64,000 bases of DNA, taken from NCBI GenBank assembly GCA_905178155.1, contig CAJINV010000005.1, positions 6,249,207 through 6,313,206 on the forward strand, in the 5' to 3' direction. Shown here piece by piece: positions 1 to 64,000 of the stretch. Source of the stretch: Amoebophrya sp. A120 (lineage: Eukaryota > Protista > Dinoflagellata). A model generated the notes under the pieces. The model made no database searches. It was not told the origin of the DNA and saw only the letters and a list, made by a program, of their open reading frames with translations. Each line of letters starts with the position of its first letter. Positions within the stretch are counted from its first letter, which is position 1. A program made the position numbers and the translations under genes.

Positions 1-40
1 ACCTAAAATCTGTCATCCGGTTTTGCTAGTATGTGTCTTT

Positions 41-3000
41 TCATCGTCGTTTATGCAGAAAGCAGACCGAAACGCACTCAACTTCATGCGGAGGTGTAAC
101 GTGCTCTATTTTGGCGATCATGGTACTTACTCCTGCTGCATCAAGAGAAGGGACAAAAAAAGCTGTATAAGCATGCGAAAAACCCGCATGACATTTTTGA
201 CAAATTGTATTTATTTTCCCAAAAGCTGCCAGCAGTGTGGGAGCGGCACACTCACTTCCCCTCCATACTGCGCTGTCCGTTGGCTCTTCGCCCACTGTTC
301 CGAGCATGGAAGACGCGGTCTGATCGCCGTTGCTTGTGGTGCCTTCATATCCTGTGCAAAAGTATCGCACTCGTACTAATTGCGTTCATGCAGTCTTTAT
401 TTCAAGGCAAATCCGCATTACGAATTTAATTTGTAGTGCTAAAGTCAGTTTGTAATGCATTTATATATACGAGTGCGATGCTTTTGCACTGCATACTTCA
501 GTTGCTCCTGCCCCCGCACTAGGGGCGCCGACAGCGGAGAGGAAGCTGGGCTTCGAAGGTAAGCGCAACGGCCCCAAGTCCGCTGCGGACCCGAGTCCAG
601 AGGAAGAATCGCGCTGTCGCCCCTGGTATCCAAAAAAAGAACTGTGCATAGAGTAACTTTGTAAAGGAAGATGAACAGCATCACACATTCGTTTTGCATT
701 ATTAAACCTGTCATGCGCAGCTACTACGTGGAAACATCACGTATGAAAGTAGCCTACTTATCACGCAGATCCAGCATGACAAGTGTATATAGTTTTGCAC
801 CTTCTGCATCACAGAGTTACACATACACTCACATAGTTTTTTTCTTGCATACCTGGTACATCAACAACGGGAGTTCAGAAATTTTCACCTCTTCGACCTG
901 CTCTACCGCGCCGAACTTGTTGGAAGTGGAAGATTGATGTGGCCGCTGCTGTTGTTTTAGTATCCCGTCCGGGTTTATCTCTTCTGCTGGGTCTTCCACA
1001 GTGCTTTGCAGTTTTTTCCGCAATGATCCCGCAGGCTTGGCGTCCATCGCCTTGATCAGCTATGCAATACCAATTTGCCGCACATATACAAGATGCATCA
1101 CAAATTTCCGCAATTTGGAGTGTTAGAATTGTCATGCTGAACTAACATTGGAGCCAAGTTTTGTCATGCAGCGACCGCATTTGTACGTGTACGGGAACTT
1201 TACTGTGGATATCAGCGGTAAAAGAATCACTTCTGTGTGGACGGAGGATTTCATTTCCAACGTGATGTTCATTTTCAGAAGTATCAACTGCAAAAATGTC
1301 TGGGTCTCCTGGAACTTTGCTCGACTTGTCATGCAGGTTTTCCATGACCCATATGATCTGTAATGGAGGACCTAGCATGACAGATTCCGCGAGATCACTA
1401 TCATGCCTATCCTGCATGAGAAACTGCCTCTCAACTTGATCAAAAGTGGACAGCATTTGGTAATCATGCAACACAGATTTTCATTTTTGCCGCGTGATTC
1501 AGATTTAGCATCACAAGTTCCAACCTTCCAGACCCAGACATTTTTGCATTTGATAAGAAGACCGTATTTACCAAACTCCGCTTTAACCTGCATCGCTTCC
1601 GGACTATCGAATGCAAATATGTCTGGGTCTGGAAACTTGTGATGCTAAAATGTGACTGGTGGGCGGACTGCAATACGCAGCCAAGCATGACAAATTTTTC
1701 AACTACTACTGTGTTTCGTTTTCCGCATGGCAGACTGCGTTTTTGCATGACAGGCAAGAGGCCATTTTCCTGCTCATGCATCACAGATTTATGAGTCATG
1801 CCAGACAAGCATGACAAAGTTGCATTCTTCCAGACCCAGATATATTTGCATTTGATACGGCCGGCTGTAAATCAATTCCAGTATGACCTCGTCCTTTGGC
1901 TTTTCGAAGCCGAGTTTCTCGTAGAAAAACAGTGCTGAAGCGAGCAAATCCGGCGTCAAATCTTTCTTCGTCGCCACCGTCGACCCTGCAGCAGCGGTGT
2001 ATGACCTGCGAAAGTGATATCGCATTCGCACTCGTAGTTGTATTGCAATACAAATTAGCTCAGCGTGGTGTTGGTGACAAATGGAATAATTTCTCATGGT
2101 GAGTTCGCTTGAAGAAGAAATTTGTCTTGCATGACTGCGATTATTAATACGACTACGATACAACTTTTGCACCGAATACGGTGGCAGCAGCTACAACTGC
2201 TCCCCCTCCTGCTGCGCCTCCGGGCCCGCCCGCAGTGATATCGGTCACCACGGCGTTCTCCGGGCTGGCTATGCAAGAAAAAAACTGTGTAAGCGTAGCT
2301 TTGTAATGCAGGACATGAAACAGAGTTGCGCCTGTCATGCCAGACAGCCATGTTGAGTTCCTCTTTTCATATGTGTTATCCCTTACAAGCTGCGCATGAT
2401 AGGTTTTCTCTGTCATGTAGAGCAAATCTGTGATGCTGTCAGCCAAAGATAGTTACACTAACACAGTTTTTTTCTTTGATACTGGCGGACAGGCAGCTGA
2501 TGTTCGGACGGTAGAGGGAAAAACACAAGTCTTGAATGCGCCAATCCTCTTCAGCGATGTGCTGCAGAAAAAGCGCGCAATCTTCGTGCTGCCACATGCA
2601 GCAGTCCAGCAGGGGCAGCAATTCCTTCTCTAGCAAATGAGCGTTTGCGGGTACGGCAACCTTCGCAGCAGCTGCGGGAGTGCCGTTCACCGATCTGTTC
2701 AGGAAGTTGGCGCTGTCTTTCGCTTCGTCCGTCTGTTCCTGCTGGTCGCTAAAACCGACAAAGGGACTCGGGTACACATCACACAGCATCACCCCTGCGT
2801 CACACCGTCCGTTCCCGTGCAAAGTAATCCAGACCTTGTAGAACTCAACCTACAATATGGCGTTCTCAAATGTTACACTCTCAACTGTAATGCAAGAATG
2901 GCAAAAGTGAAAGGGGCACGGTTACCCCTGCTTTTGCATTACATTTACAGGTTTGGAGCAGATTGCAATACATTCTAGCGCATCGAGAACTTGTCATGCG

Positions 3001-5042
3001 AAAGAGGCTTGATCGTGTGAAGGGTGATAGTGTTTTTGCACGACAAATCACGTAACATTTGAGAGTGTAACGGGTTGAGAACCCCGTATGCAGGCACCCC
3101 TTATTTGGGTTTGTGTCCGTGGCCCTCAGCTTCGCCGAGGTACTCTATGCAAGAAAAAAACTGTGTAAGTGTAACTCTGTAATGCAGAATATGCAACAGA
3201 GTTACTCCTGTCATGCCAGACAGCCATGAAGTCCTTTTTTCATGTGTGTTTTCCCTTACAAGCCAGGCATGACAGGTTGTCGCTGTCATGTAGAGCAAAT
3301 TTGTCATGCTGGCAACCAAAGAAAGTTACACTCACACAGTTGTCTTTTTCTTGGATATACTCCTCCCGCTGATCAGTTGGTGGATCTGCTCGAAAGAGTT
3401 CATGTTGCTGTATCAAAAGGAAAAATCCCTCCTCCCCATATCGAAAACGAAAGTTGTGATGCTGTATTTGAGTACACAAATCGATTTGTCTTGCTAGAAG
3501 GCCAAGAGCCGCAGCTGTGGTCTGGTTTGCAGGCAATTTGTCATGCTGTTTCAGACTTCCGGCTGCCTCCTGTCATGCTGAAAGTGCAAGGCTTTCCCAC
3601 ATCACCACCCAGTAGTACAGTGTCTACATCTTTTCCCTTCTAGCATAACAAAGCTGATTTGTGACCACAAATCTGCATTACAGATTTCCGTTTTGATATG
3701 GGGAGGTGGGATTTTTCTTCTTGATATGCTGTTTTCGCACTTTTCGTAAAACTTCCGAATGTCCCGCAGCGAACCCAGGTGCGGGTGCGGATTCCACGGT
3801 ATCGCGCGAGATTCGATCTCGATGCTGGACATCGCAAGAAAAAAGTGTTTACAGTTACACATATGTCAATTCAGCAACACAAATTTCTCTAGATCAGATA
3901 ATGCAGAAATCCGACGGGAAAACACGTACGAAGCCAGGCTCCTATGCATATCTGGCATGACAGAGCTTGTCTGTCTTGCTTGGTCTGCATAGACTATGAC
4001 TATGTGTAACACTTTTTTCGTACGATAGTGGACTGCTGGGCTTTCGCGGAGCCGCGAGGGGAAGCTGTTGACCCCGACGCAGAAGCCGGACTCGCTGTCG
4101 TCTCTAGCCTTTCACTGGTTGAGGTCTCTCCGATATAGACGCAGTAGGACAAATTGTTTTCGAAGAGATGATGTGCAGTGGAAAGGTTGCAACATCAGCT
4201 TGTCGTTGGGCAAAAACTACACCATCTCGCAACAGAAACTCACACCGCAGGTGAAAGAGAGTGACGTTTTTCGTATACGTAGTAAATTGCAACCGACGTT
4301 GATGTCAAGTTCAATTGTAGTTTGCGCATGCCAATTTTTTTCAGTCAGTGCATTTCTTGCATTTGTGTTGCTCAACGTGCGTATTACCGGGTACAACATT
4401 TTTACCACTGTTCCATAACAACGCGAACAGGTTTGCGCAAAAATCCAACTGCTGCAGGGTGATGGACGGAAAGGCCTGCTCCAGGGGCACGTTGCTGTTT
4501 CCCAGCCAGTCGACCGGGTGCATGACCGGCTGTTTTTTGTTCCGGAGGTTGTTCACCAAATCGCGATATGCTTCGGGACTCAGCAAGGACAAGGCGTCAC
4601 TCCCGCCCGCTCCCGCGCCGGCCGCAAGGTCGGCGGCGGTTTGGTCCCGCGAGTTGGAGCGGGAGCGCGCCATCTGGTGGCCTGGGGTATATGAAATGTA
4701 AAAATGTCTGGGTCTGGAAGATTGCAACATGTCATGCTAAATCTGCAGCATGCAAGAATCTGTGTTGCATGATTACCAAACGTCGTCCAGTTTTGACCAA
4801 GTCGGGAGGGAGTTTCTCATGCAGGATAGGCATGAGAAAGGTCTCGCAGAATCTGTCATGCTAGGTCCTGCATTCCAGACCTCATGGGTCATGGAAAAGC
4901 AGCATGACAAATCGCGCATTCTTCCAGACCCAGACATTTTTGCATTTGATAGGGTAGCGCCAGCTGCAGAGCCTGCTCCTCCAGGCGGCTGCAACCGCTT
5001 GGCCCCGAACGCAGGTCGAGAAGAGGTGGCCGCGGAAGCCAT
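41..5042 (-). CDS. Hypothetical protein interrupted by 13 introner elements; 3' end uncertain
   Basis: ATG at 5042 (MASAATSSRP). Removing each TIR element plus one DR joins the ORF-track fragments into one frame (e.g. LPLLMYQ|GRQRDSS, AGATE|GTTSNGD). No domain recognised. Confidence 0.7.
348..495. mobile_element. Introner family A (TIR TATCCTGTGCAAAAGTATCG)
   Basis: About 28-bp imperfect TIR, DR cttca/cttca. Confidence 0.9.
627..851. mobile_element. Introner family B (TIR TATSCAAGAAAAAAACTGTG)
   Basis: DR cctgg/cctgg; readable as GT-AG on the minus strand. Confidence 0.9.
1061..1211. mobile_element. Introner family C
   Basis: DR tcagc/tcagc; reverse-complement homologue at 35418-35571. Confidence 0.85.
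1282..1555. mobile_element. Introner family D1 (TIR TATCAAATGCAAAAATGTCTGGGTCTGGAA)
   Basis: DR agaag/agaag. Confidence 0.9.
1605..1857. mobile_element. Introner family D2
   Basis: D-type TIR, DR cggac/cggcc. Confidence 0.88.
2000..2178. mobile_element. Introner, diverged family A
   Basis: Degenerate TIR, DR cggtg/cggtg. Confidence 0.8.
2270..2481. mobile_element. Introner family B
   Basis: DR ctggc/ctggc. Confidence 0.9.
2856..3088. mobile_element. Introner family E (TIR TATGGCGTTCTCAAAYGTTACACTCTCAA)
   Basis: TIR clear, DR degenerate (tacaa/tgcag). Confidence 0.82.
3146..3357. mobile_element. Introner family B
   Basis: DR tactc/tactc. Confidence 0.9.
3411..3726. mobile_element. Introner family F (TIR TATCAAAAGGAAAAATCCC..CCCCATATC)
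   Basis: Long TIR, DR tgctg/tgctg. Confidence 0.9.
3830..4027. mobile_element. Introner family B-like (B2)
   Basis: TIR catcgcaagaaaaaagtg / cactttttt..cgata, DR ctgga/gtgga. Confidence 0.78.
4134..4385. mobile_element. Eroded introner or non-canonical intron
   Basis: Weak TIR tatagacgca / tgcgtatt, DR tccga/accgg; removal joins NVVPG|ETSTSER. Confidence 0.55.
4690..4951. mobile_element. Introner family D1 (reverse orientation)
   Basis: DR gggta/gggta. Confidence 0.9.
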
Positions 5043-5268
5043 CTTCTTTTAGGAGAAGCAACAGAAAGTATATGTGTGATAGTCCTCTCCTGCGCGACGT
5101 GCGAATAAATCCGATTCCGAAGATAGAAGATTGCTCTTTAATTCAGAAAAAGACATGCCTACTCGTATACTAATGTGCCGAACAGCAACAGAGTGGTTTC
5201 AGATAAAATGAACTCAAATAATCAACCTCGGTGTCTTCTTCCAAGATTATGTAGTAGTAGTAGAGCGG

Positions 5269-6848
5269 TCATGAACAGCGCACAGCTATGATCACACGGG
5301 AAGCAAATTCATGTTCATCTTGCACCGATATGTAATTACGATAGAGCTGGACAGGTACTAGATTTCGGTTTTCCCTGACCGACGGAGGTAGATTTACTTC
5401 GTTATGTAGAACCGTAGCCTGCATTTGACGACGCCGGATGAACATGTTCATCAATCTGATACTGATTATACTCCAAGCTTTTGCATTTCGGTTTCCCGCC
5501 CCGTCGGGGAAATGGAACAAGGAGCTCCAGAACGCGCAGTCGCTACACAAATCATCATTGTCGCTATCTGCATTGTCTTCTGGGGTTTTGCATTTTTTGA
5601 AGGAAATGAAGAACCACTCTTCTTGGAAAAGCAGCCACTCATCTCGTGTTTTCGTTTTCGTTTTTGTTCCTATCATCATTTTTCTGTCATTGTCGCCAGG
5701 TCGTTTGGGTATCATCTTCAAACGAAATCGTTGCTGTATCTGCATTGCTGCAGCGTTCTTGCCGGCCCTGCGTCCGCACTTTTCAGTGCTCATGCGAGTG
5801 ATCGCGATGTCGCCGGTTCGCGTCCTGCGGTATGGCTTGCTCAATTGGAAACGATCTCACTTGGAAAACCTATTTTTTGTGATGCAAATACTGGAGAGAC
5901 TTCGCCCTTGTTCCCTTCATATGCAAGACAAATTTCGCCTGGTTTAGGTTTAGCTTTACACCGTTTCAGTTGCGATTGTTCCAGCTGTGCATGCCATACG
6001 CATCGCCGCCCTCTCCTGCAGCTCTTCCTGCTCATGACTGGTGCCGCGACTGGTACTACCACTACCCCCGTGTGCGTGATGGGAACCAGAACCGGTGCTC
6101 CGGCCATCACCAGAATTCCTGCCGCTTTTGCCGTACGGGCCATGCCGCTGTTCAACATCCCCAGCCGCATAATTCCCCGGCGTCACTACCCGTTCTTTCG
6201 TGACCACGCTATGCATTGCAAATATGTCTGGGTCTGGAAAATTTCAAGATTTCGATTTGTCATGCTAGTCTGGCATGACTCTGCATTCTGTATTGCGCGG
6301 CCACGAACAGCCTCTCTCGCCTGTCATGCAAAAACGCAGTTTCTCATGCGGAATGCGCAGTACAGAAGCTGTCATGCTTGACTGCGCATTACAGTTCACT
6401 TATTGCTCGCTGACTTGCATCACAAGTTTCCAGACCCAGACATATTTGCATTTGATACACGCCCAGACTCACCGACTCCGGCGGCAGCTCGCCTCCCGGG
6501 AGCTGCTGTGCCACGGAAGAAGAGTATGCATTGCAAAAGCATTGCATCGTACTAGTACAAATAGCATTACAAATTTTTTCAGCATGAAAAATTGAATTTG
6601 TCATGCTGTTTTACCTTGGAAAGGACATTTGTCATACATAACTGCAATTAGTACGAGTACGATACTTTTGCACAGGATAAAGAGGAACCAGATCCAACGT
6701 TCGCCAGGGAGGTCCGGGAGGGGGGCGGAAAATTCGCCGCCGGTGGTCCGCTAGCGCCGCTTGTCGTGGTGGTTCCTGCGCTAGTACTGGCTGCGCTCGC
6801 TCCGTACACCGAGGGGCAGCAGCCGGCCCGGGGTATAAACGGGTGCAA
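5269..6848 (-). CDS. Hypothetical protein (2 introners plus a probable intron near 5845-5960); both ends uncertain
   Basis: Frame restored across 6525-6679 and 6210-6457 (GSGSS|SSVAQQ...SLGV|VTKERV). Confidence 0.5.
6210..6457. mobile_element. Introner family D2
   Basis: DR cacgc/cacgc. Confidence 0.9.
6525..6679. mobile_element. Introner family A (reverse orientation)
   Basis: DR aagag/aagag. Confidence 0.9.
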
Positions 6849-7228
6849 AACTACGGAAAATTGGATTTGTCGGCGATCCTGTACTTGTTCTTCAAGACAA
6901 GGAAAAGCACGAGTTAATCAGGCAGCAACCACAGCAGAATTCTGTCAACAGCCTGCTGCTCCAGGCGGTCTAGTGCAGCCGCTACTGTACGAGAGCTGTT
7001 TTTGTGTGTTAAAACTAGTGTGAGCATTTCTACTTGCTACTAAAATTTTTACTGCTGTGGTTCTCGACGCCCTGACCCGTGCGAAGAGGCCGCTTCTACT
7101 CCGAGTATTTGTCCATTTACGACTTCTTATTTACCATGCGAGGAAGACACGACCGCCAGCGCACGACACCTCCAATCGCTGCGCGAGGCACAGAAGCTGG
7201 CAGTGGCGCCGGGGAAAATAAAGTTGCC

Positions 7229-8877
7229 TCACATACAGTAGAGTAGAATTCCCAATCCGAGCACGCTCAAAACCAGCAACAAGCAGTTTCTCCGCGTTTC
7301 CTTCTTCTTCTTCTCCCGGTTTAGCCGGTCAATTTCACTGGTACCGGCATAGACGTTGTCACTCGTGTCCTGGAGGTAGTGTTCGATGTTCAAAATCTGC
7401 TCTCCCTGGTCCGTCACCACGGTGGCCAGGTCCTTGAAGATTTTCTGCACCTCGCCCACCTGCCCCACGATCCGCTGGATGCCCTGCTGCCGCTCCTGCG
7501 CGATCCGAGAGTTCATGTTCGCGTCCTCTTGCTCCTGCAGATACCGCTGCTGCTGCTCCAGCTGCTGCGCCTGCTGCAGGTAGGAAAACGCACCACCTGT
7601 TCGGTCGTTCGGGTTGCCAAGTTCGTTCTGTGCCGCGCCGCGGTTGCGCACTTGGAGGCCCGTAGTAGGGTCCAGGGAAGTTGTACTGTTGGCCGTTGTT
7701 CCGGCTGTAGTACCGCCGGCGCTGTTCCCGCCGCCGCCGTCGGTGCTTTTCGCGACGTTTTTCGAATGCAGCATGCGATGTTCGAATTCGTCGAGCGAAT
7801 TCTGGACCTGTCGCTGGACAATCTGCATGTTGTGGACTTCTTCCTCGAACGCCAGTTGGGGATTATGCAGCACAAAAGCATCGCATTTCGTAGACATTGC
7901 AATACAAAGTCTTTTAGCAGGGAGAATGGAATTTGCCATGCGGGTTAAGGTTGGAAAGCAGATTTGTCATGCATACCATGCAAGAATTACTAGCACAGCA
8001 CGAGTAAACGATACTTTTGCACATGCTACAGTTTCTCGACGGACAGCTTCTTGTTTCTCGCCAGCCGCTCCCCAGCGAGAGACACCTGCCAGTCGCGAAA
8101 CAGCGACCTGCCGTCTTCGATCAGGCCCTTGCTGTTCAACAGGAAATCCTTAAACGCCACTTCCTTCGGCTTGTACTCGCCCTGGTATCCAATCATTTGC
8201 GAGGTAATCGACGTGGACAAGAGTTCCTCGCGCGCAAGCCGCGCTTCCTCTTGCAGTCGTTCGATGATAGATTTGATGTTCCGTTCGTAATTGGAGGTGG
8301 AGGAAGTGGATTGCTGATGTGTAGTACTTTGTGCAGTACCAGCGGAAAACGAATGAAGATTGTTGCTGTGAGCCACCTGCGCCATCGCGTGGTGCTGCTG
8401 GGCATTGATGACCGGATGTTGTGGAAACGAGCCTCCCGGTGTTGTGCCGCTCGCCCCTGGAAGAACGCCGCCTGTTGGCGGCGCTTGGAGATGGTAAGAC
8501 GCTGCTCCACAACTATGTGAAGATGCTCCTTGGAGTAGTTGTCCGCCGCTGGTGGAAAATGGCCGGGCAGCCGTGCTGGAGGAAGATCCACCGGCCGTGA
8601 AGTTGTGCGTCGTCGTTGCGGCCCCGAAGTTATTGTTCGAACTATGATGTCCAACATGATTATTGGAAGACAAACCTAACAAATCCGGCGTGGTACTAAC
8701 AGGTCCACCCGAAGGAGCCAAGTTCGGCGTGGTGCCTCTTTGGTGTTGATATGAGAAATTCTGTTGCTGGTGCTGGCCTTTTGGGGAAAACAGGGTGCTG
8801 TTGCCACCTCCAGCCCCGGGCCCTTGCTGGTGCTGGTTGGGCGCGTTTATTTGCTGGGTCAGGTTGCGAAAGGACAT
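7229..8877 (-). CDS. Syntaxin (Qa-SNARE, Stx7/Pep12/SYP2-like)
   Basis: SNARE motif IAQERQQGIQRIVGQVGEVQKIFKDLATVVTDQGEQILNIE, basic stretch, C-terminal transmembrane helix; two exons joined SVEKL|AFEEE. Confidence 0.88.
7858..8028. mobile_element. Introner, diverged family A
   Basis: DR cagtt/cagtt with 6 extra nt (ggggat) before the left TIR. Confidence 0.75.
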
Positions 8878-9938
8878 TTTGATCGAGTTTTTCTCGCTTG
8901 AGTCGTGTGGAAGACTGCGCCAGTAAACCGGGCGGTGCTGTCGCTGGATATCTGAAAGGAGCAGGGTGATTTCGCTACATCAATCGCAAAGGCATAGATG
9001 GCACACTCGGACTGAGTTCCTACTGAAAGAACAAGAAGAGTAATTAAGTCGGTTTCGGTCGGATAAAACGTCTCTCGTTATGTTTCTGCTTCGCTAAGAA
9101 AAGAATATCCAACGTCTCGATAGCCAAGGCCTGGTGTCAGCAATCACAAAATCAGAATCAAAGTACTACGTGTGTACTATGTATACATAGGAATCACGAA
9201 GAACCTGTGTAAAAAGTACTTGGTACTCACAGGCAATGAAACTCAAACACTACTACATCTAGTTCAACTATTCATTGAGGTTGAGCAACAGTCATGCAGC
9301 TAGGTGAGATCAAGGATTTGCGGGCATCTTCACTCTCGTCGGGTAGTTGCGCTTTAATATGTTCATAACATCAGCATGGGCCTAAAGTAAATCCATCTGT
9401 TGCAGTTATCGCAGTCGCGCAGTTCCTGCAACTACGCCCAACGAACAGAAAAGCCTGCCGCCTCGCCAGAACAAAATCCTAAAACACAAACTGCAAACCA
9501 CCTAACATGGATTGCAGTGTACGAGGACGCTTCTTGTCATTCTCACAGGGAGCTCGGAGGCAACATAGCCCTGGTACTAGAAGATCTTCTGCCATGTAGT
9601 TGTTTCTTTCTTTTGTCATTGCGAAAACTCTGTGTAGAGTTCATCTTTTCACTACGGTTGAAACAAATCCACTCAGAGGAGGGCGGCAGCAGCAGCACTT
9701 TGTAGTACTCGTGCCGACTTCTCCGATTAGCGTACTAGGTACAGTGACGACGATTGTATATTCATTTCGTTTTCCGGTAGGTGAGGCGGAATAAAGAGAT
9801 GATATTGACCAGAGCATTTCTATGCCGAATAAACGAAGTTGTGTAAGTACTACTTATCTTGATCTTCTAGTGATACTGCTACACCAGCAGCAAGGCCGCA
9901 CCAAAGATAAGGAGAAACTCAACTCTAAAACAGCATCT

Positions 9939-11631
9939 TCAAGTCGCGACCCCGAGCATTTGCAGTAAGTTAAATCCGTATTTCAATTCCGGTTTCGAGG
10001 TTCGCGTTGGATCCAGGTAGGCCTGTGTCGCGCTGGTATCCACGTACACATTTCGCTCGTCCCGCTTGTGCATCTTGTCCGTTTCCGCCTTCTCCAACGC
10101 CCCACCGTCGTCCCCGCTATTCTCCTTGTCCCCGTTATCGACCACGGTTTCAAACTTGCGCACCGATTGCGGCTCGCCGGTTTTCTCGAACTCTTCATTC
10201 CTCTCCTCCGGCGTCCGGTTATCGACGCTGGACCGGGAAAATTCCTCGGTCGCCACGCCGTCCGCCTTCGGCGGCTTATGGCGTTCTCAATTGTTACATC
10301 GCCAACTGTTCTTACATGAATTTGTGATGCCAGAATGGCAAAAGTGGAAGGGGGGGCCTGCGCGTCTTGCATGACAGGTTTGGCACAGATTTACACGCTG
10401 TTGAGCCCTCCGAGAATTTGTCATGCGAAGCAGCTTGATCGTCTGGTGGCTCATGGTCCTTTTGCATGACAAATCACGTATACAAGCGAGAATGTAACAT
10501 CTGAGAGCGCCATACGGTTCGTCGTGCGGTTCGGACCCGAGCTCCTCGTAGGTTTTGTATCCTGAGTAAACACGTCCCCACCACATAGTCAAGATGGGCA
10601 ATATGCTAGACAAGTCAGCCAGCTTTGGCTATTGCGCATGACAAGCTTGGCCTCGTATTGTAATCCTGTTTAGCTCGTTTAGCAAGCAGCATCACAGATC
10701 TAGCCTGCTATGCTGACTGGAACATTACAACTTCCAAAACACGACGAGAAAACGCTTCTCATGGGGCTCCGCATGAGAAACACTTTGAGATTGAGCATGC
10801 AGGTTTGCATGACAACTATGGGGTGGCGACGTTTTTACTCAGGGTATTTTGATGTTCGGATTCAGAGTACCGTACGTCGACGGCTTCTTCGGGATATACG
10901 TCGCGCCGGTGAACGGGATGTCCTTTTCCTCCTTGTACAGGTCCGCGTACTATCAACTGCAGAAGTGTCCGCTTCTGGAAGAGTCGGGGCTTGTCATGCA
11001 CATTTTGCATGACCCGTGAGGTTTTCCTTGCTGGTGCTAGCAACACAGATTTTTTGAGAGCCTCTTGATGCTAATTACGCATGAGAAACGCCCTCGCCGC
11101 GTGCCAAGAACTGAGTCCTCTTGCTGCTCATGCAACACAGATATTGTTAGAATCCGCAGACAGCATTACAAGTTCCACTCTTCCAGAGCTAGACACATTT
11201 GCAATCCATACGTACTCGTTGCCCGCTTTGTGGTACACGTTTCGCGAGCCTTTCCCGTGCGCGTTGTGCCCCCCGCTCTTCAACGTCAGGCCGTAGATGT
11301 CCCGCGCGCCCGTATCGTACCGCATGTACCCGTTGTTCTGGTGTTGCAGCTCGGGCGTCAAGGATTCGAACTGGTTCAGCTGTTTCAGCGCCTGGTTCCC
11401 CAGCGCGGTGGCGGAGGAAGCGAGGGTCTTCGCGTAGGTGGAGGAAATCAGGGCGCGCTGGAGGGCGCCGCCGGACTGGTTCACCAGTTCCTCATACCAC
11501 TCCCCGATCGCGGGTGGGTACACGTCGTGCTCGGACTGGGCGCAACCGGGAGGAGAAGCGCCCAACGTGTAGGGGTCCTTCCCGACGTGGGGGGCGCCAT
11601 TTACAAGGGAAACCTCGGAAAGGAAGGGCAT
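9939..11631 (-). CDS. Hypothetical protein (about 300 aa, 3 introners)
   Basis: MPFLSEV...AGNEY|ADLYKE...NPNIK|TYEEL...HDEP|PKADG...LGVAT*, continuous after element removal. Confidence 0.75.
10277..10514. mobile_element. Introner family E
   Basis: DR cggct/cggtt. Confidence 0.88.
10558..10846. mobile_element. Introner family G (TIR TATCCTRWGTAAAAACGTCCCCAC)
   Basis: DR ttttg/ttttg. Confidence 0.9.
10951..11210. mobile_element. Introner family D1
   Basis: DR cgtac/cgtac. Confidence 0.9.
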
Positions 11632-11999
11632 TTTGTTGGCTTTTTAGATTTTGATCGGAAGAGGTTCATGTGCAGTTTCCTTCGAAAATAAGAACTTCAG
11701 CTGAGGATGTGTATATCAAGAATATCGTTTCCGCGATATAAACACAGACGATCAATATCTCTCGTTCCCTCACTACGCACAGCATCTTCAAAAATATAAG
11801 TCGATGGCGAAAGCATGTCTACCCTCAGCGTATGAATTTGAAGAAGATGATACTGATACACAGAGTCGTATTATACTTTGTGCCTTTCGTATACGCCCGC
11901 TCATCACCCAATCATGGATGTGCGAGCCGGAGGGAAAGCGATAACACCAAAGCGCTCGTCAATTTGCTTGCAGCCGAGAGCGAAGGAAGCTTTCCGCGA

Positions 12000-13270
12000 T
12001 AAGGCGGGTCAATGAATTTGCTCGGTTACATCGCAGATGGGCCGTCCATGCAACGAAGCCGACGACGACTGGCTGCTGGTGCAGGAACCGACGCCAACGA
12101 CAGGGCGGAAGAACAACCTCCACAACGGGCCGCACGCTCATGCTGCGCCAGTAAAAGTAAAGGCGCCAGGCTGCGAAAAGTGCGCGAGCGGGCGCATGCG
12201 GAAAGAGGCCAGGCGCCACTGGCCTCCCAAGTAAGCGCGCCGCCGGAACGGTCCACGCGCCCCCCGCAGAAATCGGCGCCACCCTCCCTAGAACGAAGAA
12301 ACACAACACGCGCAGGCACCGCATGGCTGGGCTGCCGTGCCCCCCCCCTCTGAAGGCCCCGGGCGCGGGGGGGCGGGCCCCGGGTGTCCAGCCCGAAAGC
12401 GCAAGTGCTTGGCACGGCGCGCCCGCTTGGCCATTATCGCTCTGCGGCACCTGCTGCGTTCCGCCGCTTGCATGCGTCCAGACCGCCCGGGCTCGTGCAT
12501 TTGTTTCTGAGTGCCCCGCCTCCGGCCAAGAGATCGGCGCCAAGCGCCCGGCCTGCGAGGGCTCGACGTAACCCAAGCACCACTCTAATCCATCGCGGCA
12601 AAGGTCCGCCTGCGGTGTGGCTTTGTCGCGTCCAATAGAAGCCGCAAACCACACAGGCGCGCGCGGCCCCCTGGATACGCAGCGGGCGCAATTGCCGGCG
12701 TTTCGCCCTTGGTTTGCGAGGGCTACCCCATCCGTCCCCGGCTGACCGCTGGCGCGCCGGCGCGGGGCCGGCGTTTCGGCTAGTTTTTCTCTGTGGGGGC
12801 CGGCTTCTGGCGCGCGGTGTATCTCCGCGCGCTTTTCTTCCTTGGCCACTTCTTCCTTGGCCAACGCGCTGCCTTGGAAGATGGCTGCGATGCCCGCGCT
12901 CTCTATTTGCGAGGCCCTTCCCAAGTCTTTGCAAGTGAGCTACCACGGCAATGGCCAGACCCCCGCGAGCAGATCGCCCACGAAACGGCCGCGAGCCTGC
13001 CTAACAAAAAAGCGAAGGCGCCCGGCCTTGCTCGGCGCCGGCCCGGCCCGCCCGCCGGCAGCGGCACCCAAGCGCCCCGCTTTTATTTGGGGCAGCCCGG
13101 GCGGCACCCGCGGGCCCGCTCCCGGCGGACATCGGGCAGCGGACTTGCAGACCGCCCGGCCGCCTTGCCCTTCCCGCGAGCCTTGCGCGCCGCCTCGGCT
13201 TCCTGCGAATTGCCCCGAGAACCTTCGTAAAGATGGAAGCGATTTGTTTTTCGACCAGGGGCGCCAAGGT
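12000..13270. other. GC-rich intergenic island, possibly a decayed retroelement
   Basis: Abrupt rise in GC. The + ORF 12037-12234 has H-x3-H-x11-C-x2-C followed by GRMRK, reminiscent of an integrase HHCC finger. Confidence 0.35.
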
Positions 13271-13680
13271 CGCTCTCAATTTCTGGCTCGCCATATAACA
13301 GTAGCACGATTAAACAGGAACCTCGAAGGCTCTCACTTTCCGTCTCGACGACCGACAATCGATAACTCGAGGCGAAGTTGTCCGAACAGGATACAGTGGA
13401 GAGGAAGCTGTCTTATTCTTCTTTCCAGCTTTAATTCTTCGGAAGCGGACTCATAATTCCAAATCAAACAATAGCTCTACAGGTCCTGTCGCTTATTTGA
13501 AATTTTCTTGACCAACGCGTGCTGATGCTTTCAGCGAAACCTGTGATCACCTCCCGCAACCACATCGCATCTGTCCCATCAACCTCCTTCTATCACGCGA
13601 CCTTCGCAGCTGATGACTCCTGTAGATCCTCCTCCCTCTCTTACCGCCCAACACATCAAGAACTGCACCCGGTTCTGTGG

Positions 13681-16600
13681 TCATTTCTTCGCGAACAACT
13701 TACTTGCGGCGGCGGAGCTGCTGGTTTTGGCCGCGAACGCCCGCTGCACCGGTGACATGTCGGCCTTGGACTTCATTTTCGGTTTTTTCGGTTTCCGCAG
13801 CCCGACGTCATCCGTCTCCGGCTCGTCCGTCCACTTTAACCCTTATCCTGTGCAAAAGTATCGCACTCGTACTAATTGCAATCATGCATGACAAATCTTG
13901 TTTCTTAGCGAAATCAGCATTACAAGTTTCATTTTTTCTTCTGGAAAAATTTGTATTGCGATTTATACTAGTACGATACTTTTGCAATGCATAACCCTTT
14001 TGTGACGACGATGTCCCCAAATTTCTCCTCCTATCAAATGCAAATATGTCTGGGCCTGGGAGATTGTAAGACTTGTAATGCTCGGCTGACACGAGACAAA
14101 GATCTGTCATGCACGTTGCGCTTCTACCGAGCTGCTTTATTGTAATGCAAGAGCGCAGTTTTTCATGCAGTTTACACAAGACCTAGTCCTCGCTCAGAAA
14201 CTTGTCGTGCGTGTCACCGTATTGGAGGTTGCTTGTGATCCGCAAATTAGCATCACAACTTTCCAGACCCAGACATATTTGCAATGCATACGTCCTGCGC
14301 CACGTCAATCACCGACATGGTTTTCAAAACCAGCATCTCGAAAAAGCACCCGGCCTATCATATGTAAAAACGTCACCACCCACGAGTCAAGATGGGGATC
14401 TCGCAACAGAAGTCGAAAAGTGTTGGGAGTTAAGCATGACAAGTTCCTGTCTGCATTGTAGCGCAGTTTAGCAAGTACAGCCGCAACACAAACCAATCTA
14501 CTCATCCTGTTTACAGCATGACAGAGTCCAAAACACGATTGGAAATGCCTCTCACGGGGATGCGCATTACAACTCTTCCTGTAACTGCAAATCTGCATGA
14601 CAACTCTGGGGTGGGGACGATTTTCCTCAGGATACGGCCAGGGCCTTCTTCTTGTCCATCACGTGGAGGAAGGTGGGCTCTTGCTGCTCGCACACGTCCA
14701 GGTAGCTGAAAGTCGGCTCGACGGTTTTCTCCCCGTCCTCCTCGTTTTTTAAGTCGTCCAAGTGGTCGTGGCCATGTTTTTCCTTGTTCTCCTCGTATTT
14801 CCCGGAGATGAACTGGTGCATCTTCGCCGTTATGCATGGCAAAACTATCGTACTGCTTAATACGAATCTTCGCACGAGAACAAATGATCTTCCCAAACGG
14901 AAGCGGAACAAGTTCATGCAGGTTCAGGCAATCAAAAGTCGATCTGTCATGCTCGTCCGTGGCTGCAATCAGTATTAAAACATGAGTACGATAAACTTTT
15001 ACAGGGGATAGCCGTCCGGGCACTGTAACCGGTAATGTTTTCCTCTTCCTGGTCCTGGTTGTCGCCGGTGGTGCCCGCGATTTCGACCTGTAGGTATGCA
15101 GGAAAAAAACATTGTTAGTGTAAGTTTGTGATGCGCAACACGCATTAGATGATTGCGTCTGTTATGCTGGACATGCATTGCAGGGTCCATTCAAGCGCGT
15201 TTTGACGTGCTATCTGCGCATGACAGGTTTCTGCTGTCATGCCAGACACATTTGTAATGCTGATCAGCCAAAAAAGTTACACCTAGAATCTTTCTCTCTT
15301 GGATAGTAGGTGGATGTCGTTTTCTTATTTTCACAAGAACATAATCTGTTTCATCACGATGCAAAAATGAGGCACAAGTATGTATAGTTCTCTGTAAAAA
15401 GCACTAGCAACACGACAAAGTCAGTTTTTACAGTTTGCCGACGCTGCATCATAAAGAAGTACAAAAAAAACAATTTACCACTTCCATCATGGTTTTTGGT
15501 TTCTGCAGGTTGATCAACTTCAGGTCCTCGTCCATGCCTTTGAACGGTGACGGAGTGTTGCCAAACGCGGAGCCGCCGAAGATTGGAGAGTTGCCAAACC
15601 GCTGCTCTTGCTCCTCGGACAATCTTCGCTGCCTTTTCCATATCCTGTGCAAAAGTATCGCACTCGTAGTAATCGCAATCATGCATTACAAATTTTCATC
15701 CCAAGGCAAAACAGCATTACAAACTCCATTTGTCATGCCGAGCTTCTAATTTGTAATGCGATTACTACTAGCACGACGCTTTTGGTTTTGCAATTCATAT
15801 TCCAGGCCTCTTGATTTTTCTCCTCGTCAGACTCGTCCTCGAATTGCACCTGACTGTTCCGTCGTTTTCGCGGAGACCCGAAAATGTCGTCCTGCTTGCC
15901 CATCGGGTTAAAATTCGAGTTCGACAGAAGCGGTTGTTGGTCTGTATTGCCTTTTTGATTTGAAAGCAGAACATCTTGTTCCCCGGAGATGGAAAAATCG
16001 ATCTTCCTGCCCGAGGCATGATTACGGAAACTATAACTAGTAGTGTCGTCACGGAAATCAATATCGCCAAACTGCACAGCACCGCCATCGGGGTTCTTGC
16101 CAAAGCAAGCAGTAGAGTCGTTGTTATTTATGTCATCAGGGGAGTCGCCAATAGAATTATTTGTGCAATTTGTACTAGGGGTTCTTTTGGGGTTATTTTT
16201 CTGTAAGCTGTTTTTTCTATCACTGGCACCAGCTGGAGGAACTACTTCTATTGCTGCATCTTCCACTTCATCTGGGCTGCCGTCGAGCAGAATTGGCAGC
16301 ACTTCTACTTCTTGTGTCGCTTTATTTTTAGAACTTCTGCCCCTATTACTACCTCCGGACCTCAGATTTTCTAGCGCATCAGATATCTGCGAGTAGTCGC
16401 AGCGCGCATCCGGAGCAAAGGCGTTGTTTTTCCGGTCTCTACGCCGGAAATCAAACTTGCTTTTCGTCTCCTGTACAAGAGCCACGTTCTTATGTTCGTG
16501 CGCCGACGATGAAGATGAATCAAAACGACCTACTACACCAGCTTCACGACTACGTGAAGCATTTGAACCATCAGAGCCACGAATAACAAGGGGTGGTGAA

Positions 16601-19600
16601 CTACGAACCAAACTAGAAGAATCATCAGAAGTCTTACGCCGCCCCCTCCAGTGCGCGTAGACGTGGAACTCGGCCATTTGGTGGTTGAACGTCATCGCCA
16701 TGTGCGGCCTGCCGCCTTTCGGGAAGGGCAGATGATGAAACTCCTTCAGGATCGTATCAGATGTAAAAATGTCTGGGTCTGGAAGAGTGCAGGTTTGCTA
16801 TGCTTGTCTGGCATGACTCTCAAATCTGTCATGCACGTTACCCGAGAACGCCACTTTTCTGTCATGCAGAAACGTAGTTTGTCATGCAGAATAGGCAGCA
16901 CCTAGAAGCTCAGAAACTTGTCATGCTGAGCCAGCATTTATGGCCCCCTCATGATACGCCACCCAGCATCACAAGTTTCCAGACCCAGACATTTTTACAC
17001 TTGATAGATCGCTTTCATGTGCACCTTTTCCGGGTCGTTGCTGAAGAGCGGCAATGTGAATTTCTTCCGTCTCGAGATGTTTTTTCGCATCTCCTCGTAT
17101 GCTGAGCAAAAACATTCCCACCCCAGAGTCAAGTTGGGAACTTAGCAACACTAATCCAGAAGTTTTGCGGGGAAGCATGACAAGTTTCTCTCTGTATTGT
17201 AGTGCAGGGTAGCAAGCACAACCGCATCACAAAGCCATTCTCCCATCCTGCTTACAGCATTACGAATACCAAAACACGATGGGGAATGCCTGTCATGCGG
17301 GCCCGCATTCCAATTGTTGCTGTAATTGCAAACCTGCATGACAACTCTGGTATGGGGACGTTTTCGCTGCGGATACCTCGTCTGTCAGCGTCAACTTCTC
17401 CCGGTCGGGCCCGTCGGGTTGGAGTTGCTTGAAAAAGGTCAGGATTTTCTGCTGCTCCGAGACGAGTGGCTTCTGCTTTTTGCTTTTCAACAGCGTCTGC
17501 GGATCCTGGTATGGCGTTCTCAAACGTTACACTCTCAACTCTTACATGATACTGTCATGCAAAAGTGCCTGCAGCCGGCAGATGATCGAGCTGCTTCGCA
17601 TGACAAATTTCGGAAGAGCTAAAAAGCATCTAAATCTGCGCCAAACTTGTAATGCAAAAGGCGCATTCTTCCTCCTTTCACTCTTGCCAGTCTTGCATTA
17701 CAAATTCATGTGACAGTTGAGAGTGTAACGTTTGAGAACTCCATACCTGGGGTTGTTGTCCGGGTATGGCGGAGGAGGAGGCGCTGGGCTGGTTTCCGGG
17801 TTCGATGCCCGGTATTGCTTGCTGCTGACCACCGTCTCCGGCCAACCCTAGACCACCAAGCCCAATTGGTGCAGCTCCTCCAGGCTGTAACACCACCTGT
17901 TGTGCCCGGTCGAGTAAGGTGTTTGGGTCCAGGAGAAATGGTGTGTTGTTCACTTGTTGCTGCTGAAAGGGCGTGGGGTTGTTCGTTTGATTCGATTGCA
18001 GGAACTGGTTCACGGAGTTCGGCGTCCCGGCGCCGTCCTGTAAACCACCGCCGGGGGTTTCCGGGGGTTTGCCCAATATTGGCAACCCGGTCACGGGGTC
18101 GAGCATTGGGGTCTGGCCGAACAGATTTTGGGCCGCGAGGTCCTGCGGGGCGCCGACGGGGGTGGGGAGCTGTGGGTGGATTTTTGTCGTGAAAAATTGC
18201 CGTCGCAGACGACTGCACAAAATTTTTGTCATGCAGAATCGGCGGCACCAACCAGACTCACAAGCAACATAAAGCAAGAACCATCAGTGCGGCGTATCAA
18301 CATGCATACAGTTCTTCTTCAACAATAGCGAAAACTACTCTTACATCGTCTCCAAACCCAGCCCCGGCTGCGGGCGTGCCGGCGACGTTGTTGACACCGC
18401 CTACTACACTTGCGTTCCCCATTTCCACGTCAAGGTTTAGGTCGGGCATGGGTGCGTCGTTGCCGAAATCCATGTCCATGTCCATGCCAGTGGAGTCCCT
18501 CTTCCCGGGCGAGTCGGGGTCCTCTTCCGGGTAGTCAAAGACCGGCAAGTCCTGCAACACGAGCATGTTGTCGTGCCCCTGTTCGATTTCCAACTCCTCC
18601 AGCACGTCGCGCTTGCGGTTGTGTTGCTGTAGTAGACGTATGGAAGCGTCAGGTTTGAAATCGTCAAAGTTGAAATAATTTGTAATGCATAAAATGCATG
18701 ACCCGAGGCACGTGTGTTGCAGAGCAGGCAAGTGAGGCCGATTGTAAGCCTGGTTGGGGTTACAGCTCGAGCTGCTAAAGTAGCATGAGAAAATCGCTCT
18801 TCTTTGCCTAAACAGCATGACAAACTGGATTTAAGGGCCACCAAGATTTGTCATGCGCCACTTGGAAACTGGGTTCCAACTGGCATCCATTTTGTGCATG
18901 ACAAATTATTTTAACTTTGTCGATTTCAACTCTGACACATCCATAAGACGTGTGTTTCTTGTAATTAGGTGGTGTCAACATGCTGATACCCTACGCAACA
19001 CAAATTCATGTACTATACAGGAGCTACAACCCAACACAAATCCTATTTATACGTATTTACCACTTGTTCCGGCATAGTAATGGCTGTTCTTTCCGCTTTG
19101 TGCCTGGACGTTGCCCAGTCGACCTGTTTCCCGTCTAAATCGTTTTGGAATAATTTCTCCTCCTCCACGACCCCCTCCGCGTTGATATTCCCTTGCTGCA
19201 TCATGTGTCGCTGTGCCTTCGTGTAGCCATCTGGGTTGTTGTTGATTTGGTTCGCCTCGTCCAGGATGTTCTTCTTGTCATACTCCCAATTCGCCTTCAT
19301 CAAACTGTAATTCGCTTCCGCATATCGAATGCAAAAATGTCTGGGTCTGGAAACTTGTGATGCAAAAAGTGGATGCTAGCCGGACTGCAATACGCAGCCC
19401 AGCATGACAAATTTTTGAGCTGCTATGTGTTGCGTATTCCGCATGAGGAGCTGCGTTTTTGCATGACAGATAGGCGAAGCTTTTCGCGCCCATGCATCAC
19501 AGATTCTCGTGTCATGTGACATGACATGACTCATGTCAGACATGCATGACAAATGTCAGAATCTTCCAGACCCAGACATTTTTGCAATCCATACCACATC

Positions 19601-21175
19601 CGCGTCGTTCTGCTCCTGTTTCATGTCCAACACCCGCACCCCGCCGAAAATCAGCGTCGCGTTATGCATTGCAAAAGCATCGTACTAGTATGAATTGCAT
19701 TACAAATTTGCTCAGCATGAGAAATAAGGTTTGTCATGCTGTTTTACCTTTGGATGGAGATTTGTAATGCACAACTGCGATTACTACGAGTACGATACTT
19801 TTGCATTTCATACGCGTGCTCCCGGAGCCACGACGGGTGCGACATGAGTTCGTCTTTTTCTTCTTTCGTCAACGGCTATCAAATGCAAAAATGTCTGGGT
19901 CTCGAAGGTTCTGAGACTTGTTATGCACGCCCTAGCGTCGCATATTTTTAGAGGGCTTCCTGATGCCTACTCCGCATGACAAACGCCCTCCCTTCGTAGC
20001 ACTACTCCTCCTACTCCTCTTGCACTTGCTGGTCATGCAATACAAATTTTTTTAGAGTCCAAAGTTAGCATCACAAGTTCCAACCTTCCAGAACCAGACC
20101 CAGACACTTTTGCACTTGATAACGGCCGTTGCGGCACTATTTCCCCGTTTTCATCGACATACTCCGATTTGTACACTGTACTTGCGGTTGCTTGTCGCAC
20201 GAACTCTACGAGAGGGAAGTCCCGGGCCGCCTGCGGTTTCATCGATTTCTCGTTGTAAGCCACCTGGAACAGCTGCCGACTCGGTCCGTCGAGGTGGGCG
20301 CCCGCGAGGGTGTTTTCCTCCTCGTTCTCCGTGCCGGATTTTTTGTTTTTGTCCTCATTGTCGTTGACAAAATCGCCATCGTCGGCGCCGAGCTTCAGCG
20401 CTTGTTTATTTTTCTTCGGCGCCATATTTTTTCCTTTAATATTTTTTCCGTCAGCAGATGAAATTTCGCCTCTAGCGAGTTTTTGTAAATACGGTGCCTG
20501 GTGCTCTATGTTATAGACACTGTACCCCCTATCGACCACTTTTCCGTTCTGTTTTTTCTTATTTTGAAACTGCAATTCAGACCAGGGAATATTTGGCGTA
20601 AGTGTAGTCGGAAAACCACCGGGGCGTAGATGCCAGGAAATAAGAATCTTCGGGGTCCTAGGGAGGTTCTTCTTCTTTTCCTCATCTTCATTGTGCTCCC
20701 TATCAAGAAACGCGCCAGGACGATTCTTGTATCGATTAAAGCGACCAAGAGAAGCATCCAAGTGGGACTGGGTGGAAAACGAATTATAATTTATTGCTGC
20801 TGCAGCTGCACTAGAACTACTACGACTACTGGTACTACTACTAGATGAAGACACGGCAGCAGCTGCAGTGTTTGCTCTTTGATGTGTTTCATCTTCTTTC
20901 AAAAACAGGTCGGCAAATCTACTACTGTTTCTAGCATTTAAAGCCTTTGACTTGATAGAAGAAGACCCTCTAGCAGAGGACGACGACGGATTGGTGTTTC
21001 CAACTCTGTTATACTTCACATCACGACCTTGCTCACCTTGCTTATGTTTACTACTTGCGCTTGCTCCTCCGCCACCACCTGCCCCGTCAGTGTGCGAAGC
21101 TGAGGACAAACTCTTGTTCCTTTGTTCCGAAAGGAATTCTTCGAAAATCGACTTCTTTGGTGGCATGGCTACCAC
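13681..21175 (-). CDS. RAD21: Rad21/Rec8-family cohesin kleisin (13 introners plus about 3 other introns); start may be the ATG at 20425
   Basis: The spliced product has N-terminal kleisin-like GPSRQLFQVAYNEK...LREHATLIFGGVRVL and a C-terminal winged helix KKKALAGCFFEMLVLKTMSVIDVAQDEEKFGDIVVTKG; TGA at 13681-13683. Confidence 0.8.
13844..13993. mobile_element. Introner family A
   Basis: DR accct/accct. Confidence 0.9.
14032..14290. mobile_element. Introner family D2
   Basis: DR cctcc/cgtcc. Confidence 0.88.
14356..14634. mobile_element. Introner family G
   Basis: DR cggcc/cggcc. Confidence 0.9.
14831..15010. mobile_element. Introner, diverged family A
   Basis: DR gccgt/gccgt. Confidence 0.82.
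15095..15305. mobile_element. Introner family B
   Basis: DR gtagg/gtagg. Confidence 0.85.
15641..15799. mobile_element. Introner family A
   Basis: DR ttcca/ttcca. Confidence 0.9.
16755..17006. mobile_element. Introner family D2
   Basis: DR gatcg/gatcg; very similar to 45972-46223. Confidence 0.9.
17098..17375. mobile_element. Introner family G
   Basis: DR cctcg/cctcg. Confidence 0.88.
17510..17745. mobile_element. Introner family E
   Basis: About 30-bp near-perfect TIR, DR cctgg/cctgg. Confidence 0.92.
18639..18945. mobile_element. Introner family H (TIR TATGGAWGYGTCAG..GAAATCGWCAAA)
   Basis: About 50-bp TIR, DR agacg/agacg; homologue at 47221. Confidence 0.9.
19323..19593. mobile_element. 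Introner family D2
   Basis: DR ccgca/ccaca. Confidence 0.88.
19663..19812. mobile_element. Introner family A (reverse orientation)
   Basis: DR cgcgt/cgcgt. Confidence 0.9.
19877..20121. mobile_element. Introner family D1
   Basis: DR acggc/acggc. Confidence 0.9.
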
Positions 21176-22400
21176 TAGTACGACCTTTGAACTTACTTAC
21201 AACTTGGTTTGTACGTTTATACAAGTGTATTTGGGTAAAAATATTTGCCGAAACAGAAGCGCGTAGTACGGATGATTTGAAAAATGATCTTACAAGTGGA
21301 AGTGCTCGTAGGTCGTGCAACAAATAAAGAAAAGTGCCTTTAGTGCCAGTGTCAGAAGTGTGTAGAAAATCTTACAGAAGTACCGTGTGAATAAACCAAT
21401 CTTCAGAAAAGAAACGAGGTTGTGTCAACAATTGTAAAAAAATCACCTTGTACTGTATAGATGAAATCGCTAATCCTAGCACGATCGAAACAAAAAACTC
21501 TCAACGCTGCCGTAGCCGTACTCTCAGCGATGACAACTTGACGAAATAAAGTTCTCTCTTGTACAACTGCGGTCTCGCTGTCAAATCATCGGCATTTGCA
21601 GGCTGTGAAAGAGCATCTTCGTGAAAGCAAAGATCCTCTCATTGTTGTTTGTAATCATAGCTGTCCACTCGCAATAACAGTAATCTGGCTGTAGCTTTCA
21701 CTCCTTTGATTCGAGCATCTATTCATTTTACCGGACTTTATTGGTAGCAGGCCTAGGGATAGGATTTTGAACTGAGATGAGCAAGACCTGTAGTACAAGA
21801 GCCGCAGTTTATTTTTTCCCGATGCTGGCCACAATGCGCGACAGAGATCCTCACGAAAGACGTGCAAGGGTGGCGCGTACCACAGACACATCTGATACGA
21901 TGTTTTTCGTTCTCGCCAACAACTGGAACTCAATGTTCGTCGTGGTAAAACTAGATGAGATCCACCACCAGCACCACAAGAATAGGTCGGCTATCGGGGC
22001 ACTTCTTCCCACTAAATTTTGATGTTCGTAAAGTCACCAGTCGACCGCACGACAATGTGCGAAAGTTTTCGTTTCTTTCCGCGATATGATTCATCTCGAC
22101 TTCGAGAGACGAAAGCTGTCATAAATTTCAGTGATCGTGTTCGTGATCATGATTCGTGTTTGATACAATTGAGATGAGACAAGAAGAGCAGTACGTACAC
22201 TAGAACCAAGCACTGCTTACTTAATCATCTTGGTTCTACTTGTTTTCTGGTAGCAACGAGGCTAGAGCTATCCCTACCTCGTTCCATGCTCCTTTCCCTT
22301 TGCCACGATTTCGCATGACAAACTCGACTTTCACCGTGGTATCAACACCAGTTCTGTATTCTCAACAGGACAAGAACAACCAGCAATAAATATTCTGATG

Positions 22401-25400
22401 CTAGATGCCCAACAGCAAATTGTGGTAATCCAGCATTTCCTGATCCTCCTCGTTGTTCTCGTTTTGCGGTTTATTCGCGTTGCTGTTCTCCCCCACCGCA
22501 GCTCCATTCGCAGTGTTATTTGTATTGCCGTTTGTCGCATCACCTCCCTGATTTGCCATGCCAGGCTGCTGCCCAGCACCACCTGCATTGTTGTTCCCCG
22601 CAGCACCAGCGAGCAACGCCTTCTCCTCTAATTGCTGCAACTTTTGATTCTGCACTTGCTGCTGAAAGCCCGCAAGCAGGTTTTGCTGGTGCCCAGAAGA
22701 GGCAGCTGCACCTGCAGCTCCCTGCTGCATTTGTAGTCCTCCTGGTCCTGTTCCAAAGCCGCCAGCAGGAGCGCCTAAAGGATTGTTGTTCATCTGATTG
22801 CTCGGCATTTCAAACGCCTGCTGTGTCATCACGACATCTCCAACTGTGTTTTGCTGGATTTGGTTTTGGTTCTGCATCTGCTGTGGTCCTCCCTGCACCA
22901 TCCCCATTCCGTAAACCGCACTACTCGCACTCGCCCCGATGTTATGAAGGTGCACAACTCCCCCTCGTCCCCCTCATTTGTATTGCATGAACAGCAATAC
23001 AAACACCAGCGCAGCACGTGGAGCCTGTTTGGGCTTCCGCCGGATGAATCTGTCATGCAAAGAGTGCTACAGGGAAGCACTTGGCTTTCGGCTTTTGCAT
23101 GACAAGTGAGGGGGAAGGGCGGGAGTTGTGCACTCTCATAGATATTCGTCGGCAGTAGCATCTGATTCGCTTGCCGATTCGTCGTGGACCCACTTCCGTC
23201 ATTCTCCGTATTAACGCCGGTAGCGGCCGTGTTGAAATTCCCCGTCTGATTTGTCGTTTTCCCGAGCCCACCCACATCCACGCCCATGAGCAACGCCGCG
23301 GCGTTCCGCTTCAACGTTTCCGTGTTGTGCTTCGCGACGCGGTGCGCTGGGTTTCGCGGATCAAACTTCTCCGCGGACGTTGGGGTCGTTAACCCCCCGG
23401 CGCCCGGATTGCTCCGTGTGCTCATATCACCTCCTGTCGTCCCTAAAGGCGCGTTTGGATTGATATTCCTCACCGCCCGCGACTGCAGATGGCCGGCGAA
23501 AGTGGCACTCACGTCGGCGCTACTACTCCCGGGAGTGATGGCTCCGCCCAGTTTCTGCACCTTGTCGCCGACGAGCACACTGCCCATGTTACTCGCCGTT
23601 TGGAGGTTGATTAACGCCTGGGTTACCAAAGCGGTTGCCTCTGCTTTCCTTGTCGTTTCGGTGTTCTTCCCCTCCAGCATGTCGAACCCGACAGGGAGAT
23701 TTAACTGGTCGTGCTTGTGGTTCACGTTGGAAGCAGTGTGTGCGTCTCTTGGCGAGATCTTCTTCCCACCTTGCCCCCCTGGCAGGTGCGTGCCGAAGCC
23801 CAAAGTTGTACTTGTCGGAGTTTGCAATGAATTGCTGTTATTCGTATTGTTGTTCCCCATAAGGGGGAGTGGCAATGCGCGGGAGTTTTGGCTTCTCGTG
23901 CTGCCAAAACCAGGTGGTCCTGCTCCGCCGACGTTGGTAGGCGTTTGGTTTCTTCCAGTGCCTATTGGCAAAGGTAGGACGGACGGAGCAGCTTGGGCTG
24001 AAGCTCCCGTTGGCCCGAGTGTAGGGGAAAGCGTAGAAGATCCACCAACCGGGAATGTGCTGAAGTCCTTCGATCCCTTCGGACCTAATTTGCTCAGTTG
24101 CTGCGCACCCTTGACGCCCTTCGCTGCGAGCCTCGCAGCCATGGAAGGGGAGCCGATGGTGAGGTTGCCGCTACCATCAATCCGGTTCACGACCGGAATG
24201 AAATTTGGATTGAGACTGGAGGAAGAGACGGCCGGTGGGGAAATGACCGGAGGGGGAGGGAGAGGAAGTTGTGGCGATTTTGGTGGCGGGGGGAGGAGAG
24301 AAGTTGTACTATTACCTGACACGTCGGGCGGATTTATCTGCAACAGGTTCGGCACAACTGGTGGTGGTTGATTGTTCACTGCTGGATTGTTGTTTATTGT
24401 CGTGCTAGAGCTAGTTTTGTCGCTGGCTAGCATGATCTTCTTCCACGGCGCATCTTCCTCGACCGCTTGCTTTTCGATGTTCCAAGGTGCCTCTTCTGCG
24501 ACTTTTCGCCTTTTCCTTTTCTCGCCTTTTCGCTTCTTGCCCGCTTGCGCTTTCATCACGGCCTGGAATGAGGTTTTATTCATGATGGCATGATCATGTG
24601 TAGCAAGAGGAAGAGGAAGACACAATTTTTGCATGACAAATCCAAATTCGGATTTGGAGGTCACTTTCAGCGGATAATTTCAGCACCATTCCGAAGCCTA
24701 TTTCGCACAAACGCTAAATGGCAAGAAGTGGAAACAACTACTTACATAATTCTATTCAAATCTATACCTCTCTCTCCCCCTGGTAATCTCGGACTTGAAA
24801 CAGCATCTCCTCCTTTTTCAGTTCCAAAAGCCGTTGGTCCAGTTTTTTTTTCCGATCCTCCAGCTCTTTCACTTTTTTGAACCCGTTCTTGAACGCCGCT
24901 CGTTGCTCTTCCCGCATACCGAGCGTGGAAACCCCGCCGTATTCCTCCGCGATAGTTTCCTCGACTTCTACCTCCTGAAACTGCGGCTTCACGTAGAGCG
25001 TCGATTGCTCCTTGGCTTTTTTCTCCCGATCTTCCTTTCGGATCAGGTCTAGGTGTATCAAATGCAAAAATGTCTGGGTCTGGAAGGATGCAAGGTTTGT
25101 CATCCACATTTTGCATGACTCCTGATGTCTGTGATGCATGCCCTAGCATCACAGATTTTGTGAGGGCTTCCTGATGCCTCTATCGCATGAGAAATGCCGT
25201 GTCGCCCTGGCAAAAACTGGACCGCTTTTGCTGTTCATGCAATACAGATTCTTGTAGAATAAGAATTCAGACGCAGCATCACAAGTTGCATCCTTCCAGA
25301 TCCAGAGATATTTGCAATGCATAAGGTGCATATCAGACACGTGCTCCTCGTGATTCTGCTCTTTCGAATTCGTCGCCACGATGGGTTGCTGATAAGATTT

Positions 25401-27077
25401 TTTGACGTTCTTTTATTGTTGTAAACGATACATGTATTGCGAAGAGTCGCAAGACAATATAGTTCTGTGATGCATAATTTCAGCGCACGATATGTTGTTC
25501 TATCTGTCAGTACAATCTATACCTCGTAAAGCGTCCTGGGGTCCACTAAAGGGTTCCCGGCGTCCACTATCGCCGCAAAGCTCGGGCGCAATTCCAAGTT
25601 CGTGTGCTGCACGTAGCACCCGAAAAATTCATTCGCGACGGTTTGCAAATCCTGTTCCTCCTGGTATTGGATTACCAAATACGCTTCCGGCTCCCCCTTA
25701 TCCGGGATGGCGCAGTCGAAAGAAGTTGTTCTTGTCGCGTCGTTGTGGTCCGGTGGATTTGGCTGCTGATACTTGTTCTTCGTGGATGAAGTCGTTGCTG
25801 TTGTCCCTGGCGGTGTAGAAGTTATCAGATGAATTTTCGCCGATTCAACGTCGAACCCGAAGGCTTTGAAATATTTCATCCAGGCCGACCCGGGGAACAA
25901 GTCGTATTTCTTGCGTTTTTTGCTCTTTTCCGCGATTTTGTCCGGAATGAACCACCTCCGGGGCCAGGGACCGAGGCGGAGGGCGATTTTTTCCGCCTTG
26001 GACAGCTCGCGGAGACCGGAGACGACCTGTGGGGATTTTGTTTGCGATAGTTGTACAACATGTACAACGGCGGTCTAGTTCTAGAAGAGCGCCTTGTATA
26101 ATGCAAAGAACTGAATACAACTTCTTCTACCCTGGTACTCGTTGAAGATTCATTTCGCCATGCAAGAAGATCAGCTTCATGAATATATCCCGTGCTAAGT
26201 AAGTACTTACCGCTCGTCTCCTCCTGTTGATCTCCTTTTCCGACAGTGTATCCCGGATTTGCGCTACCCGCAACGTGATGATTTTCTTCTCTTCCTTTTC
26301 CTCGGGATTGTCTTTATCATCGGCACTTTCCCCCACTGCCGCTGCACTTTGCTCTTTTGATATTCTCTGGTTATTTACCAAATTTATCAACTGCCCGTCA
26401 CTCGCCGCCCCCTCGATGCTGATTAGATCGAATATCCTCTCCAGCCCGATCGCGTCTTGCAACGCCGATTCCTCGTGTGCGAACAGCACTTTTTTCTCTT
26501 CCAACCGCTTCAAATTTTCTTCGTTTCCGAGAAAATTTATCGACTCCGCCCAGCTGGTCGCTTGGTCGAGGTCGGAGGCGTCGAGATGGGTGGGCGGGAC
26601 CAGCTGTGATAGTTAGTGATCATCGGTTTTATTATGCAAGACAACATTCCGCATGTAGCTGCGCTTGCGCATGATCCAAAAGGAGATGTAATGCAGATCG
26701 AACATTCCGACCCGTAGGTACTGAAACTGGTTGCGGCTCGATGCGGGTTCTTTCAATAACAATTGCAATTTGTATATTACCTTCGTCCTCCACACCATGG
26801 GCCTTAAAATTTTTGGCATGCTGTTTACATCGGTATTCTCTGCGTTTTTCGTGAGCCATCTTGGCTCCGTCGAACTACCGGATGCTGCGGACGTCCCGGC
26901 CAGTGGGCTAGTCTTGGGCGAAGACTGCGGAACTGCAGAGGACCCAGTGGTCTTTGGCGAAGACATCGGGACCGTGGGAAGAAGTGCAGGTGCTGCACCA
27001 CCTTTGGGACTTGTTGTCGCAGGTGCCGCAGCAGCAGTCGCTGTTGAATCGATTTCCATTGGGACGGGGTCGGACAT
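22401..27077 (-). CDS. Large hypothetical protein with a low-complexity C-terminus; weak resemblance to AKAP17A/XE7-type splicing factors
   Basis: ATG at 27077. GT-AG introns 26604-26780 (CTAAC branch-like), 26075-26210, 25389-25522 and 24563-24767, plus introners at 25056 and 22943, give one open frame ending NLLLGI*. Confidence 0.7.
22943..23140. mobile_element. Introner family I (TIR TATGARRGTGCACAACTCCC)
   Basis: DR gatgt/gatat; single copy in the window. Confidence 0.85.
25056..25323. mobile_element. Introner family D1
   Basis: DR aggtg/aggtg. Confidence 0.9.
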
Positions 27078-28286
27078 TTTCCCGGACTTTTTAGTTGTGG
27101 GAAAATGAGAAAAACGTTGAGGTTAGCCCCTCGGCCTTGCTGTCCAGCTTACTCCTGAAGATTTTTCAGTGGCGTCGGCAAGATCGGCAAATCACTCACA
27201 GCACCACCACGACGACCTCCTCGATGCGGCCTGTCTGTGCCTGCGAATTAATTGCAGTCTAGTACCAAGACTGGAAATACTTAAACAAAATCCCTGTGGT
27301 TTCGTAATGCAGGTGGTGTTAAGAAAAATTCAAATCTCGGGTCGTCTATTGCATGATCAAGCCTTCTGGAGGATCTTGAACTTCTACAAGGGCCGTGAGT
27401 CGTGCCTAGGTAGACAAAACAAGTTGTTGGCTAGTAGCGAAGTCCGCTTTGAAAGCCGAAGCTGTCAGATAGAAGAACGAAGGCCCTCTTCCTTTTGCTT
27501 CTGGAGTATATCAGGAGGTACAGATTTCTATGTCGCTAGAAAAAAGTAAGTAAGGTAGACAACAAACTAGGGCTAGAAGTACAGGTCGCTTCATGTAGCT
27601 TTGAAAATGCGTTGTGTGTTCACGTACAGACAGACCTACCTAATTTCTTCTTGTCGTCGATGAAACTACTGACTGTCTTTTTTTGAAGAGTTGCGGGCAT
27701 ATGATTATCTTAATACCGGGATCTTGTTCAAGTGCAACCATGCGAACCACATCTTCTTCACCGGCACGGATCGATTTTTGAATCGTACTCAACATGATTT
27801 TTCAAAACGTAGAGAACAATGAAGAGCAACAGCTAGGAGTGAGCTGGGAAGTGAATTTGGAAAATTTTTTGTATCTTCGCTTGTTTGTCTTCTGGTAAAC
27901 AATTGCTTCGATCTGCTCGTCCGGTCGTGCTGACGCAAGCTGCAGTCTATCTGCAATTATGGCAAAAGAAAATTTTCTTGTCTCTGGTCTGTGTTCTCGA
28001 GTGCTGTCGCTTTTCTTATAGAAAATTTCATTAATTGTAGCATCTAGATCTACTTTGCCTTCCTCTTGCTGAGAGGTCGAGAGATTTTCAAAAGAAAGCT
28101 CAGTGTCCGGTCTCTACGTGGTCTTTAGATTTTCTTTACTTGAGCATGTTGTTTTGCACGCTTTCTGAGGCTACAAAGGATCCGTAGTTATAATTGGGAA
28201 CTTTAGCTTATCTCGCCTCTACTTTTTTTTCCGAATCATTAACAGCAAAATTCCTTCGTATTTCGACATAGACGTCATCAGAAGAT

Positions 28287-29936
28287 TCATACAAAGTTGT
28301 ATTCGACACGACTCCTGGCCGAATCGTGACGGTATAATTCTCCTGGCGGTTCTGCTTCTCCGCGAGAGGCGATGAATAAACTACGCGAGCTAATGCTTTT
28401 CGCAAAAAGATCCTTTCTTCTTTTTATTCGACCTCTACGAAAATGAAAAGGAGCGATGATGCTATTTGAATCGCTAGATTTGCGTTTGATGTCAAGTGGT
28501 TCCTGTTCCTGGTGTTTAGTTTTCGTAGCGCGAGTTGCGTCACAACTAGTTGTAAGCTTACTAGCATCTGCAGTGCTCTTTGATACCATTACGAGAGAGC
28601 TATCAGTACTACAACTACTAGGTTCATGCACCCCACCATAATTCCTGCTCTGTCGCCCCGATTCGTCTGCTTCTGCTTCATCAGATTCAGATGCTGCTTC
28701 ATCGTCTTCATCTCCAGCCAACAGGAACCGCGAAGCTAACACTACTTCCTGATCCACTGAAGCGTGCTCCGACCCAAAACCGCTCAGCGTCACCCGCCAA
28801 TCATCGATATCCCAACACTGGTAGGAACAACACACCTGCCGACTATCGTGGTGAAAACTTCTTGGCCCAAGAGAAAGGGAAGTTTGTGTTGCACTTGCAG
28901 CTACTGCATGCACATGCACTTGCACCTACCTACTAAAGGAGGAGGAGTTATTTCTTTATACAGCGCATGTTTCGGGGGGCGACCCAAGGCATGCATCCAT
29001 ACAGAATTCGTGTACTGTCTACGCTCTGTGCAACACAAACTTCACCCGATGAACTTCTTGACCCAAACTCTTTCACTTCCCTAGCTCCGCACCTGTTTGT
29101 ACGCCGGATCGCCGCCGAACGTCGGCCCCCGATGTGCCGACCAGGGGAAAGAAATCAAATCCTTGAATTTGCAGTTGTGCTTGTACTTCGTCCGAAACCA
29201 CAGCAACCCGAACAGACCGCACCACCCCTGACAGTGCGCTACCTCGTCGCCGAACTTCGTGAGTTATGAACTGCAAAAATGTCTGGGTCGGGAAGATTCC
29301 GAGATTTGTCATGCAGTTTGTCCAAGTTCCACCACGTCTGGAGTGCAGGGCCTAGCATCACAGGCTCTGCAGCCCCTTGGTGATGCCTATACTGCATGAA
29401 AAATGCCCTCTCAGCATGGCCAGAAGTGGGCACCTTAATCTTTTGCACGTTATGCATCACAGATCTTTGTAGGATCCGAAACACACATCACAAGTTCGCA
29501 TCCTTCCAGACCCAGACATTTTTGCATTTGATATCAGTTTGCAGTTCACAAACTCCCCCTGACTCGTGCACAGGGCCTTTTTCGCCGCCCGCATCACCGT
29601 GGCGTACAGACGTGGGACGCCGATAATCGATCCGAGGTTCTTGAAACTGGTTTTGATGGGTTTATGATAGTTATGTTGGCCGTGCTTGCGTTGTAGTTGA
29701 GGCAGGAGCGCCGGCGGGTGCACTTGTGTAGTTCTTGTTGGTGACGTACTACTAGATGATGCGCCGCTCGTGGCGAGAAAAGAAGTTGCGGATGAGCTTC
29801 CGCACTGTGACCGCCCGGCCAAGGGAGCTAGTGGTCGATTGAGAAAATCCTGTAGTGCAGAAAGAACATCATGGCGGCTTAGAAGAGTCGTGCTGGTCAG
29901 AGAAGCACTACCGCCGGATAAGGATGCTGTCATCAT
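28287..29936 (-). CDS. Hypothetical protein; ends uncertain
   Basis: Frame restored across 29265-29533 (FVNCKL|TKFGDEVAHCQGWCG); probable GT intron about 28930-29090. Confidence 0.5.
29265..29533. mobile_element. Introner family D1
   Basis: DR tgagt/tcagt. Confidence 0.88.
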
Positions 29937-30241
29937 CTTTGCGATCCGTAATACCCTTCACGACCGGTTTCTCGTTCCCTGATCCGAAGATGCAGTTGTT
30001 CTAATTAGTCTCTGGAGAGGTCCTCGTAAAAATAGCACGAAGTTGAATGAGTGACAGTGGCTTTCAAGCATGCCGCGGCGACGAAATCTGTCCGAATCAG
30101 TATGACGAACGGATGATCGCGCTGTCTCGCGCTCCACTTTTTGTGCGGTCGAGGTCGGCTCCGACAACTCACTCTCATCTCATCCTCATCGGTCGTGTTG
30201 TTACGAAAACCGATAATCGAAAACAAGCTGTGACAACAGTG

Positions 30242-33200
30242 CTATACTGAGCAAGAAGTGCCTGATGTGGACGGATCGTTATTGTCATCATCATGTTGTG
30301 GCTCTGGGTCGATGTCGACCTCTACCTCGTTCGCTTCACAGCTCGCATCGAAAGTTGAAGAAGATGTTGACGTAGTAGAGGCGGCACTGTATTTTCCTTC
30401 ATCGCCGCGTTCGTCTTCATCTTCCGCACAGGCATTTTCTTGTTCCACCAAAGAAAGCGCACTCGTATCAATACTTTCCTCCAGCTCCAGCCTCATCTCG
30501 AGCAGTTTCAAAATTTTCGCAGCGCAATTCTTCCGGATTCTTTTCGCCTTTCGCAAATCTTCCTCCGAAAACACACGGCTTGATGATGATGTGGCGGTTG
30601 CGCCGGTGAAGATTTTTATTCCCATCCCCTGGTCATCAGCACTGCTGGTGTGTTCATCTGTTGCTCCCGTGTAGATGAAGTTTCGTTCAAAATGGTTCGC
30701 TAGCCAGAGGTACAAATCACAAATTTTGTGACAGCTCTCCAGTCGCAGAACGTCCTGGATAGAAAAATGGCGGTTTTTTCCACTGGAGGACATGCTCAAC
30801 ATCTCCGCTTCGTTTTCCACTTGATGTAGTGCTGTCCCCTGCTGCTCTCCTGCATCAGTTCTGCTAACTTCGGCCCCGTTGCTCGTCCCATAGTTCATCT
30901 GCAGTGGCGTTTCCGGCCGGTGTCCATCGGCGTGATCAGCTTTGAGGATCGTGCTGCAGCTTTCTTGTTCTAGAATGGCAGCACCACCGGCAGTCGTAGC
31001 TTCAGAAGAAGGAGTTGTGTTGCTATCATCGTCCACCCCAGCATGATCATCAAGATGCAGCCTTACATTGTCCAAACTAATCCTCCTCCGGTTGCTCAAA
31101 ACGTATCCTGTGCAAAAGTATCGCATTCGTAGTAATTGCAATCATGCATTACAAGTTTTTTTCTAAAGGTGAATCCGCATTACAGATTTTATTTCTCATG
31201 CTGAGGAAATTTGTAATGCATTTATACGAGTTGTACGATAGATACTTTTGCAATGCATAAAACGTACTCCCGGACGAAGGTCTTCAAAGCGCTCAAAACC
31301 TCAATCTCCTCCGGCTCCACATTCGGGGCGGAGGCGAAGAGAAACAACTCCCGGATGGTTAGCAAGTGGATCTTCATGCCGGTGGAGGTGCAGGAGTCAG
31401 AGTCTGGGGTGTTTGTCATGTTGTTTCCAGATGAGTTTGAATAAAACGCGTCCAGGTCGGTGAGGCGGCAAATCTGTATCATTTGCTGCAAGTTTTGCAG
31501 CTGGAAGTAATCATCCGTGGTTGCGTGGTGTTGGAACATTTGTAGCAAGTCGGAGAATTTGAGCTCTTTGTCGTGGTGACCAGTGACCGAGATCTCTCGT
31601 TCGAATTTTTCCAGCATCTGCACCTCCATCGGGATCGTGAAGACAGGGAGAGCTGCACCAGAAGTTTCCTGGTTTTGCTCTGCAACTTGGTCTTCTTGCC
31701 CTTGGCCTTGCGTAACTACGGCAGCCGACTTCGTCCTTGTGTCGCTACTTGAAGAAGAAGTCGCGAGACATTTCCGCAGGTACCGTAAATCCTCTGGCAC
31801 AAACGCGCCCACCCGGCCGCTGCTGGTTGATGCAGCAAGAACACTTTGATGCGCTCCTCCCGCTTCACATGTAGTTGCGGCGCGCGGTAACGACACCCCT
31901 CTCCCTATCCTATGTAAAAACGTCCCCACACCATAGTTGTATTGCAAATCTGCATGCTGAAGTTGTTTCTCATGCGGAGCCCCATGAGAAGCATTTTCCA
32001 GTCGTGTTTTGCAATTTGTCATGCTCCAATCAGCATGATATACTAGGTCTGTGATGCTGCTGAGCTAGCTCAAACAGCACTACGCTACGAGTCCAAATCT
32101 GTCATGCAAGACAGCCAAAACATGTGGATTTGTCTAGCCAATCCGCCATCTTGACTATGGGGTGGGGACGTTTTTACATAGGATACTCCCCGCCCTCCCC
32201 GCGATCTGCCTAACCTCGTCCTCCGACAGCTTTCTCCTCTTATTCCCGTCGAATTTTGACGTTGCAGAGAACAAAATCCGTTTGATCCTCAGATTCACCC
32301 CGAGCCCGATACAATCAGTTGCGATGAGGACAGGAATTTTCATGTTGTGTTGTTCTTGCGATGATGTAGCAGCACGAGCAGCAGAACGACAACCAGGTTT
32401 CGGTTCTTGTGTCGCATTTTTACCTAGGACTTTCGCTGTGTAAAACTCCGCACAAATTTCGTTGAATTTCTGCACCTGCTTCTGACGCACTTCGGGCGGA
32501 AGCGTCCCGTACAGAACGATAGGGTTGTACTTCGTCGTTTCTTCTTGTAGCTGTTGGCCTTGATCCTCAAGAAGGCCCGCACCGCAGCTACTCGCTTTAC
32601 TAGAAGAAGAGCAAGAATTCTGTTCCAATTCGTGTTTCAATCTGAACACTTCCTTCCTCGAAAAGGCGATGATGCAGTCCCCGGGAAGAATCTCCCTGCA
32701 AGGCTTTCCCTCCACGTGTAATGGGCCGTTTAACCGCTCGTACTTGCGGGATTGGATGTAGTTTTGATCCATGGGTGGAATAAATGGCAAGCATGTTGTT
32801 GACAAACTGTAGTCCCCTGCTCGTCGAACGAGCAACAGTTTTTCCATGATGTGATGCAGCAATCTCTTCTCCACTTTCTCGTCCGGACTCAGAAAGCCGC
32901 ACAGGTGGACTTTCTGTTGCAGGTTGGTCTGCATGTAGTTTGTCGACATTGATGTTCCAGCAGGAGCAAAAGAAACATCGGAGGCTGCGGCTCCAGAAGA
33001 AGTAGTTTTCGTGGTGAAACAGGTCATCAGGGCTTTGAGATACCCTGGGCCTCTCACGGGGTCGAAAAGTAGTTGAAATTCGTCGAGGATGATGTTGATG
33101 TTCATGATGCTGTGCTGTTTGCCTTTGTCATGCGAAACACCATCGGAAGTAGTAGAAGAAACAATCGTCTCGAAGAAACTGGGAAACATCTCCGTTGTGC

Positions 33201-34296
33201 AGGCAATGAACCTGCTAGAAGTCTTAGTTGCTGTTTTGTCTTCGACGTTCTTGTCGTCCGATGAACTTGTATCACATGCGACCACCTCGGTTTCTTGTCC
33301 CGTCCGCAGTTCAATGGTGGAGAAGAAGTCACGGGTTTTCATTTTCATCTCGTTGAATTTTTCAAACGCCAGAATCCGCAAAGGTGCGCAGTAAACCACG
33401 ATAGAAGAAGATGAAGCACTGTGATCAACATGGAAGCGGCCTGCAGGAGGGGAAGTGATGTTTGTCATGCACTCCTGCAACGCGGAGTGTGTCTTCCCGC
33501 TGTTCGTCGCGCCGAGGTGGAAGCAGAAGCGGGTTTCTTGGTTGATTTGTCCCGCGTTCTTTCTTGCACTTCTCCCCTGATCATGTGCTGACGGTATAAC
33601 TTTTGCAGGTAAAACCTTCTCCTTCACGTAGTCGCGCAGATTGGTGGCGATGTGCGATTGATGATGTTCATCAACATGAGCGTCTATTCCATTGTGCTGG
33701 CCCACACCGCCTTGGCTTTCCTTCCCACCAGAGCGATGGGGGCTTCTATGCCGTTGGTACTCCGAACTGTTCAAGAAGTGCTGGTACAGAAGCCGGAGGA
33801 TTTTCAAGATGTTTCCATTGCCCTTCGCTGCAGCGGCATTGCTTTTCGTAGTCGCTGCAAAAGAACCTGCTGCAGCCGTATTGTAGTCCACCAGCGAGGT
33901 ATTTATTTCAAATTGCGCTTCGTCCTCGCAAAGCACTGAACTCGTGACTTTGTGAAACACATCAGGAAACCGGGTTTGGCAGAAGGTGGCGAAGGCGGTG
34001 CTGGTGGAACTGTCGTCTGAAAAGGATTTTTCAACATCCTGCACGAGTTCATGATGGCGGAAAAACTGGAGAAACATGTGCCGGTCGTAAATTGCTTGTT
34101 GGACAGCTGCATCGTCGGAAGCAGAACATGAGGACCGGGTTGATGTGCCGGCCGCTGCAGTATTAAAAAGCCGCGTGACAATTTTTGTCGGGCAGGAAGA
34201 TTCCTCGCGGCGGCCTCTATCGAAGGTTTGTCGCTTCTGGCACGACCGTGTCAACCGCCGCGGCAGAAGTGGTCGCAGCAGCCGAGCTGTGTTCAT
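30242..34296 (-). CDS. SUV3: SUV3-like ATP-dependent RNA helicase (mitochondrial degradosome type)
   Basis: Motifs HLGATNSGKT, YCAPLRILAFE, ACTTEM, LDEFQL, GDCIIAFSRK, YGTLPPEVR, VLIATDCIGLGVNL, KFDG, QIAGRAG|R; Arg-rich N-terminus; 2 introners. Confidence 0.92.
31104..31259. mobile_element. Introner family A
   Basis: DR aaacg/aaacg. Confidence 0.9.
31906..32185. mobile_element. Introner family G
   Basis: Perfect 24-bp TIR, DR ctccc/ctccc; splits helicase motif VI (AGRAG|R). Confidence 0.92.
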
Positions 34297-35124
34297 CCTA
34301 ATGCAAAGTTTCGTCACTTCCGCAGCGCATCAAGGTCATGCACAGAAAAATCCGTTCTGCGTTCCGGGAGACTAAGTCAAAAATTCTAGTATGGATCTTG
34401 AACAAATTTCTCAAAAAGTGTACGGTAAAATTGAGATCTTTGCGTCATTTTTTTTTCAAGCTCGTTGCACACAAGAAATAGGTGAACGTGAGGACCACAT
34501 AAAATGAGGAACGGATGGACTTTCGTGTGACTGTGAGATAGCTTGTAACATTAAATCAGAACAGCAAGACCGATGGTCCTCGTTGAGTTCTTTTATTTCC
34601 GCCGAGCGAGGCCACTCTCTCGGGTTTCTTGCGGTACTGCTCAAGCCCGACTTCTTGCTGCATGCTGTTTGGGACGTAACATCTGTTCAACAAGCACATC
34701 AGGTTTACTTTTTTACATGTGCAACATCAAGCGCCACCAGATCAATCTTCAGATCCAAGTACTCATAGTAGTCCGCCAAGTTGTGTTGGCAGTGTGCTCA
34801 AGAAGGTAAAAATGCTGTAAAAGTTTCCGCGTCTGTACATAGCTCTATTCAAAATGTCAGTCAATTTTCGCGTCTTAACAAGCTCTACTGTGCAATTCTG
34901 ATGTACCTCTGCGTCTTATCGAAACAATTGTTCAATCTCACTTTGCATCTGCTGTAGCACAGGCACAGCAGTTACATTGCAGCTCATAAAACAAACTGTG
35001 CGTGCCATTTTCTGTTGTTTTTTATTGCTTCAGTAAAATGGATCTGCTATCTTTCTCTTGCGTCAGCGTCAAACGAATTATCACTTCGAGTCTGTATCTA
35101 AATGTGATGTTTTCTTTTCTCAGT

Positions 35125-36274
35125 TCAATCCTTTTTTCGATTCAGTAACAATACGGTCGCATATGAATAAGTAAACTTCTCGCTCGTCTCGTTCCTTTGC
35201 GTCTCTGCCCCGCCCCGTTTTCTTGGACTCCTCCGCACCAAGACCACCTCATCCCCGCTGACTCGCGGCAATTGCGCTGTTATAGAACCCATGCAATTTT
35301 TCAATCGGTTTCCGCCCCTGCTCGTCCTCGACTGTCGGGTCCGCCTTGTAGTCCAACAATAACTGCGCGAAGTGCCCAAAGCCGGAGGCACAGACGAGAT
35401 GGAGCGGGCGGAGTTCTTATCCACAGGAAGTTTCCCGTACACGTACAAATGCGGTCTCTGCATGGCAAAACTTGGCTTCGATCCTAGTTTAGCATGACAA
35501 GTTTCAAACGCCGAATTGGGGAAATTTGTGATGCATCTTGTACATGTTGTACGGGAAATTTGTATTGCATAGTTCGATCGGAAACACGCCTTCCAGGTTG
35601 ACGTCGACAAGTTTCGTGGCGCCAGAGGTGTCCGCTACCTTATCCGGAGCATCCAGCAGGACCTTTGACAATGTTGTTTTCACAAATAGCTGGCGCAGTG
35701 AAACGTGCGGGCTCTTCTTTTTGTTGGTCTTGTATCACAACATCGGGATCATGATCGGGGATGCAATCTCTTATGCTGGAACAGGAAAAAAAGCGAAACA
35801 TGATCAAGCCACGATCTTCTTACTTACATCAATCCCATCATAGAAATTACTGCACCTTGGCCAGCCGCATCCTGTTTGCGTGCGCCGCAGCGATAAAGGT
35901 TCCCCGCAGGCACCGGGATATCAAATGCGAGGGGTAGACTTGCACGGTGTGGTCTTCTAGCCGGTCCGGGGATTTCGCGGAAAAGGCAACCTTCTCTATG
36001 TTCACGGCCTGGGACAACCGCAAAAACTCCTGGATCACCCTGATCGCCAAAATTTCGCTCATTTCGTTAAACCGGGAAGGCACCACAGGCACGGGCCACG
36101 GGGTTTCCTCGCGCAGAGCTCGTCTGGTCTGCAATAGCTGGAGAAAAACATCCGCCCGGGGCTGGCTGGAGTTCGCGACGCGCTTCGGACCGTCCTCAGG
36201 GTAAGCGGGCTGGTTCTCGACCCGGCCTGGTCGTTTAGGTTTGATTTGATACGTCGAGTAGGAATAACTTTGAG
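35125..36274 (-). CDS. Coding exons of unknown function; possibly the 3' part of the ankyrin gene
   Basis: Open frame 36274-35855 after the acceptor-like TTTAATCAG; further exons around the introner at 35418. Confidence 0.45.
35418..35571. mobile_element. Introner family C (opposite orientation to 1061)
   Basis: DR gttct/gttcg. Confidence 0.85.
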
Positions 36275-36325
36275 CTGATTAAAGCTCGAGGTAAATGGTA
36301 AGGGGGAGAGCGCACTGGGAGAGAA

Positions 36326-37070
36326 TCCTGACTTTTGTGTCGTCCGCTACGCAGAGCTAGCGGACACAAAAGTTCCAAAATCCAAACTTTTGTGTCCGCT
36401 AGCTAGAGCTAGCGGACACAAAAATTCCAAAATTCAGACTTTTGTGTCCGCTACGTAGAGCTAGCGGACACAAAAATTCCAAAACTCAGACTTTTGTGTC
36501 CGCTACGTAGAGCTAGCGGACACAAAAGTTCCAACATTCTGACTTTTCGAGGTAGGGGAATCCGCGAATTTTCAAAATTTTATTTTTATTGCAACGAAAA
36601 TTCCAAAGTCCTGACTTTTGTGTCCGCTAGCTAGGGCTAGCGGACACAAAAGTTTCAAAGTCCCAACTTTTGTGTCCGCTAGCTAGAGCTAGCGGACACA
36701 AAAGCTCCAAAATCCCAACTTTTGTGTCCGCTAGCTAGAGCTAGCGGACACAAAAGCTACGAAATCCAGACTTTTGTGTCCGCTAGCTAGAGCTAGCGGA
36801 CACAAAAGTTCCAAGATCCCAACTTTTGTGTCCGCTAGCTAGGGCCAGCGGAGACAAAAGTTCCAACATTCTGACTTTTCGAGGTAGGGGAATCCGCGAA
36901 TTTTCAAAATTTTATTTCTATTGCAACGAAAATTCCAAAGTCCTGACTTTTGTGTCCGCTAGCTAGGGCTAGCGGACACAAAAGTTTCAAAATCCCAACT
37001 TTTGTGTCCGCTAGCTAGAGCTAGCGGACACAAAAGTCAGGACTTTGGAATTTTCGTTGCAATAAAAGTT
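36326..37070. repeat. Array of 11 palindromes (CTTTTGTGTCCGCTAGCTAGAGCTAGCGGACACAAAAG), 52-bp period
   Basis: Copies start at about 36332, 36387, 36439, 36491, 36615, 36667, 36719, 36771, 36823, 36947 and 36999; a duplicated AT-rich linker occurs twice. Confidence 0.92.
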
Positions 37071-38365
37071 CACTCTGCCCGAGCGGAGAGTGACGGCCAA
37101 GAGTGATGGCCAAGAGTGATGGCCAACTGTCCTGGCCATCACTCCTCCCGCCCGGAAAGTGATGGCCAAGAGTGATGGCCAGGAGTGATGGCCAAGTGCC
37201 CTGGCCATCACTCTTGGCCATCACTCTGCCCGAGCGGAGAGTGATGGCCAAGAGTGATGGCCAAGAGTGATGGCCAACTGTCCTGGCCATCACTCCTCCC
37301 GCCCGGAAAGTGATGGCCAAGAGTGATGGCCAGGAGTGATGGCCAAGTGCCCTGGCCATCACTCTTGGCCATCACTCTGCCCGAGCGGAGAGTGATGGCC
37401 AAGAGTGATGGCCAAGAGTGATGGCCAACTGTCCTGGCCATCACTCCTCCCGCCCGGAAAGTGATGGCCAAGAGTGATGGCCAGGAGTGATGGCCAAGTG
37501 CCCTGGCCATCACTCTTGGCCATCACTCTGCCCGAGCGGAGAGTGATGGCCAAGAGTGATGGCCAAGAGTGATGGCCAACTGTCCTGGCCATCACTCCTC
37601 CCGCCCGGAAAGTGATGGCCAAGAGTGATGGCCAGGAGTGATGGCCAAGTGCCCTGGCCATCACTCTTGGCCATCACTCTGCCCGAGCGGAGAGTGATGG
37701 CCAAGAGTGATGGCCAAGAGTGATGGCCAACTGTCCTGGCCATCACTCCTCCCGCCCGGAGAGTGATGGCCAAGAGTGATGGCCAAGTGCCCTGGCCATC
37801 ACTCTTGGCCATCACTCTGCCCGAGCGGAGAGTGATGGCCAAGAGTGATGGCCAAGAGTGATGGCCAACTGTCCTGGCCATCACTCCTCCCGCCCGGAAA
37901 GTGATGGCCAAGAGTGATGGCCAGGAGTGATGGCCAAGTGCCCTGGCCATCACTCTTGGCCATCACTCTGCCCGAGCGGAGAGTGATGGCCAAGAGTGAT
38001 GGCCAAGAGTGATGGCCAACTGTCCTGGCCATCACTCCTCCCGCCCGGAAAGTGATGGCCAAGAGTGATGGCCAGGAGTGATGGCCAAGTGCCCTGGCCG
38101 TCACTCTTGGCCATCACTCTGCCCGAGCGGAGAGTGATGGCCAAGAGTGATGGCCAAGAGTGATGGCCAACTGTCCTGGCCATCACTCCTCCCGCCCGGA
38201 AAGTGGTGGCCAAGAGTGATGGCCAAGTGCCCTGGCCATCACTCTTGGCCACCACTCTGCCCGAGCGGAGAGTGATGGCCAAGAGTGATGGCCAAGTGTC
38301 CTGGCCATCACTCTTCCCGCCCGGAAAGTGATGGCCAGGAGTGATGGCCAAGTGCCCTGGCCATC
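37071..38365. repeat. Tandem satellite, about 9 units of 151 bp (two of 138 bp), built from 13-bp GAGTGATGGCCAA subunits in both orientations
   Basis: Units start at 37071, 37222, 37373, 37524, 37675, 37813, 37964, 38115 and 38253. Confidence 0.95.
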
Positions 38366-38562
38366 GACGATTTGGCAGCAGGCTATGCTGACGATTTGGA
38401 AGCCCAGAACGCGGCTTTTGCTCCATGTGTCCGGTGGAGATGAACGTGGAGGTCTGTTACTTCTCAACGTGGCGGACTGCTCACACGGACACGACGGAGG
38501 CACAAAAACACAAACTAGTTTGCATTTCCATTTTCTTTTTCAACACCCCAAAAACAAGTACA

Positions 38563-41500
38563 TCAACCAGAACAGTGTATAATGTTTCTAATTCTATGCC
38601 GTAACACGTAAGTACCTCCACACGTGATGAATTCGTATCCCAGATGCGCGTTCGGGTCCACTACTTGCAGCTGAATCGCCAACGTCAGCGGGCTCCAACC
38701 CTCGCTGGTCTGAAAAAACAGCGGGTCCGCGCAGTTGCCATTGTCGGAATCTAGCTTTTCTTCCACCGGCAAAGAATTGGATTTCTTCTTCGCCCGTACC
38801 AACGCTTCTCTGCCGATGTTCGTGCTAGTCCGCTCCAAGGCGGAAACCAAAGGGTTGACCGCCGTGTGGTGTAGCTGGGACGCAGAGAGGTGGTTTTTTG
38901 TCGTTTGTCTACTCGATGGGCAGGTGGTTGTCGCCGTGTTGTTGGATTGTATCGTCCCGAAAAGCTGCTTGCTGGGCGACGGGCGGGGGGTTAAGAAGTT
39001 TTGATTTGTCGACTTCCTCGTCCTGTTACTAGCCCCTAACGACGTTGATCTCGACTGGGGTAAGCTAGGGGAGGAATTCGAGGGCTGGGTTAAAACGTTC
39101 AAACTATTCATGTTCCGCTGACTACTTGTACCCGGCACTACTGCCGCTGCACTGTTTGCTCCGTTTTGCTGCTGCTGCGACCCTGCTGCTGCACTGGCAC
39201 TGCTCCCACCTAACGCCTTCTGCGTCAATATCGGCACCGACGCGAGTTTTATTGGCGTGAAGTGCGCTGTTCTGACCAGCGGGACTAAGCATTTCAAAAT
39301 GTCCACGTCTCCTCTCACCACGGCGAGGTGTAACAAGCCCACGCGGTAATCATTGCTGCTCCAGTTCTCCAGGCCCTCGTTCGTACTGTGCGCCGTCTTG
39401 TGGTAGGTGAACTTGTTCCCCGGGAAATCGTGCATCCGCAGGCGGTATGAAGTGCAAATATGTGGTCTGGGTCTGGAAGGAAACAGAGTTTGTCATGCTG
39501 GTCTGGCATGATTGCAGAGTTTGTGATGCGCGTCCAAGAAGAGACCCTTTTTCTTGTCATGCAAAAACGCAGTTTGTCATGCGAAAAGGGCAACACTAAG
39601 CCGCGCAAATATTTCTCATGCTTGGCTGTGCATGAGAGAGCATTCACTAATCACAACCTAGCATTACAGGTTTCCGGACCCAGACATCTTATTGCATTTC
39701 ATAATCGGACCAACGGGTCGGCGCCGTAGGCAATGAGCATCTGGATCATGTCGATATCGCCACGACCCGCGACCGCGAGAGCCAAGACCGTCCACTGCGA
39801 GTCCGCTCGTCTATCTGTGCAGTTCAAAAACCTTCTCCCGCCGTTCCGGCAGATTTCCTTCACAATTGCGTGGTGGTTGTTCCAAACCGCGAAGAAAAGC
39901 GGTGTCCACCGGTACCGTTTTGTCGTCGCGTTGATATTCTGGCCGTGTTGGATATGCATTGCAAAAGTATCGTACTCGTACTAATTGCAGACATGCACTA
40001 CAAATCTTGTTTTTAAGCTAAATCCGCATTACAAATTTCGTTTCTCATGCTGAAGAAGTTTGTATTGCAATACGATGCTTGTGCATTTCATATTGGAGCA
40101 GAAATTGCAGCGTGCGCAAATGCCCCCCGAAGGCCGCTAGGTGGATGGGGAGGAGTCCGTTGTCGATTATTGAGAGGAAAAATCCCCCCTCCCCATATTG
40201 AAAACGCATGCATCTGAAAATTTGTGATGCAGATTTGAGGTCACAAATCCTGTCTGTCTTGCAAGAAGGCAAAGCCAGAGAGTCCGCCGGATTGTGCCGG
40301 CGGTTTGTGATGCTGTTGGGCTTACAGGGCCGACGTCTGTCATGCTAGTCCCCTACGTCAAAACCCCTCGACCCAGGCTTGGCATATGCCTGCAGTCCTC
40401 TCCAGCAAGACAGACCGGATTTGTGTACGCAAATCCAGCATCAGAAACTTCGTTTCGATATGGGGAGGGGGGCTTTTTCCCTTTGATATCGATGGAAAAG
40501 TCCTCAAACTCTTTCGTGCCAAAAATAGCCGGGTTCCTTGTCGGACTGCGCTGGTCCTCCGGTGCGGCGGAATTGAGGGCCGGGTAGTCTGATGTTGGTG
40601 GGTTTGGAATGTTGCTAAAAAATGATGCACATCAGGAGTCAAACTTTCGCTTGATGCGCGGCCCGATGATATCAACAGAATACTCGTGCAGATGCCGAAA
40701 CTAATACCAGGATTGATTTGCGAAACTGAACCAGAAGCAAAACACGAACTCAATCTCAATCGTACCAAAACTGATAGTACCTGCATGCGCCACTATGTCT
40801 CCCTGACACAAGCTCTGGAACCCGGGCAAATGTAAGACGAAATCCCCCGTTCTGCAATGTAAATCCGCGCCGAACCGCAGTAGTTGTATGATCGACTTTA
40901 TCTTCCCCCGTGCTGCGCACAAGTGTAGCGGCGTCCAGTTTTCAAACCCCGCTCTCTTACTGGCGATGTTTATCCCGGCTGTGGCGGTTGCGTCGGTGTC
41001 CCTAGTATCCTGTGCAAAAGTTTCGTAGTCGTACTTATTGCAGTATATGCATGACAAATCTTCTTTTCAAAGTAAAACAGCATGACAAATCCCATTTCTC
41101 ATGCTGAGCAAATTTGTAATGCAATTTGTACTAGTACGATACTTTTGCAGTTCATACCTAACATCCCGCTGCGTCTTCACGTCGGGCGTCATGAAATTTA
41201 AATGCCGCGCTTTTGCTTTTGATGGAGAGGTATGCATTGCAAAGGCATCGTACTAGTATAAATTGCATCACAAATTTTGGCAAGAAGGGAAGTGGGATTT
41301 GTAATGCTGTTTTCCCTTAGGAAAAAGATTTGTAATGCAAGACTTGCATTCATACGGGTACTTACGATACTTTTGCAATGCATAAGAGAAGAAATCCCGG
41401 TCGATCAAATCATTCGTGTTCACCATCCCGCCAATGTTGTTTGCCAAAGCCCATTTTAACAGGTCGGAACCGCCGTTTGGAAGGTTCGAGTTGATGATTT

Positions 41501-42810
41501 CGCAGAGCACGTGGAGCAGGGAAAACCCGTCCATGTTGGGAGTATGGAAAGGAAAACCGTGTAAGGGTTTGTGGTTTGATGTTGTGCAAAATAAACGCTC
41601 AGCTCTTGTTTCATCTGCGGTCGACATTTAAGCATTTGGGTTGTTGTACCTCAACATCATGCAGCCTATCATGTCGAAGGAACAGGAAGAGCTGGTCGTG
41701 AAGCTGCAAGAGTATCAAAACATTAACCCGAATGATTTTCGCTACCAAATTACTTAACGCGGCGGCGTTCGGCTCACCAGCGTTGCCTACGTGGTCCCAA
41801 TCCTGCTGCGTATTCCCGGTATTCAAATTGCACCAACAATCCTCCTGCAGCAACAGCTTCAGGATGTGCTCGTGCCCGTGGTACGCCGCGGAATGTAAGC
41901 ACGTCCACCGGTCTATGCAAGAAAAAAACTAAAACTGTGTAAGTGTAACTCTGTAATGCAGAACATGCAACAGAGCGACATCTGTCATGCCAGACAGCCA
42001 TGATGTCCTCTTTTCATGTGTGTTTTCCCTTACAAGCCACGCATGGCAGGCTTTCTCTGTCATGTAGAGCAAATTTGTCATGCTGTCAGCCAAAGAAACT
42101 TTAACTTACACTATTAACACAGTTTCCTTCTTGCATACGGTCCTTCTGCAGGTAAAGGAATAAATTCGCTTTCCTCTCGCACGCTAGTAACCTCGTTAGG
42201 CGGATGTTGCCCTGTTTGCACGCGACGCGGAGGGCGGTGCGCCCGTCGATCTGCTCCATGGGGTAGTATGCCTGTAATAGGGTTGTTGTCGATTTGCTCC
42301 ATAGGGTTGTTGTTTTTTCGAGCGATGTAGGATACGGTGTTGTGCGGTTCGGAGCGCACAAACTGTATTGCGCTCAGCGCAGCAACGATCTTGAGTTATG
42401 AATTATCATGCGACCACAACATGAAACAAACACTTGTAACAAACTACCTGAAAATCCGCCCCCTCTTCCAGATTCTGTGCCACCAAGACATGTTGGTTGT
42501 GTTGCACGGCCTTGAAAAGCAGCAAGGCTTTTGACGCCGCGCCACCATTTCTCGTGTAATCGTGTACTCTACCGTACGTTGTACTGTCGTTTAAGGGTTG
42601 GTTGCCACCGGCGTACTTGTTATACCCATTCCCGTTATACGCGTTTGGGTTCGGGTAATTTGGGTAATCTTTCCTCCCCGATGAGCCAGACGCCGCAGAT
42701 CTGCTGTTTGGGTTGAAAAAGTAGTCGCCGGCTGCGTCCGGGGAAACGGTTGGAGGATCCGGGATGTCAAACTTTTGTGGCGTTTGCGACGCCACGTTTA
42801 GGACGACCAT
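38563..42810 (-). CDS. Ankyrin-repeat protein (6 introners plus other introns)
   Basis: Repeats DGRTALRVACKQG, DGFSLLHVLC, ENWTPLHLCAARG, NGLLPIHLAAFGGH, WTPLFFAVWNNH, GLLHLAVVRGD, GWSPLTLAI. Confidence 0.88.
39446..39703. mobile_element. Introner family D2
   Basis: DR degenerate ggcgg/atcgg. Confidence 0.82.
39953..40092. mobile_element. Introner family A
   Basis: DR ttgga/ttgga. Confidence 0.88.
40168..40488. mobile_element. Introner family F
   Basis: DR tcgat/tcgat. Confidence 0.9.
41006..41156. mobile_element. Introner family A
   Basis: DR cctag/cctaa. Confidence 0.88.
41231..41384. mobile_element. Introner family A (reverse orientation)
   Basis: DR agagg/agaga. Confidence 0.88.
41914..42137. 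mobile_element. Introner family B
   Basis: DR cggtc/cggtc; close to 3146-3357. Confidence 0.9.
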
Positions 42811-43459
42811 GGTTTAAGATTTTTGACTGCTGGCATGAAACAGGTTCAGGTATTGATATACTTAGAAACCGGAATGATGTCGTGTAGTTGTTGTACTTGT
42901 ACGTGTCATGGCAATAAATTCCATTAGCCTAAAAGCACGTCTCTCCGCTCAACATCCTCGTCTCTCAGAGAATAAATCGCTCGGGCTCATGTACTACTAC
43001 CCATAGAGCCTTTGTAGACCGGTGCTCCTCCTGCAGTACACCTGCTCCTCACATACAACCTTCAAACAAAATGAAAGACCGAAAGCACCTCTTAGAAAAG
43101 TTCCTGCTCTTTTGCTCGAACCTTCTCCGTCTCTGAAATTGCACCAGCACGCCCTGGGAAGGAAGTAGGAACAACACGAAAAAAACAAGTAGAGCTGAAA
43201 ACAGCTGCAACAAAAAAAAGCTTGCCGAAGAGGTTGACAATGTGAGGTTAGTGTAGATGCAGGAGTTCGAATAAGACTGTGCGCAGTCACGTCGTTGTTT
43301 TCGTTTGTAGTTTTATTTCGCTGGAGAGAAGAATAGCAGCTTGTTGTCGCTGTAGTTGTTTCATTTCCCAGTGGAGCTTATTTTACTTCGTCCTTTGGTA
43401 CCACTCGTTATCTCCTTCTTCCGAAAAGGACGACGAGAGAAATACCCCTTTGTTCAACA

Positions 43460-46400
43460 TCACTTCAAACCACAGTACAGCATGGTGACGAGAACACTTG
43501 TGTCGTCTCCTCCGTCGGAGAGTTGGTAGGCAATATCGGCTATGGATTGCAAAAATGTCTGGGTCTGGAAGAATGCAGGAGTTTGTGATGCAGATTTTGC
43601 ATGACCCATGAGGTCTGTGATGCATGCCCTAGCATCAGAGATTTTGCGAGGGCTTTCTGATGCTCACACCGCATCAGAAATGCCCTCTCCGCGTAGCACA
43701 AATTACACCTCTTTTGCTGTTCATGCAATACAGATTCTATGTAGAGTCCAAATGTAGCATCACAAGTTGCATCCTTCCAGACCCAGACATCTTTGCATTT
43801 GATATCGGCCAGATCCTTCGCTATGTCGGACAGGACGGTGGATTGCTTCATAAACAGTGCCTATCGCAAGAAAAAGCTGTTTCACTGTCGTGAACTTGTG
43901 ATGCATAGAGTGGAGCACAGAACTATTTGTCTTGCTACACCTGCACGACCTTGACTCTTTAGGGGTGTTTTCCCTTTGAAAGCGTGCATGGCAAATTTTC
44001 TGTCACATGTGTAACAAGCTTGTGATGCAGATCTTGCAAAACCATCACAGTGAAGCAGTTTTTTCGTGGGATAGTGCCTCCTCTTCCGCCGGGCTCAGAC
44101 GATTGCGCTCCCGAGGGGAAAGCCTGGCGTGGTCGTAAAGAAACTGCTGACAGGCCGCAAGTTGGGACTGGTACTTCAGCGCAATGCGCGGAATGTCCGC
44201 ATTCTTGAGAAAATCGAAGGCGCCGTCCGTCCCCTGCATTATCAAGTGCAAACATGTCTGGGTCTGGAAAGTTGCAGGATTTGTCATGCACATTTTACAT
44301 GACCCATGATGCCTGTGATCATGTGTGCCCTTGCATGACAGATTTTCTGAGGTCCTCTTGATGCCTGTCCCGCATGAGATGAAATGACCTCTCCACGTAG
44401 CAAAAACCGGGCCGCTCCTCGTGCTGCTCAAGCAATACAGATTCTTTCAGCATCCAACAGCAGCATGACAAGTTGCATCCTTCCAGACGCAGACATATTT
44501 CCAATGCATATGCACCAGGAGTCCGCAACACTGCTCCACCTTTTCCAAGTCACACTTCTCGAGCACCGACGCCTCGTGGAACAGGTCGATGCACCGAGTT
44601 TCCGGCTCGTAAATGAGCGCGCCGTTGACGCGCGGCATACATTTCGCGTCGTAGTCGCCAATCGACCGGGTGGGCTGCAGTCCGCCCAGCCGCCCGTTGT
44701 GTGGCGGCGCCGTGATGTCCGTGATCCCAGCCCGCGCCAGCCGCGCGCGCTCGGCCTCGCACCGGCAGGACTGCTCCACGGACAAGTGATTCAGGCGCCC
44801 GAACTGGAGGTGCTTCTTCCGGTCCCCGTCCCCCCGCGCTCGCTTGGACGAGGTGCAGTCACTCAGGGGCACGTACTTGGCGTCGCAGTCCCCGACCTGG
44901 GCGCAATACAGGTAGCGGCCCCAGCATAGCACCGCGTTCATGCAGGTGCCGGACGAGATTTTTTGTCCCCACAGCGCGAATTCGCAGTGCTCGGCCGCTT
45001 TCTTCATGGCCGCGGCCGGCGAAGTGCCCCGTTGTCGAAAGTCGTTCAAGACCAGGTCCGGGAATATCAACTGCAAAAATGTCTGGGTCTGGAAGATCGC
45101 CAGGTTTGTCATGCGTATTTTGAATGACCCATGATGTCTGTGATGCATGCTCTAGCATCACAGATTTTTCGAGGGTTTTGTGATGCCTCTACCGCATGAG
45201 AAATGTCCTCTCCACGTAGCACAAACCGGAGTGCTCTTGCTGGTCATGCAATACAAAATTTTTTAGAATCCAGACACAGCATCACAAGTTCTGAATCTTC
45301 CAGACCCAGACATATTTGCAATTCACAGGGAAAAATTCCGCCACCGTGGTCGCGGCCTGCGCGCCGTCGTGGCCGTCACAGACGTATGCATTGCAAAAGC
45401 ATCGTACTAGTATAAACCGCAATACAATAAATTTCCTTAGCATTAGAAATGGAATTTGTAATGCGGATTTGCCTCAAGAAAAAGATTTGTAATGCATGAC
45501 TGCGATAATTACTACGAGTACGATACTTTTGCACAGGATAAGACACCCGAGATGAACCAATCGACCTTTTTTTCCTCTCCTACCGTGCCGACAAATGAGA
45601 AAATACGGTCTTCGTTTCCCCGGTGCGCCGGCCACACCACGTTGATCTTGCCCTCTTCTTTCTCCCCGGCCGCGGCTTCGTCGTCCTCGTTGGCACCGCT
45701 GCTTGACTTTTTCTTCTTTCCTTCGTCATCAGATTTTTCGCCATCGTCGCTGTGCTTATCCTCGTTCTCTGCAACCTCGTAATATGCATTGCAAAATGAA
45801 GTATCGTAGTACTCGTATAGATGCATTACCTCAGCATGAGAGTTGAAATTTGTAATGCGGATTTACCTTACGAAAAAGACTTGTAATGCATGACCGCAAT
45901 ACGAGTACGATACTTTTGCACAGGATACCTCCTCGTCCCGCTCAGGCGACAGATCGCGCCGCTTCTGGGTGTGTCAACTGTAAAAATGTCTGGGTCTGGA
46001 AGAATTCATGTTTGTCATGCTTGTCTGGCATGACTCCTAAATCTGTCACGCACGTTACCCAAGAGCTCCGCTTTTCTGTGATGCAGAAGCGCAGTTTGTC
46101 ATGCGGAATAGGCAACACCTAGGAGCTCAGAAACTTGTCATGCTGAGCCAGCATTTGTAGCCTCATCGTGAGACGCCGCCCAGCATCACAAGTTTCCAGA
46201 CCCAGACATTTTTACATTTGATAGGGTGAACTTGCGGCTCAAGTACATAAAATTCATATTCTCGCTCTCGCGCGCCAGGTTTCTTGCGCGCAGTCCCGCG
46301 AACTTCTTTTCCCGCGCCGTCTTCTACGAACTGCAAATATGTCTGGGTCTGGAAACTTGTGATGCAAGAAAGGGAAGAGTGAACATTCTGTAATGCGCTG

Positions 46401-47885
46401 CCCAGCATGACAAGGTTTTCCGTGGTTCTGAGTTGCGTACTCCGCATGAGAAACTGCATTCTTGCATGACAGGCAAGACGAGGAGCTCTTTGCGGTGACG
46501 CAACACACACTTCAGAGTCATGCCAGACTAGCATGACAAATCTCGCAACGTCCCAGACCCAGACATATTTGCAATTCATATCTTCGGCAGTGTCACGTTC
46601 CCGGCTAGATTCTATGGATTGCAAATATGTCTGGGTCTGAAAGAGTCGGGGTTTGTCATGCACATTTTGCATGACCCATGAGGTCAGTGATGCAGGTCCT
46701 AGCATCACAGATTTTTTGAGAGCTTCTTGATGCTTATCACGCATGAGAAATGCCCTCTCCGCATGCCAAGAACTGGACTCCTCTTGCTGCTCATGCAACA
46801 CAGATATTTTTAGAATCCGCAGACAGCATTACAAGTTCTACTCTTCCAGACCCAGACATTTTTGCATTTGATAGATTCTCAGTCTCGTCCACTTCGATGC
46901 TCCGAAACTGTTTGATATCTACCCGGCGCTCCCGCTTTTTGTTTTTCAACACGACCGGCTCCCTATTTTTTTCGACCCCCGGCGGTTTGTCCGCGTTGGC
47001 CAGGTCCAGTGCCTTAATATTTAGTTGTACCCCCGGCGGTTTTATCCTGTGCAAAAGTATCGTACAAATGCAATTCTTGCATTACAAATGTTTTTCTTAA
47101 TGTAAATCAGCATGACAAATTTTATTTCTCATGCTGAGGGAATTTGTCATGCATTTATACGAGTACGATACTTTTGCAGTTCATAGGTTTGTCCGCGTTG
47201 GCCAGGTCCAGTGCCTTCAGTATGGATGTGTCAGGATCGAAATCGACAAAATCGAAAAATTTGTAATGCATATAAATGTAGGGTAAGTAAGGCCTGTGTT
47301 GGGGAGCAGGCAAATGCGACCGACTGCAAGCCTGTTTAGGGGAAGGAGATGCGCTGCCAAAGTGGCACGACAGGAGCAGTCTTCTTTACGTACCCAAACA
47401 GCATGACAGACTGGATTTATTTGGTGCAGCTCCCGAAATTTGTCATGCGCCACTTGGAAACTGAGGCTTAAAGTGGCATCGACTTTATGCATCGCAAATT
47501 GCTTCGATTTTGTTGATTTCGATCCTGACACTCCCATATTCAGCGCTTCGGCCGTCAACGGGAGCTGCTGCCCGGGGGAGGTAACGGGCTTGGGTTCGTC
47601 TTCGTCTTGGTCTTGGTCTGCCCGCTCTGGCTCCTTGGGCTTGATCTCGTTCGCCGCGTCGCTCTTGTGTGCCTCGCTCAAACGCTTGTTTGCAGCTGCA
47701 AACGCGTCCCGGTCGAAGGGGGCGATCGGCGGCTTAGCGAGGACCACCGGTGGTTTAGCGACCGTCTTCGCGCTCGGCTTAGTAATCGTCAGGCCGAACG
47801 GGTTACTGCTCATGTTCTGACTTGCGGGACCTTGCGGCAGAGGCCGCAGCCGCTTGGCAGCGGGGGTGGGAGTGTCTTCGGGCAT
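43460..47885 (-). CDS. PP2C/PPM-family protein phosphatase (11 introners)
   Basis: The spliced product has RGNEDR, GV|CDGHDG, SGTC, CAQVGDC, GRLGGLQPTRSIGD, V|QGTDGAFD and GGDDTSVLV; TGA at 43460-43462. Confidence 0.9.
43541..43804. mobile_element. Introner family D1
   Basis: DR tcggc/tcggc. Confidence 0.9.
43862..44073. mobile_element. Introner family B-like (B2)
   Basis: DR gtgcc/gtgcc. Confidence 0.85.
44240..44510. mobile_element. Introner family D1
   Basis: DR tgcat/tgcac. Confidence 0.88.
45065..45327. mobile_element. Introner family D1 (right end CA)
   Basis: DR gggaa/gggaa. Confidence 0.9.
45385..45540. mobile_element. Introner family A (reverse orientation)
   Basis: DR agacg/agaca; splits the PP2C GV|CDGH motif. 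Confidence 0.9.
45780..45927. mobile_element. Introner family A
   Basis: DR cctcg/cctcc with 3 extra nt (taa) at the left end. Confidence 0.82.
45972..46223. mobile_element. Introner family D2 (left end TG)
   Basis: DR gggtg/gggtg. Confidence 0.9.
46325..46580. mobile_element. Introner family D2
   Basis: DR tcttc/tcttc. Confidence 0.9.
46613..46873. mobile_element. Introner family D1
   Basis: DR gattc/gattc. Confidence 0.9.
47043..47185. mobile_element. Introner family A
   Basis: DR ggttt/ggttt. Confidence 0.9.
47221..47538. mobile_element. Introner family H
   Basis: DR ttcag/ttcag. Confidence 0.9.
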
Positions 47886-48139
47886 TGTTCTACTTGCTCA
47901 CAACTCTTCTAGCCTTTTCTACTGTGATTTGATTTACCGAGACGGATGATATCTCAATTAGAAGTCTTTCAGAAATCTACTTGCTTTCTCCTACTTCTTA
48001 ATCTTTCAGATTCAGATTCAGATTTGTCGGCGCACGTGACGCAGTCACGTAAAAGAATGTTTCGCTTGGCTTGGCTGCGAGGTGGCGTTCCAGAACTTTA
48101 GGAGAAGCTATTCATTGGCTAAAACTTGACCACGCGTAG

Positions 48140-48219
48140 TTACACTGCGCATCCACCGTTTTTACAGTGCGCATCCATCGTTACAGCGCGCATCCACCGT
48201 TACAGTGCGCATCCACCGT
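48140..48219. repeat. Minisatellite, 4 x about 19 bp (TTACAGTGCGCATCCACCG)
   Basis: Four adjacent near-identical copies upstream of the PP2C gene. Confidence 0.85.
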
Positions 48220-49155
48220 CGAAACGGACACAAGTAGTGGAGTAGATCTTCGTACAAAACAAGTTCGCTGCCAGAAGTAGTGGAGATCTTCGTAGTTTTA
48301 TCACCAAAAGCTCCACCTGCCACGAGGACGAGGACCAGAGCTGCATCACAACAAAACAGAGCTTCGCGATGAATATGGTGACATTAACGCTAGTGTCCTC
48401 GAGCTTAGACTCACGGAGCTGGAGCAGGAGTTCGAACAAAACTGGCCATAGTGAGAATGAATATCGTCGTTGTTTTCTTCACGTGCGGTCCTTCACGTGC
48501 GTTGTTCCTTCGTTTTATATAATCCTTCGCGTTGGAGGTTTAGAGAATCTTGTCGCTAGAGTTTCATTTTGATTTTCCGGGAGGTGTCTGTTCTACCACT
48601 AGTGGAGCTTTTACTCCGTCGTTTGTTAGTACCACTCGTGGTGAGGTCATTTTCGGTGGACGTCGCTGATGGTTGAGATGGATCATCGCACTTGTTTTAG
48701 GTCTACTACTAATCGTAGCCTATCATCGTAGCTTGGATGTTACAGAACCAAATAGAAGTGTGGAAGGCTTATCGCGTTTCGCTTTTTCTTTTTCAAATTG
48801 GAAGGATGAATATAGTACTTTGCTCGACATCAAGAACAGAGATGAGTTTGAAGACATACCTCGTGACAGTTAGCTTTTCGCTTCACAATTTCGTGGTGCG
48901 CTTTCTGAGAATTTTAGCTCATCAACTACTCGTGGATAGGTAACCAACGTCAAGAAATCATTTAAGCGCGGCTGATATTTGTCTTTGATTACAACCAAAA
49001 GTAATGTTCAGATTTTTCATACTTACTGTAGAAAGGCTTGTTTTCCTTTTCCGGTTCTTCACAGCCGGAAAAAAGGCCCGATTCTATTACCACACCACTC
49101 ATAGCTGCGAATACAGTGCTCGCACCACTCTAGGTTGTACTTCTAACCACCACTC

Positions 49156-51356
49156 TTACACCCCATACGTCGTGTCAATCTTCCGGATCCCGGCGACTGA
49201 GTCATCCCTTAACCCGTAAATCGTCTCAAACCGCTTTCTCTGCCTTTCCTCCTCCAATTTTTGCCTCTTTTCCAACATCTCATCCGTCACCGGCTCCTGC
49301 ATTTCCCCGCCGAGTAAACTGCCACTGCTGCTATTCCCCAACACCCCCTCATCGCTCGCCTCGATGGTTGACGGGGAAAAAACGTGCTCCAACTCGAGCA
49401 CGATCGCGTCCAACTGGTGCAAACTCGGCCCGGAAATTTTTTTCATCACCTCTTTGTACCGCCATCCTCCGTCCTTCTCATTCGCGTCGTAACAGGGATT
49501 GTGCTCGAGGTAGAGGCATTTCAGCTTCAAATTCCACAAGCCCGCTATTCTTTCATCATTTGCCGCAAGTTCGATTTGCTTCTGCTTGGTTGTTTGGTAG
49601 GGCGTTGTTATGGTTGGTGTTGCTATTGCTGGTTGTAGCTGTACTCCTCCGCTGTCGTCCGGTGATTTTCGCTTCTTCAACAATTCCCCGGACGGCGAAA
49701 CTACGGTCGCCGCGGTTAATGCCCTTGCATTTTCATCTCCTTCACTATCCTGCTTGTAACTATAGTGGTAATCGATGTCGATCCCGCACCCGCTCATCCA
49801 CAATTCCTCTAACTCTGACAACCGGAACTGCTTCGGTATTGAATTTATCCTTTTATTCTGGCTAATGTCCAGCGTTTTTAAGTTCGGCAAATAGTGGTCA
49901 GAGAACAAAAACGGACTTCCGCTTTCCGCTCCGTCTGGTGTGGAGATGGGGAAGGGTGGGAGGTTGTTTTCCGATAAATACAGCTGCTCCAATTTCGGCC
50001 CGCAGAGGTTCTCGAAGAACGACGCCTCCCAGTGTTCTAACCGGTTGCACTGGATCGAGCAGATTTCCAAATCGGGGAGAAAGTGCTCGTGTTCATCCTT
50101 CATATTATCATCAGTCATGCCGTTCACCTTCATGGTGGTGATTTTGTTTTTCCCCAACCACAGCTCCTTCAATTTCCGGTATCAAAAGAAAAAGTCCCCC
50201 CTTCCCATATCAAAACGGAACGCAGATTTGTTGTCACAAATCAGCTTTGTCATGCTACACGGGAAAAGATGCGGACTGTAGTGCTGGGTGGCGTGGGGAA
50301 GCCTTGCATCTTCCGCATGATAGGAGGCAGCTGAGAGTGGGAAACAGCATCACAAATTGCCTGCAAACGAGGCCACGACTGCGGCTCTTGGCCTTCTAGC
50401 ATGACAAGTCGATTTGTGACCTCAAATACAGCATCACAAATTTCGTTTTCGATATGGGGAGCGAGGATTTTTCCTCTCGATATCCGGAGGTGGATCACGT
50501 CCTGCGGGATTTCGCGTAGCCGGTTGGCGCCGAGCTCGAGGATTTCCAGATTCTTGAAACACGATAACGCGTTCTCCGGAACCTCTTCTAATTTGTTGGA
50601 CGGGAGGTACCTGATGGGTTGTAGCAAATGAGGGTATAGGATTTAGGAAACAGTTCTGATAGTAGTTTGTCATGCTCAGTAAAAATGCAATCCTGATTTG
50701 TCATGCGCACCACAGCACATCAGAAAGAAAACAAATCTTAATCTATACAGTTTCTTCAGCGTATCCGCAAACACCGGTTTTTTGTCAATCCGGTCCGGGT
50801 CCCCCGCGTCCAAATACCCCAGATATCGGATCCGGTTGAAGCTCAAGTCTAGATGCTCCAGTTTCGGACAAAACTCCAAATTCTCGATGCGTTTTATCGC
50901 GTTTTGATACAACTCCAAATGCCGTAAGTTGCACAAAGTCTCCAACCCCTCGATTTTCTCCACGTTGTTCGCGATGAGTTTCAAAACTTGCAGATTACTC
51001 CCGATGATGTCGAGATTGACCATCTGCTGGATCCTTGCTGTGGACAGAACCAGTTCCGGTTGGTTCGGATCTAAAGGGATGTCCTTCCCCAGAATCGTGA
51101 ACTTCGGCGCGGACTCGTCCTGACATTCCGTGTTCACACCAGCCGCCGGGTTGATCTTAATCGCGTTTTTGGATTCCGTTTTGAGGTTCACGGATTTGTT
51201 GTTGTTTTTCGGAGAGGGAGAATCGGGTATGATGTCTTCGCACGCGAAAAGATCATCGTCGTCGTCTTTGTTTGCGGCGAAAAGCCCGGACCGGTCGACT
51301 TTCACAGACCCAAAGGTCTGGATCATCGGGTTGGGCTTCGGCGGGTTGGCGGCCAT
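49156..51356 (-). CDS. SDS22: Sds22-like leucine-rich-repeat protein (PP1 regulatory subunit 7)
   Basis: Sds22-type LRRs (LRHLELYQNAIKRIENL, LEHLDLSFNRI, LEILELGANRLREI, LKELWLGKNKI) and LRR cap LYLEHNP...YK...LHQLDA; GT-AG intron 50611-50748 plus an introner. Confidence 0.85.
50180..50482. mobile_element. Introner family F
   Basis: DR tccgg/tccgg. Confidence 0.9.
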
Positions 51357-51799
51357 TGCTATGCTTTCAAGTTTTGTGATACTAGAGATTCAAATTTATT
51401 TCGACGAAAAAGTGAAAGTCATGACGTCAGTCCTAGTTAAAAACCGTAGCCTGGAGTTGCTCCTAGTACAAGAGGTTGGAAGAGAAGGGCGCAATGAAGT
51501 GAATAAATCAAAATTATCGGGTCGTCGTCGCAACTGTGATAAAAAAAAGGGGTCCTCTTAATAGATGTAGATGTAGAAGTAGCACAAGTGCAATTTATGA
51601 CGGCGCACTATAGTTGCTAAAGCCGCTCGTCTGCAACAGAGGCAAAGCTACAAAAAAATCATCACTCAGGGGTACAACTCATCCTCTTAAAAGGTCGCTG
51701 CTAGGATTTTTGGTTGTTGGAAATTAATCAATTCCCGGCTGTTGTTGACACCTGTGCCTATCTCTGCAACGAACTTTCCAACTACCTTGTTGTCTTATC

Positions 51800-53060
51800 C
51801 AACTTAATTCTGATCTTTGATGCGATTCATACTATTTTGAGCTGATGCGCTTTCGTTCACGAAACACTTCGACCCATTTTTTTCCTTTACGGCAAGTGAT
51901 TTTAGACATTCCTGCCGTCGCATTTCTGGATCTTTTCCTCGATGTAATCCGCGTCGGTCAAAATTTTGTTCTATCGTGGAAAATTCTTCAGCATCCTGAT
52001 TGCAGTGCATTTCTTGAAATTTCATGTGCAATTAAACAGACATAGTGTACAAAAATTCTTCATGTTGCTCCTCTTGCGCAGATCTTACCTGTACCAAAGC
52101 CTGAAGAAGATAGAACATGTGTACGTATTTTTTCAAGCGTGTTCATCTATTTGGGCGACGCACGGCAGGTCGAGCATCTGAATGCAAGTTGAAGCTTCAT
52201 CATGGTTTATTTGAAAAAGCTGATGTTCTTTCTCACTCAATATTACTGCGCTGCGTGGTATTAAAACATGTTGCGAAGAAGTAGACCACTGTATGCTCAA
52301 AACATCAAGACGACAACCAAAACGAACGCCGTTTTTCTCTTCACGATCATAGCGATACTGTACTTTGGCAAACAGCAAACAAAAAGATAATATTCGTACT
52401 CCGTACGGGGTCGCGCGCGACTCAGCTTTGTGAGGTGGAAGCAACAGGTTTTTACGAAGGAAGCTGCAAGTTAGTAAACTGTAACTGGTGGTGGAAAAAA
52501 TTCATCCCCCTTCTCTGATACTTCTGGTCCAAAATACCGACACAATGATGTCAGCGGGTCGTTGTCAACAGTGTATCGTCTAGATTTACAACCCAATTCA
52601 GTCAACATTTTCAATATCGGCAAAAGAAATCTGCTTTGGCGTAGTTTTTGCAAGAGAGGCATCAAGAAGTGATGTTGTAGTTGTTGTGATATCATGTATC
52701 ATGACGTCGTGCTTGTTCGAACAAAATAGTAAAGTATTAGACAGCTGCTCCTTTCTTTCCCCATAAATTTTTGAAACCCAGCTGGTCAATCTTCCATACG
52801 GCTGGAAGCGCGGCGACTCCGTTGTATCACAAATGTGATCGTAGAGCGCTCCAGTCGATAGGTAAAAATTGACGCAAAACTAAGCTCTACCTCGTAACAA
52901 TTGCGTTTTTTTCAAAATATTCTCTAATAGTGCCTCAACTTCGATCGACGAAGGGATGCATAATTCTACAAGCGTATTGAACTTGAACAGGATACAAGCT
53001 TAGTGCTGTTATGCGCATCCATATCCTCAAAATCATAAGGAGTCCGCATGGACAAACTCA
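51800..53060 (-). pseudogene. Possible decayed coding sequence of unknown origin
   Basis: AT-richer stretch with a chain of 60-100 aa minus-strand ORFs broken by stops; no motif recognised. Confidence 0.25.
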
Positions 53061-53471
53061 TCCTACAACGGTTCTGGTTAGTGTTCTTCCAATAGGATTG
53101 TAAAAGAAATCTTACAACCCCCGCACACTCATTTCCGGTCGTGGTCGTCCTCCGATTGATCTACTAGTAGAGAAAATCTATATCGCATGTAGTTATTCTT
53201 ATTTCTGACATGTTGTATTAAAGTCATCTTGTACAGCCTTACTTACTTGTGTAGCATGCAAGCACTTTGTTCTTGTTTTCAATTTCTTCGTCTTCTATAC
53301 TGTGGCTTTCAATTTTTCAAAAATGCATAGTAAAGCAAAGGCATGTACTAGTGGCGCAGCACTATCAATCCTGCACCTGCTTCCCCGTTTCTACAATTCT
53401 TTTGATGTTTTTTACGGCCGTTGTGTCCGCCCCATTTTCGCGCCCCCGGCGACCATATCGATCACTCTCAA

Positions 53472-56400
53472 CTACAGCAACAACCCCCGACGAATTCCCT
53501 GTGGGTGTCTAACCGAGCTGTTGATCGGCTGATGCTGCCCTGACGGGGGCACTGCTTGTGCTAGTTTCTGGTCACCGTTGTTTTCTACTTGCCCCGATGT
53601 TGAACTAGTACCGTTCATCATTTTCCCGTCCTGGGTCCTCGTCGCCCGCAGCTGCGGATTCAGCTCAAACGCACCGACCTGCAACAGCTTCGCCAAAGAA
53701 TCCCCTAAACTTAGCTTCACGAAGTTGTTGCCCCGACCGTAGTTCGCTTTTCGCATTCTCTTTGCGTGAAGATTGTTGTGGTCATAGTACGGGAAAGAAG
53801 AAGATCCCCACTCGTCGTGGTCATAGTCGTAATTGTCATCGCGAAAGCCGCCGTACCACCTGTCGCCCCGCTGCGTGTTAGTGTAGCGGTTTTCCCAACT
53901 GTCCGCGTGGTGGAAGTGCGGCCTTTCAGGCTCCCGACTCGGCGCCGTATAGATCAGCTTCCAATCGAATTTTTCCTCCTCGGGGTTGATGATGGTAACG
54001 TCTCCAGCAGCAAGATCTGCAGCTTCTTCATCCAATTTGGCAAGTTCTTCTGGAGAAGTAGATTTGTTCGCTGAAGATCCTTTTCTGCTTCCCCCGTCAG
54101 AAACTTGTATCCTTCCATACTGGAACATCACAGTGATCTCCCGACTCGCGGTCAAGAAGGAACTACCCTGCTTGTGTTGCCGCTGTTGTTGCGGAACCAA
54201 TTGCTGTCCACGACAAATCTCGCTCGGGCGCAGCAAGGGACTGGTGGTCGGACTGGGGCTTCTGCTGCGGAGGAAAGAAGTTGCGCCCGTAGCACTATCC
54301 CTGGAAGCACTTGCGGATAGAAAAGGTCGCTGGAGTTGCTGTTGCGGGGACGCTGTCGCTGTAATGGCAGGAGCACAACTTGTGGAGACCACGTGACTCG
54401 TGGAAGTTGGTTGCGGCCGAAAATCCTCCACGCTCGCCTTGGTCTTGAAGAACTGTGTTGTGAACTTCAGAGAATCTGTCGTCGTTGTATCCCCAGCCGC
54501 TTCAACATCATCTGCAGCGTCACTTGTTCCAGTCAAATTCAAATCGAAATCCTCCACGACAACGTGCCACCCGGTGGGGACATTGTGCTCGTAGAACCCA
54601 ATCATGATCTTGCTGCGCGTGAACATCAGACCGAGGCCTATCAAATGTAAAAATGTCTGGGTCTGGAAGGTTCTGAGACTTGTCGTGCATGTTTTGCATT
54701 GGCCATGATGTCTGTGATGCATGCCCTAGCATCACAGATTTTTTGAGGGCTTCGCGATGCCTATTCCGCATGACAAATTCCCTCTCCGCGTAGCAAAAAT
54801 TGCATTCCCTTTGCTGCTCATGCAATACAGATGTTTTTGGAATCCAAATTCAGCATCACAAGTTGCATTCTTTCAGACCCAGACATTTTTACATTTGATA
54901 AGGCCGGAACGTTTGCCATTCGCGAAGTTCCCGACGAACCACCTGAGGAAGATTTTTTTAAAGAAAGACTAAAAGTTTTTGATTTTGTTCTTGATTCTAG
55001 CATCAGAAAAACAATGCGTTGTTGCAGCACGATGGCACATCTTGCGACAAAGACTTCACCAGAGAAGAGGAAGATGACATCAATAGAACGCAGAGTTATT
55101 TTGCAGACATTGTCATAGTACCCTAGATCCCCCAAGCGCAGTCTCCCCTTCCCATGCGGCACGACCTCCTGAGCGGTCGCATAGGAGCCGTCATGCAGTC
55201 CTCCACCCGGATGACGCGGCGCACCAGCAGCAGCCGTTATTTTCCCAACGAAATCAAACTTGGAAGAGAAACTGCCTACACGGAGGTCAAAGTTCAAAAG
55301 CTTGTTTTGTTGTTGAGTACTACCCGCCGTCGCGTATGAAGATCCTTGCTCTGCTTTCTGAAACGATTTCTCATACTGCCCAATCAACTTGTACAACTCA
55401 TCGGGCGAGGTAAACGAGTCCACATTCGGCCACGAATTCCCCGTTTCCGTCCAGGACAAATTGTTGCTGCTGGCTGAAGCAGAACTTTGCCGGTACTGTT
55501 TTTCTTGGTTGAAGATAAGAAAGTCTTGGAGAATTTGCAGGAGATACGGTGATTTGGTGCTCGTTTCAAACCAGGTGGTTAGTTGCTGTACTGGTACTGG
55601 TTGCTGATGTTGCAACTCTTCCATCACAACATCGCAGACCGACTTCGGGGCACAAGATCTTGCCGTGTAGCAAGAGGCCGCAGCTTCGCTGGCCGGCGGC
55701 GTACCATATTGGGATCTAGTACTCGCGTCATCTTCTTCATACGACAGCTCGAAGGGGTGGTCATTTGCTTGTAGTTCATGAGAAACAGCTGCACCGGCTA
55801 CTGCTGCGAAGCCCAAATCCACATCGGGCAGACTGGATTTGCTTAAACTCACCGCCGCGGGTGGTAGGGAAAAAGGCGCGAGCAACGGACTTCTCGGGCA
55901 AGAGGAGGAGGGACCAGTAGCTGCTAGTCCAACTCTGGAGGCCGCGCCACGACTGGAAGAAGATGACTCGACAACATTTCGCTGACGTCCACCATTTTTC
56001 CGCTGTAAAAGACCGCTGAAGAAATTCGCAGACAACAAATTATGATGATCCACCCCGCTGTATGATCTATTGCCCGCGAAGGTCCTCGTCCCCCCTGTTG
56101 TTGTCGAAGCCAACCGCAAAGTTCGTACCAGCACTGGGAAGTCAATCATCGATAGCTTGATTAACTGGTCCGCGGATTCCGGTTTCTTCAAGCTAAAATA
56201 CAGGTAGGAATCGTTTTCTCTCTTCAAGTAGGGGAAGATCCGGTGCAAATCGGAAGTTTTGGACGCATTTTTCCACTGTTGCGGGGTCACCTGCCCGTAC
56301 GTTCTCCGCAAAAAAGCGAACCGGGCTGCGAGCTGCCACCAGAGCTGGGATTCAAAATCCTGGAATAGTATTGAAGAGTGGCGCCGTGGGGGATGAGAGG

Positions 56401-59400
56401 TCCGAGACATCATCTTCTTCACAGCGGGGTGTTCGTCTCCTGTTACACTAGTGGCCTCTTTCCCCGCGGTGGCTTGACGCTGCAGCTCGTCGGAGGAAGT
56501 CGCAGTTGTAGCGAGCATCTCCGCGAGCTCTTTCCAAGGTTGCGGCTTCAGAGAATTATGTAGTCCTTGTTGCTGCCCGGATGTTGTTGAAAAATACTTC
56601 TGCTGAAACAGCGTGTTGGAGGAAAATTTGTACGCTTCGTCCAGCTTGAAAAGTTTTTCCAGCCGGTTCGCATTGAACCTTGTCTGGTGCCCGTGGTCGC
56701 CATCTTGTTCTCCTCCATCACCATGATCGAGAATCCCTTGCCATAATCTTTCTATCTTCTCTGCCTCTGCGTCCAGCCACTCCTGCGTCATCTCTGCTAC
56801 AGTGGGGATCTTGGAGAATACTGCCGCTTTATTGCTCTTCCCTTCAGATGGAAACAGCCAGTGGGAGGAGGAAAAATAACCGTCTTCTTGCTCTTCTCTC
56901 TCTTTGTTCCCATCACGCGGTAGTTCTGGCGTAGAAGCCCGGTCTGGTTGTTCTGAAGATTGCACACTTTGATCCGCCAATAGAGAACTTGCGTCACCCG
57001 TGCCGAGCAAAGTGCTTCGGCTCCGCGACAGATCTTCCAGGAACAACGCCTCCGATTGTTCCCTGGCGTAAAAATACTCCTCCACCGAACACATTTCCTC
57101 CTTCTTCTTCGTAGAAAAAAACCCGCTCGGGTGCGACACGGCCATCCCCTGGAAGTCGTGGTCTGACGAGAGCCTCGGCTCCAGGCTGAGAAACTTCGGG
57201 TTTCGGGAAGAGCTCTTTTCTTCAAAAGAGGAGCTAACGGAGGACGTCGCTGGGGTGCGCTATGCATTGCAAAAGCATCGTACTTACTAGTATGACTTGC
57301 ATCACAAATTTGTTCCACCTGGCAAATGGAGTTTGTCATGCTGAATTACCTAAGTCAGCTCGTGCAAAAATACTGGCTTTCATACGAGTGCGATACTTTT
57401 GCAGTGCATATGCGCCACGTTTTCACGATAACCTCGTTCGACGGAGCGGAGAGCAGATTTAGAGGGATTTGTTGTTCTTGTTCCTTTTCGACGGCGGGTT
57501 TTTGAAGAGAATTCAAAGCAGAATAATGCAGCTGTTCTTCTCGCGGAAAAAGGTTGCTCATCCACGTCTTTTGCGCGAAAGCATGGTCCTCTTCCGCAGG
57601 TCTTATTTCTGCGAAGTCAACAACATCCGTCGCTTGCAGTTCTTCCACCATACCTCGCGTCAGATCCGCAACAGAAACTCCGATTTGCCCGAGAAATTTC
57701 TGCAGTTCCCGCACCCCAATCTCCGCAACGTGTTTCAAAGCGTTCACCTCCATTTCTTCGGCGGATAAAAAAGATGCCGTCGAGGACAACTTTTGGTCCT
57801 TGTCATCTTCTGCTGGTAGAAGATCTTCACTTCCTGCGAGGACCTCTGGCTGTGGAGCTACAACTGCGTTGGAGACTCTAGCATCTGAAGTGGCGGGACT
57901 CGATCTCGAAGCACTTGTGGGATCCGGGTCACCCCCCTTGATATTATAATCTCCCGACGAAACTATCGGGGGCGATGTGTCTTCTGGTGGTTCTCGTTCC
58001 TCTTGAAGAAGCTGGAGCTGCCCGGCGGTGGTCGGGGGAAATAGTTGCGTGGCTGGGCCTGGCGTCGCCGCCCCTGCTGGTGCGCCAGCAGCATTTGCAC
58101 CAGCAGCAGTCGTAGAAGTTGCATCACCACCAGCTGCTGCATCACTACCAGAAAGCACTTGTTCCACTTCGTCGCTCTGCAGCCTTGATCTCGTTCTTTC
58201 GCTAAAGGAACTAGTCCCTCTGCTGGCCCTTGGTGTGGAATCCAAAGAGGCCGAAATAGATGAACCCCAGAAATCCTCATTGCCTAGCATTGGTTCATCG
58301 TTATTTTTGGGTGTTGCACTCATCTCCCTAGCTGCATCTGGAAGATTGCACTGAAATGTCACGTTGTTGCTGGAGTTTTGCAGAGAGTTAGTTGCGGATC
58401 TTTCCTCGATGTTGCCCAGAAATGTTGGCAAGAGACCAGTACCCCCTGCTGCGCCACTGGCGAGTTCCTGCATCGCGTTAATGCTGCCTTGCCGAGAGAT
58501 TTCGAATTCACTTCCCGCTCCGTTGCGAGTCGTGTCACCCCCGCAGCTCGTACTTCTGGTGAAAGGTTCGGAAGCAGGTGCCGCTTGTCCTCCGTACAGG
58601 TTTCCACCGGATGATACCGTTTTTACGAGAGAACCGCCAAACTTTCTCGGAATAAGTGTTGCGCTCTGAGACGGGGTTCCGGGGCGTGTACTACCCGCTC
58701 CAGGGAACACCCCGTCGCCGATCTTCGGCGTGGTGTGCGCCAGAGTGTTCGGCGCTTCCGTCGACCGGGAGCTGCTCACGTTGCTGGACGGAAGCTGATT
58801 ACCGTAGTTCTCGAAGGTGTAGTAGTGCTGGTGTTCTCCGCCTAAAGAAGTGCTGCGGCGCGAGGAAATTTTTTTACCGGGTAGTTGAGAGGCTGACGAA
58901 AACGGATCTTGTTCTTCGATGCGAGCTTGTTCCTCGGCATTGTCAACATTGTCTGCAGGTGCAGTAATTCTAGTCCCCGTGCCTGCCGTAGAAGCATCCT
59001 CGTCTACAACTTTCGGTGGCACTACACACGGAAATCGTTGCTCTTCTACCACAGTGGCAGAAGTCACGTTCTTGTCTTTAACTTTTTCCCAGGTCGACGA
59101 GTCAAAACCTAGCGGCGATTGCTTCCCGGCCTTTGTACTCATCGTTCCCTGCTGGTGCTCCGCTTCCGATGCAGCGGACGAAGCAGGTGCTAATCCGAGA
59201 TTCTTTCCGCTACCTTCCGAAATCATGCTTGCGTCGCGCGAAAATGTTCTTGAGACCTGTTCTTGACTTTGTAGTTCAATATCGAAAGGTATCAAATCTG
59301 AGTTTATCGTTCCCGCAGAGATTTCGTCCGAGCTCTTGTAATTATCGTCGGAAGAGAGGCCCCGCATCGCAATTTTCAATTCCATGTTGTCTACTCCAGG

Positions 59401-61032
59401 ACGTTGCTCATCTTCAATTCCGATGTGAGCCACAGCGGCGCTAGGTCCAGCACGGCCTGCTTGTTGTGCTGCAGCTTCTTTCATGTTGTTTCCGAGTTCT
59501 TGGACCGTCTGTTCATGCAAGACTGTCGCTTGTAGTTCTTGGCTCTGTCCGTGCAGTGTGTGATCAACAGCGGCCACCTCCGACATGGGAGATCTGCTCT
59601 GGTGTAGTTGCGCAAGCCCGGCATGATCTGGAAAAATCTCGTCTCGCTTCGGCGTCGAGGCGAAGCTAGGAATCATTTCTACGTCCTGCAAACATGAGGC
59701 AAAGTCCTTTTGCAGCCCAGCACGACCCGTAGAAGAAGGCAAACACGACTCTGATGACCTGCCCAAAGTATGTTGCTGTTGCCCCGGGTTCTGGTGCTGA
59801 TGATGCCCCTGCAGCCCTGGCGGTCCTGTGCTGCCAACACCAGAGGTCAAGAACATCATCTCTGTGTCGCGTGACGTAGACGATGCTGCATCAATCGTTC
59901 CTGAGGTGGACGAAAGAAACCTCACTCTACTTCGCGCATGCAGCGGTCTATGGGTGGAAAGTTTTTTCTTCTTCTCGTTCAAGGGCTGGTGACTGGTAGG
60001 AGACACGGCCAATGACCGCCACGAAGTCCTCGCCGACTCTGCTTCGGAACCGGAACTAGAAATAAGCTGCGCGTGGTTCAACATCTCGTGGTCATTTTCA
60101 CCATCCTCATCGGCGATTTTCAACTCCGCCAGCCTTCTTAGCACCTCATTGTGAAAATCGCGAAAATTATTGTGCTGCGAGGATGAGGGCGGTTGCTGCT
60201 GTAGTAGTGCACTAGTACTGCTAGCAGTTGACCCGGGTGGAAGTAGAGCCCCCCGCGCTCCTGGTGCATGACCAGCAGATGTTGTTGAAGAAGTAATGCC
60301 ATTACCAGGAGCTTGCTCATGTTTCATATTGGCCCCAGAACTTGTCAGAAGCCGCAGGGTAGAAGTGGCTGTAGTGCCGTCTCCACTCGCATGCAGCTCT
60401 GGAGCACCATCTACGTCGCTCGCATGATCGACGTCGTTGTCCAGAGGCCCTTTCAACATTGGACTACTCAGTAACTTCCGCTGACGCTGCTGCTGCTTCG
60501 GTGGCTTTTGTGCGAGCAGACATAACTTGCTCGGAAAATTTAGCGTGGACACTAGTGTCCCCCTCGTGCTGGGCCCATCTGCGGCCGATGTCGTGGCCTC
60601 CGGGCAAGACACAGCGCCGTCGTTGAAGAAGATGTTGCTCGGGGCCTCTTGGTGCACCGCCTGGTCATCTCCGAAAGAAGCGGTAGAAAGGCCTTGATGC
60701 TCAATCGCTGATGATTCCGCGGCAGTAGACGACGTCCCCTCATGCCGTTGCCTCCCATGTTGTTCCTGATTTGTCCTCTTATCTGCACCTCCAAAACCGA
60801 GGGAGAACTCCACAAACCGCCCCGCCGGGGCGAAGAAACACAAGAGCGGCCACGAAAACCTGTAGTGCAAGTTGAAGCTGCGGCTCGAGGGGGTTGTGGT
60901 GGTCCCTTTTGCTTTTGTAGTGTGCATTGTTATCGTAAAACAAGCACAGGGTCCAGTTTGTCGACACTGTAGCGGTGGTCCAGCTCCTATTTGTTGCAGT
61001 GCGTGCAGTGCCGATGGAGTTGTTGTGTGCAA
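53472..61032 (-). CDS. Very large low-complexity hypothetical protein (over 2000 aa), possible MORN-like motif; ends uncertain
   Basis: ORFs of 1225, 775 and 416 aa join in frame after removing introners 57261-57410 and 54639-54900; PHGKGRLRLGDLGYY is MORN-like. Confidence 0.7.
54639..54900. mobile_element. Introner family D1
   Basis: DR aggcc/aggcc. Confidence 0.9.
57261..57410. mobile_element. Introner family A (reverse orientation)
   Basis: DR tgcgc/tgcgc. Confidence 0.9.
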
Positions 61033-61419
61033 AAAAACTTCTCTGATGCGGCGATGAAGAACTTAGCTGGTGGTCGCTTTGCTCTCGTCTTGTGGTGCTG
61101 ACAATTCTATTCCCCGATCGCAGAAGCGTTGGCGTTGTTGCTGCACCATATGAATTCACTTCTAGTTCTGAGCATCAGATTATTTCACGCGAGACGAAAA
61201 AAGGAAGATAAAGTCGTAAGTATTTACAAGCAAGCCTGAGCGTCTACACAAGATCTTCACGTTCAAAACTACCAGATTAATTAACGTTCAGGGTCTGTGC
61301 AGAAGGGTTTTCGTGTCGGTTTGCATTATAGACATTCATAACATAAGTGAGCAACGGCTCAGAAGTCGCGCAAGGTTCATACAACGACATGTGGAACCAA
61401 GAACCAAGCGGAACACACT

Positions 61420-62650
61420 ACTTACCAGGCCCGCCCGCTGTAATCAGACAGAGCAAACAGCCCCGCCGGCGTCAAATTCAAAATCATACTAGGTGCGTGT
61501 GGGCCCATCTCTGCCCAGAGCAAACAAGAGAGAGAAAAGGTGCTCGCTGCCGGCAGAATGCGGCAGGCCCCAGCAGGGACGAAGACAGAAGCGGCGGGCG
61601 CCACGGCCGGTCGGCTAGAACCTGAAACACACGGGAGCCGCCCTCAACCCGCCGGCGCGTACGAGATGAACGAATGCGCACCCCCGGAGGGGCCGCGCCC
61701 GGCCCGGGCGGGGCGCGCGCAACGGGCCGGCCGGCGGGGGGGCAGCCATAGGATATTGCGGGCCACGCGGCCCGCCCGGCTCACAAACTTCCGCGGGCCC
61801 AGCCGCGCGCCCGCCGCCGGCCGGCCCGGCGTGCACAGTCAGCCAGCGGCCCGAGGGAGAGGCCAAGCGGGCGCAACGAAATTAATAACAACCGCTGCCC
61901 GGCGACCCGGCGCGCGCCGCGGAGGCGCTAGCGGGTGAACGCATGCAGCCAACGAGGGGGGGGGACGAGGCAGGGCCGGCGACAGACATGCATTCTCTGC
62001 AACACTCACTGCCAGCATCGCTCGCAACATTTGAATCGCGGCACTCAGCCAGCAGCCCTTTTCGTTCGGATTGTCGGGCCCCCCAGTTTCCCGCATGACC
62101 CGCTCGCAATCAAAACCACCCAGCAAAGGCGGCGGGCGGGTTTACTATCTAGGGCGGCGGCACGTTCTCCCGCGAGCGCCCCCTCGGAATTATCATGCTG
62201 GCCGACCAACGGGCGCGCGAGGCCACTCATCGGCCACATTGTGGCGCGACCGCCTCCCGCCTGCGCCCCTTTTTGAACCCGCAAGGAGGCCCGCCGGCGC
62301 AGGGCGCAGGCGGCGCGCGCCAGGAACTGCGCGACGGGAGGGAGGCCGGCCAGACGCGGCCCGCGCGCCACTCTCCGACGCGCCGGAGCGGGCCCGGCGG
62401 CCCCCTCTGTCTTCCATAGTTAGAAAAGCACCGGCGGGCGCCAATGTCTTTCTGTGCGCCGGGCGGGTCGCACGCCCCCGGGCGGCCTCTGAATGTTCGC
62501 GGCGGATCCAGCCCTGCTCGACGCAGCACCCGGCGCCGCCGCCCGTTGCTTGCACCGCGCGAAGCTCCCAGGGGCGCACTTCTACGGAAAAGCGCGCGCG
62601 CCCTTTGGCCGACAGCGCCGGGGCGAGCTTAGTGGTGGCCCTGCAGAGGC
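61420..62650. other. Second GC-rich intergenic island
   Basis: Same texture as 12000-13270: long C/G runs with surviving A/T homopolymers and no credible ORF. Confidence 0.4.
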
Positions 62651-63268
62651 ATGTGCTTATGAGTAGCTATCTGCGGGTAATGTTCCTGAAGCAGATTGGG
62701 CGCTGCGCCGTTGGCCAAGTTCCTAACTCGGACAAAACGCCTCTGGTACTAGTGGAAGAACACTTCAAACCGCACTAGCAGCTGTTCTTTTACATCCACA
62801 GCTGTTCTTTCGCAAGTCGTCTTCTACAACTCGACTTCTATCTTCTCAGATGGAGATGAATCCAATTTATTATTACTCGCTTGCGTTTTTTTCTTTTCAA
62901 AAAATCGTTAACGTCATCTTCGTCAGACTAACGCTACTATATTCAAAACATCAAGCAAAGGGAAGCTAAATTCTCAGACCTATTTCTATTTTCAGTAGCG
63001 TAAATTGGAGGGATTGCCTTTCTTCTAATTCCAGATCGAATGAGAGAGCAGTTGTACTGAGAGGTAGATAAGAATATTCGCTGCATTTCGCAAAAAAAAA
63101 GTTCACGAAGATACTTGGAGGACAAGCATGCTTCAAAAGATTTACTTCAGGTTCAGGAACATCAGCGCCATACAAAAATACATGCGAGAATGCGCTGCAG
63201 GGCATGATCATAATTCGAAATCTTCATAACGTCAAAGTCAAAGGTAACGAACAACGAGCTCCGGCTTT

Positions 63269-64000
63269 TTACAAATGAGAGACCCGACCCTCCTGCATCG
63301 CGGAACCAATGACGGTTTGCACCGCGGTAGCTGCAGAAGAACCCAAGTGGTCTGATGTACTACCCCCGCTCGTTCCTGTGGGCGCCAGCCATTCGCGGCG
63401 GACGGGCCGCTCAACTGCTGTGGCAATTGAGTCTGCGCCCTCTCCTTCAGCTGTATTCGACGAGATGAAGTTGTCAACACCTGTTGCTCCTTCTTGCACA
63501 GTAGTTTGACTTACTTGCATTGCATCCTCGCCTGACGTCGCTGCCATGTTTCTTCCTTCTAGTCCTGATGAGGAGAACTCGCCTTGATTTTCTACTCCTG
63601 TATTCTCCCCTGTAAAAATTGGCGGGCTCGGCACGGGATCATCACCAGCCCCACCAACACCCCCGGGGATAGGTGGCTGGATTGCTGTTGGCTGTAGCGA
63701 CGCAGCTGGCGAAGCAGTAGTAGAAACACCTGTCGGCTGCAAAATTGGGCGGGTCGTGCGTGTGGGTGGGAGCGGGGCGACAGCGAGGTGGTGGGGAGTT
63801 GTGGTACTAGGTGGCAAGAACGTTGTTCCGGCAACGGCCATTCTAGTATTTGTAGTTCCGCGGACCATTGGCCGCTGCTGCGTGAAACGGGAGGTCATCT
63901 GCTGGGGTTGTGCGTAAGGCGGGGCAAACCGCGGCGGCAGCTGGTGGTTCTGGGACGAGAGATAAGTCGCAGCGCCCACGTACTGTTGCTGCCTCGCATT
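63269..64000 (-). CDS. 3' end of a Pro/Thr/Gln-rich hypothetical protein (runs off the window)
   Basis: 236-aa ORF open to the window edge, on the same strand as all other genes. Confidence 0.6.
   Translation of the reverse strand, partial: NARQQQYVGAATYLSSQNHQLPPRFAPPYAQPQQMTSRFTQQRPMVRGTTNTRMAVAGTTFLPPSTTTPHHLAVAPLPPTRTTRPILQPTGVSTTASPAASLQPTAIQPPIPGGVGGAGDDPVPSPPIFTGENTGVENQGEFSSSGLEGRNMAATSGEDAMQVSQTTVQEGATGVDNFISSNTAEGEGADSIATAVERPVRREWLAPTGTSGGSTSDHLGSSAATAVQTVIGSAMQEGRVSHL

What the first reader, a model, noticed from the sequence alone, without database searches (positions are those of the whole stretch)
348..57410. About 58 TA...TA inverted-repeat elements with 5-bp duplications acting as non-canonical introns
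Seen: each element has TIRs that start TAT and end ATA (rare TG/CA variants) and is flanked by a 5-bp DR. Deleting the element plus one DR restores conserved motifs in SUV3 (AGRAG|R), PP2C (GV|CDGH, V|QGTDG), Rad21 and Sds22. Across all six possible registers, only about 10 of 58 can be read as GT-AG or GC-AG. Known: introners are non-autonomous DNA transposons that become introns, and I recall IR/DR-flanked non-canonical introns being reported in Amoebophrya with the excision mechanism unresolved. Inference: conserved housekeeping genes depend on a precise excision route that ignores splice dinucleotides and probably reads the TIR stem or the DR.
Basis: partly seen in the sequence, partly recalled or inferred. 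Interest (0 to 1): 0.9.

Follow-up and report, generated by a model that had tools for sequence, protein, structure and literature searches.

The report
Amoebophrya hairpin introns cut by ruler
Genes of the marine parasite Amoebophrya are interrupted by dozens of small hairpin-forming mobile elements that its RNA lacks although most have no normal splice signals; this class is already published, but the cut is likely placed at a fixed distance from the hairpin, a rule that would make the unknown splicing mechanism testable.

Summary
Observation confirmed: 58 elements (140-321 bp), 50 with TAT..ATA ends; 41 have an exact 5-bp duplication, 12 one mismatch, 5 more; 9 of 58 can be read GT/GC-AG in any register. 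The window encodes deposited Amoebophrya sp. A120 proteins, and these are the A120 introner elements of Farhat et al. 2021 (PMC7789003), so the class is known. Transcript-like contigs lack 4 elements that a DNA-like contig or the window keeps; three deposited proteins need removal of element plus 5 nt at 35 junctions. New here: nine imperfect duplications constrain the cut, and only one register fits all: 1 nt before the 5' TIR, 4 nt after the 3' TIR. Three elements with decayed or displaced repeats follow it, so the stem, not the duplication, likely sets the cut. U is then invariant at +2 (58 of 58) and GT-AG is enriched (5 of 56, 1.0 expected), hinting at a modified spliceosome. Raw-read proof is lacking. 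The scan noted similar hairpin introns in other protist genomes.

The parts
348..495 (.). element, family 1 (about 150 bp), exact DR
   Evidence: removed +5 nt in P0003
627..851 (.). element, family 4, exact DR, GT-AG at the -1/+4 register
   Evidence: P0003
1061..1211 (.). element, family 7, exact DR
   Evidence: P0003
1282..1555 (.). element, family 2, exact DR
   Evidence: P0003
1605..1857 (.). element, family 3, DR with 1 mismatch (silent)
   Evidence: P0003
2000..2178 (.). element, singleton, exact DR
   Evidence: P0003
2270..2481 (.). element, family 4, exact DR
   Evidence: P0003
2856..3088 (.). element, family 6, DR with 2 mismatches; register 4 or 5 (lower gives a stop)
3146..3357 (.). 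element, family 4, exact DR
   Evidence: P0003
3411..3726 (.). element, family 8, exact DR
   Evidence: P0003
3830..4027 (.). element, singleton, DR mismatch at position 5; register at most 4
4172..4417 (.). decayed element with no DR (0 of 5 match); the only compatible cut outside the stem is -1/+4
4690..4951 (.). element, family 2, exact DR
   Evidence: P0003
6210..6457 (.). element, family 3, exact DR
   Evidence: removal not tested against RNA or protein
6525..6679 (.). element, family 1, exact DR
   Evidence: removal not tested against RNA or protein
7864..8028 (.). element, family 1, DR 2 of 5 at the usual place, perfect repeat displaced by 6 nt; contig junction 7859|8030 is unique and equals -1/+4
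10277..10514 (.). element, family 6, DR mismatch at position 2; register at least 2
10558..10846 (.). element, family 5, exact DR
10951..11210 (.). element, family 2, exact DR
13844..13993 (.). element, family 1, exact DR
   Evidence: P0004; contig piece ends at its border
14032..14290 (.). element, family 3, in the Rad21 C-terminal domain; DR mismatch at position 4 makes the intronic copy end in AG; register 4 or 5
14356..14634 (.). element, family 5, in the Rad21 C-terminal domain, exact DR
14831..15010 (.). element, singleton, exact DR
   Evidence: P0004
15095..15305 (.). element, family 4, nested in the GT-AG intron 15088-15478, 7 nt from its AG end
15641..15799 (.). element, family 1, exact DR
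   Evidence: P0004
16755..17006 (.). element, family 3, exact DR
   Evidence: P0004
17098..17375 (.). element, family 5, exact DR, GT-AG at -1/+4
   Evidence: P0004
17510..17745 (.). element, family 6, exact DR, GT-AG at -1/+4
   Evidence: contig piece begins at its border
18639..18945 (.). element, family 9, nested in the GT-AG intron 18627-19060, 12 nt from its AG end
19323..19593 (.). element, family 3, DR mismatch at position 3; register at least 3
19663..19812 (.). element, family 1, exact DR
   Evidence: P0004
19877..20121 (.). element, family 2, exact DR
   Evidence: P0004
22943..23140 (.). element, singleton, DR with 1 mismatch
   Evidence: ORF reads through after removal
25056..25323 (.). 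element, family 2, exact DR
29265..29533 (.). element, family 2, DR with 1 mismatch (silent)
31104..31259 (.). element, family 1, exact DR, in SUV3
31906..32185 (.). element, family 5, exact DR, splits SUV3 motif QIAGRAG|R
35418..35571 (.). element, family 7, DR with 1 mismatch
39446..39703 (.). element, family 3, DR mismatches at positions 4 and 5 (silent in protein; would fix the register in RNA)
39953..40092 (.). element, family 1, exact DR, ankyrin-repeat gene
40168..40488 (.). element, singleton, exact DR
41006..41156 (.). element, family 1, DR with 1 mismatch, GT-AG at -1/+4
41231..41384 (.). element, family 1, DR with 1 mismatch
41914..42137 (.). element, family 4, exact DR
43541..43804 (.). 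element, family 2, exact DR, PP2C
43862..44073 (.). element, singleton, exact DR, PP2C
44240..44510 (.). element, family 2, splits PP2C V|QGTDG; DR mismatch at position 1; register at least 1
45065..45327 (.). element, family 2, TGT..ATA ends, exact DR, PP2C
45385..45540 (.). element, family 1, splits PP2C GV|CDGH; DR with 1 silent mismatch
45783..45927 (.). element, family 1, DR 2 of 5 at the usual place, better repeat displaced by 3 nt; deposited protein fits element+5 at register 4 or 5 only
45972..46223 (.). element, family 3, TAT..ACA ends, exact DR, PP2C
46325..46580 (.). element, family 3, TAT..GTA ends, exact DR, PP2C
46613..46873 (.). element, family 2, exact DR, PP2C
47043..47185 (.). 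element, family 1, exact DR, PP2C
47221..47538 (.). element, family 9, exact DR, PP2C
50180..50482 (.). element, family 8, exact DR, LRR gene
54639..54900 (.). element, family 2, exact DR
   Evidence: removal not tested against RNA or protein
57261..57410 (.). element, family 1, exact DR, in a long ORF
44..5042 (-). host gene of unknown family, 675 aa (P0003), 13 introns, all elements
13684..20425 (-). host gene with Rad21/Rec8 C-terminal domain, 1076 aa (P0004): 11 elements as introns, 3 GT-AG introns (2 with a nested element)
30245..34329 (-). SUV3 RNA helicase reading frame, 2 elements
43463..47885 (-). PP2C gene, 609 aa (P0001), 11 elements

Best explanation
These are the published introner elements of Amoebophrya sp. 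A120: small inverted-repeat elements flanked by a 5-base duplication, missing together with 5 bases from transcript-like contigs and deposited proteins, and likely cut out of the pre-mRNA at a fixed distance from their predicted hairpin, probably by a modified major spliceosome. Steps. (1) Insertion as a non-autonomous DNA transposon that duplicates 5 bases (inferred from anatomy; no transposase seen in any element). (2) The transcript folds back so that both ends meet (predicted for most elements, in either orientation). (3) The 5' cut falls 1 nt before the stem and the 3' cut 4 nt after it; since 1+4 equals the duplication length, any insertion site is restored to the base (register inferred from nine constraints). 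(4) The intron so defined always starts N-U-A-U-like, with U at +2, and needs no AG; the stem would stand in for U1/U2AF-type site definition (inferred; U1 snRNA was not detected in A120, PMC7789003). My odds: known A120 introners 0.97; removed at RNA level 0.92; fixed -1/+4 register 0.75; spliceosome rather than another enzyme about 0.55.
For: Identity: exon searches return proteins named Amoebophrya sp. A120 at 100% identity; PMC7789003 section 11 describes A120 IR motifs as TAT + seven less conserved bases + at least three A, with 3-5-nt DRs, as seen here. Removal: run X1 (RNA by a guess) joins 7859 to 8030 with no other letters, while a contig of X5 runs unbroken over 6655-10344; another X1 contig has pieces ending 10271 and starting 11211 with 137 letters between, exactly the two intervening exons (38+99); X1 also stops at the border of a GT-AG intron (18169) and has no depth at 12206-12872 where X5 has 42.6. 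The spliced PP2C model equals P0001 at 609 of 609 residues; P0003 and P0004 need element+5 nt at 13 and 11 junctions; only 4 of 58 elements could be read through without a stop or frameshift. Register k = bases of the upstream copy kept in the exon: 7864 k=4 only and 10277 k>=2 (contigs); 3830 k<=4; 2856, 14032, 45783 k=4 or 5; 19323 k>=3; 44240 k>=1; 4172 k=4 or a cut inside the stem (proteins). Under a random register the chance of 8 of these (2856 left out, as a stop forces it) is 0.0007, 0.004 after allowing six registers, 0.026 without 4172. At k=4, T is at +2 in 58 of 58 and GT-AG occurs in 5 of 56 against 1.0 expected from flanking exon 5-mers (p=0.003 before correction for six registers); AG and G+1 co-occur (Fisher p=0.014). 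All 9 predominant A120 non-canonical motifs of the paper's Table S4 begin N-T and all 9 of A25 begin TT. Both orientations occur (family 1: 7 and 7; family 3: 5 and 3; family 2: 10 and 1). Folding: z below -2 in 54 of 57, median -6.3 (12 shuffles each); at least 10 expected end-to-end pairs in 51 of 57.
Against: No raw reads: the two raw RNA runs laid (X8, X9) put 7 and 6 reads on 20 kb and show nothing. X1 is RNA only by a guess, and true joints were crowded out of the joint table by repeats in X5 (15 rows shown, 2649 not), so the RNA evidence is 2 contigs covering 4 elements. Seven of the nine constraints come from deposited models that were built from transcript alignments to the genome (PMC7789003 section 25), so they are indirect and show one isoform only. 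The stem ends of 4172 were fixed after its cut was seen. [quoted passage not shown] 3 legend). Table S4 depends on where the aligner places a junction within a repeat, so it is not independent. The terminal three pairs are all likely (p>0.5) in only 36 of 57 folds. U at +2 follows from the transposon end alone once the register is fixed, and the GT-AG excess rests on 5 cases; neither proves a spliceosome. No branch point was identified.
Confidence: 0.6

Rival explanations
1. Same fixed cut, but made by a spliceosome-independent endonuclease and ligase that read the stem, as is suspected for the nonconventional introns of euglenids.
For: Neither end needs G or AG (34 different end pairs among 58 at -1/+4); both orientations work; U1 snRNA not detected in A120 (PMC7789003 section 10); euglenid introns pair at fixed offsets (+4,5,6 with -8,-7,-6; PMC4770533 passages) and leave as non-lariat circles (PMC11282704 passage).
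Against: 83 of 89 spliceosomal proteins and U2, U4, U5, U6 are present in A120; the GT-AG excess at exactly this register, and a mismatch that turns one intronic copy into AG (14032), point to spliceosomal preferences; the same genes carry ordinary GT-AG introns.
Confidence: 0.27
2. The duplication itself guides the join (any register within the repeat), or the joins are reverse-transcriptase template switches across a hairpin between short repeats and do not exist in the cell.
For: 41 of 58 elements have an exact repeat, where the register cannot be seen; hairpin plus short repeat is the recalled setting for template-switch artefacts; the paper calls the sites variable.
Against: At 7864 the contig ignores a perfect repeat displaced by 6 nt and cuts where only 2 of 5 bases match; at 45783 the protein ignores a repeat displaced by 3 nt; 4172 has no repeat at all. 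An artefact cannot explain that SUV3, PP2C and Rad21 motifs need the removal and that 54 of 58 elements cannot be read through.
Confidence: 0.07
3. The elements are removed from DNA in some life stage, like the TA-bounded internal eliminated sequences of ciliates (comparison recalled), or X1 is DNA of a strain without the insertions.
For: TA at both ends; X1 is only guessed to be RNA; most joints of X5 were not shown.
Against: X5 contigs run through elements at the same depth as their flanks (6655-10344, depth 42.8); X1 matches the window without a difference over exons, stops at a GT-AG intron border and misses an intergenic bin; cuts lie outside the TA ends.
Confidence: 0.04
4. The insertions have killed the genes, or nearby GT-AG sites are used.
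For: Two elements do lie within GT-AG introns; 17 elements outside such introns were not checked against a contig or a deposited protein.
Against: 35 junctions in three deposited proteins and 4 in contigs remove exactly element+5 nt; frames stay open over up to 11 elements.
Confidence: 0.02

Closest known systems
Introner elements (IEs) among the non-canonical introns of Amoebophrya sp. A120 (Farhat et al. 2021, PMC7789003)
   Same: Same strain by the names of the identical proteins; TAT start, A-run, 3-5-nt DR (5-bp example in Fig. S19 legend), hairpin, mean non-canonical intron length 240 nt, many families, no transposase inside, 29,850 copies reported.
   Different: The paper leaves the border unknown and calls the splice sites variable; here nine constraints agree on one register (-1/+4 from the stem) with U at +2, independent of the repeat and of orientation.
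Nonconventional introns of euglenids (PMC4770533, PMC11282704)
   Same: Inverted repeats bring the ends together, TSD-like repeats at junctions, MITE origin proposed, variable borders, stem at fixed offsets from the cuts, mechanism unknown.
   Different: Different lineage and offsets (+4 and -6 against +2 and -5 for the first paired bases here), purine/pyrimidine border preference there, circular non-lariat products shown there and untested here.
Introners of Micromonas pusilla, Aureococcus and other algae (PMC9860276, PMC11282704)
   Same: Non-autonomous TIR elements whose removal takes the element plus one TSD, with splice sites taken from the element or the TSD.
   Different: Those carry or co-opt GT/GC and AG; here only 5 of 58 are GT-AG at the inferred register.
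IS3EU/GingerRoot DNA transposons (PMC10045372)
   Same: Termini mostly TA..TA and occasionally TG..CA, as here; an integrase-like ORF between TIRs was reported in one A120 introner family (PMC12130899).
   Different: TSD is usually 6 bp there and 5 bp here; no autonomous partner was found or sought beyond the window.

Membership tests
Amoebophrya A120 introner elements | Occurs in the A120 genome | tested here: met
   Window exons match proteins named Amoebophrya sp. A120 at 100%; spliced model equals P0001 at 609 of 609
Amoebophrya A120 introner elements | 8-20-nt inverted repeat starting TAT, seven variable bases, then at least three A | tested here: met
   End profile of 86 ends; 50 of 58 TAT..ATA
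Amoebophrya A120 introner elements | 3-5-nt direct repeat over the exon/intron border | tested here: met
   41 exact and 12 one-mismatch 5-mers of 58; 5 more decayed
Amoebophrya A120 introner elements | Repeated, in families | tested here: met
   9 families of 2-14 members and 6 singletons among 57, best pair 88% identical
Amoebophrya A120 introner elements | Removed from RNA with mostly non-GT-AG borders | tested here: met
   4 elements missing from X1 contigs, 35 junctions in deposited proteins; raw reads not available
Spliceosomal (U2-type) introns | GT/GC-AG ends | tested here: not met
   9 of 58 in any register, 5 of 58 at the inferred one
Spliceosomal (U2-type) introns | Lariat intermediate with a branch-point A; dependence on U2/U5/U6 | not testable with these tools
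   Needs lariat sequencing or inhibition
Euglenid-type nonconventional introns | Stem joining the ends at fixed offsets from the cuts | tested here: met
   Folds and register constraints; offsets differ from euglenids
Euglenid-type nonconventional introns | CAG/CTG at +4..+6/-8..-6 and purine at the intron start | tested here: not met
   Intron ends at the inferred register read N-T-A-T-(C/G); +1 is G 19, A 15, T 11, C 11 of 56
Euglenid-type nonconventional introns | Excised as non-lariat circles | not testable with these tools
   Needs RNase R and debranching experiments
IS3EU/GingerRoot transposons | TA..TA (rarely TG..CA) termini | tested here: met
   definition from PMC10045372 passage
IS3EU/GingerRoot transposons | 6-bp TSD | tested here: not met
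   Removal and duplication are 5 nt
IS3EU/GingerRoot transposons | Autonomous partner with that DDE transposase and the same ends | not tested
   No whole genome held; longest M-started frame inside an element 105 aa, not searched

The most novel reading that the evidence does not exclude
Amoebophrya A120 defines these introns by geometry alone: a TIR stem with the 5' cut one base before it and the 3' cut four bases after it, U at +2 being the only fixed letter. Because 1+4 equals the 5-base duplication, every insertion into an exon, in either orientation and at any sequence, is repaired at the RNA level. This would be a spliceosome (or a new enzyme) that has replaced U1- and AG-based site choice by a ruler, and it would explain how tens of thousands of transposon copies invaded exons unpunished.
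Probability: 0.6. Interest if true: 0.75.

Novelty: already known. Interest (0 to 1): 0.45.

Why it matters
The elements themselves are published, so the finding as stated adds no new system. What may matter is the rule: the excision mechanism of Amoebophrya introners is open, and the paper left the cut position unknown. A fixed -1/+4 register with invariant +2 U is a sharp prediction that existing RNA-seq can test genome-wide on thousands of imperfect duplications, tells where to look for lariats or circles, separates a modified spliceosome from a nuclease-ligase route, and gives a simple gene-finding rule for this genome. It also links to euglenid introns as a possible convergence on structure-defined splicing.

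Tried and rejected
No whole genome was held, so no genome-wide count or transposase search was possible. The run search listed no holder on record as RNA; the raw RNA runs X8 and X9 do not cover this strain's sequence and say nothing either way. Laying the DNA-like run X5 beside X1 filled the joint table with element-to-element joins from other loci. The frame control only fixes the removal length modulo 3: +2, +5, +8 cross 52 of 57 elements and up to 11 in one frame, other lengths 41-44 and 5-7. The exon after the SUV3 junction has no convincing match among solved structures. Homologue searches for three genes found only A120 proteins, so no element-free orthologue from another strain could be compared; the paralogue P0002 aligns without a gap at the four catalytic-domain and C-terminal junctions nearest the PP2C motifs but its DNA was not seen. 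Four imperfect repeats in tested proteins or frames are silent and give no register (1605, 45385, and for RNA-only tests 29265, 39446). Rfam found nothing in the window, so no known self-splicing intron or snRNA family matches. Dropped candidates: 41115-41272 (false pairing), 36386 (three pairings in a palindromic tandem array), 49273 and 61711 (not TA-type). Registers 0-3 and 5 were rejected because each conflicts with at least one constraint. Seven literature searches found no statement of a fixed register; most subscription papers, among them Roy et al. 2023 (only the preprint's listing was seen) and the figures of PMC7789003 (Fig. 3, S19-S23), were not visible and may bear on this.

Full report
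Observation. A scan for TA-type ends, a 5-bp flanking repeat with at most one mismatch and a 30-nt inverted-repeat alignment gave 44 non-overlapping hits and none in 10 Markov-4 shuffles; one hit was a false pairing and was dropped. An end-profile scan with hand curation and one decayed copy found through protein mapping bring the list to 58 elements of 140-321 bp between 348 and 57410, 13,070 bp in all. Fifty have TAT..ATA ends. The 5-mers are identical in 41, differ at one place in 12, at two in 2, at three in 2 and at all five in 1. Nine of 58 can be read GT-AG or GC-AG in one of the six registers. Among 57 elements clustered there are nine families of 2-14 members and six singletons, the closest pair 88% identical; a subterminal 10-mer motif family has 112 of its 121 window hits inside elements. 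Predicted folds are far more stable than shuffles in 54 of 57, and 51 of 57 have at least 10 expected pairs between the ends, although the outermost three pairs are all likely in only 36 of 57.

Organism and prior knowledge. Three exon searches returned proteins named Amoebophrya sp. A120 at 100% identity (P0001, P0003, P0004). Farhat et al. 2021 (PMC7789003; I read the abstract, sections 10, 11, 12, 16 and 25, further passages, supplementary legends S19-S25 and rows of Tables S4, S5 and S7; figures are not held) report that over 60% of RNA-supported introns in A120 are non-canonical, that A120 introner motifs start with TAT followed by seven variable bases and at least three A, with 3-5-nt direct repeats, 29,850 copies in 1,954 families, that U1 snRNA was not detected while 83 of 89 spliceosomal proteins were, and that the border position is unknown and variable. 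The finding is therefore a sample of a published class in the published strain.

Are they removed? In one search the raw RNA runs X8 and X9 did not cover the stretch. Contigs of X1 (RNA by the tool's guess) did. One joins 7859 to 8030 with no other letters, skipping element 7864-8028 plus 5 nt, while a contig of X5 runs through 6655-10344 unbroken. A second X1 contig has pieces ending at 10271 and starting at 11211 with 137 letters between, which is exactly the two exons left when three elements plus 5 nt each are removed (38+99; the 137 letters themselves were not displayed). X1 behaves as spliced RNA: a piece stops at 18169, the border of a GT-AG intron, and the bin 12206-12872 has no X1 depth but 42.6 in X5. 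The deposited proteins agree. Removing 11 elements plus 5 nt each reproduces PP2C P0001 at 609 of 609 residues; P0003 needs the same at all 13 of its introns and P0004 at 11 of 14, the other three being GT-AG introns, two with an element nested near the AG. These models were built from transcript alignments without a splice-site model (section 25), so they are transcript-based but indirect. Only 4 of 58 elements could be read through unspliced. In all, 39 elements have contig or protein support for removal as element+5 nt, 2 are nested in GT-AG introns, and 17 rest on open frames or were not tested.

Where is the cut? With an exact repeat the register is invisible, but imperfect repeats show which copy survives. 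Let k be the number of bases of the upstream copy kept in the exon (all genes are on the minus strand). Contigs give k=4 exactly for 7864 (no shift possible) and k>=2 for 10277. Proteins give k<=4 for 3830, k=4 or 5 for 2856, 14032 and 45783, k>=3 for 19323, k>=1 for 44240, and for 4172 either k=4 or cuts 3-4 nt inside the stem. Only k=4 fits all nine. Under a random register the chance for eight of them (2856 left out because a stop forces it) is 0.0007, or 0.004 allowing for six possible fixed registers, and 0.026 if 4172, whose stem ends I fixed after seeing the cut, is also left out. So the intron starts one base before the TAT and ends four bases after the ATA. Three cases separate stem from repeat: at 7864 a perfect repeat lies 6 nt further out and is ignored; at 45783 a better repeat lies 3 nt further out and its use would give 608 residues, not 609; 4172 has no repeat. 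Both orientations of an element occur and are removed (family 1: 7 and 7).

What does the register imply? At k=4 every intron has T at +2 (58 of 58, against 0-12 for other registers), +1 is free (G 19, A 15, T 11, C 11 of 56) and the 3' end is free (34 end pairs). GT-AG is nevertheless over-represented at this register only: 5 of 56 against 1.0 expected, p=0.003 before correcting for six registers; 5 of the 6 elements ending in AG also start with G (Fisher p=0.014), and in 14032 the one mismatch turns the intronic copy into AG. All nine predominant A120 motifs in Table S4 begin N-T and all nine for A25 begin TT; this is consistent, but an aligner that prefers donor-like ends could produce it, so it is not independent. 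That U at +2 is shared by GT-AG and AT-AC introns and is held in the spliceosome's active site is recalled knowledge, from no call.

Mechanism. Shown: anatomy, families, removal of element+5 nt in contigs and deposited models. Inferred: transposition with a 5-base duplication; hairpin formation; a ruler of 1 and 4 bases from the stem, whose sum equals the duplication and so restores any site. Least certain: the enzyme. I favour a modified major spliceosome (about 0.55 against 0.3 for a nuclease-ligase), because of the +2 U, the GT-AG excess at the same register and the near-complete spliceosome without a detected U1. Against it stand the free 3' end, orientation independence with no branch point identified, and the euglenid precedent, where stem-bounded introns pair at fixed offsets (PMC4770533, abstract and passages) and leave as non-lariat circles (PMC11282704, passages). 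Template-switch artefact, DNA elimination and pseudogenes are each contradicted by the calls above.

Comparison and novelty. Membership in the A120 introners is met on all five features tested. The elements fail the GT-AG test for ordinary spliceosomal introns, the CAG/CTG test for euglenid introns and the 6-bp TSD of IS3EU/GingerRoot, whose TA..TA and occasional TG..CA termini they share (PMC10045372, passages); PMC12130899 (passages) reports diverse A120 introners, one with an integrase-like ORF between TIRs. Strains AT5 and Kv have mainly canonical introns, and U1 was found in Kv (PMC12005148, passages). PMC9860276, PMC11453091, PMC12621601 and PMC12787238 (passages) added nothing on the register. 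Seven searches found no statement of a fixed cut position, but figures and subscription papers were not visible. Earlier notes of this scan describe similar hairpin introns in other protists, one with a 3' site set by position after a hairpin; I had formed my reading before seeing them and did not test them. None is held for this genome.

Verdict. Real, well supported and already known as a class. The added value is a candidate rule for the cut, resting on two contigs and three deposited proteins, which raw reads could confirm or reject at once. Interest 0.45; the ruler reading has a probability of about 0.6 and would deserve 0.75.

Noticed in passing
window 15088-15478 and 18627-19060 (minus strand): Two elements sit inside GT-AG introns of the Rad21 model, only 7 and 12 nt from the acceptor AG, where they would separate it from its branch region: possible twintron-like two-step removal.
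   Followed up: partly
window 5876, 18225, 22313, 24631, 25464, 33124, 33461, 50666, 50697: The subterminal motif of the elements occurs 9 times outside them, several in apparent ordinary introns, two in the SUV3 exon; some canonical introns may be decayed introners.
   Followed up: no
window 36342-37036 and 37070-38350: Two adjacent tandem arrays: 52-bp units that are themselves inverted repeats around a palindromic core, and a 151-bp higher-order unit (8.7 copies) built of 13-bp repeats in both orientations.
   Followed up: no
window 46986-47016 and 47186-47216: About 30 coding bases are duplicated on either side of element 47043 (ALDLANADK twice in P0001, once in the paralogue P0002): a small exon duplication next to an introner.
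   Followed up: partly
window 12100-13220 and 61450-62620: Very GC-rich stretches (60% GC at 12001-14000) with no elements and, for the first, no X1 depth at 12206-12872; perhaps regulatory or another repeat class.
   Followed up: no
window 54629-61062 (minus strand): A reading frame of about 2000 codons with one element near 57261, low-complexity, family not searched.
   Followed up: no
whole window: All genes identified lie on the minus strand, in line with the unidirectional gene clusters reported for Amoebophrya; elements cluster in some genes (13 in P0003, 11 in PP2C) with exons as short as 32-70 nt between them.
   Followed up: partly
window 7232-8979 (minus strand): The gene interrupted by element 7864 looks like a syntaxin/SNARE by eye (C-terminal coiled coil and membrane anchor); label recalled, not checked against Pfam.
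   Followed up: no

Follow-up and report, generated by a model that had tools for sequence, protein, structure and literature searches.

A spaced internal motif shared by introner families of Amoebophrya sp. A120: a putative binding site for a mobilising protein

A120 has 29,850 introns of the introner type (PMC7789003, section 11), and how they spread and are spliced are stated open questions (PMC7789003, section 16). An earlier note on the window, i.e., the whole 64-kb stretch of A120 DNA analyzed here, had picked out an 8-mer, TGTNATGC, repeated inside introner families. It was proposed to form a conserved code read by one trans factor, either a transposase helper or a protein that marks the segments for excision. 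Here we ask how this motif is distributed and constrained, and what might read it.

Elements and motif sites in the window

Curation yielded 56 window elements with TAT...ATA ends and 5-bp target duplications (TSDs), in 12 families. An exact 5-bp TSD flanks 68% of 345 strong-TIR elements, as against 0-11% for other TSD lengths. With TIRs, a fixed TSD, short length, many copies and no coding capacity, the elements fit a MITE or non-autonomous TIR DNA transposon. Their TIRs had been called unrelated, which is overstated: every one opens with TAT[C/G] and duplicates 5 bp of target, and an A-run occupies positions 11-14 in most. In the TIR profile, for which TAT was the search seed, A occupies positions 11-14 at 0.74-0.92, with weaker runs in families E, H and K. 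Whole 14-mers are common to A, D1 and D2. The TIRs of A, B, D and N11 open with TAT followed by a motif-like site (offset 3 fits best in 10/28 ends), a likeness not found in E, F, G, H and K. The features are listed below in window coordinates, with the skip in RNA for those found spliced.

348..495, family A element (TIR and 5-bp TSD, family assignment)
627..851, family C element with 4 exact motif copies
1061..1211, family B element, sites 34-, 69+, 101+ (35 and 32 apart)
1282..1555, family D1 element
1605..1857, family D2 element, 5 exact motifs
2000..2178, family A element, decayed, weak TIR; predicted intron reads GT...
2270..2481, family C element
2857..3088, family E element, older, TSD 3/5
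3146..3357, family C element
3411..3726, family G element, three direct 32-bp pairs
3830..4027, family I element
4690..4951, family D1 element
5831..5998, probable decayed element outside the 56, two sites 45 apart (nhmmer E 0.015)
6210..6457, family D2 element
6525..6679, family A element
7864..8028, decayed family A element outside the 56 (nhmmer E 2.9e-23), sites 7899, 7934, 7965
10277..10514, family E element, two convergent 45-46 pairs
10558..10846, family F element
10951..11210, family D1 element
13844..13993, family A element with 13886/13917 pair, spliced (skip 155)
14032..14290, family D2 element, spliced (skip 264)
14356..14634, family F element, spliced (skip 284)
14831..15010, family J element, single exact motif, spliced (skip 185)
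15095..15305, family C element lying inside a GT-AG intron (about 15088-15478)
15641..15799, family A element with 15683/15714 pair, spliced (skip 164)
16755..17006, family D2 element, spliced (skip 257)
17098..17375, family F element, spliced (skip 283)
17510..17745, family E element, spliced (skip 241)
18170..18344, minus strand, TIR-less GT-AG intron with a single motif, at 18227
18639..18945, family H element lying inside a GT-AG intron (18627-19060)
19323..19593, family D2 element, spliced (skip 276)
19663..19812, family A element, orientation opposite to the 13844 element, spliced (skip 155)
19877..20121, family D1 element, internal deletion across first motif block, spliced (skip 250)
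22943..23140, family K element, spliced (skip 203)
24631..24638, minus strand, solo motif in a GT-AG-type intron (RNA exon end 24561)
25056..25323, family D1 element with convergent pair 25130/25146
25466..25473, plus strand, solo motif in a GT-AG-type intron ending 25522
26687..26694, plus strand, solo exact motif, poor flank, non-element intron
29265..29533, family D1 element
31104..31259, family A element with 31146/31177 pair, inside Suv3 helicase gene
31906..32185, family F element
35418..35571, family B element
39446..39702, family D2 element, TIR with indels
39953..40092, family A element
40168..40488, family G element
41006..41156, family A element
41231..41384, family A element
41914..42137, family C element
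43541..43804, family D1 element
43862..44073, family I element
44240..44510, family D1 element
45065..45327, family D1 element, right terminus altered
45385..45540, family A element
45783..45926, family A element, TSD unclear
45972..46223, family D2 element, left terminus altered
46325..46580, family D2 element
46613..46873, family D1 element (N7 example of the earlier note)
47043..47185, family A element
47221..47538, family H element
50180..50482, family G element
50668..50706, plus strand, motif pair at 31-bp spacing within a predicted TIR-less GT-AG intron
54639..54900, family D1 element with convergent pair 54713/54729
57261..57410, family A element

The window holds 194 exact matches to TGTNATGC, where 100 dinucleotide shuffles gave 9.27 ± 2.85 (maximum 18). 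Of these, 179/194 fall inside the 56 curated elements (12,656 bp in total); 55/56 elements carry at least one exact copy and 51/56 at least two. Among 420 permutations of the same letters, the runner-up had 63 matches and the median was 1. The N position of the 194 matches is read as V because it holds C (98), G (52) or A (40) and T only 4 times. The full footprint is wider than the 8-mer, RRAYY-TGTVATGC-W, with C, A and G tolerated at position 4 and T rare (34/1855). Coding DNA is nearly empty of the motif (0.05-0.13 per kb vs. 1.6-3.3 per kb), which is 4.5-fold enriched in long non-coding DNA.

That all families carry the motif holds for the 12 families of the window. In a metagenome assembly, whose loci were fetched using a motif pattern, 479 of 491 further elements have it. 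The generalization fails for two motif-free metagenome elements with TAT...ATA ends and exact 5-bp duplications. One (L071:1938-2477) has H-like ends and breaks up a plausible reading frame; its exact TSD and zero motif sites imply that insertion of such an element happened without the motif. The other (L067:4103-4623) has its own, different repeated motif, in line with a separate code for each mobiliser. One metagenome element of 815 bp whose ends are those of family E (L072:2395-3209) has strong sites at 44 and 91 and at 42 from the other end, and about 600 bp without strong sites.

Conservation and spacing of the motif

Neither of the outcomes that the earlier note gave as refuting its proposal was seen. 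Motif columns differ sharply from their neighbors. Identity was 0.89-0.97 at core positions, 0.58 at position 4, which is free, 0.59-0.84 in the motif flank, 0.67 in the spacers and 0.84-0.86 in the TIRs. The core was more conserved than the spacer in 11/11 families (82-97% vs. 57-70%), to the same degree in families outside the reach of the search pattern (D1, D2, F, C, K, E, G, and I). Nor do the families align end to end with free spacing: once motifs and ends were masked, 64/66 family pairs fell below z 4, yet the spacings are shared. Per-copy core decay was 5.1% (63/1233), near the TSD mismatch (14/216 plus 2/54), and did not differ with the place of insertion: exonic, 7.2% of 289 copies; non-coding, 8.1% of 35 copies (p 0.36). 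In the closest copy pairs the core differs by 5.2%, spacers by 9.9% and TSDs by 6.4%, so the core may be under some constraint after insertion.

The spacings that recur across families are direct, 31-33 bp; convergent, 15-16 and 45-48 bp; and divergent, 17 and 34-35 bp. When one map per family was compared with 1000 nulls, direct 31-33 accounted for 15/30 pairs (reached by 0/1000 nulls), convergent 46-48 for 6/19 (9/1000) and divergent 33-35 for 5/14 (14/1000). The 31-bp direct pairs first noted in family A (13886/13917, 15683/15714, and 31146/31177) are exact. The convergent pairs claimed for family D are present in the N8 form (tgtgatgc-atgcccta-gcatcaca, at 25130/25146, 45139/45155, and 54713/54729), whereas the second half of the N7 form is degenerate (gcatgacc, 46654). 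What had been called a fixed grammar is wider than this, convergent 45-48 and divergent 35 pairs outnumbering convergent 16. A weaker opposite-strand site lies at +15 between direct pairs in 14/21 pair classes, and the +15/+31-33 module is present in most families. Reading 31 bp as three helical turns is one good fit, but a roughly 16-bp lattice fits as well as a 10.3-bp one; without the direct 30-34 pairs the lattice fit (0.51-0.53) is barely above the free-period null maximum (0.50).

Position 4 was the sole position variable enough for covariation to be tested. Partner sites did not covary there, whether in hairpin-able pairs (11/24 vs. 12.2 expected) or end to end (46/145 vs. 43), and an RNA stem formed by complementary copies was rejected. 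The fixed spacing of inverted pairs indicates recognition of duplex DNA.

Splicing and candidate readers of the motif

In one sample, 12/12 checked elements were absent from RNA contigs, the skip being the element plus 5 nt, i.e., one duplication. An imperfect TSD at 14032..14290 places the splice cut within 1 nt. Elements are spliced in both orientations, and the borders are non-canonical (predicted acceptors are AG in only 27/362). The 14831 element, which has a single exact site, and the 19877 element, which has lost a motif block, are spliced like their neighbors. It appears to be the ends of the element, and not the motif, that fix the splice sites, with the donor one base before TAT and the acceptor four after ATA.

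We consider it probable that the elements are short non-coding DNA transposons and that RRAYY-TGTVATGC-W is a putative double-stranded DNA site for a mobilising protein, either a transposase or its partner. The lack of covariation, splicing in both orientations and equal decay favor a duplex site selected at transposition over a splice signal. The proposed conserved code for one trans factor is supported by core conservation and by common spacings in unalignable families. Between the two candidate factors, the transposition side fits better; an excision mark is weakened because both orientations and a single-site element undergo splicing and exonic copies decay no differently from non-coding ones, yet non-element introns are enriched in the motif. 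The protein would bind a chain of half-sites that alternate in orientation at intervals of about 16 bp, the chain repeating every 31-33 bp (about three helical turns) from a first site 32-36 or 40-48 bp inside each element end. Copies with intact arrays would be duplicated more often, so that selection would act chiefly at transposition while spacers drift. No transposase or autonomous element was found in the 64 kb plus 491 kb, long elements had no Pfam transposase, and prokaryote and viral collections gave no match. No transposase has been reported for A120, and general transposase mobilisation has been argued against (Farhat et al., PMC7789003 section 16).

The motif might instead be the site of a host DNA-binding protein, chromatin-associated or co-transcriptional, which labels introns at the DNA level and assists a U1-less spliceosome in removing segments with arbitrary borders, with carriers tolerated in exons. 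We regard this as unlikely. In its favor, 17 sites occur in 14/50 non-element intron-like segments (0.92 in shuffles), including two TIR-less segments with intact 31-bp pairs and one with a 17-bp divergent pair. Near-absence of the motif from coding DNA and core conservation above spacers even among the closest pairs agree with it, orientation indifference could be explained by duplex recognition, and passages of PMC7789003 report U1 as undetected in A25 and A120. However, 36/50 intron-like segments have no site at ≥12 bits, the elements at 14831 and 19877 are spliced with one exact site and a deleted motif block, respectively, decay does not depend on exonic location, and the motif-free L071 element sits within a plausible reading frame. 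Moreover, solo sites can be relics of old insertions, since the decayed elements at 7864 and 5831 retain theirs; the former keeps its 35- and 31-bp spacings. We are similarly doubtful of a combined scheme, in which a single host DNA-binding protein allows dozens of unrelated introner families to move and also marks the DNA of elements and some ordinary introns for U1-less splicing, as a double-stranded intron-definition code of fixed geometry. Should a host factor of splicing or chromatin prove to read the motif, defining introns via duplex DNA would be new.

Very unlikely, in our view, is that the families all go back to a single ancient element made of a roughly 31-bp module and that the array is kept for DNA physics (phased A-tracts, bending, or nucleosome placement), helping to bring together the ends of a 150-320 bp element with no sequence-specific reader. 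The recurrent +15/+31-33 module, the A/T tract in the flank and the equal 10.3-bp fit are consistent with it, and common descent may be the source of the shared module. Yet it is the 7-base core that is most conserved, not the A-tract flank, and position 4 discriminates against T; both point to base-specific readout.

Action in RNA, as a branch point, hairpin arms or the site of an RNA-binding protein, is highly improbable. GCAUBACA resembles the branch-point consensus yUnAy. In families D, E, and H, whichever way the element is oriented, a sense GCATBACA precedes the predicted acceptor by 40-52 nt, orientation within genes is biased in some families (A 42:66, D1 19:44, C 6:19), and decay is slightly lower with UGUVAUGC in the RNA (6.8% vs. 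7.8%, p 0.07). Against this, median acceptor distance ranges from 39 to about 155 nt with family and orientation, and a sense copy occurs in just 2/18 reversed F and 4/19 reversed C elements, though reversed is the commoner orientation; a spliceosomal branch point was rejected on these grounds. Furthermore, GCATAACA, the most branch-like variant, is avoided, complementary sites do not covary, and fixed spacing across opposite strands is meaningless to a single-strand reader. An artefactual origin of the motif, from base composition or from a small number of repeat families, is almost certainly wrong: within-family copies are related, D1 and D2 have common ends and the metagenome loci were fetched by motif, but shuffles, permutations, within-family conservation contrast, masked alignments, cross-family spacings and equal conservation in families untouched by the search pattern all oppose it.

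That unalignable families have one conserved, spaced motif in common is an argument for a single factor acting on most of them, and many published families would collapse into one functional system. The motif offers a bait for pull-down of this factor and a signature for finding the autonomous partner across the whole assembly, and would help gene prediction.

Comparison with known systems

The ends of Mu, Tn7, and Tn5053-type elements combine a 5-bp TSD with several spaced transposase sites, as here, but these elements are bacterial and have TG...CA termini. The hAT element Ac and the CACTA element En/Spm likewise pair a short TIR with subterminal transposase-binding repeats; the TnpA sites of En/Spm are arranged head-to-head and tail-to-tail, and CACTA TSDs are 2-3 bp. 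Membership in the MULE, hAT, and CACTA superfamilies was rejected, the TSD being 5 bp here vs. 8-9, 8, and 2-3 bp. Ginger DNA transposons were likewise rejected on the TAT...ATA termini and lack of an integrase match; published introner family 38 is without Ginger termini and TSDs by the source paper's own account. Unlike the window elements, hAT, CACTA, and Sleeping Beauty elements are not known to be spliced as precise introns. According to parts of PMC8151067, Tol2 and Sleeping Beauty (IR/DR) resemble them in joining a short TIR to internal transposase-binding repeats; Tol2, a hAT element, differs in its 8-bp TSD and termini.

In structure the elements fit published A120 introners, with TAT-starting inverted repeats and an A-run, short direct repeats, non-canonical borders and a length of about 150-320 bp (Farhat et al., 2021, PMC7789003; Gozashti et al., 2025, PMC12130899). 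As in Farhat et al. (2021), the inverted repeat consists of TAT, 7 variable bases and an A-run, a direct repeat of 3-5 nt marks the border, and removal from RNA uses non-canonical borders. The L072 element resembles a published family with "5-bp TSD, TA/TA termini" of 808-810 bp (PMC7789003; PMC12130899). The portions of these papers on A120 introners describe terminal and direct repeats only, and mention no internal motif common to families and no spacing rule, in contrast to the internal spaced motif found here. TIR-derived introns of Fritillaria and euglenids share transposon origin, TIR, TSD, and non-GT-AG borders, but the excerpts of PMC11282704 describe end signals, not internal spaced arrays.

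Muta1, a MULE foldback element, carries subterminal repeats of 12 bp joined by linkers of 3-4 bp that drift, and both transposase binding and excision rise with the number of repeats, as set out in sections of PMC5499845. A short motif inside the ends, a 15-16 bp pitch and drifting linkers are common to both systems; Muta1 differs in its tandem repeats within one 145-bp TIR, TSD of 8-9 bp and known transposase (same sections). Apart from the L071 and L067 elements, the introners carry a short conserved motif near both ends with drifting linkers. Compared with Muta1, their sites alternate in orientation, their TSD is 5 bp, and one motif extends across at least 12 unalignable families.

Motif sites and the elements that bear them

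The window contains 194 matches to TGTNATGC on its two strands, against 9.27 ± 2.85 expected from 100 dinucleotide shuffles; 420 same-letter permutations of the pattern gave a median count of 1. The variable base (position 4) is C in 98 matches, G in 52, A in 40 and T in 4, and flanking bases lengthen the window copies to RRAYY-TGTVATGC-W. An automatic search for terminal inverted repeats (TIRs) gave 52 candidates. On inspection, three were dropped ahead of counting (36919, a satellite, 63179 and 5831), one (2874) was re-bounded and seven were added, giving 56 elements in 12 families; 45783 and 39446 were excluded from the count of target site duplications (TSDs). The elements cover 12,656 bp and hold 179 of the 194 matches, with at least one in 55 of 56 and at least two in 51. 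The feature is real and has more structure than first described.

Three motif pairs cited in an earlier note as 31 bp apart are all exact. Of its two convergent examples, the one with an 8-bp spacer is also exact, and the one with a 7-bp spacer has a degenerate second half. The same note took the TIRs of the families to be unrelated; they are a related set, because all start with TAT and finish with ATA, or decayed versions of these, and a 5-bp duplication is found throughout. The elements fit the A120 introners as described by Farhat et al. 2021 (PMC7789003). At positions 15–30 from the ends, the TIRs contain short tandem repeats that differ by family (e.g., C-runs in F, G and K; doubled units in D, E and I) and may form a second, family-specific code. 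The element-bearing genes of the window lie on the minus strand, and Pfam matches were found in 4 of the 23 ORFs scanned (Suv3 helicase, PP2C and an LRR protein among the names). Other features of the window are as follows.

11960–13300: GC-rich intergenic block (60% GC); it has long open frames, none with a Pfam match
36340–37064 and 37070–38360: two satellites, one with palindromic units of ~60 bp, the other made up of arrays of short units, both inverted and direct
15942–16637: motif-free GT-AG intron of 696 nt within an open frame; some contigs skip it and others retain it
15088–15478 and 18627–19060: GT-AG introns with nested elements ~7 and 12 bp from the acceptor, skipped whole in contigs

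A three-site motif pattern including no TIR, which has 6 matches in the window, was used as a search query. In 28 of 64 parts of the metagenome collection it matched at least 147 stretches, given as at least 145 loci, all from one assembly among the matches listed, and had no match in viral contigs or prokaryote genomes; end patterns of families A and D likewise had none in viral contigs. In 491 kb of unique metagenome DNA, 491 elements were identified. At least one site is present in 479 of them and at least two in 469, and 5 bp was the only duplication length supported. They belong to window families (best identity 94%) and to new families in which the motif is present too. One 1126-bp element (L033:448–1573) has ends of the type seen in N11, a 110-bp family, and internal palindromic repeats of ~140 bp. 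The query favours intact A, B and H copies, and copies matching it were excluded from the tests of decay and spacing constancy.

Evidence on splicing comes from four runs of a single sample (X3–X6), whose contigs are presumed to be RNA. Among the 15 of 25 joints listed, four skip a GT-AG intron and 11 an element, and a twelfth element skip occurs in contig pieces. Every element skip (12/12) has the length of the element plus 5 nt; across 13837–20120, the element is spliced out with one duplication, which leaves the empty site restored. Two of the duplications are imperfect and so narrow the position of the cut; the simplest rule that we infer places the donor 1 base before TAT and the acceptor 4 bases after ATA. 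Donors predicted in this way are N-T, with GT not strongly in excess (117/362), and acceptors come close to random. Splicing is also seen in elements that have one exact site or a deleted block. The DNA-like run X1 reads through one element and continues into the next. Raw-read run X9, chosen by its species label, gave 94 partial reads and no junctions; 77 of its reads, at 29503–29535, show an end of D type, the motif in its usual position and then unrelated sequence, and represent one expressed, unspliced copy elsewhere.

Spacing and conservation of the array

Spacing was tested on one site map per family with 1000 nulls. Same-strand sites lie 31–33 bp apart in 15 of 30 pairs (0/1000 nulls), convergent sites 46–48 bp apart in 6 of 19 (9/1000) and divergent sites 33–35 bp apart in 5 of 14 (14/1000); convergent distances of 15–16 bp and divergent ones of 17 bp also recur. 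Across 14 family maps, the 43 adjacent gaps are consistent with a period of 10.4 bp if inverted sites are shifted by 5 bp (mean cosine 0.60; 0/500 nulls), and a 16-bp period fits them equally well (0.66). When the period was left free and direct 30–34 pairs were taken out, the fits (0.51 and 0.53) barely exceeded the highest null value, 0.50. Between the members of direct pairs, 14 of 21 pair classes have a weaker site on the opposite strand at +15; the classes are not fully independent, and the main one of A has no such site. The array would thus be a chain of alternating half-sites ~16 bp apart, repeating every 31–33 bp. From the first site to the element end, the distance is mostly 32–36 or 40–48 bp at both ends. 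In families A, B, D and N11, the TIR itself looks like TAT followed by the motif, with 3 as the best offset for 10 of 28 ends; the same comparison found no such likeness in E, F, G, H and K. A presumed likeness of the motif to AP2-type TGCATGCA or PUF-type sites was dropped, since position 4 varies freely and the spacing of inverted sites is under constraint.

Between window copies, identity is 0.89–0.97 at core positions (the motif less its variable base), 0.58 at position 4, 0.67 in spacers and 0.84–0.86 in TIRs. In the larger set, the core (0.82–0.97) exceeds the spacers (0.57–0.70) in 11 of 11 families, including 8 that the search pattern does not touch, so the motif columns are more conserved than their neighbors; T occupies position 4 in 34 of 1855 instances. 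Nor do the families align end to end as one ancestor. With motifs and 30-bp ends masked, only D1–D2 (z 4.3) and C–I (z 4.7) among 66 family pairs rose above shuffles, with three further pairs at z 3.6–3.9, yet spacings are constrained. These results contradict both outcomes that, according to the earlier note, would refute a binding code.

What may read the motif

Per copy, decay is 5.1% in the core (63/1233) and 4.7% in invariant TIR columns, and TSD mismatches number 14 of 216 and 2 of 54. In the 28 closest copy pairs, differences amount to 5.2% in the core, 9.9% in spacers and 6.4% in TSDs; with growing divergence the spacers double and the core climbs slowly. As a clock, TSD mismatch has little power, since it showed no correlation with decay in either core or spacers (7.0, 7.9 and 7.1%). 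These data fit selection in the transposing lineage followed by decay after insertion, and they leave room for partial host constraint.

That a host factor reads the motif as a mark of introns is, in our judgment, improbable. Core decay is 7.2% in exonic insertions (289) versus 8.1% in non-coding ones (35), a comparison of low power (p 0.36). Exact sites also occur beyond recognizable elements, 72 versus 26–29 expected in the metagenome loci and 13 versus ~4 in the window, mostly in DNA that a coding model scores as non-coding. Of 50 intron-like segments, whose borders are mostly predicted, 14 hold a total of 17 sites where shuffles give 0.92; two 31-bp pairs and one 17-bp pair are among them. 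Long non-coding DNA holds 48, against 10.8. Such sites weigh against the reading of the motif as a mobilizer's binding site; they could stem from old insertions or point to a host reader. Two degenerate, inverted copies at 28885 and 29030, in a non-element intron-like stretch of the window, are perhaps a relic.

Predicted coding DNA is interrupted by 362 of 420 classified copies, and 11 of 12 families occur there in either orientation. Position 4 does not covary between complementary sites in close convergent pairs (11/24; 12.2 expected), convergent pairs at 44–49 bp (67/172; 62.5) or end to end (46/145; 43), and shows a slight excess in divergent pairs (165/337; 149). The distance between a sense GCATBACA and the predicted acceptor ranges from 39 to ~155 nt; among reversed copies, 16 of 18 in family F and 15 of 19 in family C have no such sequence in sense. 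Given this lack of covariation, the use of both orientations and the variable or missing GCATBACA, an RNA role as branch point or hairpin is unlikely. Within genes of the window and loci, three families are biased in orientation (A 42:66, D1 19:44, C 6:19), D1 and C toward more UGUVAUGC in RNA.

A mobilizing protein that binds the motif as duplex DNA is a reading weakened by the fact that no transposase was found here or, by Farhat et al. (PMC7789003), in A120. Pfam transposases were absent from 23 window ORFs and 13 ORFs inside long elements, and a zinc-finger-plus-DDE pattern from 691 ORFs. L072:2395–3209, an 815-bp element that lies within a frame of 1735 codons, has the ends of family E and retains its strong sites there. 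By description it resembles in size and ends an A120 family of 808–810 bp ("5-bp TSD, TA/TA termini") listed by Gozashti et al. 2025 (PMC12130899). The L072 ORF has one homologue, P0001, an unnamed 281-aa prediction without domains that, at 84% identity, is probably another copy of this element. Two elements count against a motif-binding mobilizer. L071:1938–2477 (540 bp), which breaks a plausible reading frame, has an exact duplication and ends like those of H, and lacks any motif site. L067:4103–4623 is a foldback-like TAT...ATA element of 521 bp flanked by an exact 5-bp duplication. It contains a different internal motif, GTTATCGA, nine times and in both orientations, and is possibly a second mobilization system.

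Comparison with known systems

The motif is apparently undescribed so far. No description was found in the mostly open-access literature searched or in the text and supplement text of PMC7789003, whose figures (e.g., S19 and S25) may show it, nor in the accessible parts of PMC12005148 and PMC11282704; a literature search with the motif strings gave neither among the matches listed. We regard a mechanism of known kind, in which the motif is a transposition-side DNA site, as the most likely one, and as probable rather than assured. With the array, the question of what moves A120 introners becomes directly testable.

En/Spm, Mu and Tn7 are presumably further systems for comparison. TSD length excludes the elements from the superfamilies of Muta1, Tol2 and Sleeping Beauty. 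In its manner of working, the array would be like the subterminal repeats of Muta1, which are 12-bp units with drifting 3–4 bp linkers that raise binding and excision (PMC5499845); it would likewise be comparable to those of Tol2 and Sleeping Beauty (PMC8151067).

Follow-up and report, generated by a model that had tools for sequence, protein, structure and literature searches.

Introners of Amoebophrya sp. A120 have been described as carrying inverted repeats that start with TAT, direct repeats at their junctions and non-canonical ends (PMC7789003, Farhat et al. 2021). According to the available text of that article, U1 snRNA is undetected in A120, inverted or direct repeats are present in 15% of its canonical introns, about 19% of introns have a position in common with A25, and the removal of tens of thousands of arbitrary-ended Amoebophrya introns, apparently without U1, is stated to be an open question. 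The window comes from the same organism, and the elements analysed here share the TAT inverted repeats, junction direct repeats and non-canonical ends, although their TSD is a uniform 5 bp whereas the article text gives direct repeats of 3-5 nt. That text deals with terminal repeats only and mentions neither an internal motif common to different families nor a 31-33 bp spacing, nor any such motif in canonical introns that lack TIRs; its supplement text, as available, contains no match to TCATGC or GTAT. A literature search returned no paper on the motif in introns, and Roy et al. 2023 (Curr Biol) or Figs 3 and S19-S25 and Tables S4 and S7 of PMC7789003 may bear on its novelty.

Fungal introner-like elements are similar as mobile introns that fade into ordinary ones, but in the portion of the source that describes them they are spliceosomal introns degenerating in both sequence and length (PMC3609843). 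The A120 elements are mostly non-canonical, and here, unlike in the fungal case, one internal word keeps close to consensus while the remainder is unrecognisable. The nonconventional introns of euglenids (PMC12501133, PMC11282704) and the non-canonical introns of Fritillaria (PMC11282704, PMC13326754) are likewise transposon-like and spliced without GT-AG beside conventional introns. In the available texts their signals are terminal and strand-specific, with CDG/CHG pairing and altered U2AF and snRNA (PMC12501133, PMC11282704, PMC13326754), unlike the A120 motif, which is internal, orientation-independent and common to canonical introns.

The motif and the introns of the window

The window is a stretch of 64,000 nt from a contig of Amoebophrya sp. 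A120. The motif TGTNATGC (consensus AAAYYTGTVATGC), complement included, has 194 matches in it against 9.27 expected, four of which are exonic (22313, 32850, 33126 and 33463). Introners start with TATC or TATG, mostly hold four to six sites in addition to their TIRs, and have a 5-bp TSD that is exact around TAT..ATA in 336 of 469; of 531 library elements, 97.6% contain the exact motif, and splicing removes those copies that were checked. In DNA transposons and MITEs, subterminal transposase-binding repeats are short, occur in both orientations and are common to non-autonomous families. The A120 sites resemble such repeats in length, in orientation and in their presence across families, but differ in being spread through the element, apparently constrained after insertion and present in single-copy introns that have no TIR. 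A cognate transposase for the motif was not found.

The sequence-only reading had located the motif, or its complement, at 24631 (minus strand) and at 25466, 26687, 50668, 50699, 5878 and 18227 (plus strand), and all seven positions are right. It had further assigned these sites to GT-AG introns without TIRs, and five such introns are real, as the A120 proteins P0005, P0001 and P0006 map with gaps at the first five intervals listed below, all GT..AG. The site at 5878 falls outside this group because its element has a TIR.

24563-24767, minus strand: GT-AG intron, 205 nt, GTATAGATT...CCAG, no TIR; one sense site at 24631-24638 (19.2 bits)
25389-25522, minus strand: GT-AG intron, 134 nt, GTATAGATT...TCAG, no TIR; antisense exact site at 25466 and variant site at 25456
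26604-26780, minus strand: GT-AG intron, 177 nt, GTAATA...ACAG, no TIR; exact site in weak context at 26687 (6.5 bits) and variant at 26643 (11.6 bits)
50611-50748, minus strand: GT-AG intron, 138 nt, GTATAGATT...TCAG, in a leucine-rich-repeat gene; antisense sites at 50668 and 50699, 31 bp apart (16.9 bits each)
18170-18344, minus strand: GT-AG intron, 175 nt, GTAAGA...ACAG, no TIR; one antisense site at 18227 (15.5 bits)
26027-26210, minus strand: RNA-supported GT-AG intron, 184 nt, GTAAGT...ACAG, no exact motif (best matrix score 7.0)
5831-5998, minus strand: introner with degenerate TIR, TATGGC...GCCATA; sites at 5878 and 5930
25056-25323, minus strand: TIR introner between two GT-AG introns; spliced unit of 273 nt, the element plus one 5-bp TSD
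50180-50482, minus strand: TIR introner in the gene of the 50611-50748 intron; spliced unit of 308 nt
18627-19060, minus strand: GT-AG intron, 434 nt, containing a nested TIR introner (18639-18945) close to its 3' end; two variant sites in the unique part (16.2 and 9.3 bits)
15088-15478, minus strand: GT-AG intron, 391 nt, containing a nested TIR introner (15095-15305) 7 nt away from its 3' end; unique part free of sites
136-268, minus strand: predicted GT-AG intron with uncertain donor position; exact site at 186

The five motif-bearing introns have GT...AG ends and are removed from the mRNA, and are on this basis putative canonical U2-type introns. RNA support is limited to 7200-27199, where it is provided by contigs of probable-RNA runs; between 24562 and 25522 the contigs X1 and X4 retain exactly 349 nt (961-205-273-134). 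The raw RNA run X8 gave 87 reads on the window, all partial. Ortholog proteins were found (P0004). The basis for the 50611-50748 intron is annotation and homology: the LKKL|YLPSNK junction is uninterrupted in the A25 ortholog and in a transcript-derived ortholog of this gene, which is presumably SDS22-like. Only motif-bearing introns had been named in the earlier reading. The exact motif is present in just 5 of the 24 predicted window introns, and the intron at 26027-26210 is a motif-less counter-example within the same gene as motif-bearing ones. The window has no Rfam matches, and viral contigs have no introner matches.

Three of the five introns do begin with GTATAGATT, a 9-mer whose only window copies are at those three starts, but the suggestion that GTATAG represents a G added to an introner terminus does not stand, as TATA starts 0 of 104 introner ends in one set and 12 of 635 unconstrained ends in another. 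All five lack a residual TIR (shuffle p 0.27-0.90) and start with GTATAG or GTAA, not TAT[C/G]; the inverted GTATAG...CTATAC in 50611-50748 is not significant (p 0.27). Against introner HMMs of the nine sampled families the five scored 12.3, 11.0, 9.6, 3.0 and 0 bits, below the 16.2 cut-off, and none exceeded the 99th percentile of motif-implanted controls, although two outscored all 19 of their own controls. A 5-bp TSD around TAT..ATA is missing from four of them, and 26604-26780 has weak out-of-frame candidates only. The four introns other than 50611-50748 gave no multi-copy signal and sit on long contigs or bins of run X5 at single-copy depth (43-50, like unique DNA, at 95% likeness).

Enrichment in predicted canonical introns

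The independent sample consisted of 679 kb of JACKZZ01 loci, from a genome that shares the introner families of the window (best identities 71-97%); none of these loci overlaps the window, and their motif density is 3.0/kb. The only matches of a test protein were near-identical records and an A25 protein. Their introns are ab initio predictions, from which HMM, TIR and BLAST positives were taken out to give the "cleaned" introns. On three annotated window genes the gene finder placed six of eight GT-AG introns exactly and two with a wrong acceptor.

The earlier proposal had hinged on an enrichment of the motif over shuffled controls, and in this sample the enrichment was found. The exact motif is present in 19 of 172 cleaned predicted GT-AG introns, with 23 matches against 5.2 expected (Poisson p 9e-9), and strong matrix sites in 27 of the 172 compared with 5 in matched intergenic DNA. 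Densities in cleaned introns and intergenic DNA are 0.74/kb and 0.25/kb for the exact motif (p 9e-5), and 1.19/kb and 0.28/kb for sites above 12 bits (p 1e-9). Exons and the DNA beside gene ends have background site levels; when no HMM-score filter was applied, short non-coding gaps held 1.59 sites/kb versus 0.07-0.11/kb beside gene ends. The top de novo intron 7-mers include GTCATGC and TGTCATG, neither of which is among the top 22 intergenic 7-mers.

The enrichment in ordinary introns is real, but it is not universal. One or two sites, in either orientation, are present in about one-sixth of predicted canonical introns and, at a looser cut-off, in about two-fifths of the best-supported ones. 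Sites above 8 bits were found in 56 of 196 cleaned predicted introns and in 26 of 65 high-confidence introns; 140 of the 196 have none. Since most predicted canonical introns are without a strong site, the motif is not a general requirement of introns. Site-bearing introns have the stronger donors (median score 1.8 vs 1.0), so there is no sign that sites compensate for weak donors.

Orientation, spacing and quality of the sites

Sites in introns are oriented 20 sense to 17 antisense, and such strand symmetry speaks against the motif being an ordinary RNA splice signal. No fixed distance to the splice sites was found, the distances being widely spread and centre-biased. A branch-point-type signal was rejected on these grounds and by the absence of sites from most introns. 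An RBFOX-type reading of the motif through GCAUG was dropped, since the site is strand-symmetric and its variants GCATCACA and GCATTACA do not contain that word. Of 23 pairs in the same orientation, 7 have a spacing of 31-33 bp against 0.73 expected (0 of 20000 permutations), and the same spacing recurs across introner families.

The excess sites are also of high quality, 64% scoring at least 12 bits, while simulated decay of introners to the point of TIR and homology loss left 14-30%. Site quality fits a divergence below 0.1, whereas site number, TIR loss and flanks require 0.3-0.5. Neutral decay, as simulated, does not yield the observed pattern. Counted on one side, the flanks match at the level of chance (12.6 vs 12.4 of 20), and counted on both they are slightly above it (20.5 vs 19.7 of 40, p 1e-4); a faint introner likeness persists outside the sites (mean +1.6 bits, p 0.003). 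Within introners, motif cores show no extra divergence in mismatched-TSD copies (delta 0.002, p 0.40), whereas divergence rises in the other conserved columns (0.023, p 0.007); the difference between the two has p 0.012, although on a log scale only p 0.068.

Origin and function of the sites

Canonical introns had been proposed to be either aged introners that gained GT-AG and then lost their TIRs, or carriers of an intron-definition signal that outlives mobility. In its simple form, with a G added before TAT followed by TIR loss, the former fails. Only 21 of 469 introners (4.5%) are GT-AG, compared with 5.9% expected; their TIRs are no more decayed than others (p 0.96), and their GTAT donors read GTATC or GTATG, never GTATA. 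Motif-bearing canonical introns have no TSD or ATA scar (ATA at -7 in 0 of 56). Site-bearing canonical introns may still descend remotely from extinct introner families, as very old introners of which nothing but the sites persists, or they may be older introns that gained the sites. The latter proposal fared better in part: near-consensus sites, retained spacing and constraint after insertion speak for it, while the notion of a general requirement does not survive.

The enrichment might be an artefact of post-hoc picking, encouraged by a list of positives, or of gene prediction that forces missed introners into GT-AG boundaries. Some of the predicted introns in the loci are indeed missed introners, and a donor-word test free of gene models was null or underpowered (GTATAG 7 of 24 sense vs 1 of 15 antisense, p 0.12; other words p 0.09-1.0). 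We regard an artefact as improbable, however, as the gene finder gave motif windows neutral scores and the enrichment persists both after cleaning and in the high-confidence subset, where 12 of 65 introns hold the exact motif (13 matches vs 2.1). Nor were hidden TAT..ATA elements with a perfect TSD found in 38 site-bearing introns, and annotation, RNA or homology confirms the five introns of the window. It is rather unlikely that the sites are neutral relics without present function, the motif being a transposase or mobility site and these canonical introns being either introners that decayed, from families now extinct or unsampled, or older introns with debris of introners that landed in them. 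Before their removal, 16 of 35 motif-bearing predicted introns in the loci were recognisable introner derivatives, and HMM matches were found in 9 of 40 introns with the motif, compared with 1 of 180 without it. Introners are nested inside two window introns, and 470 of 480 strong-TIR elements lie in predicted exon context, so relics are expected to be intronic rather than intergenic. The faint residual homology and the greater frequency of sites after GTAT/GTAC than GTAA/GTAG donors (32 of 73 vs 7 of 37, p 0.011) also agree with relics, as does the degeneration of fungal introner-like elements to ordinary introns, as far as that account goes (PMC3609843). Against them stand the mismatch between site quality and the other features, the absence of extra TIR decay and of GTATA starts among GT-AG introners, the missing scars, the single-copy depth of four of the five introns, and the lack of any long match between any two cleaned, site-bearing introns with GTA donors.

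Constraint on the sites could also serve a purpose other than splicing. A DNA-binding protein might act in chromatin organisation, transcription elongation or element silencing, with introns merely the place where a transcribed gene can hold its sites. The strand symmetry, the spacing of three turns, the lack of a positional tie to splice sites, the absence of sites from most canonical introns and the strong donors of site-bearing introns are all compatible with such a role. We nonetheless consider it unlikely, because site density is at background up to 300 nt from gene starts and stops, where transcription-factor sites are expected, and because the motif is nearly ubiquitous in the library elements, of which the checked copies are spliced out.

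We tentatively favour the reading that the motif, enriched in introners and in TIR-less GT-AG introns, is a putative binding site, probably under selection, that would help to mark DNA as intronic during transcription, an account that is quite possible though a little short of probable. A host double-stranded-DNA-binding protein would act as a pair across three helical turns (31-33 bp), and once bound would favour co-transcriptional recognition of the intron. The TIR hairpin would then define the ends of introners, and GT-AG those of canonical introns; the mark itself would be auxiliary, not required. In a bolder form that we rate as unlikely, A120 would define introns partly from DNA, with the host protein on paired, orientation-independent sites three helical turns apart handing the stretch to a U1-less spliceosome. 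The arrays of the intron mark inside introners would then explain their spread through coding exons, and canonical introns would use the same mark.

In this parasitic alga-killer, the motif is near-intact, on either strand, in a sizeable minority of ordinary GT-AG introns. One short site common to all sampled introner families and to ordinary introns is a concrete handle on intron removal, usable as a countable mark in RNA-confirmed introns, a target for selection tests and mutation, and a bait for the binding factor. Since the site could reveal descent where all other similarity has disappeared, it is relevant as well to the question of whether ordinary introns are old transposons. A hairpin role was rejected for the four in-range introns, which fold no better than shuffles (z 0.12, -1.18, -0.41 and 0.01). 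The element at 5878 as a whole also folds no better than shuffles (z -0.61), yet its arms pair.

Motif-bearing GT-AG introns in the window

The motif TGTNATGC occurs 194 times in the window against 9.27 expected, and all but 14 of these matches sit in elements with terminal inverted repeats (TIRs) or in homologous sequence. Annotated Amoebophrya sp. A120 proteins match three window genes at 100%, and the minus strand carries all predicted window genes. The sequence-only reading had placed motif copies in GT-AG introns lacking TIRs; this held for five introns, all without a TIR, and failed for the site at 5878, which lies inside an inverted-repeat element.

24563-24767, minus strand, GT-AG gap in annotated-protein mapping
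25389-25522, minus strand, GT-AG gap in annotated-protein mapping
26604-26780, minus strand, GT-AG gap in annotated-protein mapping
50611-50748, minus strand, GT-AG gap in annotated-protein mapping
18170-18344, minus strand, GT-AG gap in annotated-protein mapping
5831-5998, TIR-bearing element holding the 5878 site, with ends TATGGCATGCAC and TATGGCTTGCTC as inverted repeats

Contigs from two probable-RNA runs (X1 and X4) stop at 24561 and restart at 25523 with 349 nt in between, the exact remainder once 205, 273 and 134 nt are taken out. RNA contigs and protein mapping also account for 661 nt from 20120 to 18170, given a 434-nt intron at 18627-19060, and the junction of 50611-50748 is unbroken in two orthologs. 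The intron 26027-26210, which shares a gene with three of the five, is without the exact motif.

Introners and the independent sample

A120 introners are already known (from the text covered of PMC7789003 and PMC12130899). Searching with a terminal-repeat word taken from the window gave at least 131 stretches, of which 129 were kept (679 kb once merged); each of these loci was picked because it contains an introner, and their source genome, possibly other than A120, has the same introner families and motif density. Window and loci together hold 635 TIR elements; the same call on resampled window sequence made 1 false detection. The exact motif is present in 97.6% of 531 strong TIR elements (3.1 per element; nine families with at least five members), with extended consensus AAAYYTGTVATGC and variants including TCTCATGC and TGTNTTGC. 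Introners insert in both orientations, and the spliced unit is usually the element plus 5 nt. A perfect 5-bp target-site duplication (TSD) flanks 336 of 469 exon-context elements (window and L001-L078), any other length reaching at most 53; published A120 introners have direct repeats of 3-5 nt, whereas the TSD here is tighter, uniformly 5 bp. Among 480 strong-TIR elements (window and loci), 470 fall in a predicted coding context, 8 are intergenic and 2 intronic, a coding share that the gene-finder bonus for such elements may inflate. The introner at 2000-2178 in the window has variant sites only, and an additional TIR family (L069 ~5666 and L066 ~763, merged coordinates; 91% identity over 233 nt) begins TATT and escaped the TAT[C/G] library.

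Enrichment in ordinary introns

A custom gene finder that scored motif windows neutrally returned 327 GT-AG introns, 220 of which passed flank filters (196 in loci, 24 in the window); on three annotated genes it placed 6 of 8 introns exactly and 2 with a wrong acceptor. Profile, TIR or BLAST results pointed to introner origin for 24 loci introns, 16 of which carried the motif, and all 24 were discarded. The exact motif is found in 19 of the 172 remaining, cleaned introns, with 23 matches against 5.2 in shuffles (p = 9e-9), so the shuffled-control check proposed for canonical introns showed enrichment. It also occurs in 5 of 24 predicted window introns. Sites above 12 bits are present in 27 of the 172; among intergenic pieces of matching length the average is 5.0 and the maximum 8. 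Of 65 high-confidence introns drawn from loci and window, 26 contain a site scoring above 8 bits, and in 14 the score exceeds 12 bits. Exact motif density is 0.08/kb in exons, strong-site density within 300 nt of gene ends is 0.07-0.11/kb, and the top de novo intron 7-mers include GTCATGC and TGTCATG. Two results weigh the other way: an enrichment test anchored solely on donor-like words was not significant, and 140 of 196 cleaned introns have nothing above 8 bits. GTAC/AGTAG-type words are in strong excess throughout non-coding DNA, intronic and intergenic, in window and loci. Two neighbouring tandem arrays without the motif (36342-38365 in the window) lie between two genes; one repeats a 52-bp unit in a 332-bp higher-order arrangement, the other a 13-bp unit in a higher-order arrangement of 151 bp.

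The sites are strand-symmetric: those above 12 bits split into 20 sense and 17 antisense, and copies of the exact motif into 15:8 for the loci and 1:5 for the window. They are centre-biased, with no fixed distance to either splice site. Spacings of 31-33 bp, which would correspond to three helical turns, separate 7 of 23 same-orientation pairs (0.73 expected), including 50668/50699, and recur across introner families. In the literature text searched, we found no description of an internal motif or of the motif in canonical introns.

Decay, proposed conversion and probable maintenance

In a neutral-decay simulation, introner TIRs ceased to be detectable once divergence reached ~0.3 substitutions per site, and family homology was gone at ~0.5; by that stage, only 14-31% of remaining excess sites reached 12 bits or more, against 64% (~43/67) in cleaned introns, a value near that of present-day elements (82% unmutated, 52% at 0.1). 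Taken on one side, site flanks resemble known introners no more than chance would give (12.6 vs 12.4 of 20); over both sides there is a slight excess (20.5 vs 19.7 of 40), below introners mutated by 40% (23.1) and cross-family introner comparisons (21.7). The family-profile search gave a divided answer: none of the five named introns exceeded the 99th percentile of motif-implanted shuffles, but a paired test recorded a small overall excess (+1.6 bits, p = 0.003), with 50611-50748 and 18170-18344 above all 19 of their own controls. No concealed TAT..ATA unit with perfect TSD was present in 38 site-bearing introns. Within introners, with TSD mismatch (96 of 423 copies) as a rough age clock, mismatch gain was 0.002 in motif cores and 0.023 in other conserved columns (permutation p = 0.012; 0.068 on a log scale). 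Taken together, site quality, the flank, profile and TAT..ATA/TSD results and the core-versus-column divergence make it probable that the sites have been under selection since insertion, and they also leave a slight hint of possible introner ancestry.

GTATAG is the most frequent predicted donor (17 of 220); 9 of 16 cleaned GTATAG introns, 90-300 nt long, bear sites, as do 32 of 73 GTAT/GTAC-donor introns versus 7 of 37 GTAA/GTAG (p = 0.011). The proposal that this start is a G plus an introner terminus did not survive: introner termini read TATC or TATG, and in the 21 readable as GT-AG the donor is GTATC or GTATG where G precedes TAT. These 21 show no extra decay (TIR p = 0.96, profile p = 0.78) and are not over-represented (4.5% vs 5.9%), the junction scar expected of conversion is missing from site-bearing canonical introns, and GTATAGATT has only 3 copies in the loci; direct conversion is thus unsupported. 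A candidate intermediate is the predicted intron at L018 ~1808: its GT and AG sites are strong, it can be recognised as a family-1 introner, and it lacks a paired terminal repeat.

From the observed enrichment, strand symmetry, spacing and site quality we infer, at somewhat under even confidence, that selection retains the sites for a putative double-stranded-DNA-binding factor whose predicted role would be to help introns be recognised during transcription; U1 was not detected in this organism (PMC7789003). Neutral relics are a less probable reading, a function other than splicing seems slightly less probable again, and an artefact is improbable.

Nested introners and the P0006 gene

Two GT-AG introns of one window gene, 18627-19060 and 15088-15478, each enclose a complete TIR introner ending 12 and 7 nt, respectively, from the AG. 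Each is spliced as a single unit according to the annotated protein, and RNA length also agrees for 18627-19060. The gene of annotated protein P0006 (13684-20425; 1076 aa) has 14 introns, mostly introners, and a precomputed Pfam assignment, PF04824, which we take to be Rad21/Rec8-type. Within the introner 22943-23140, a 3-nt deletion at 23037 is carried by about half of the contig depth in run X5.
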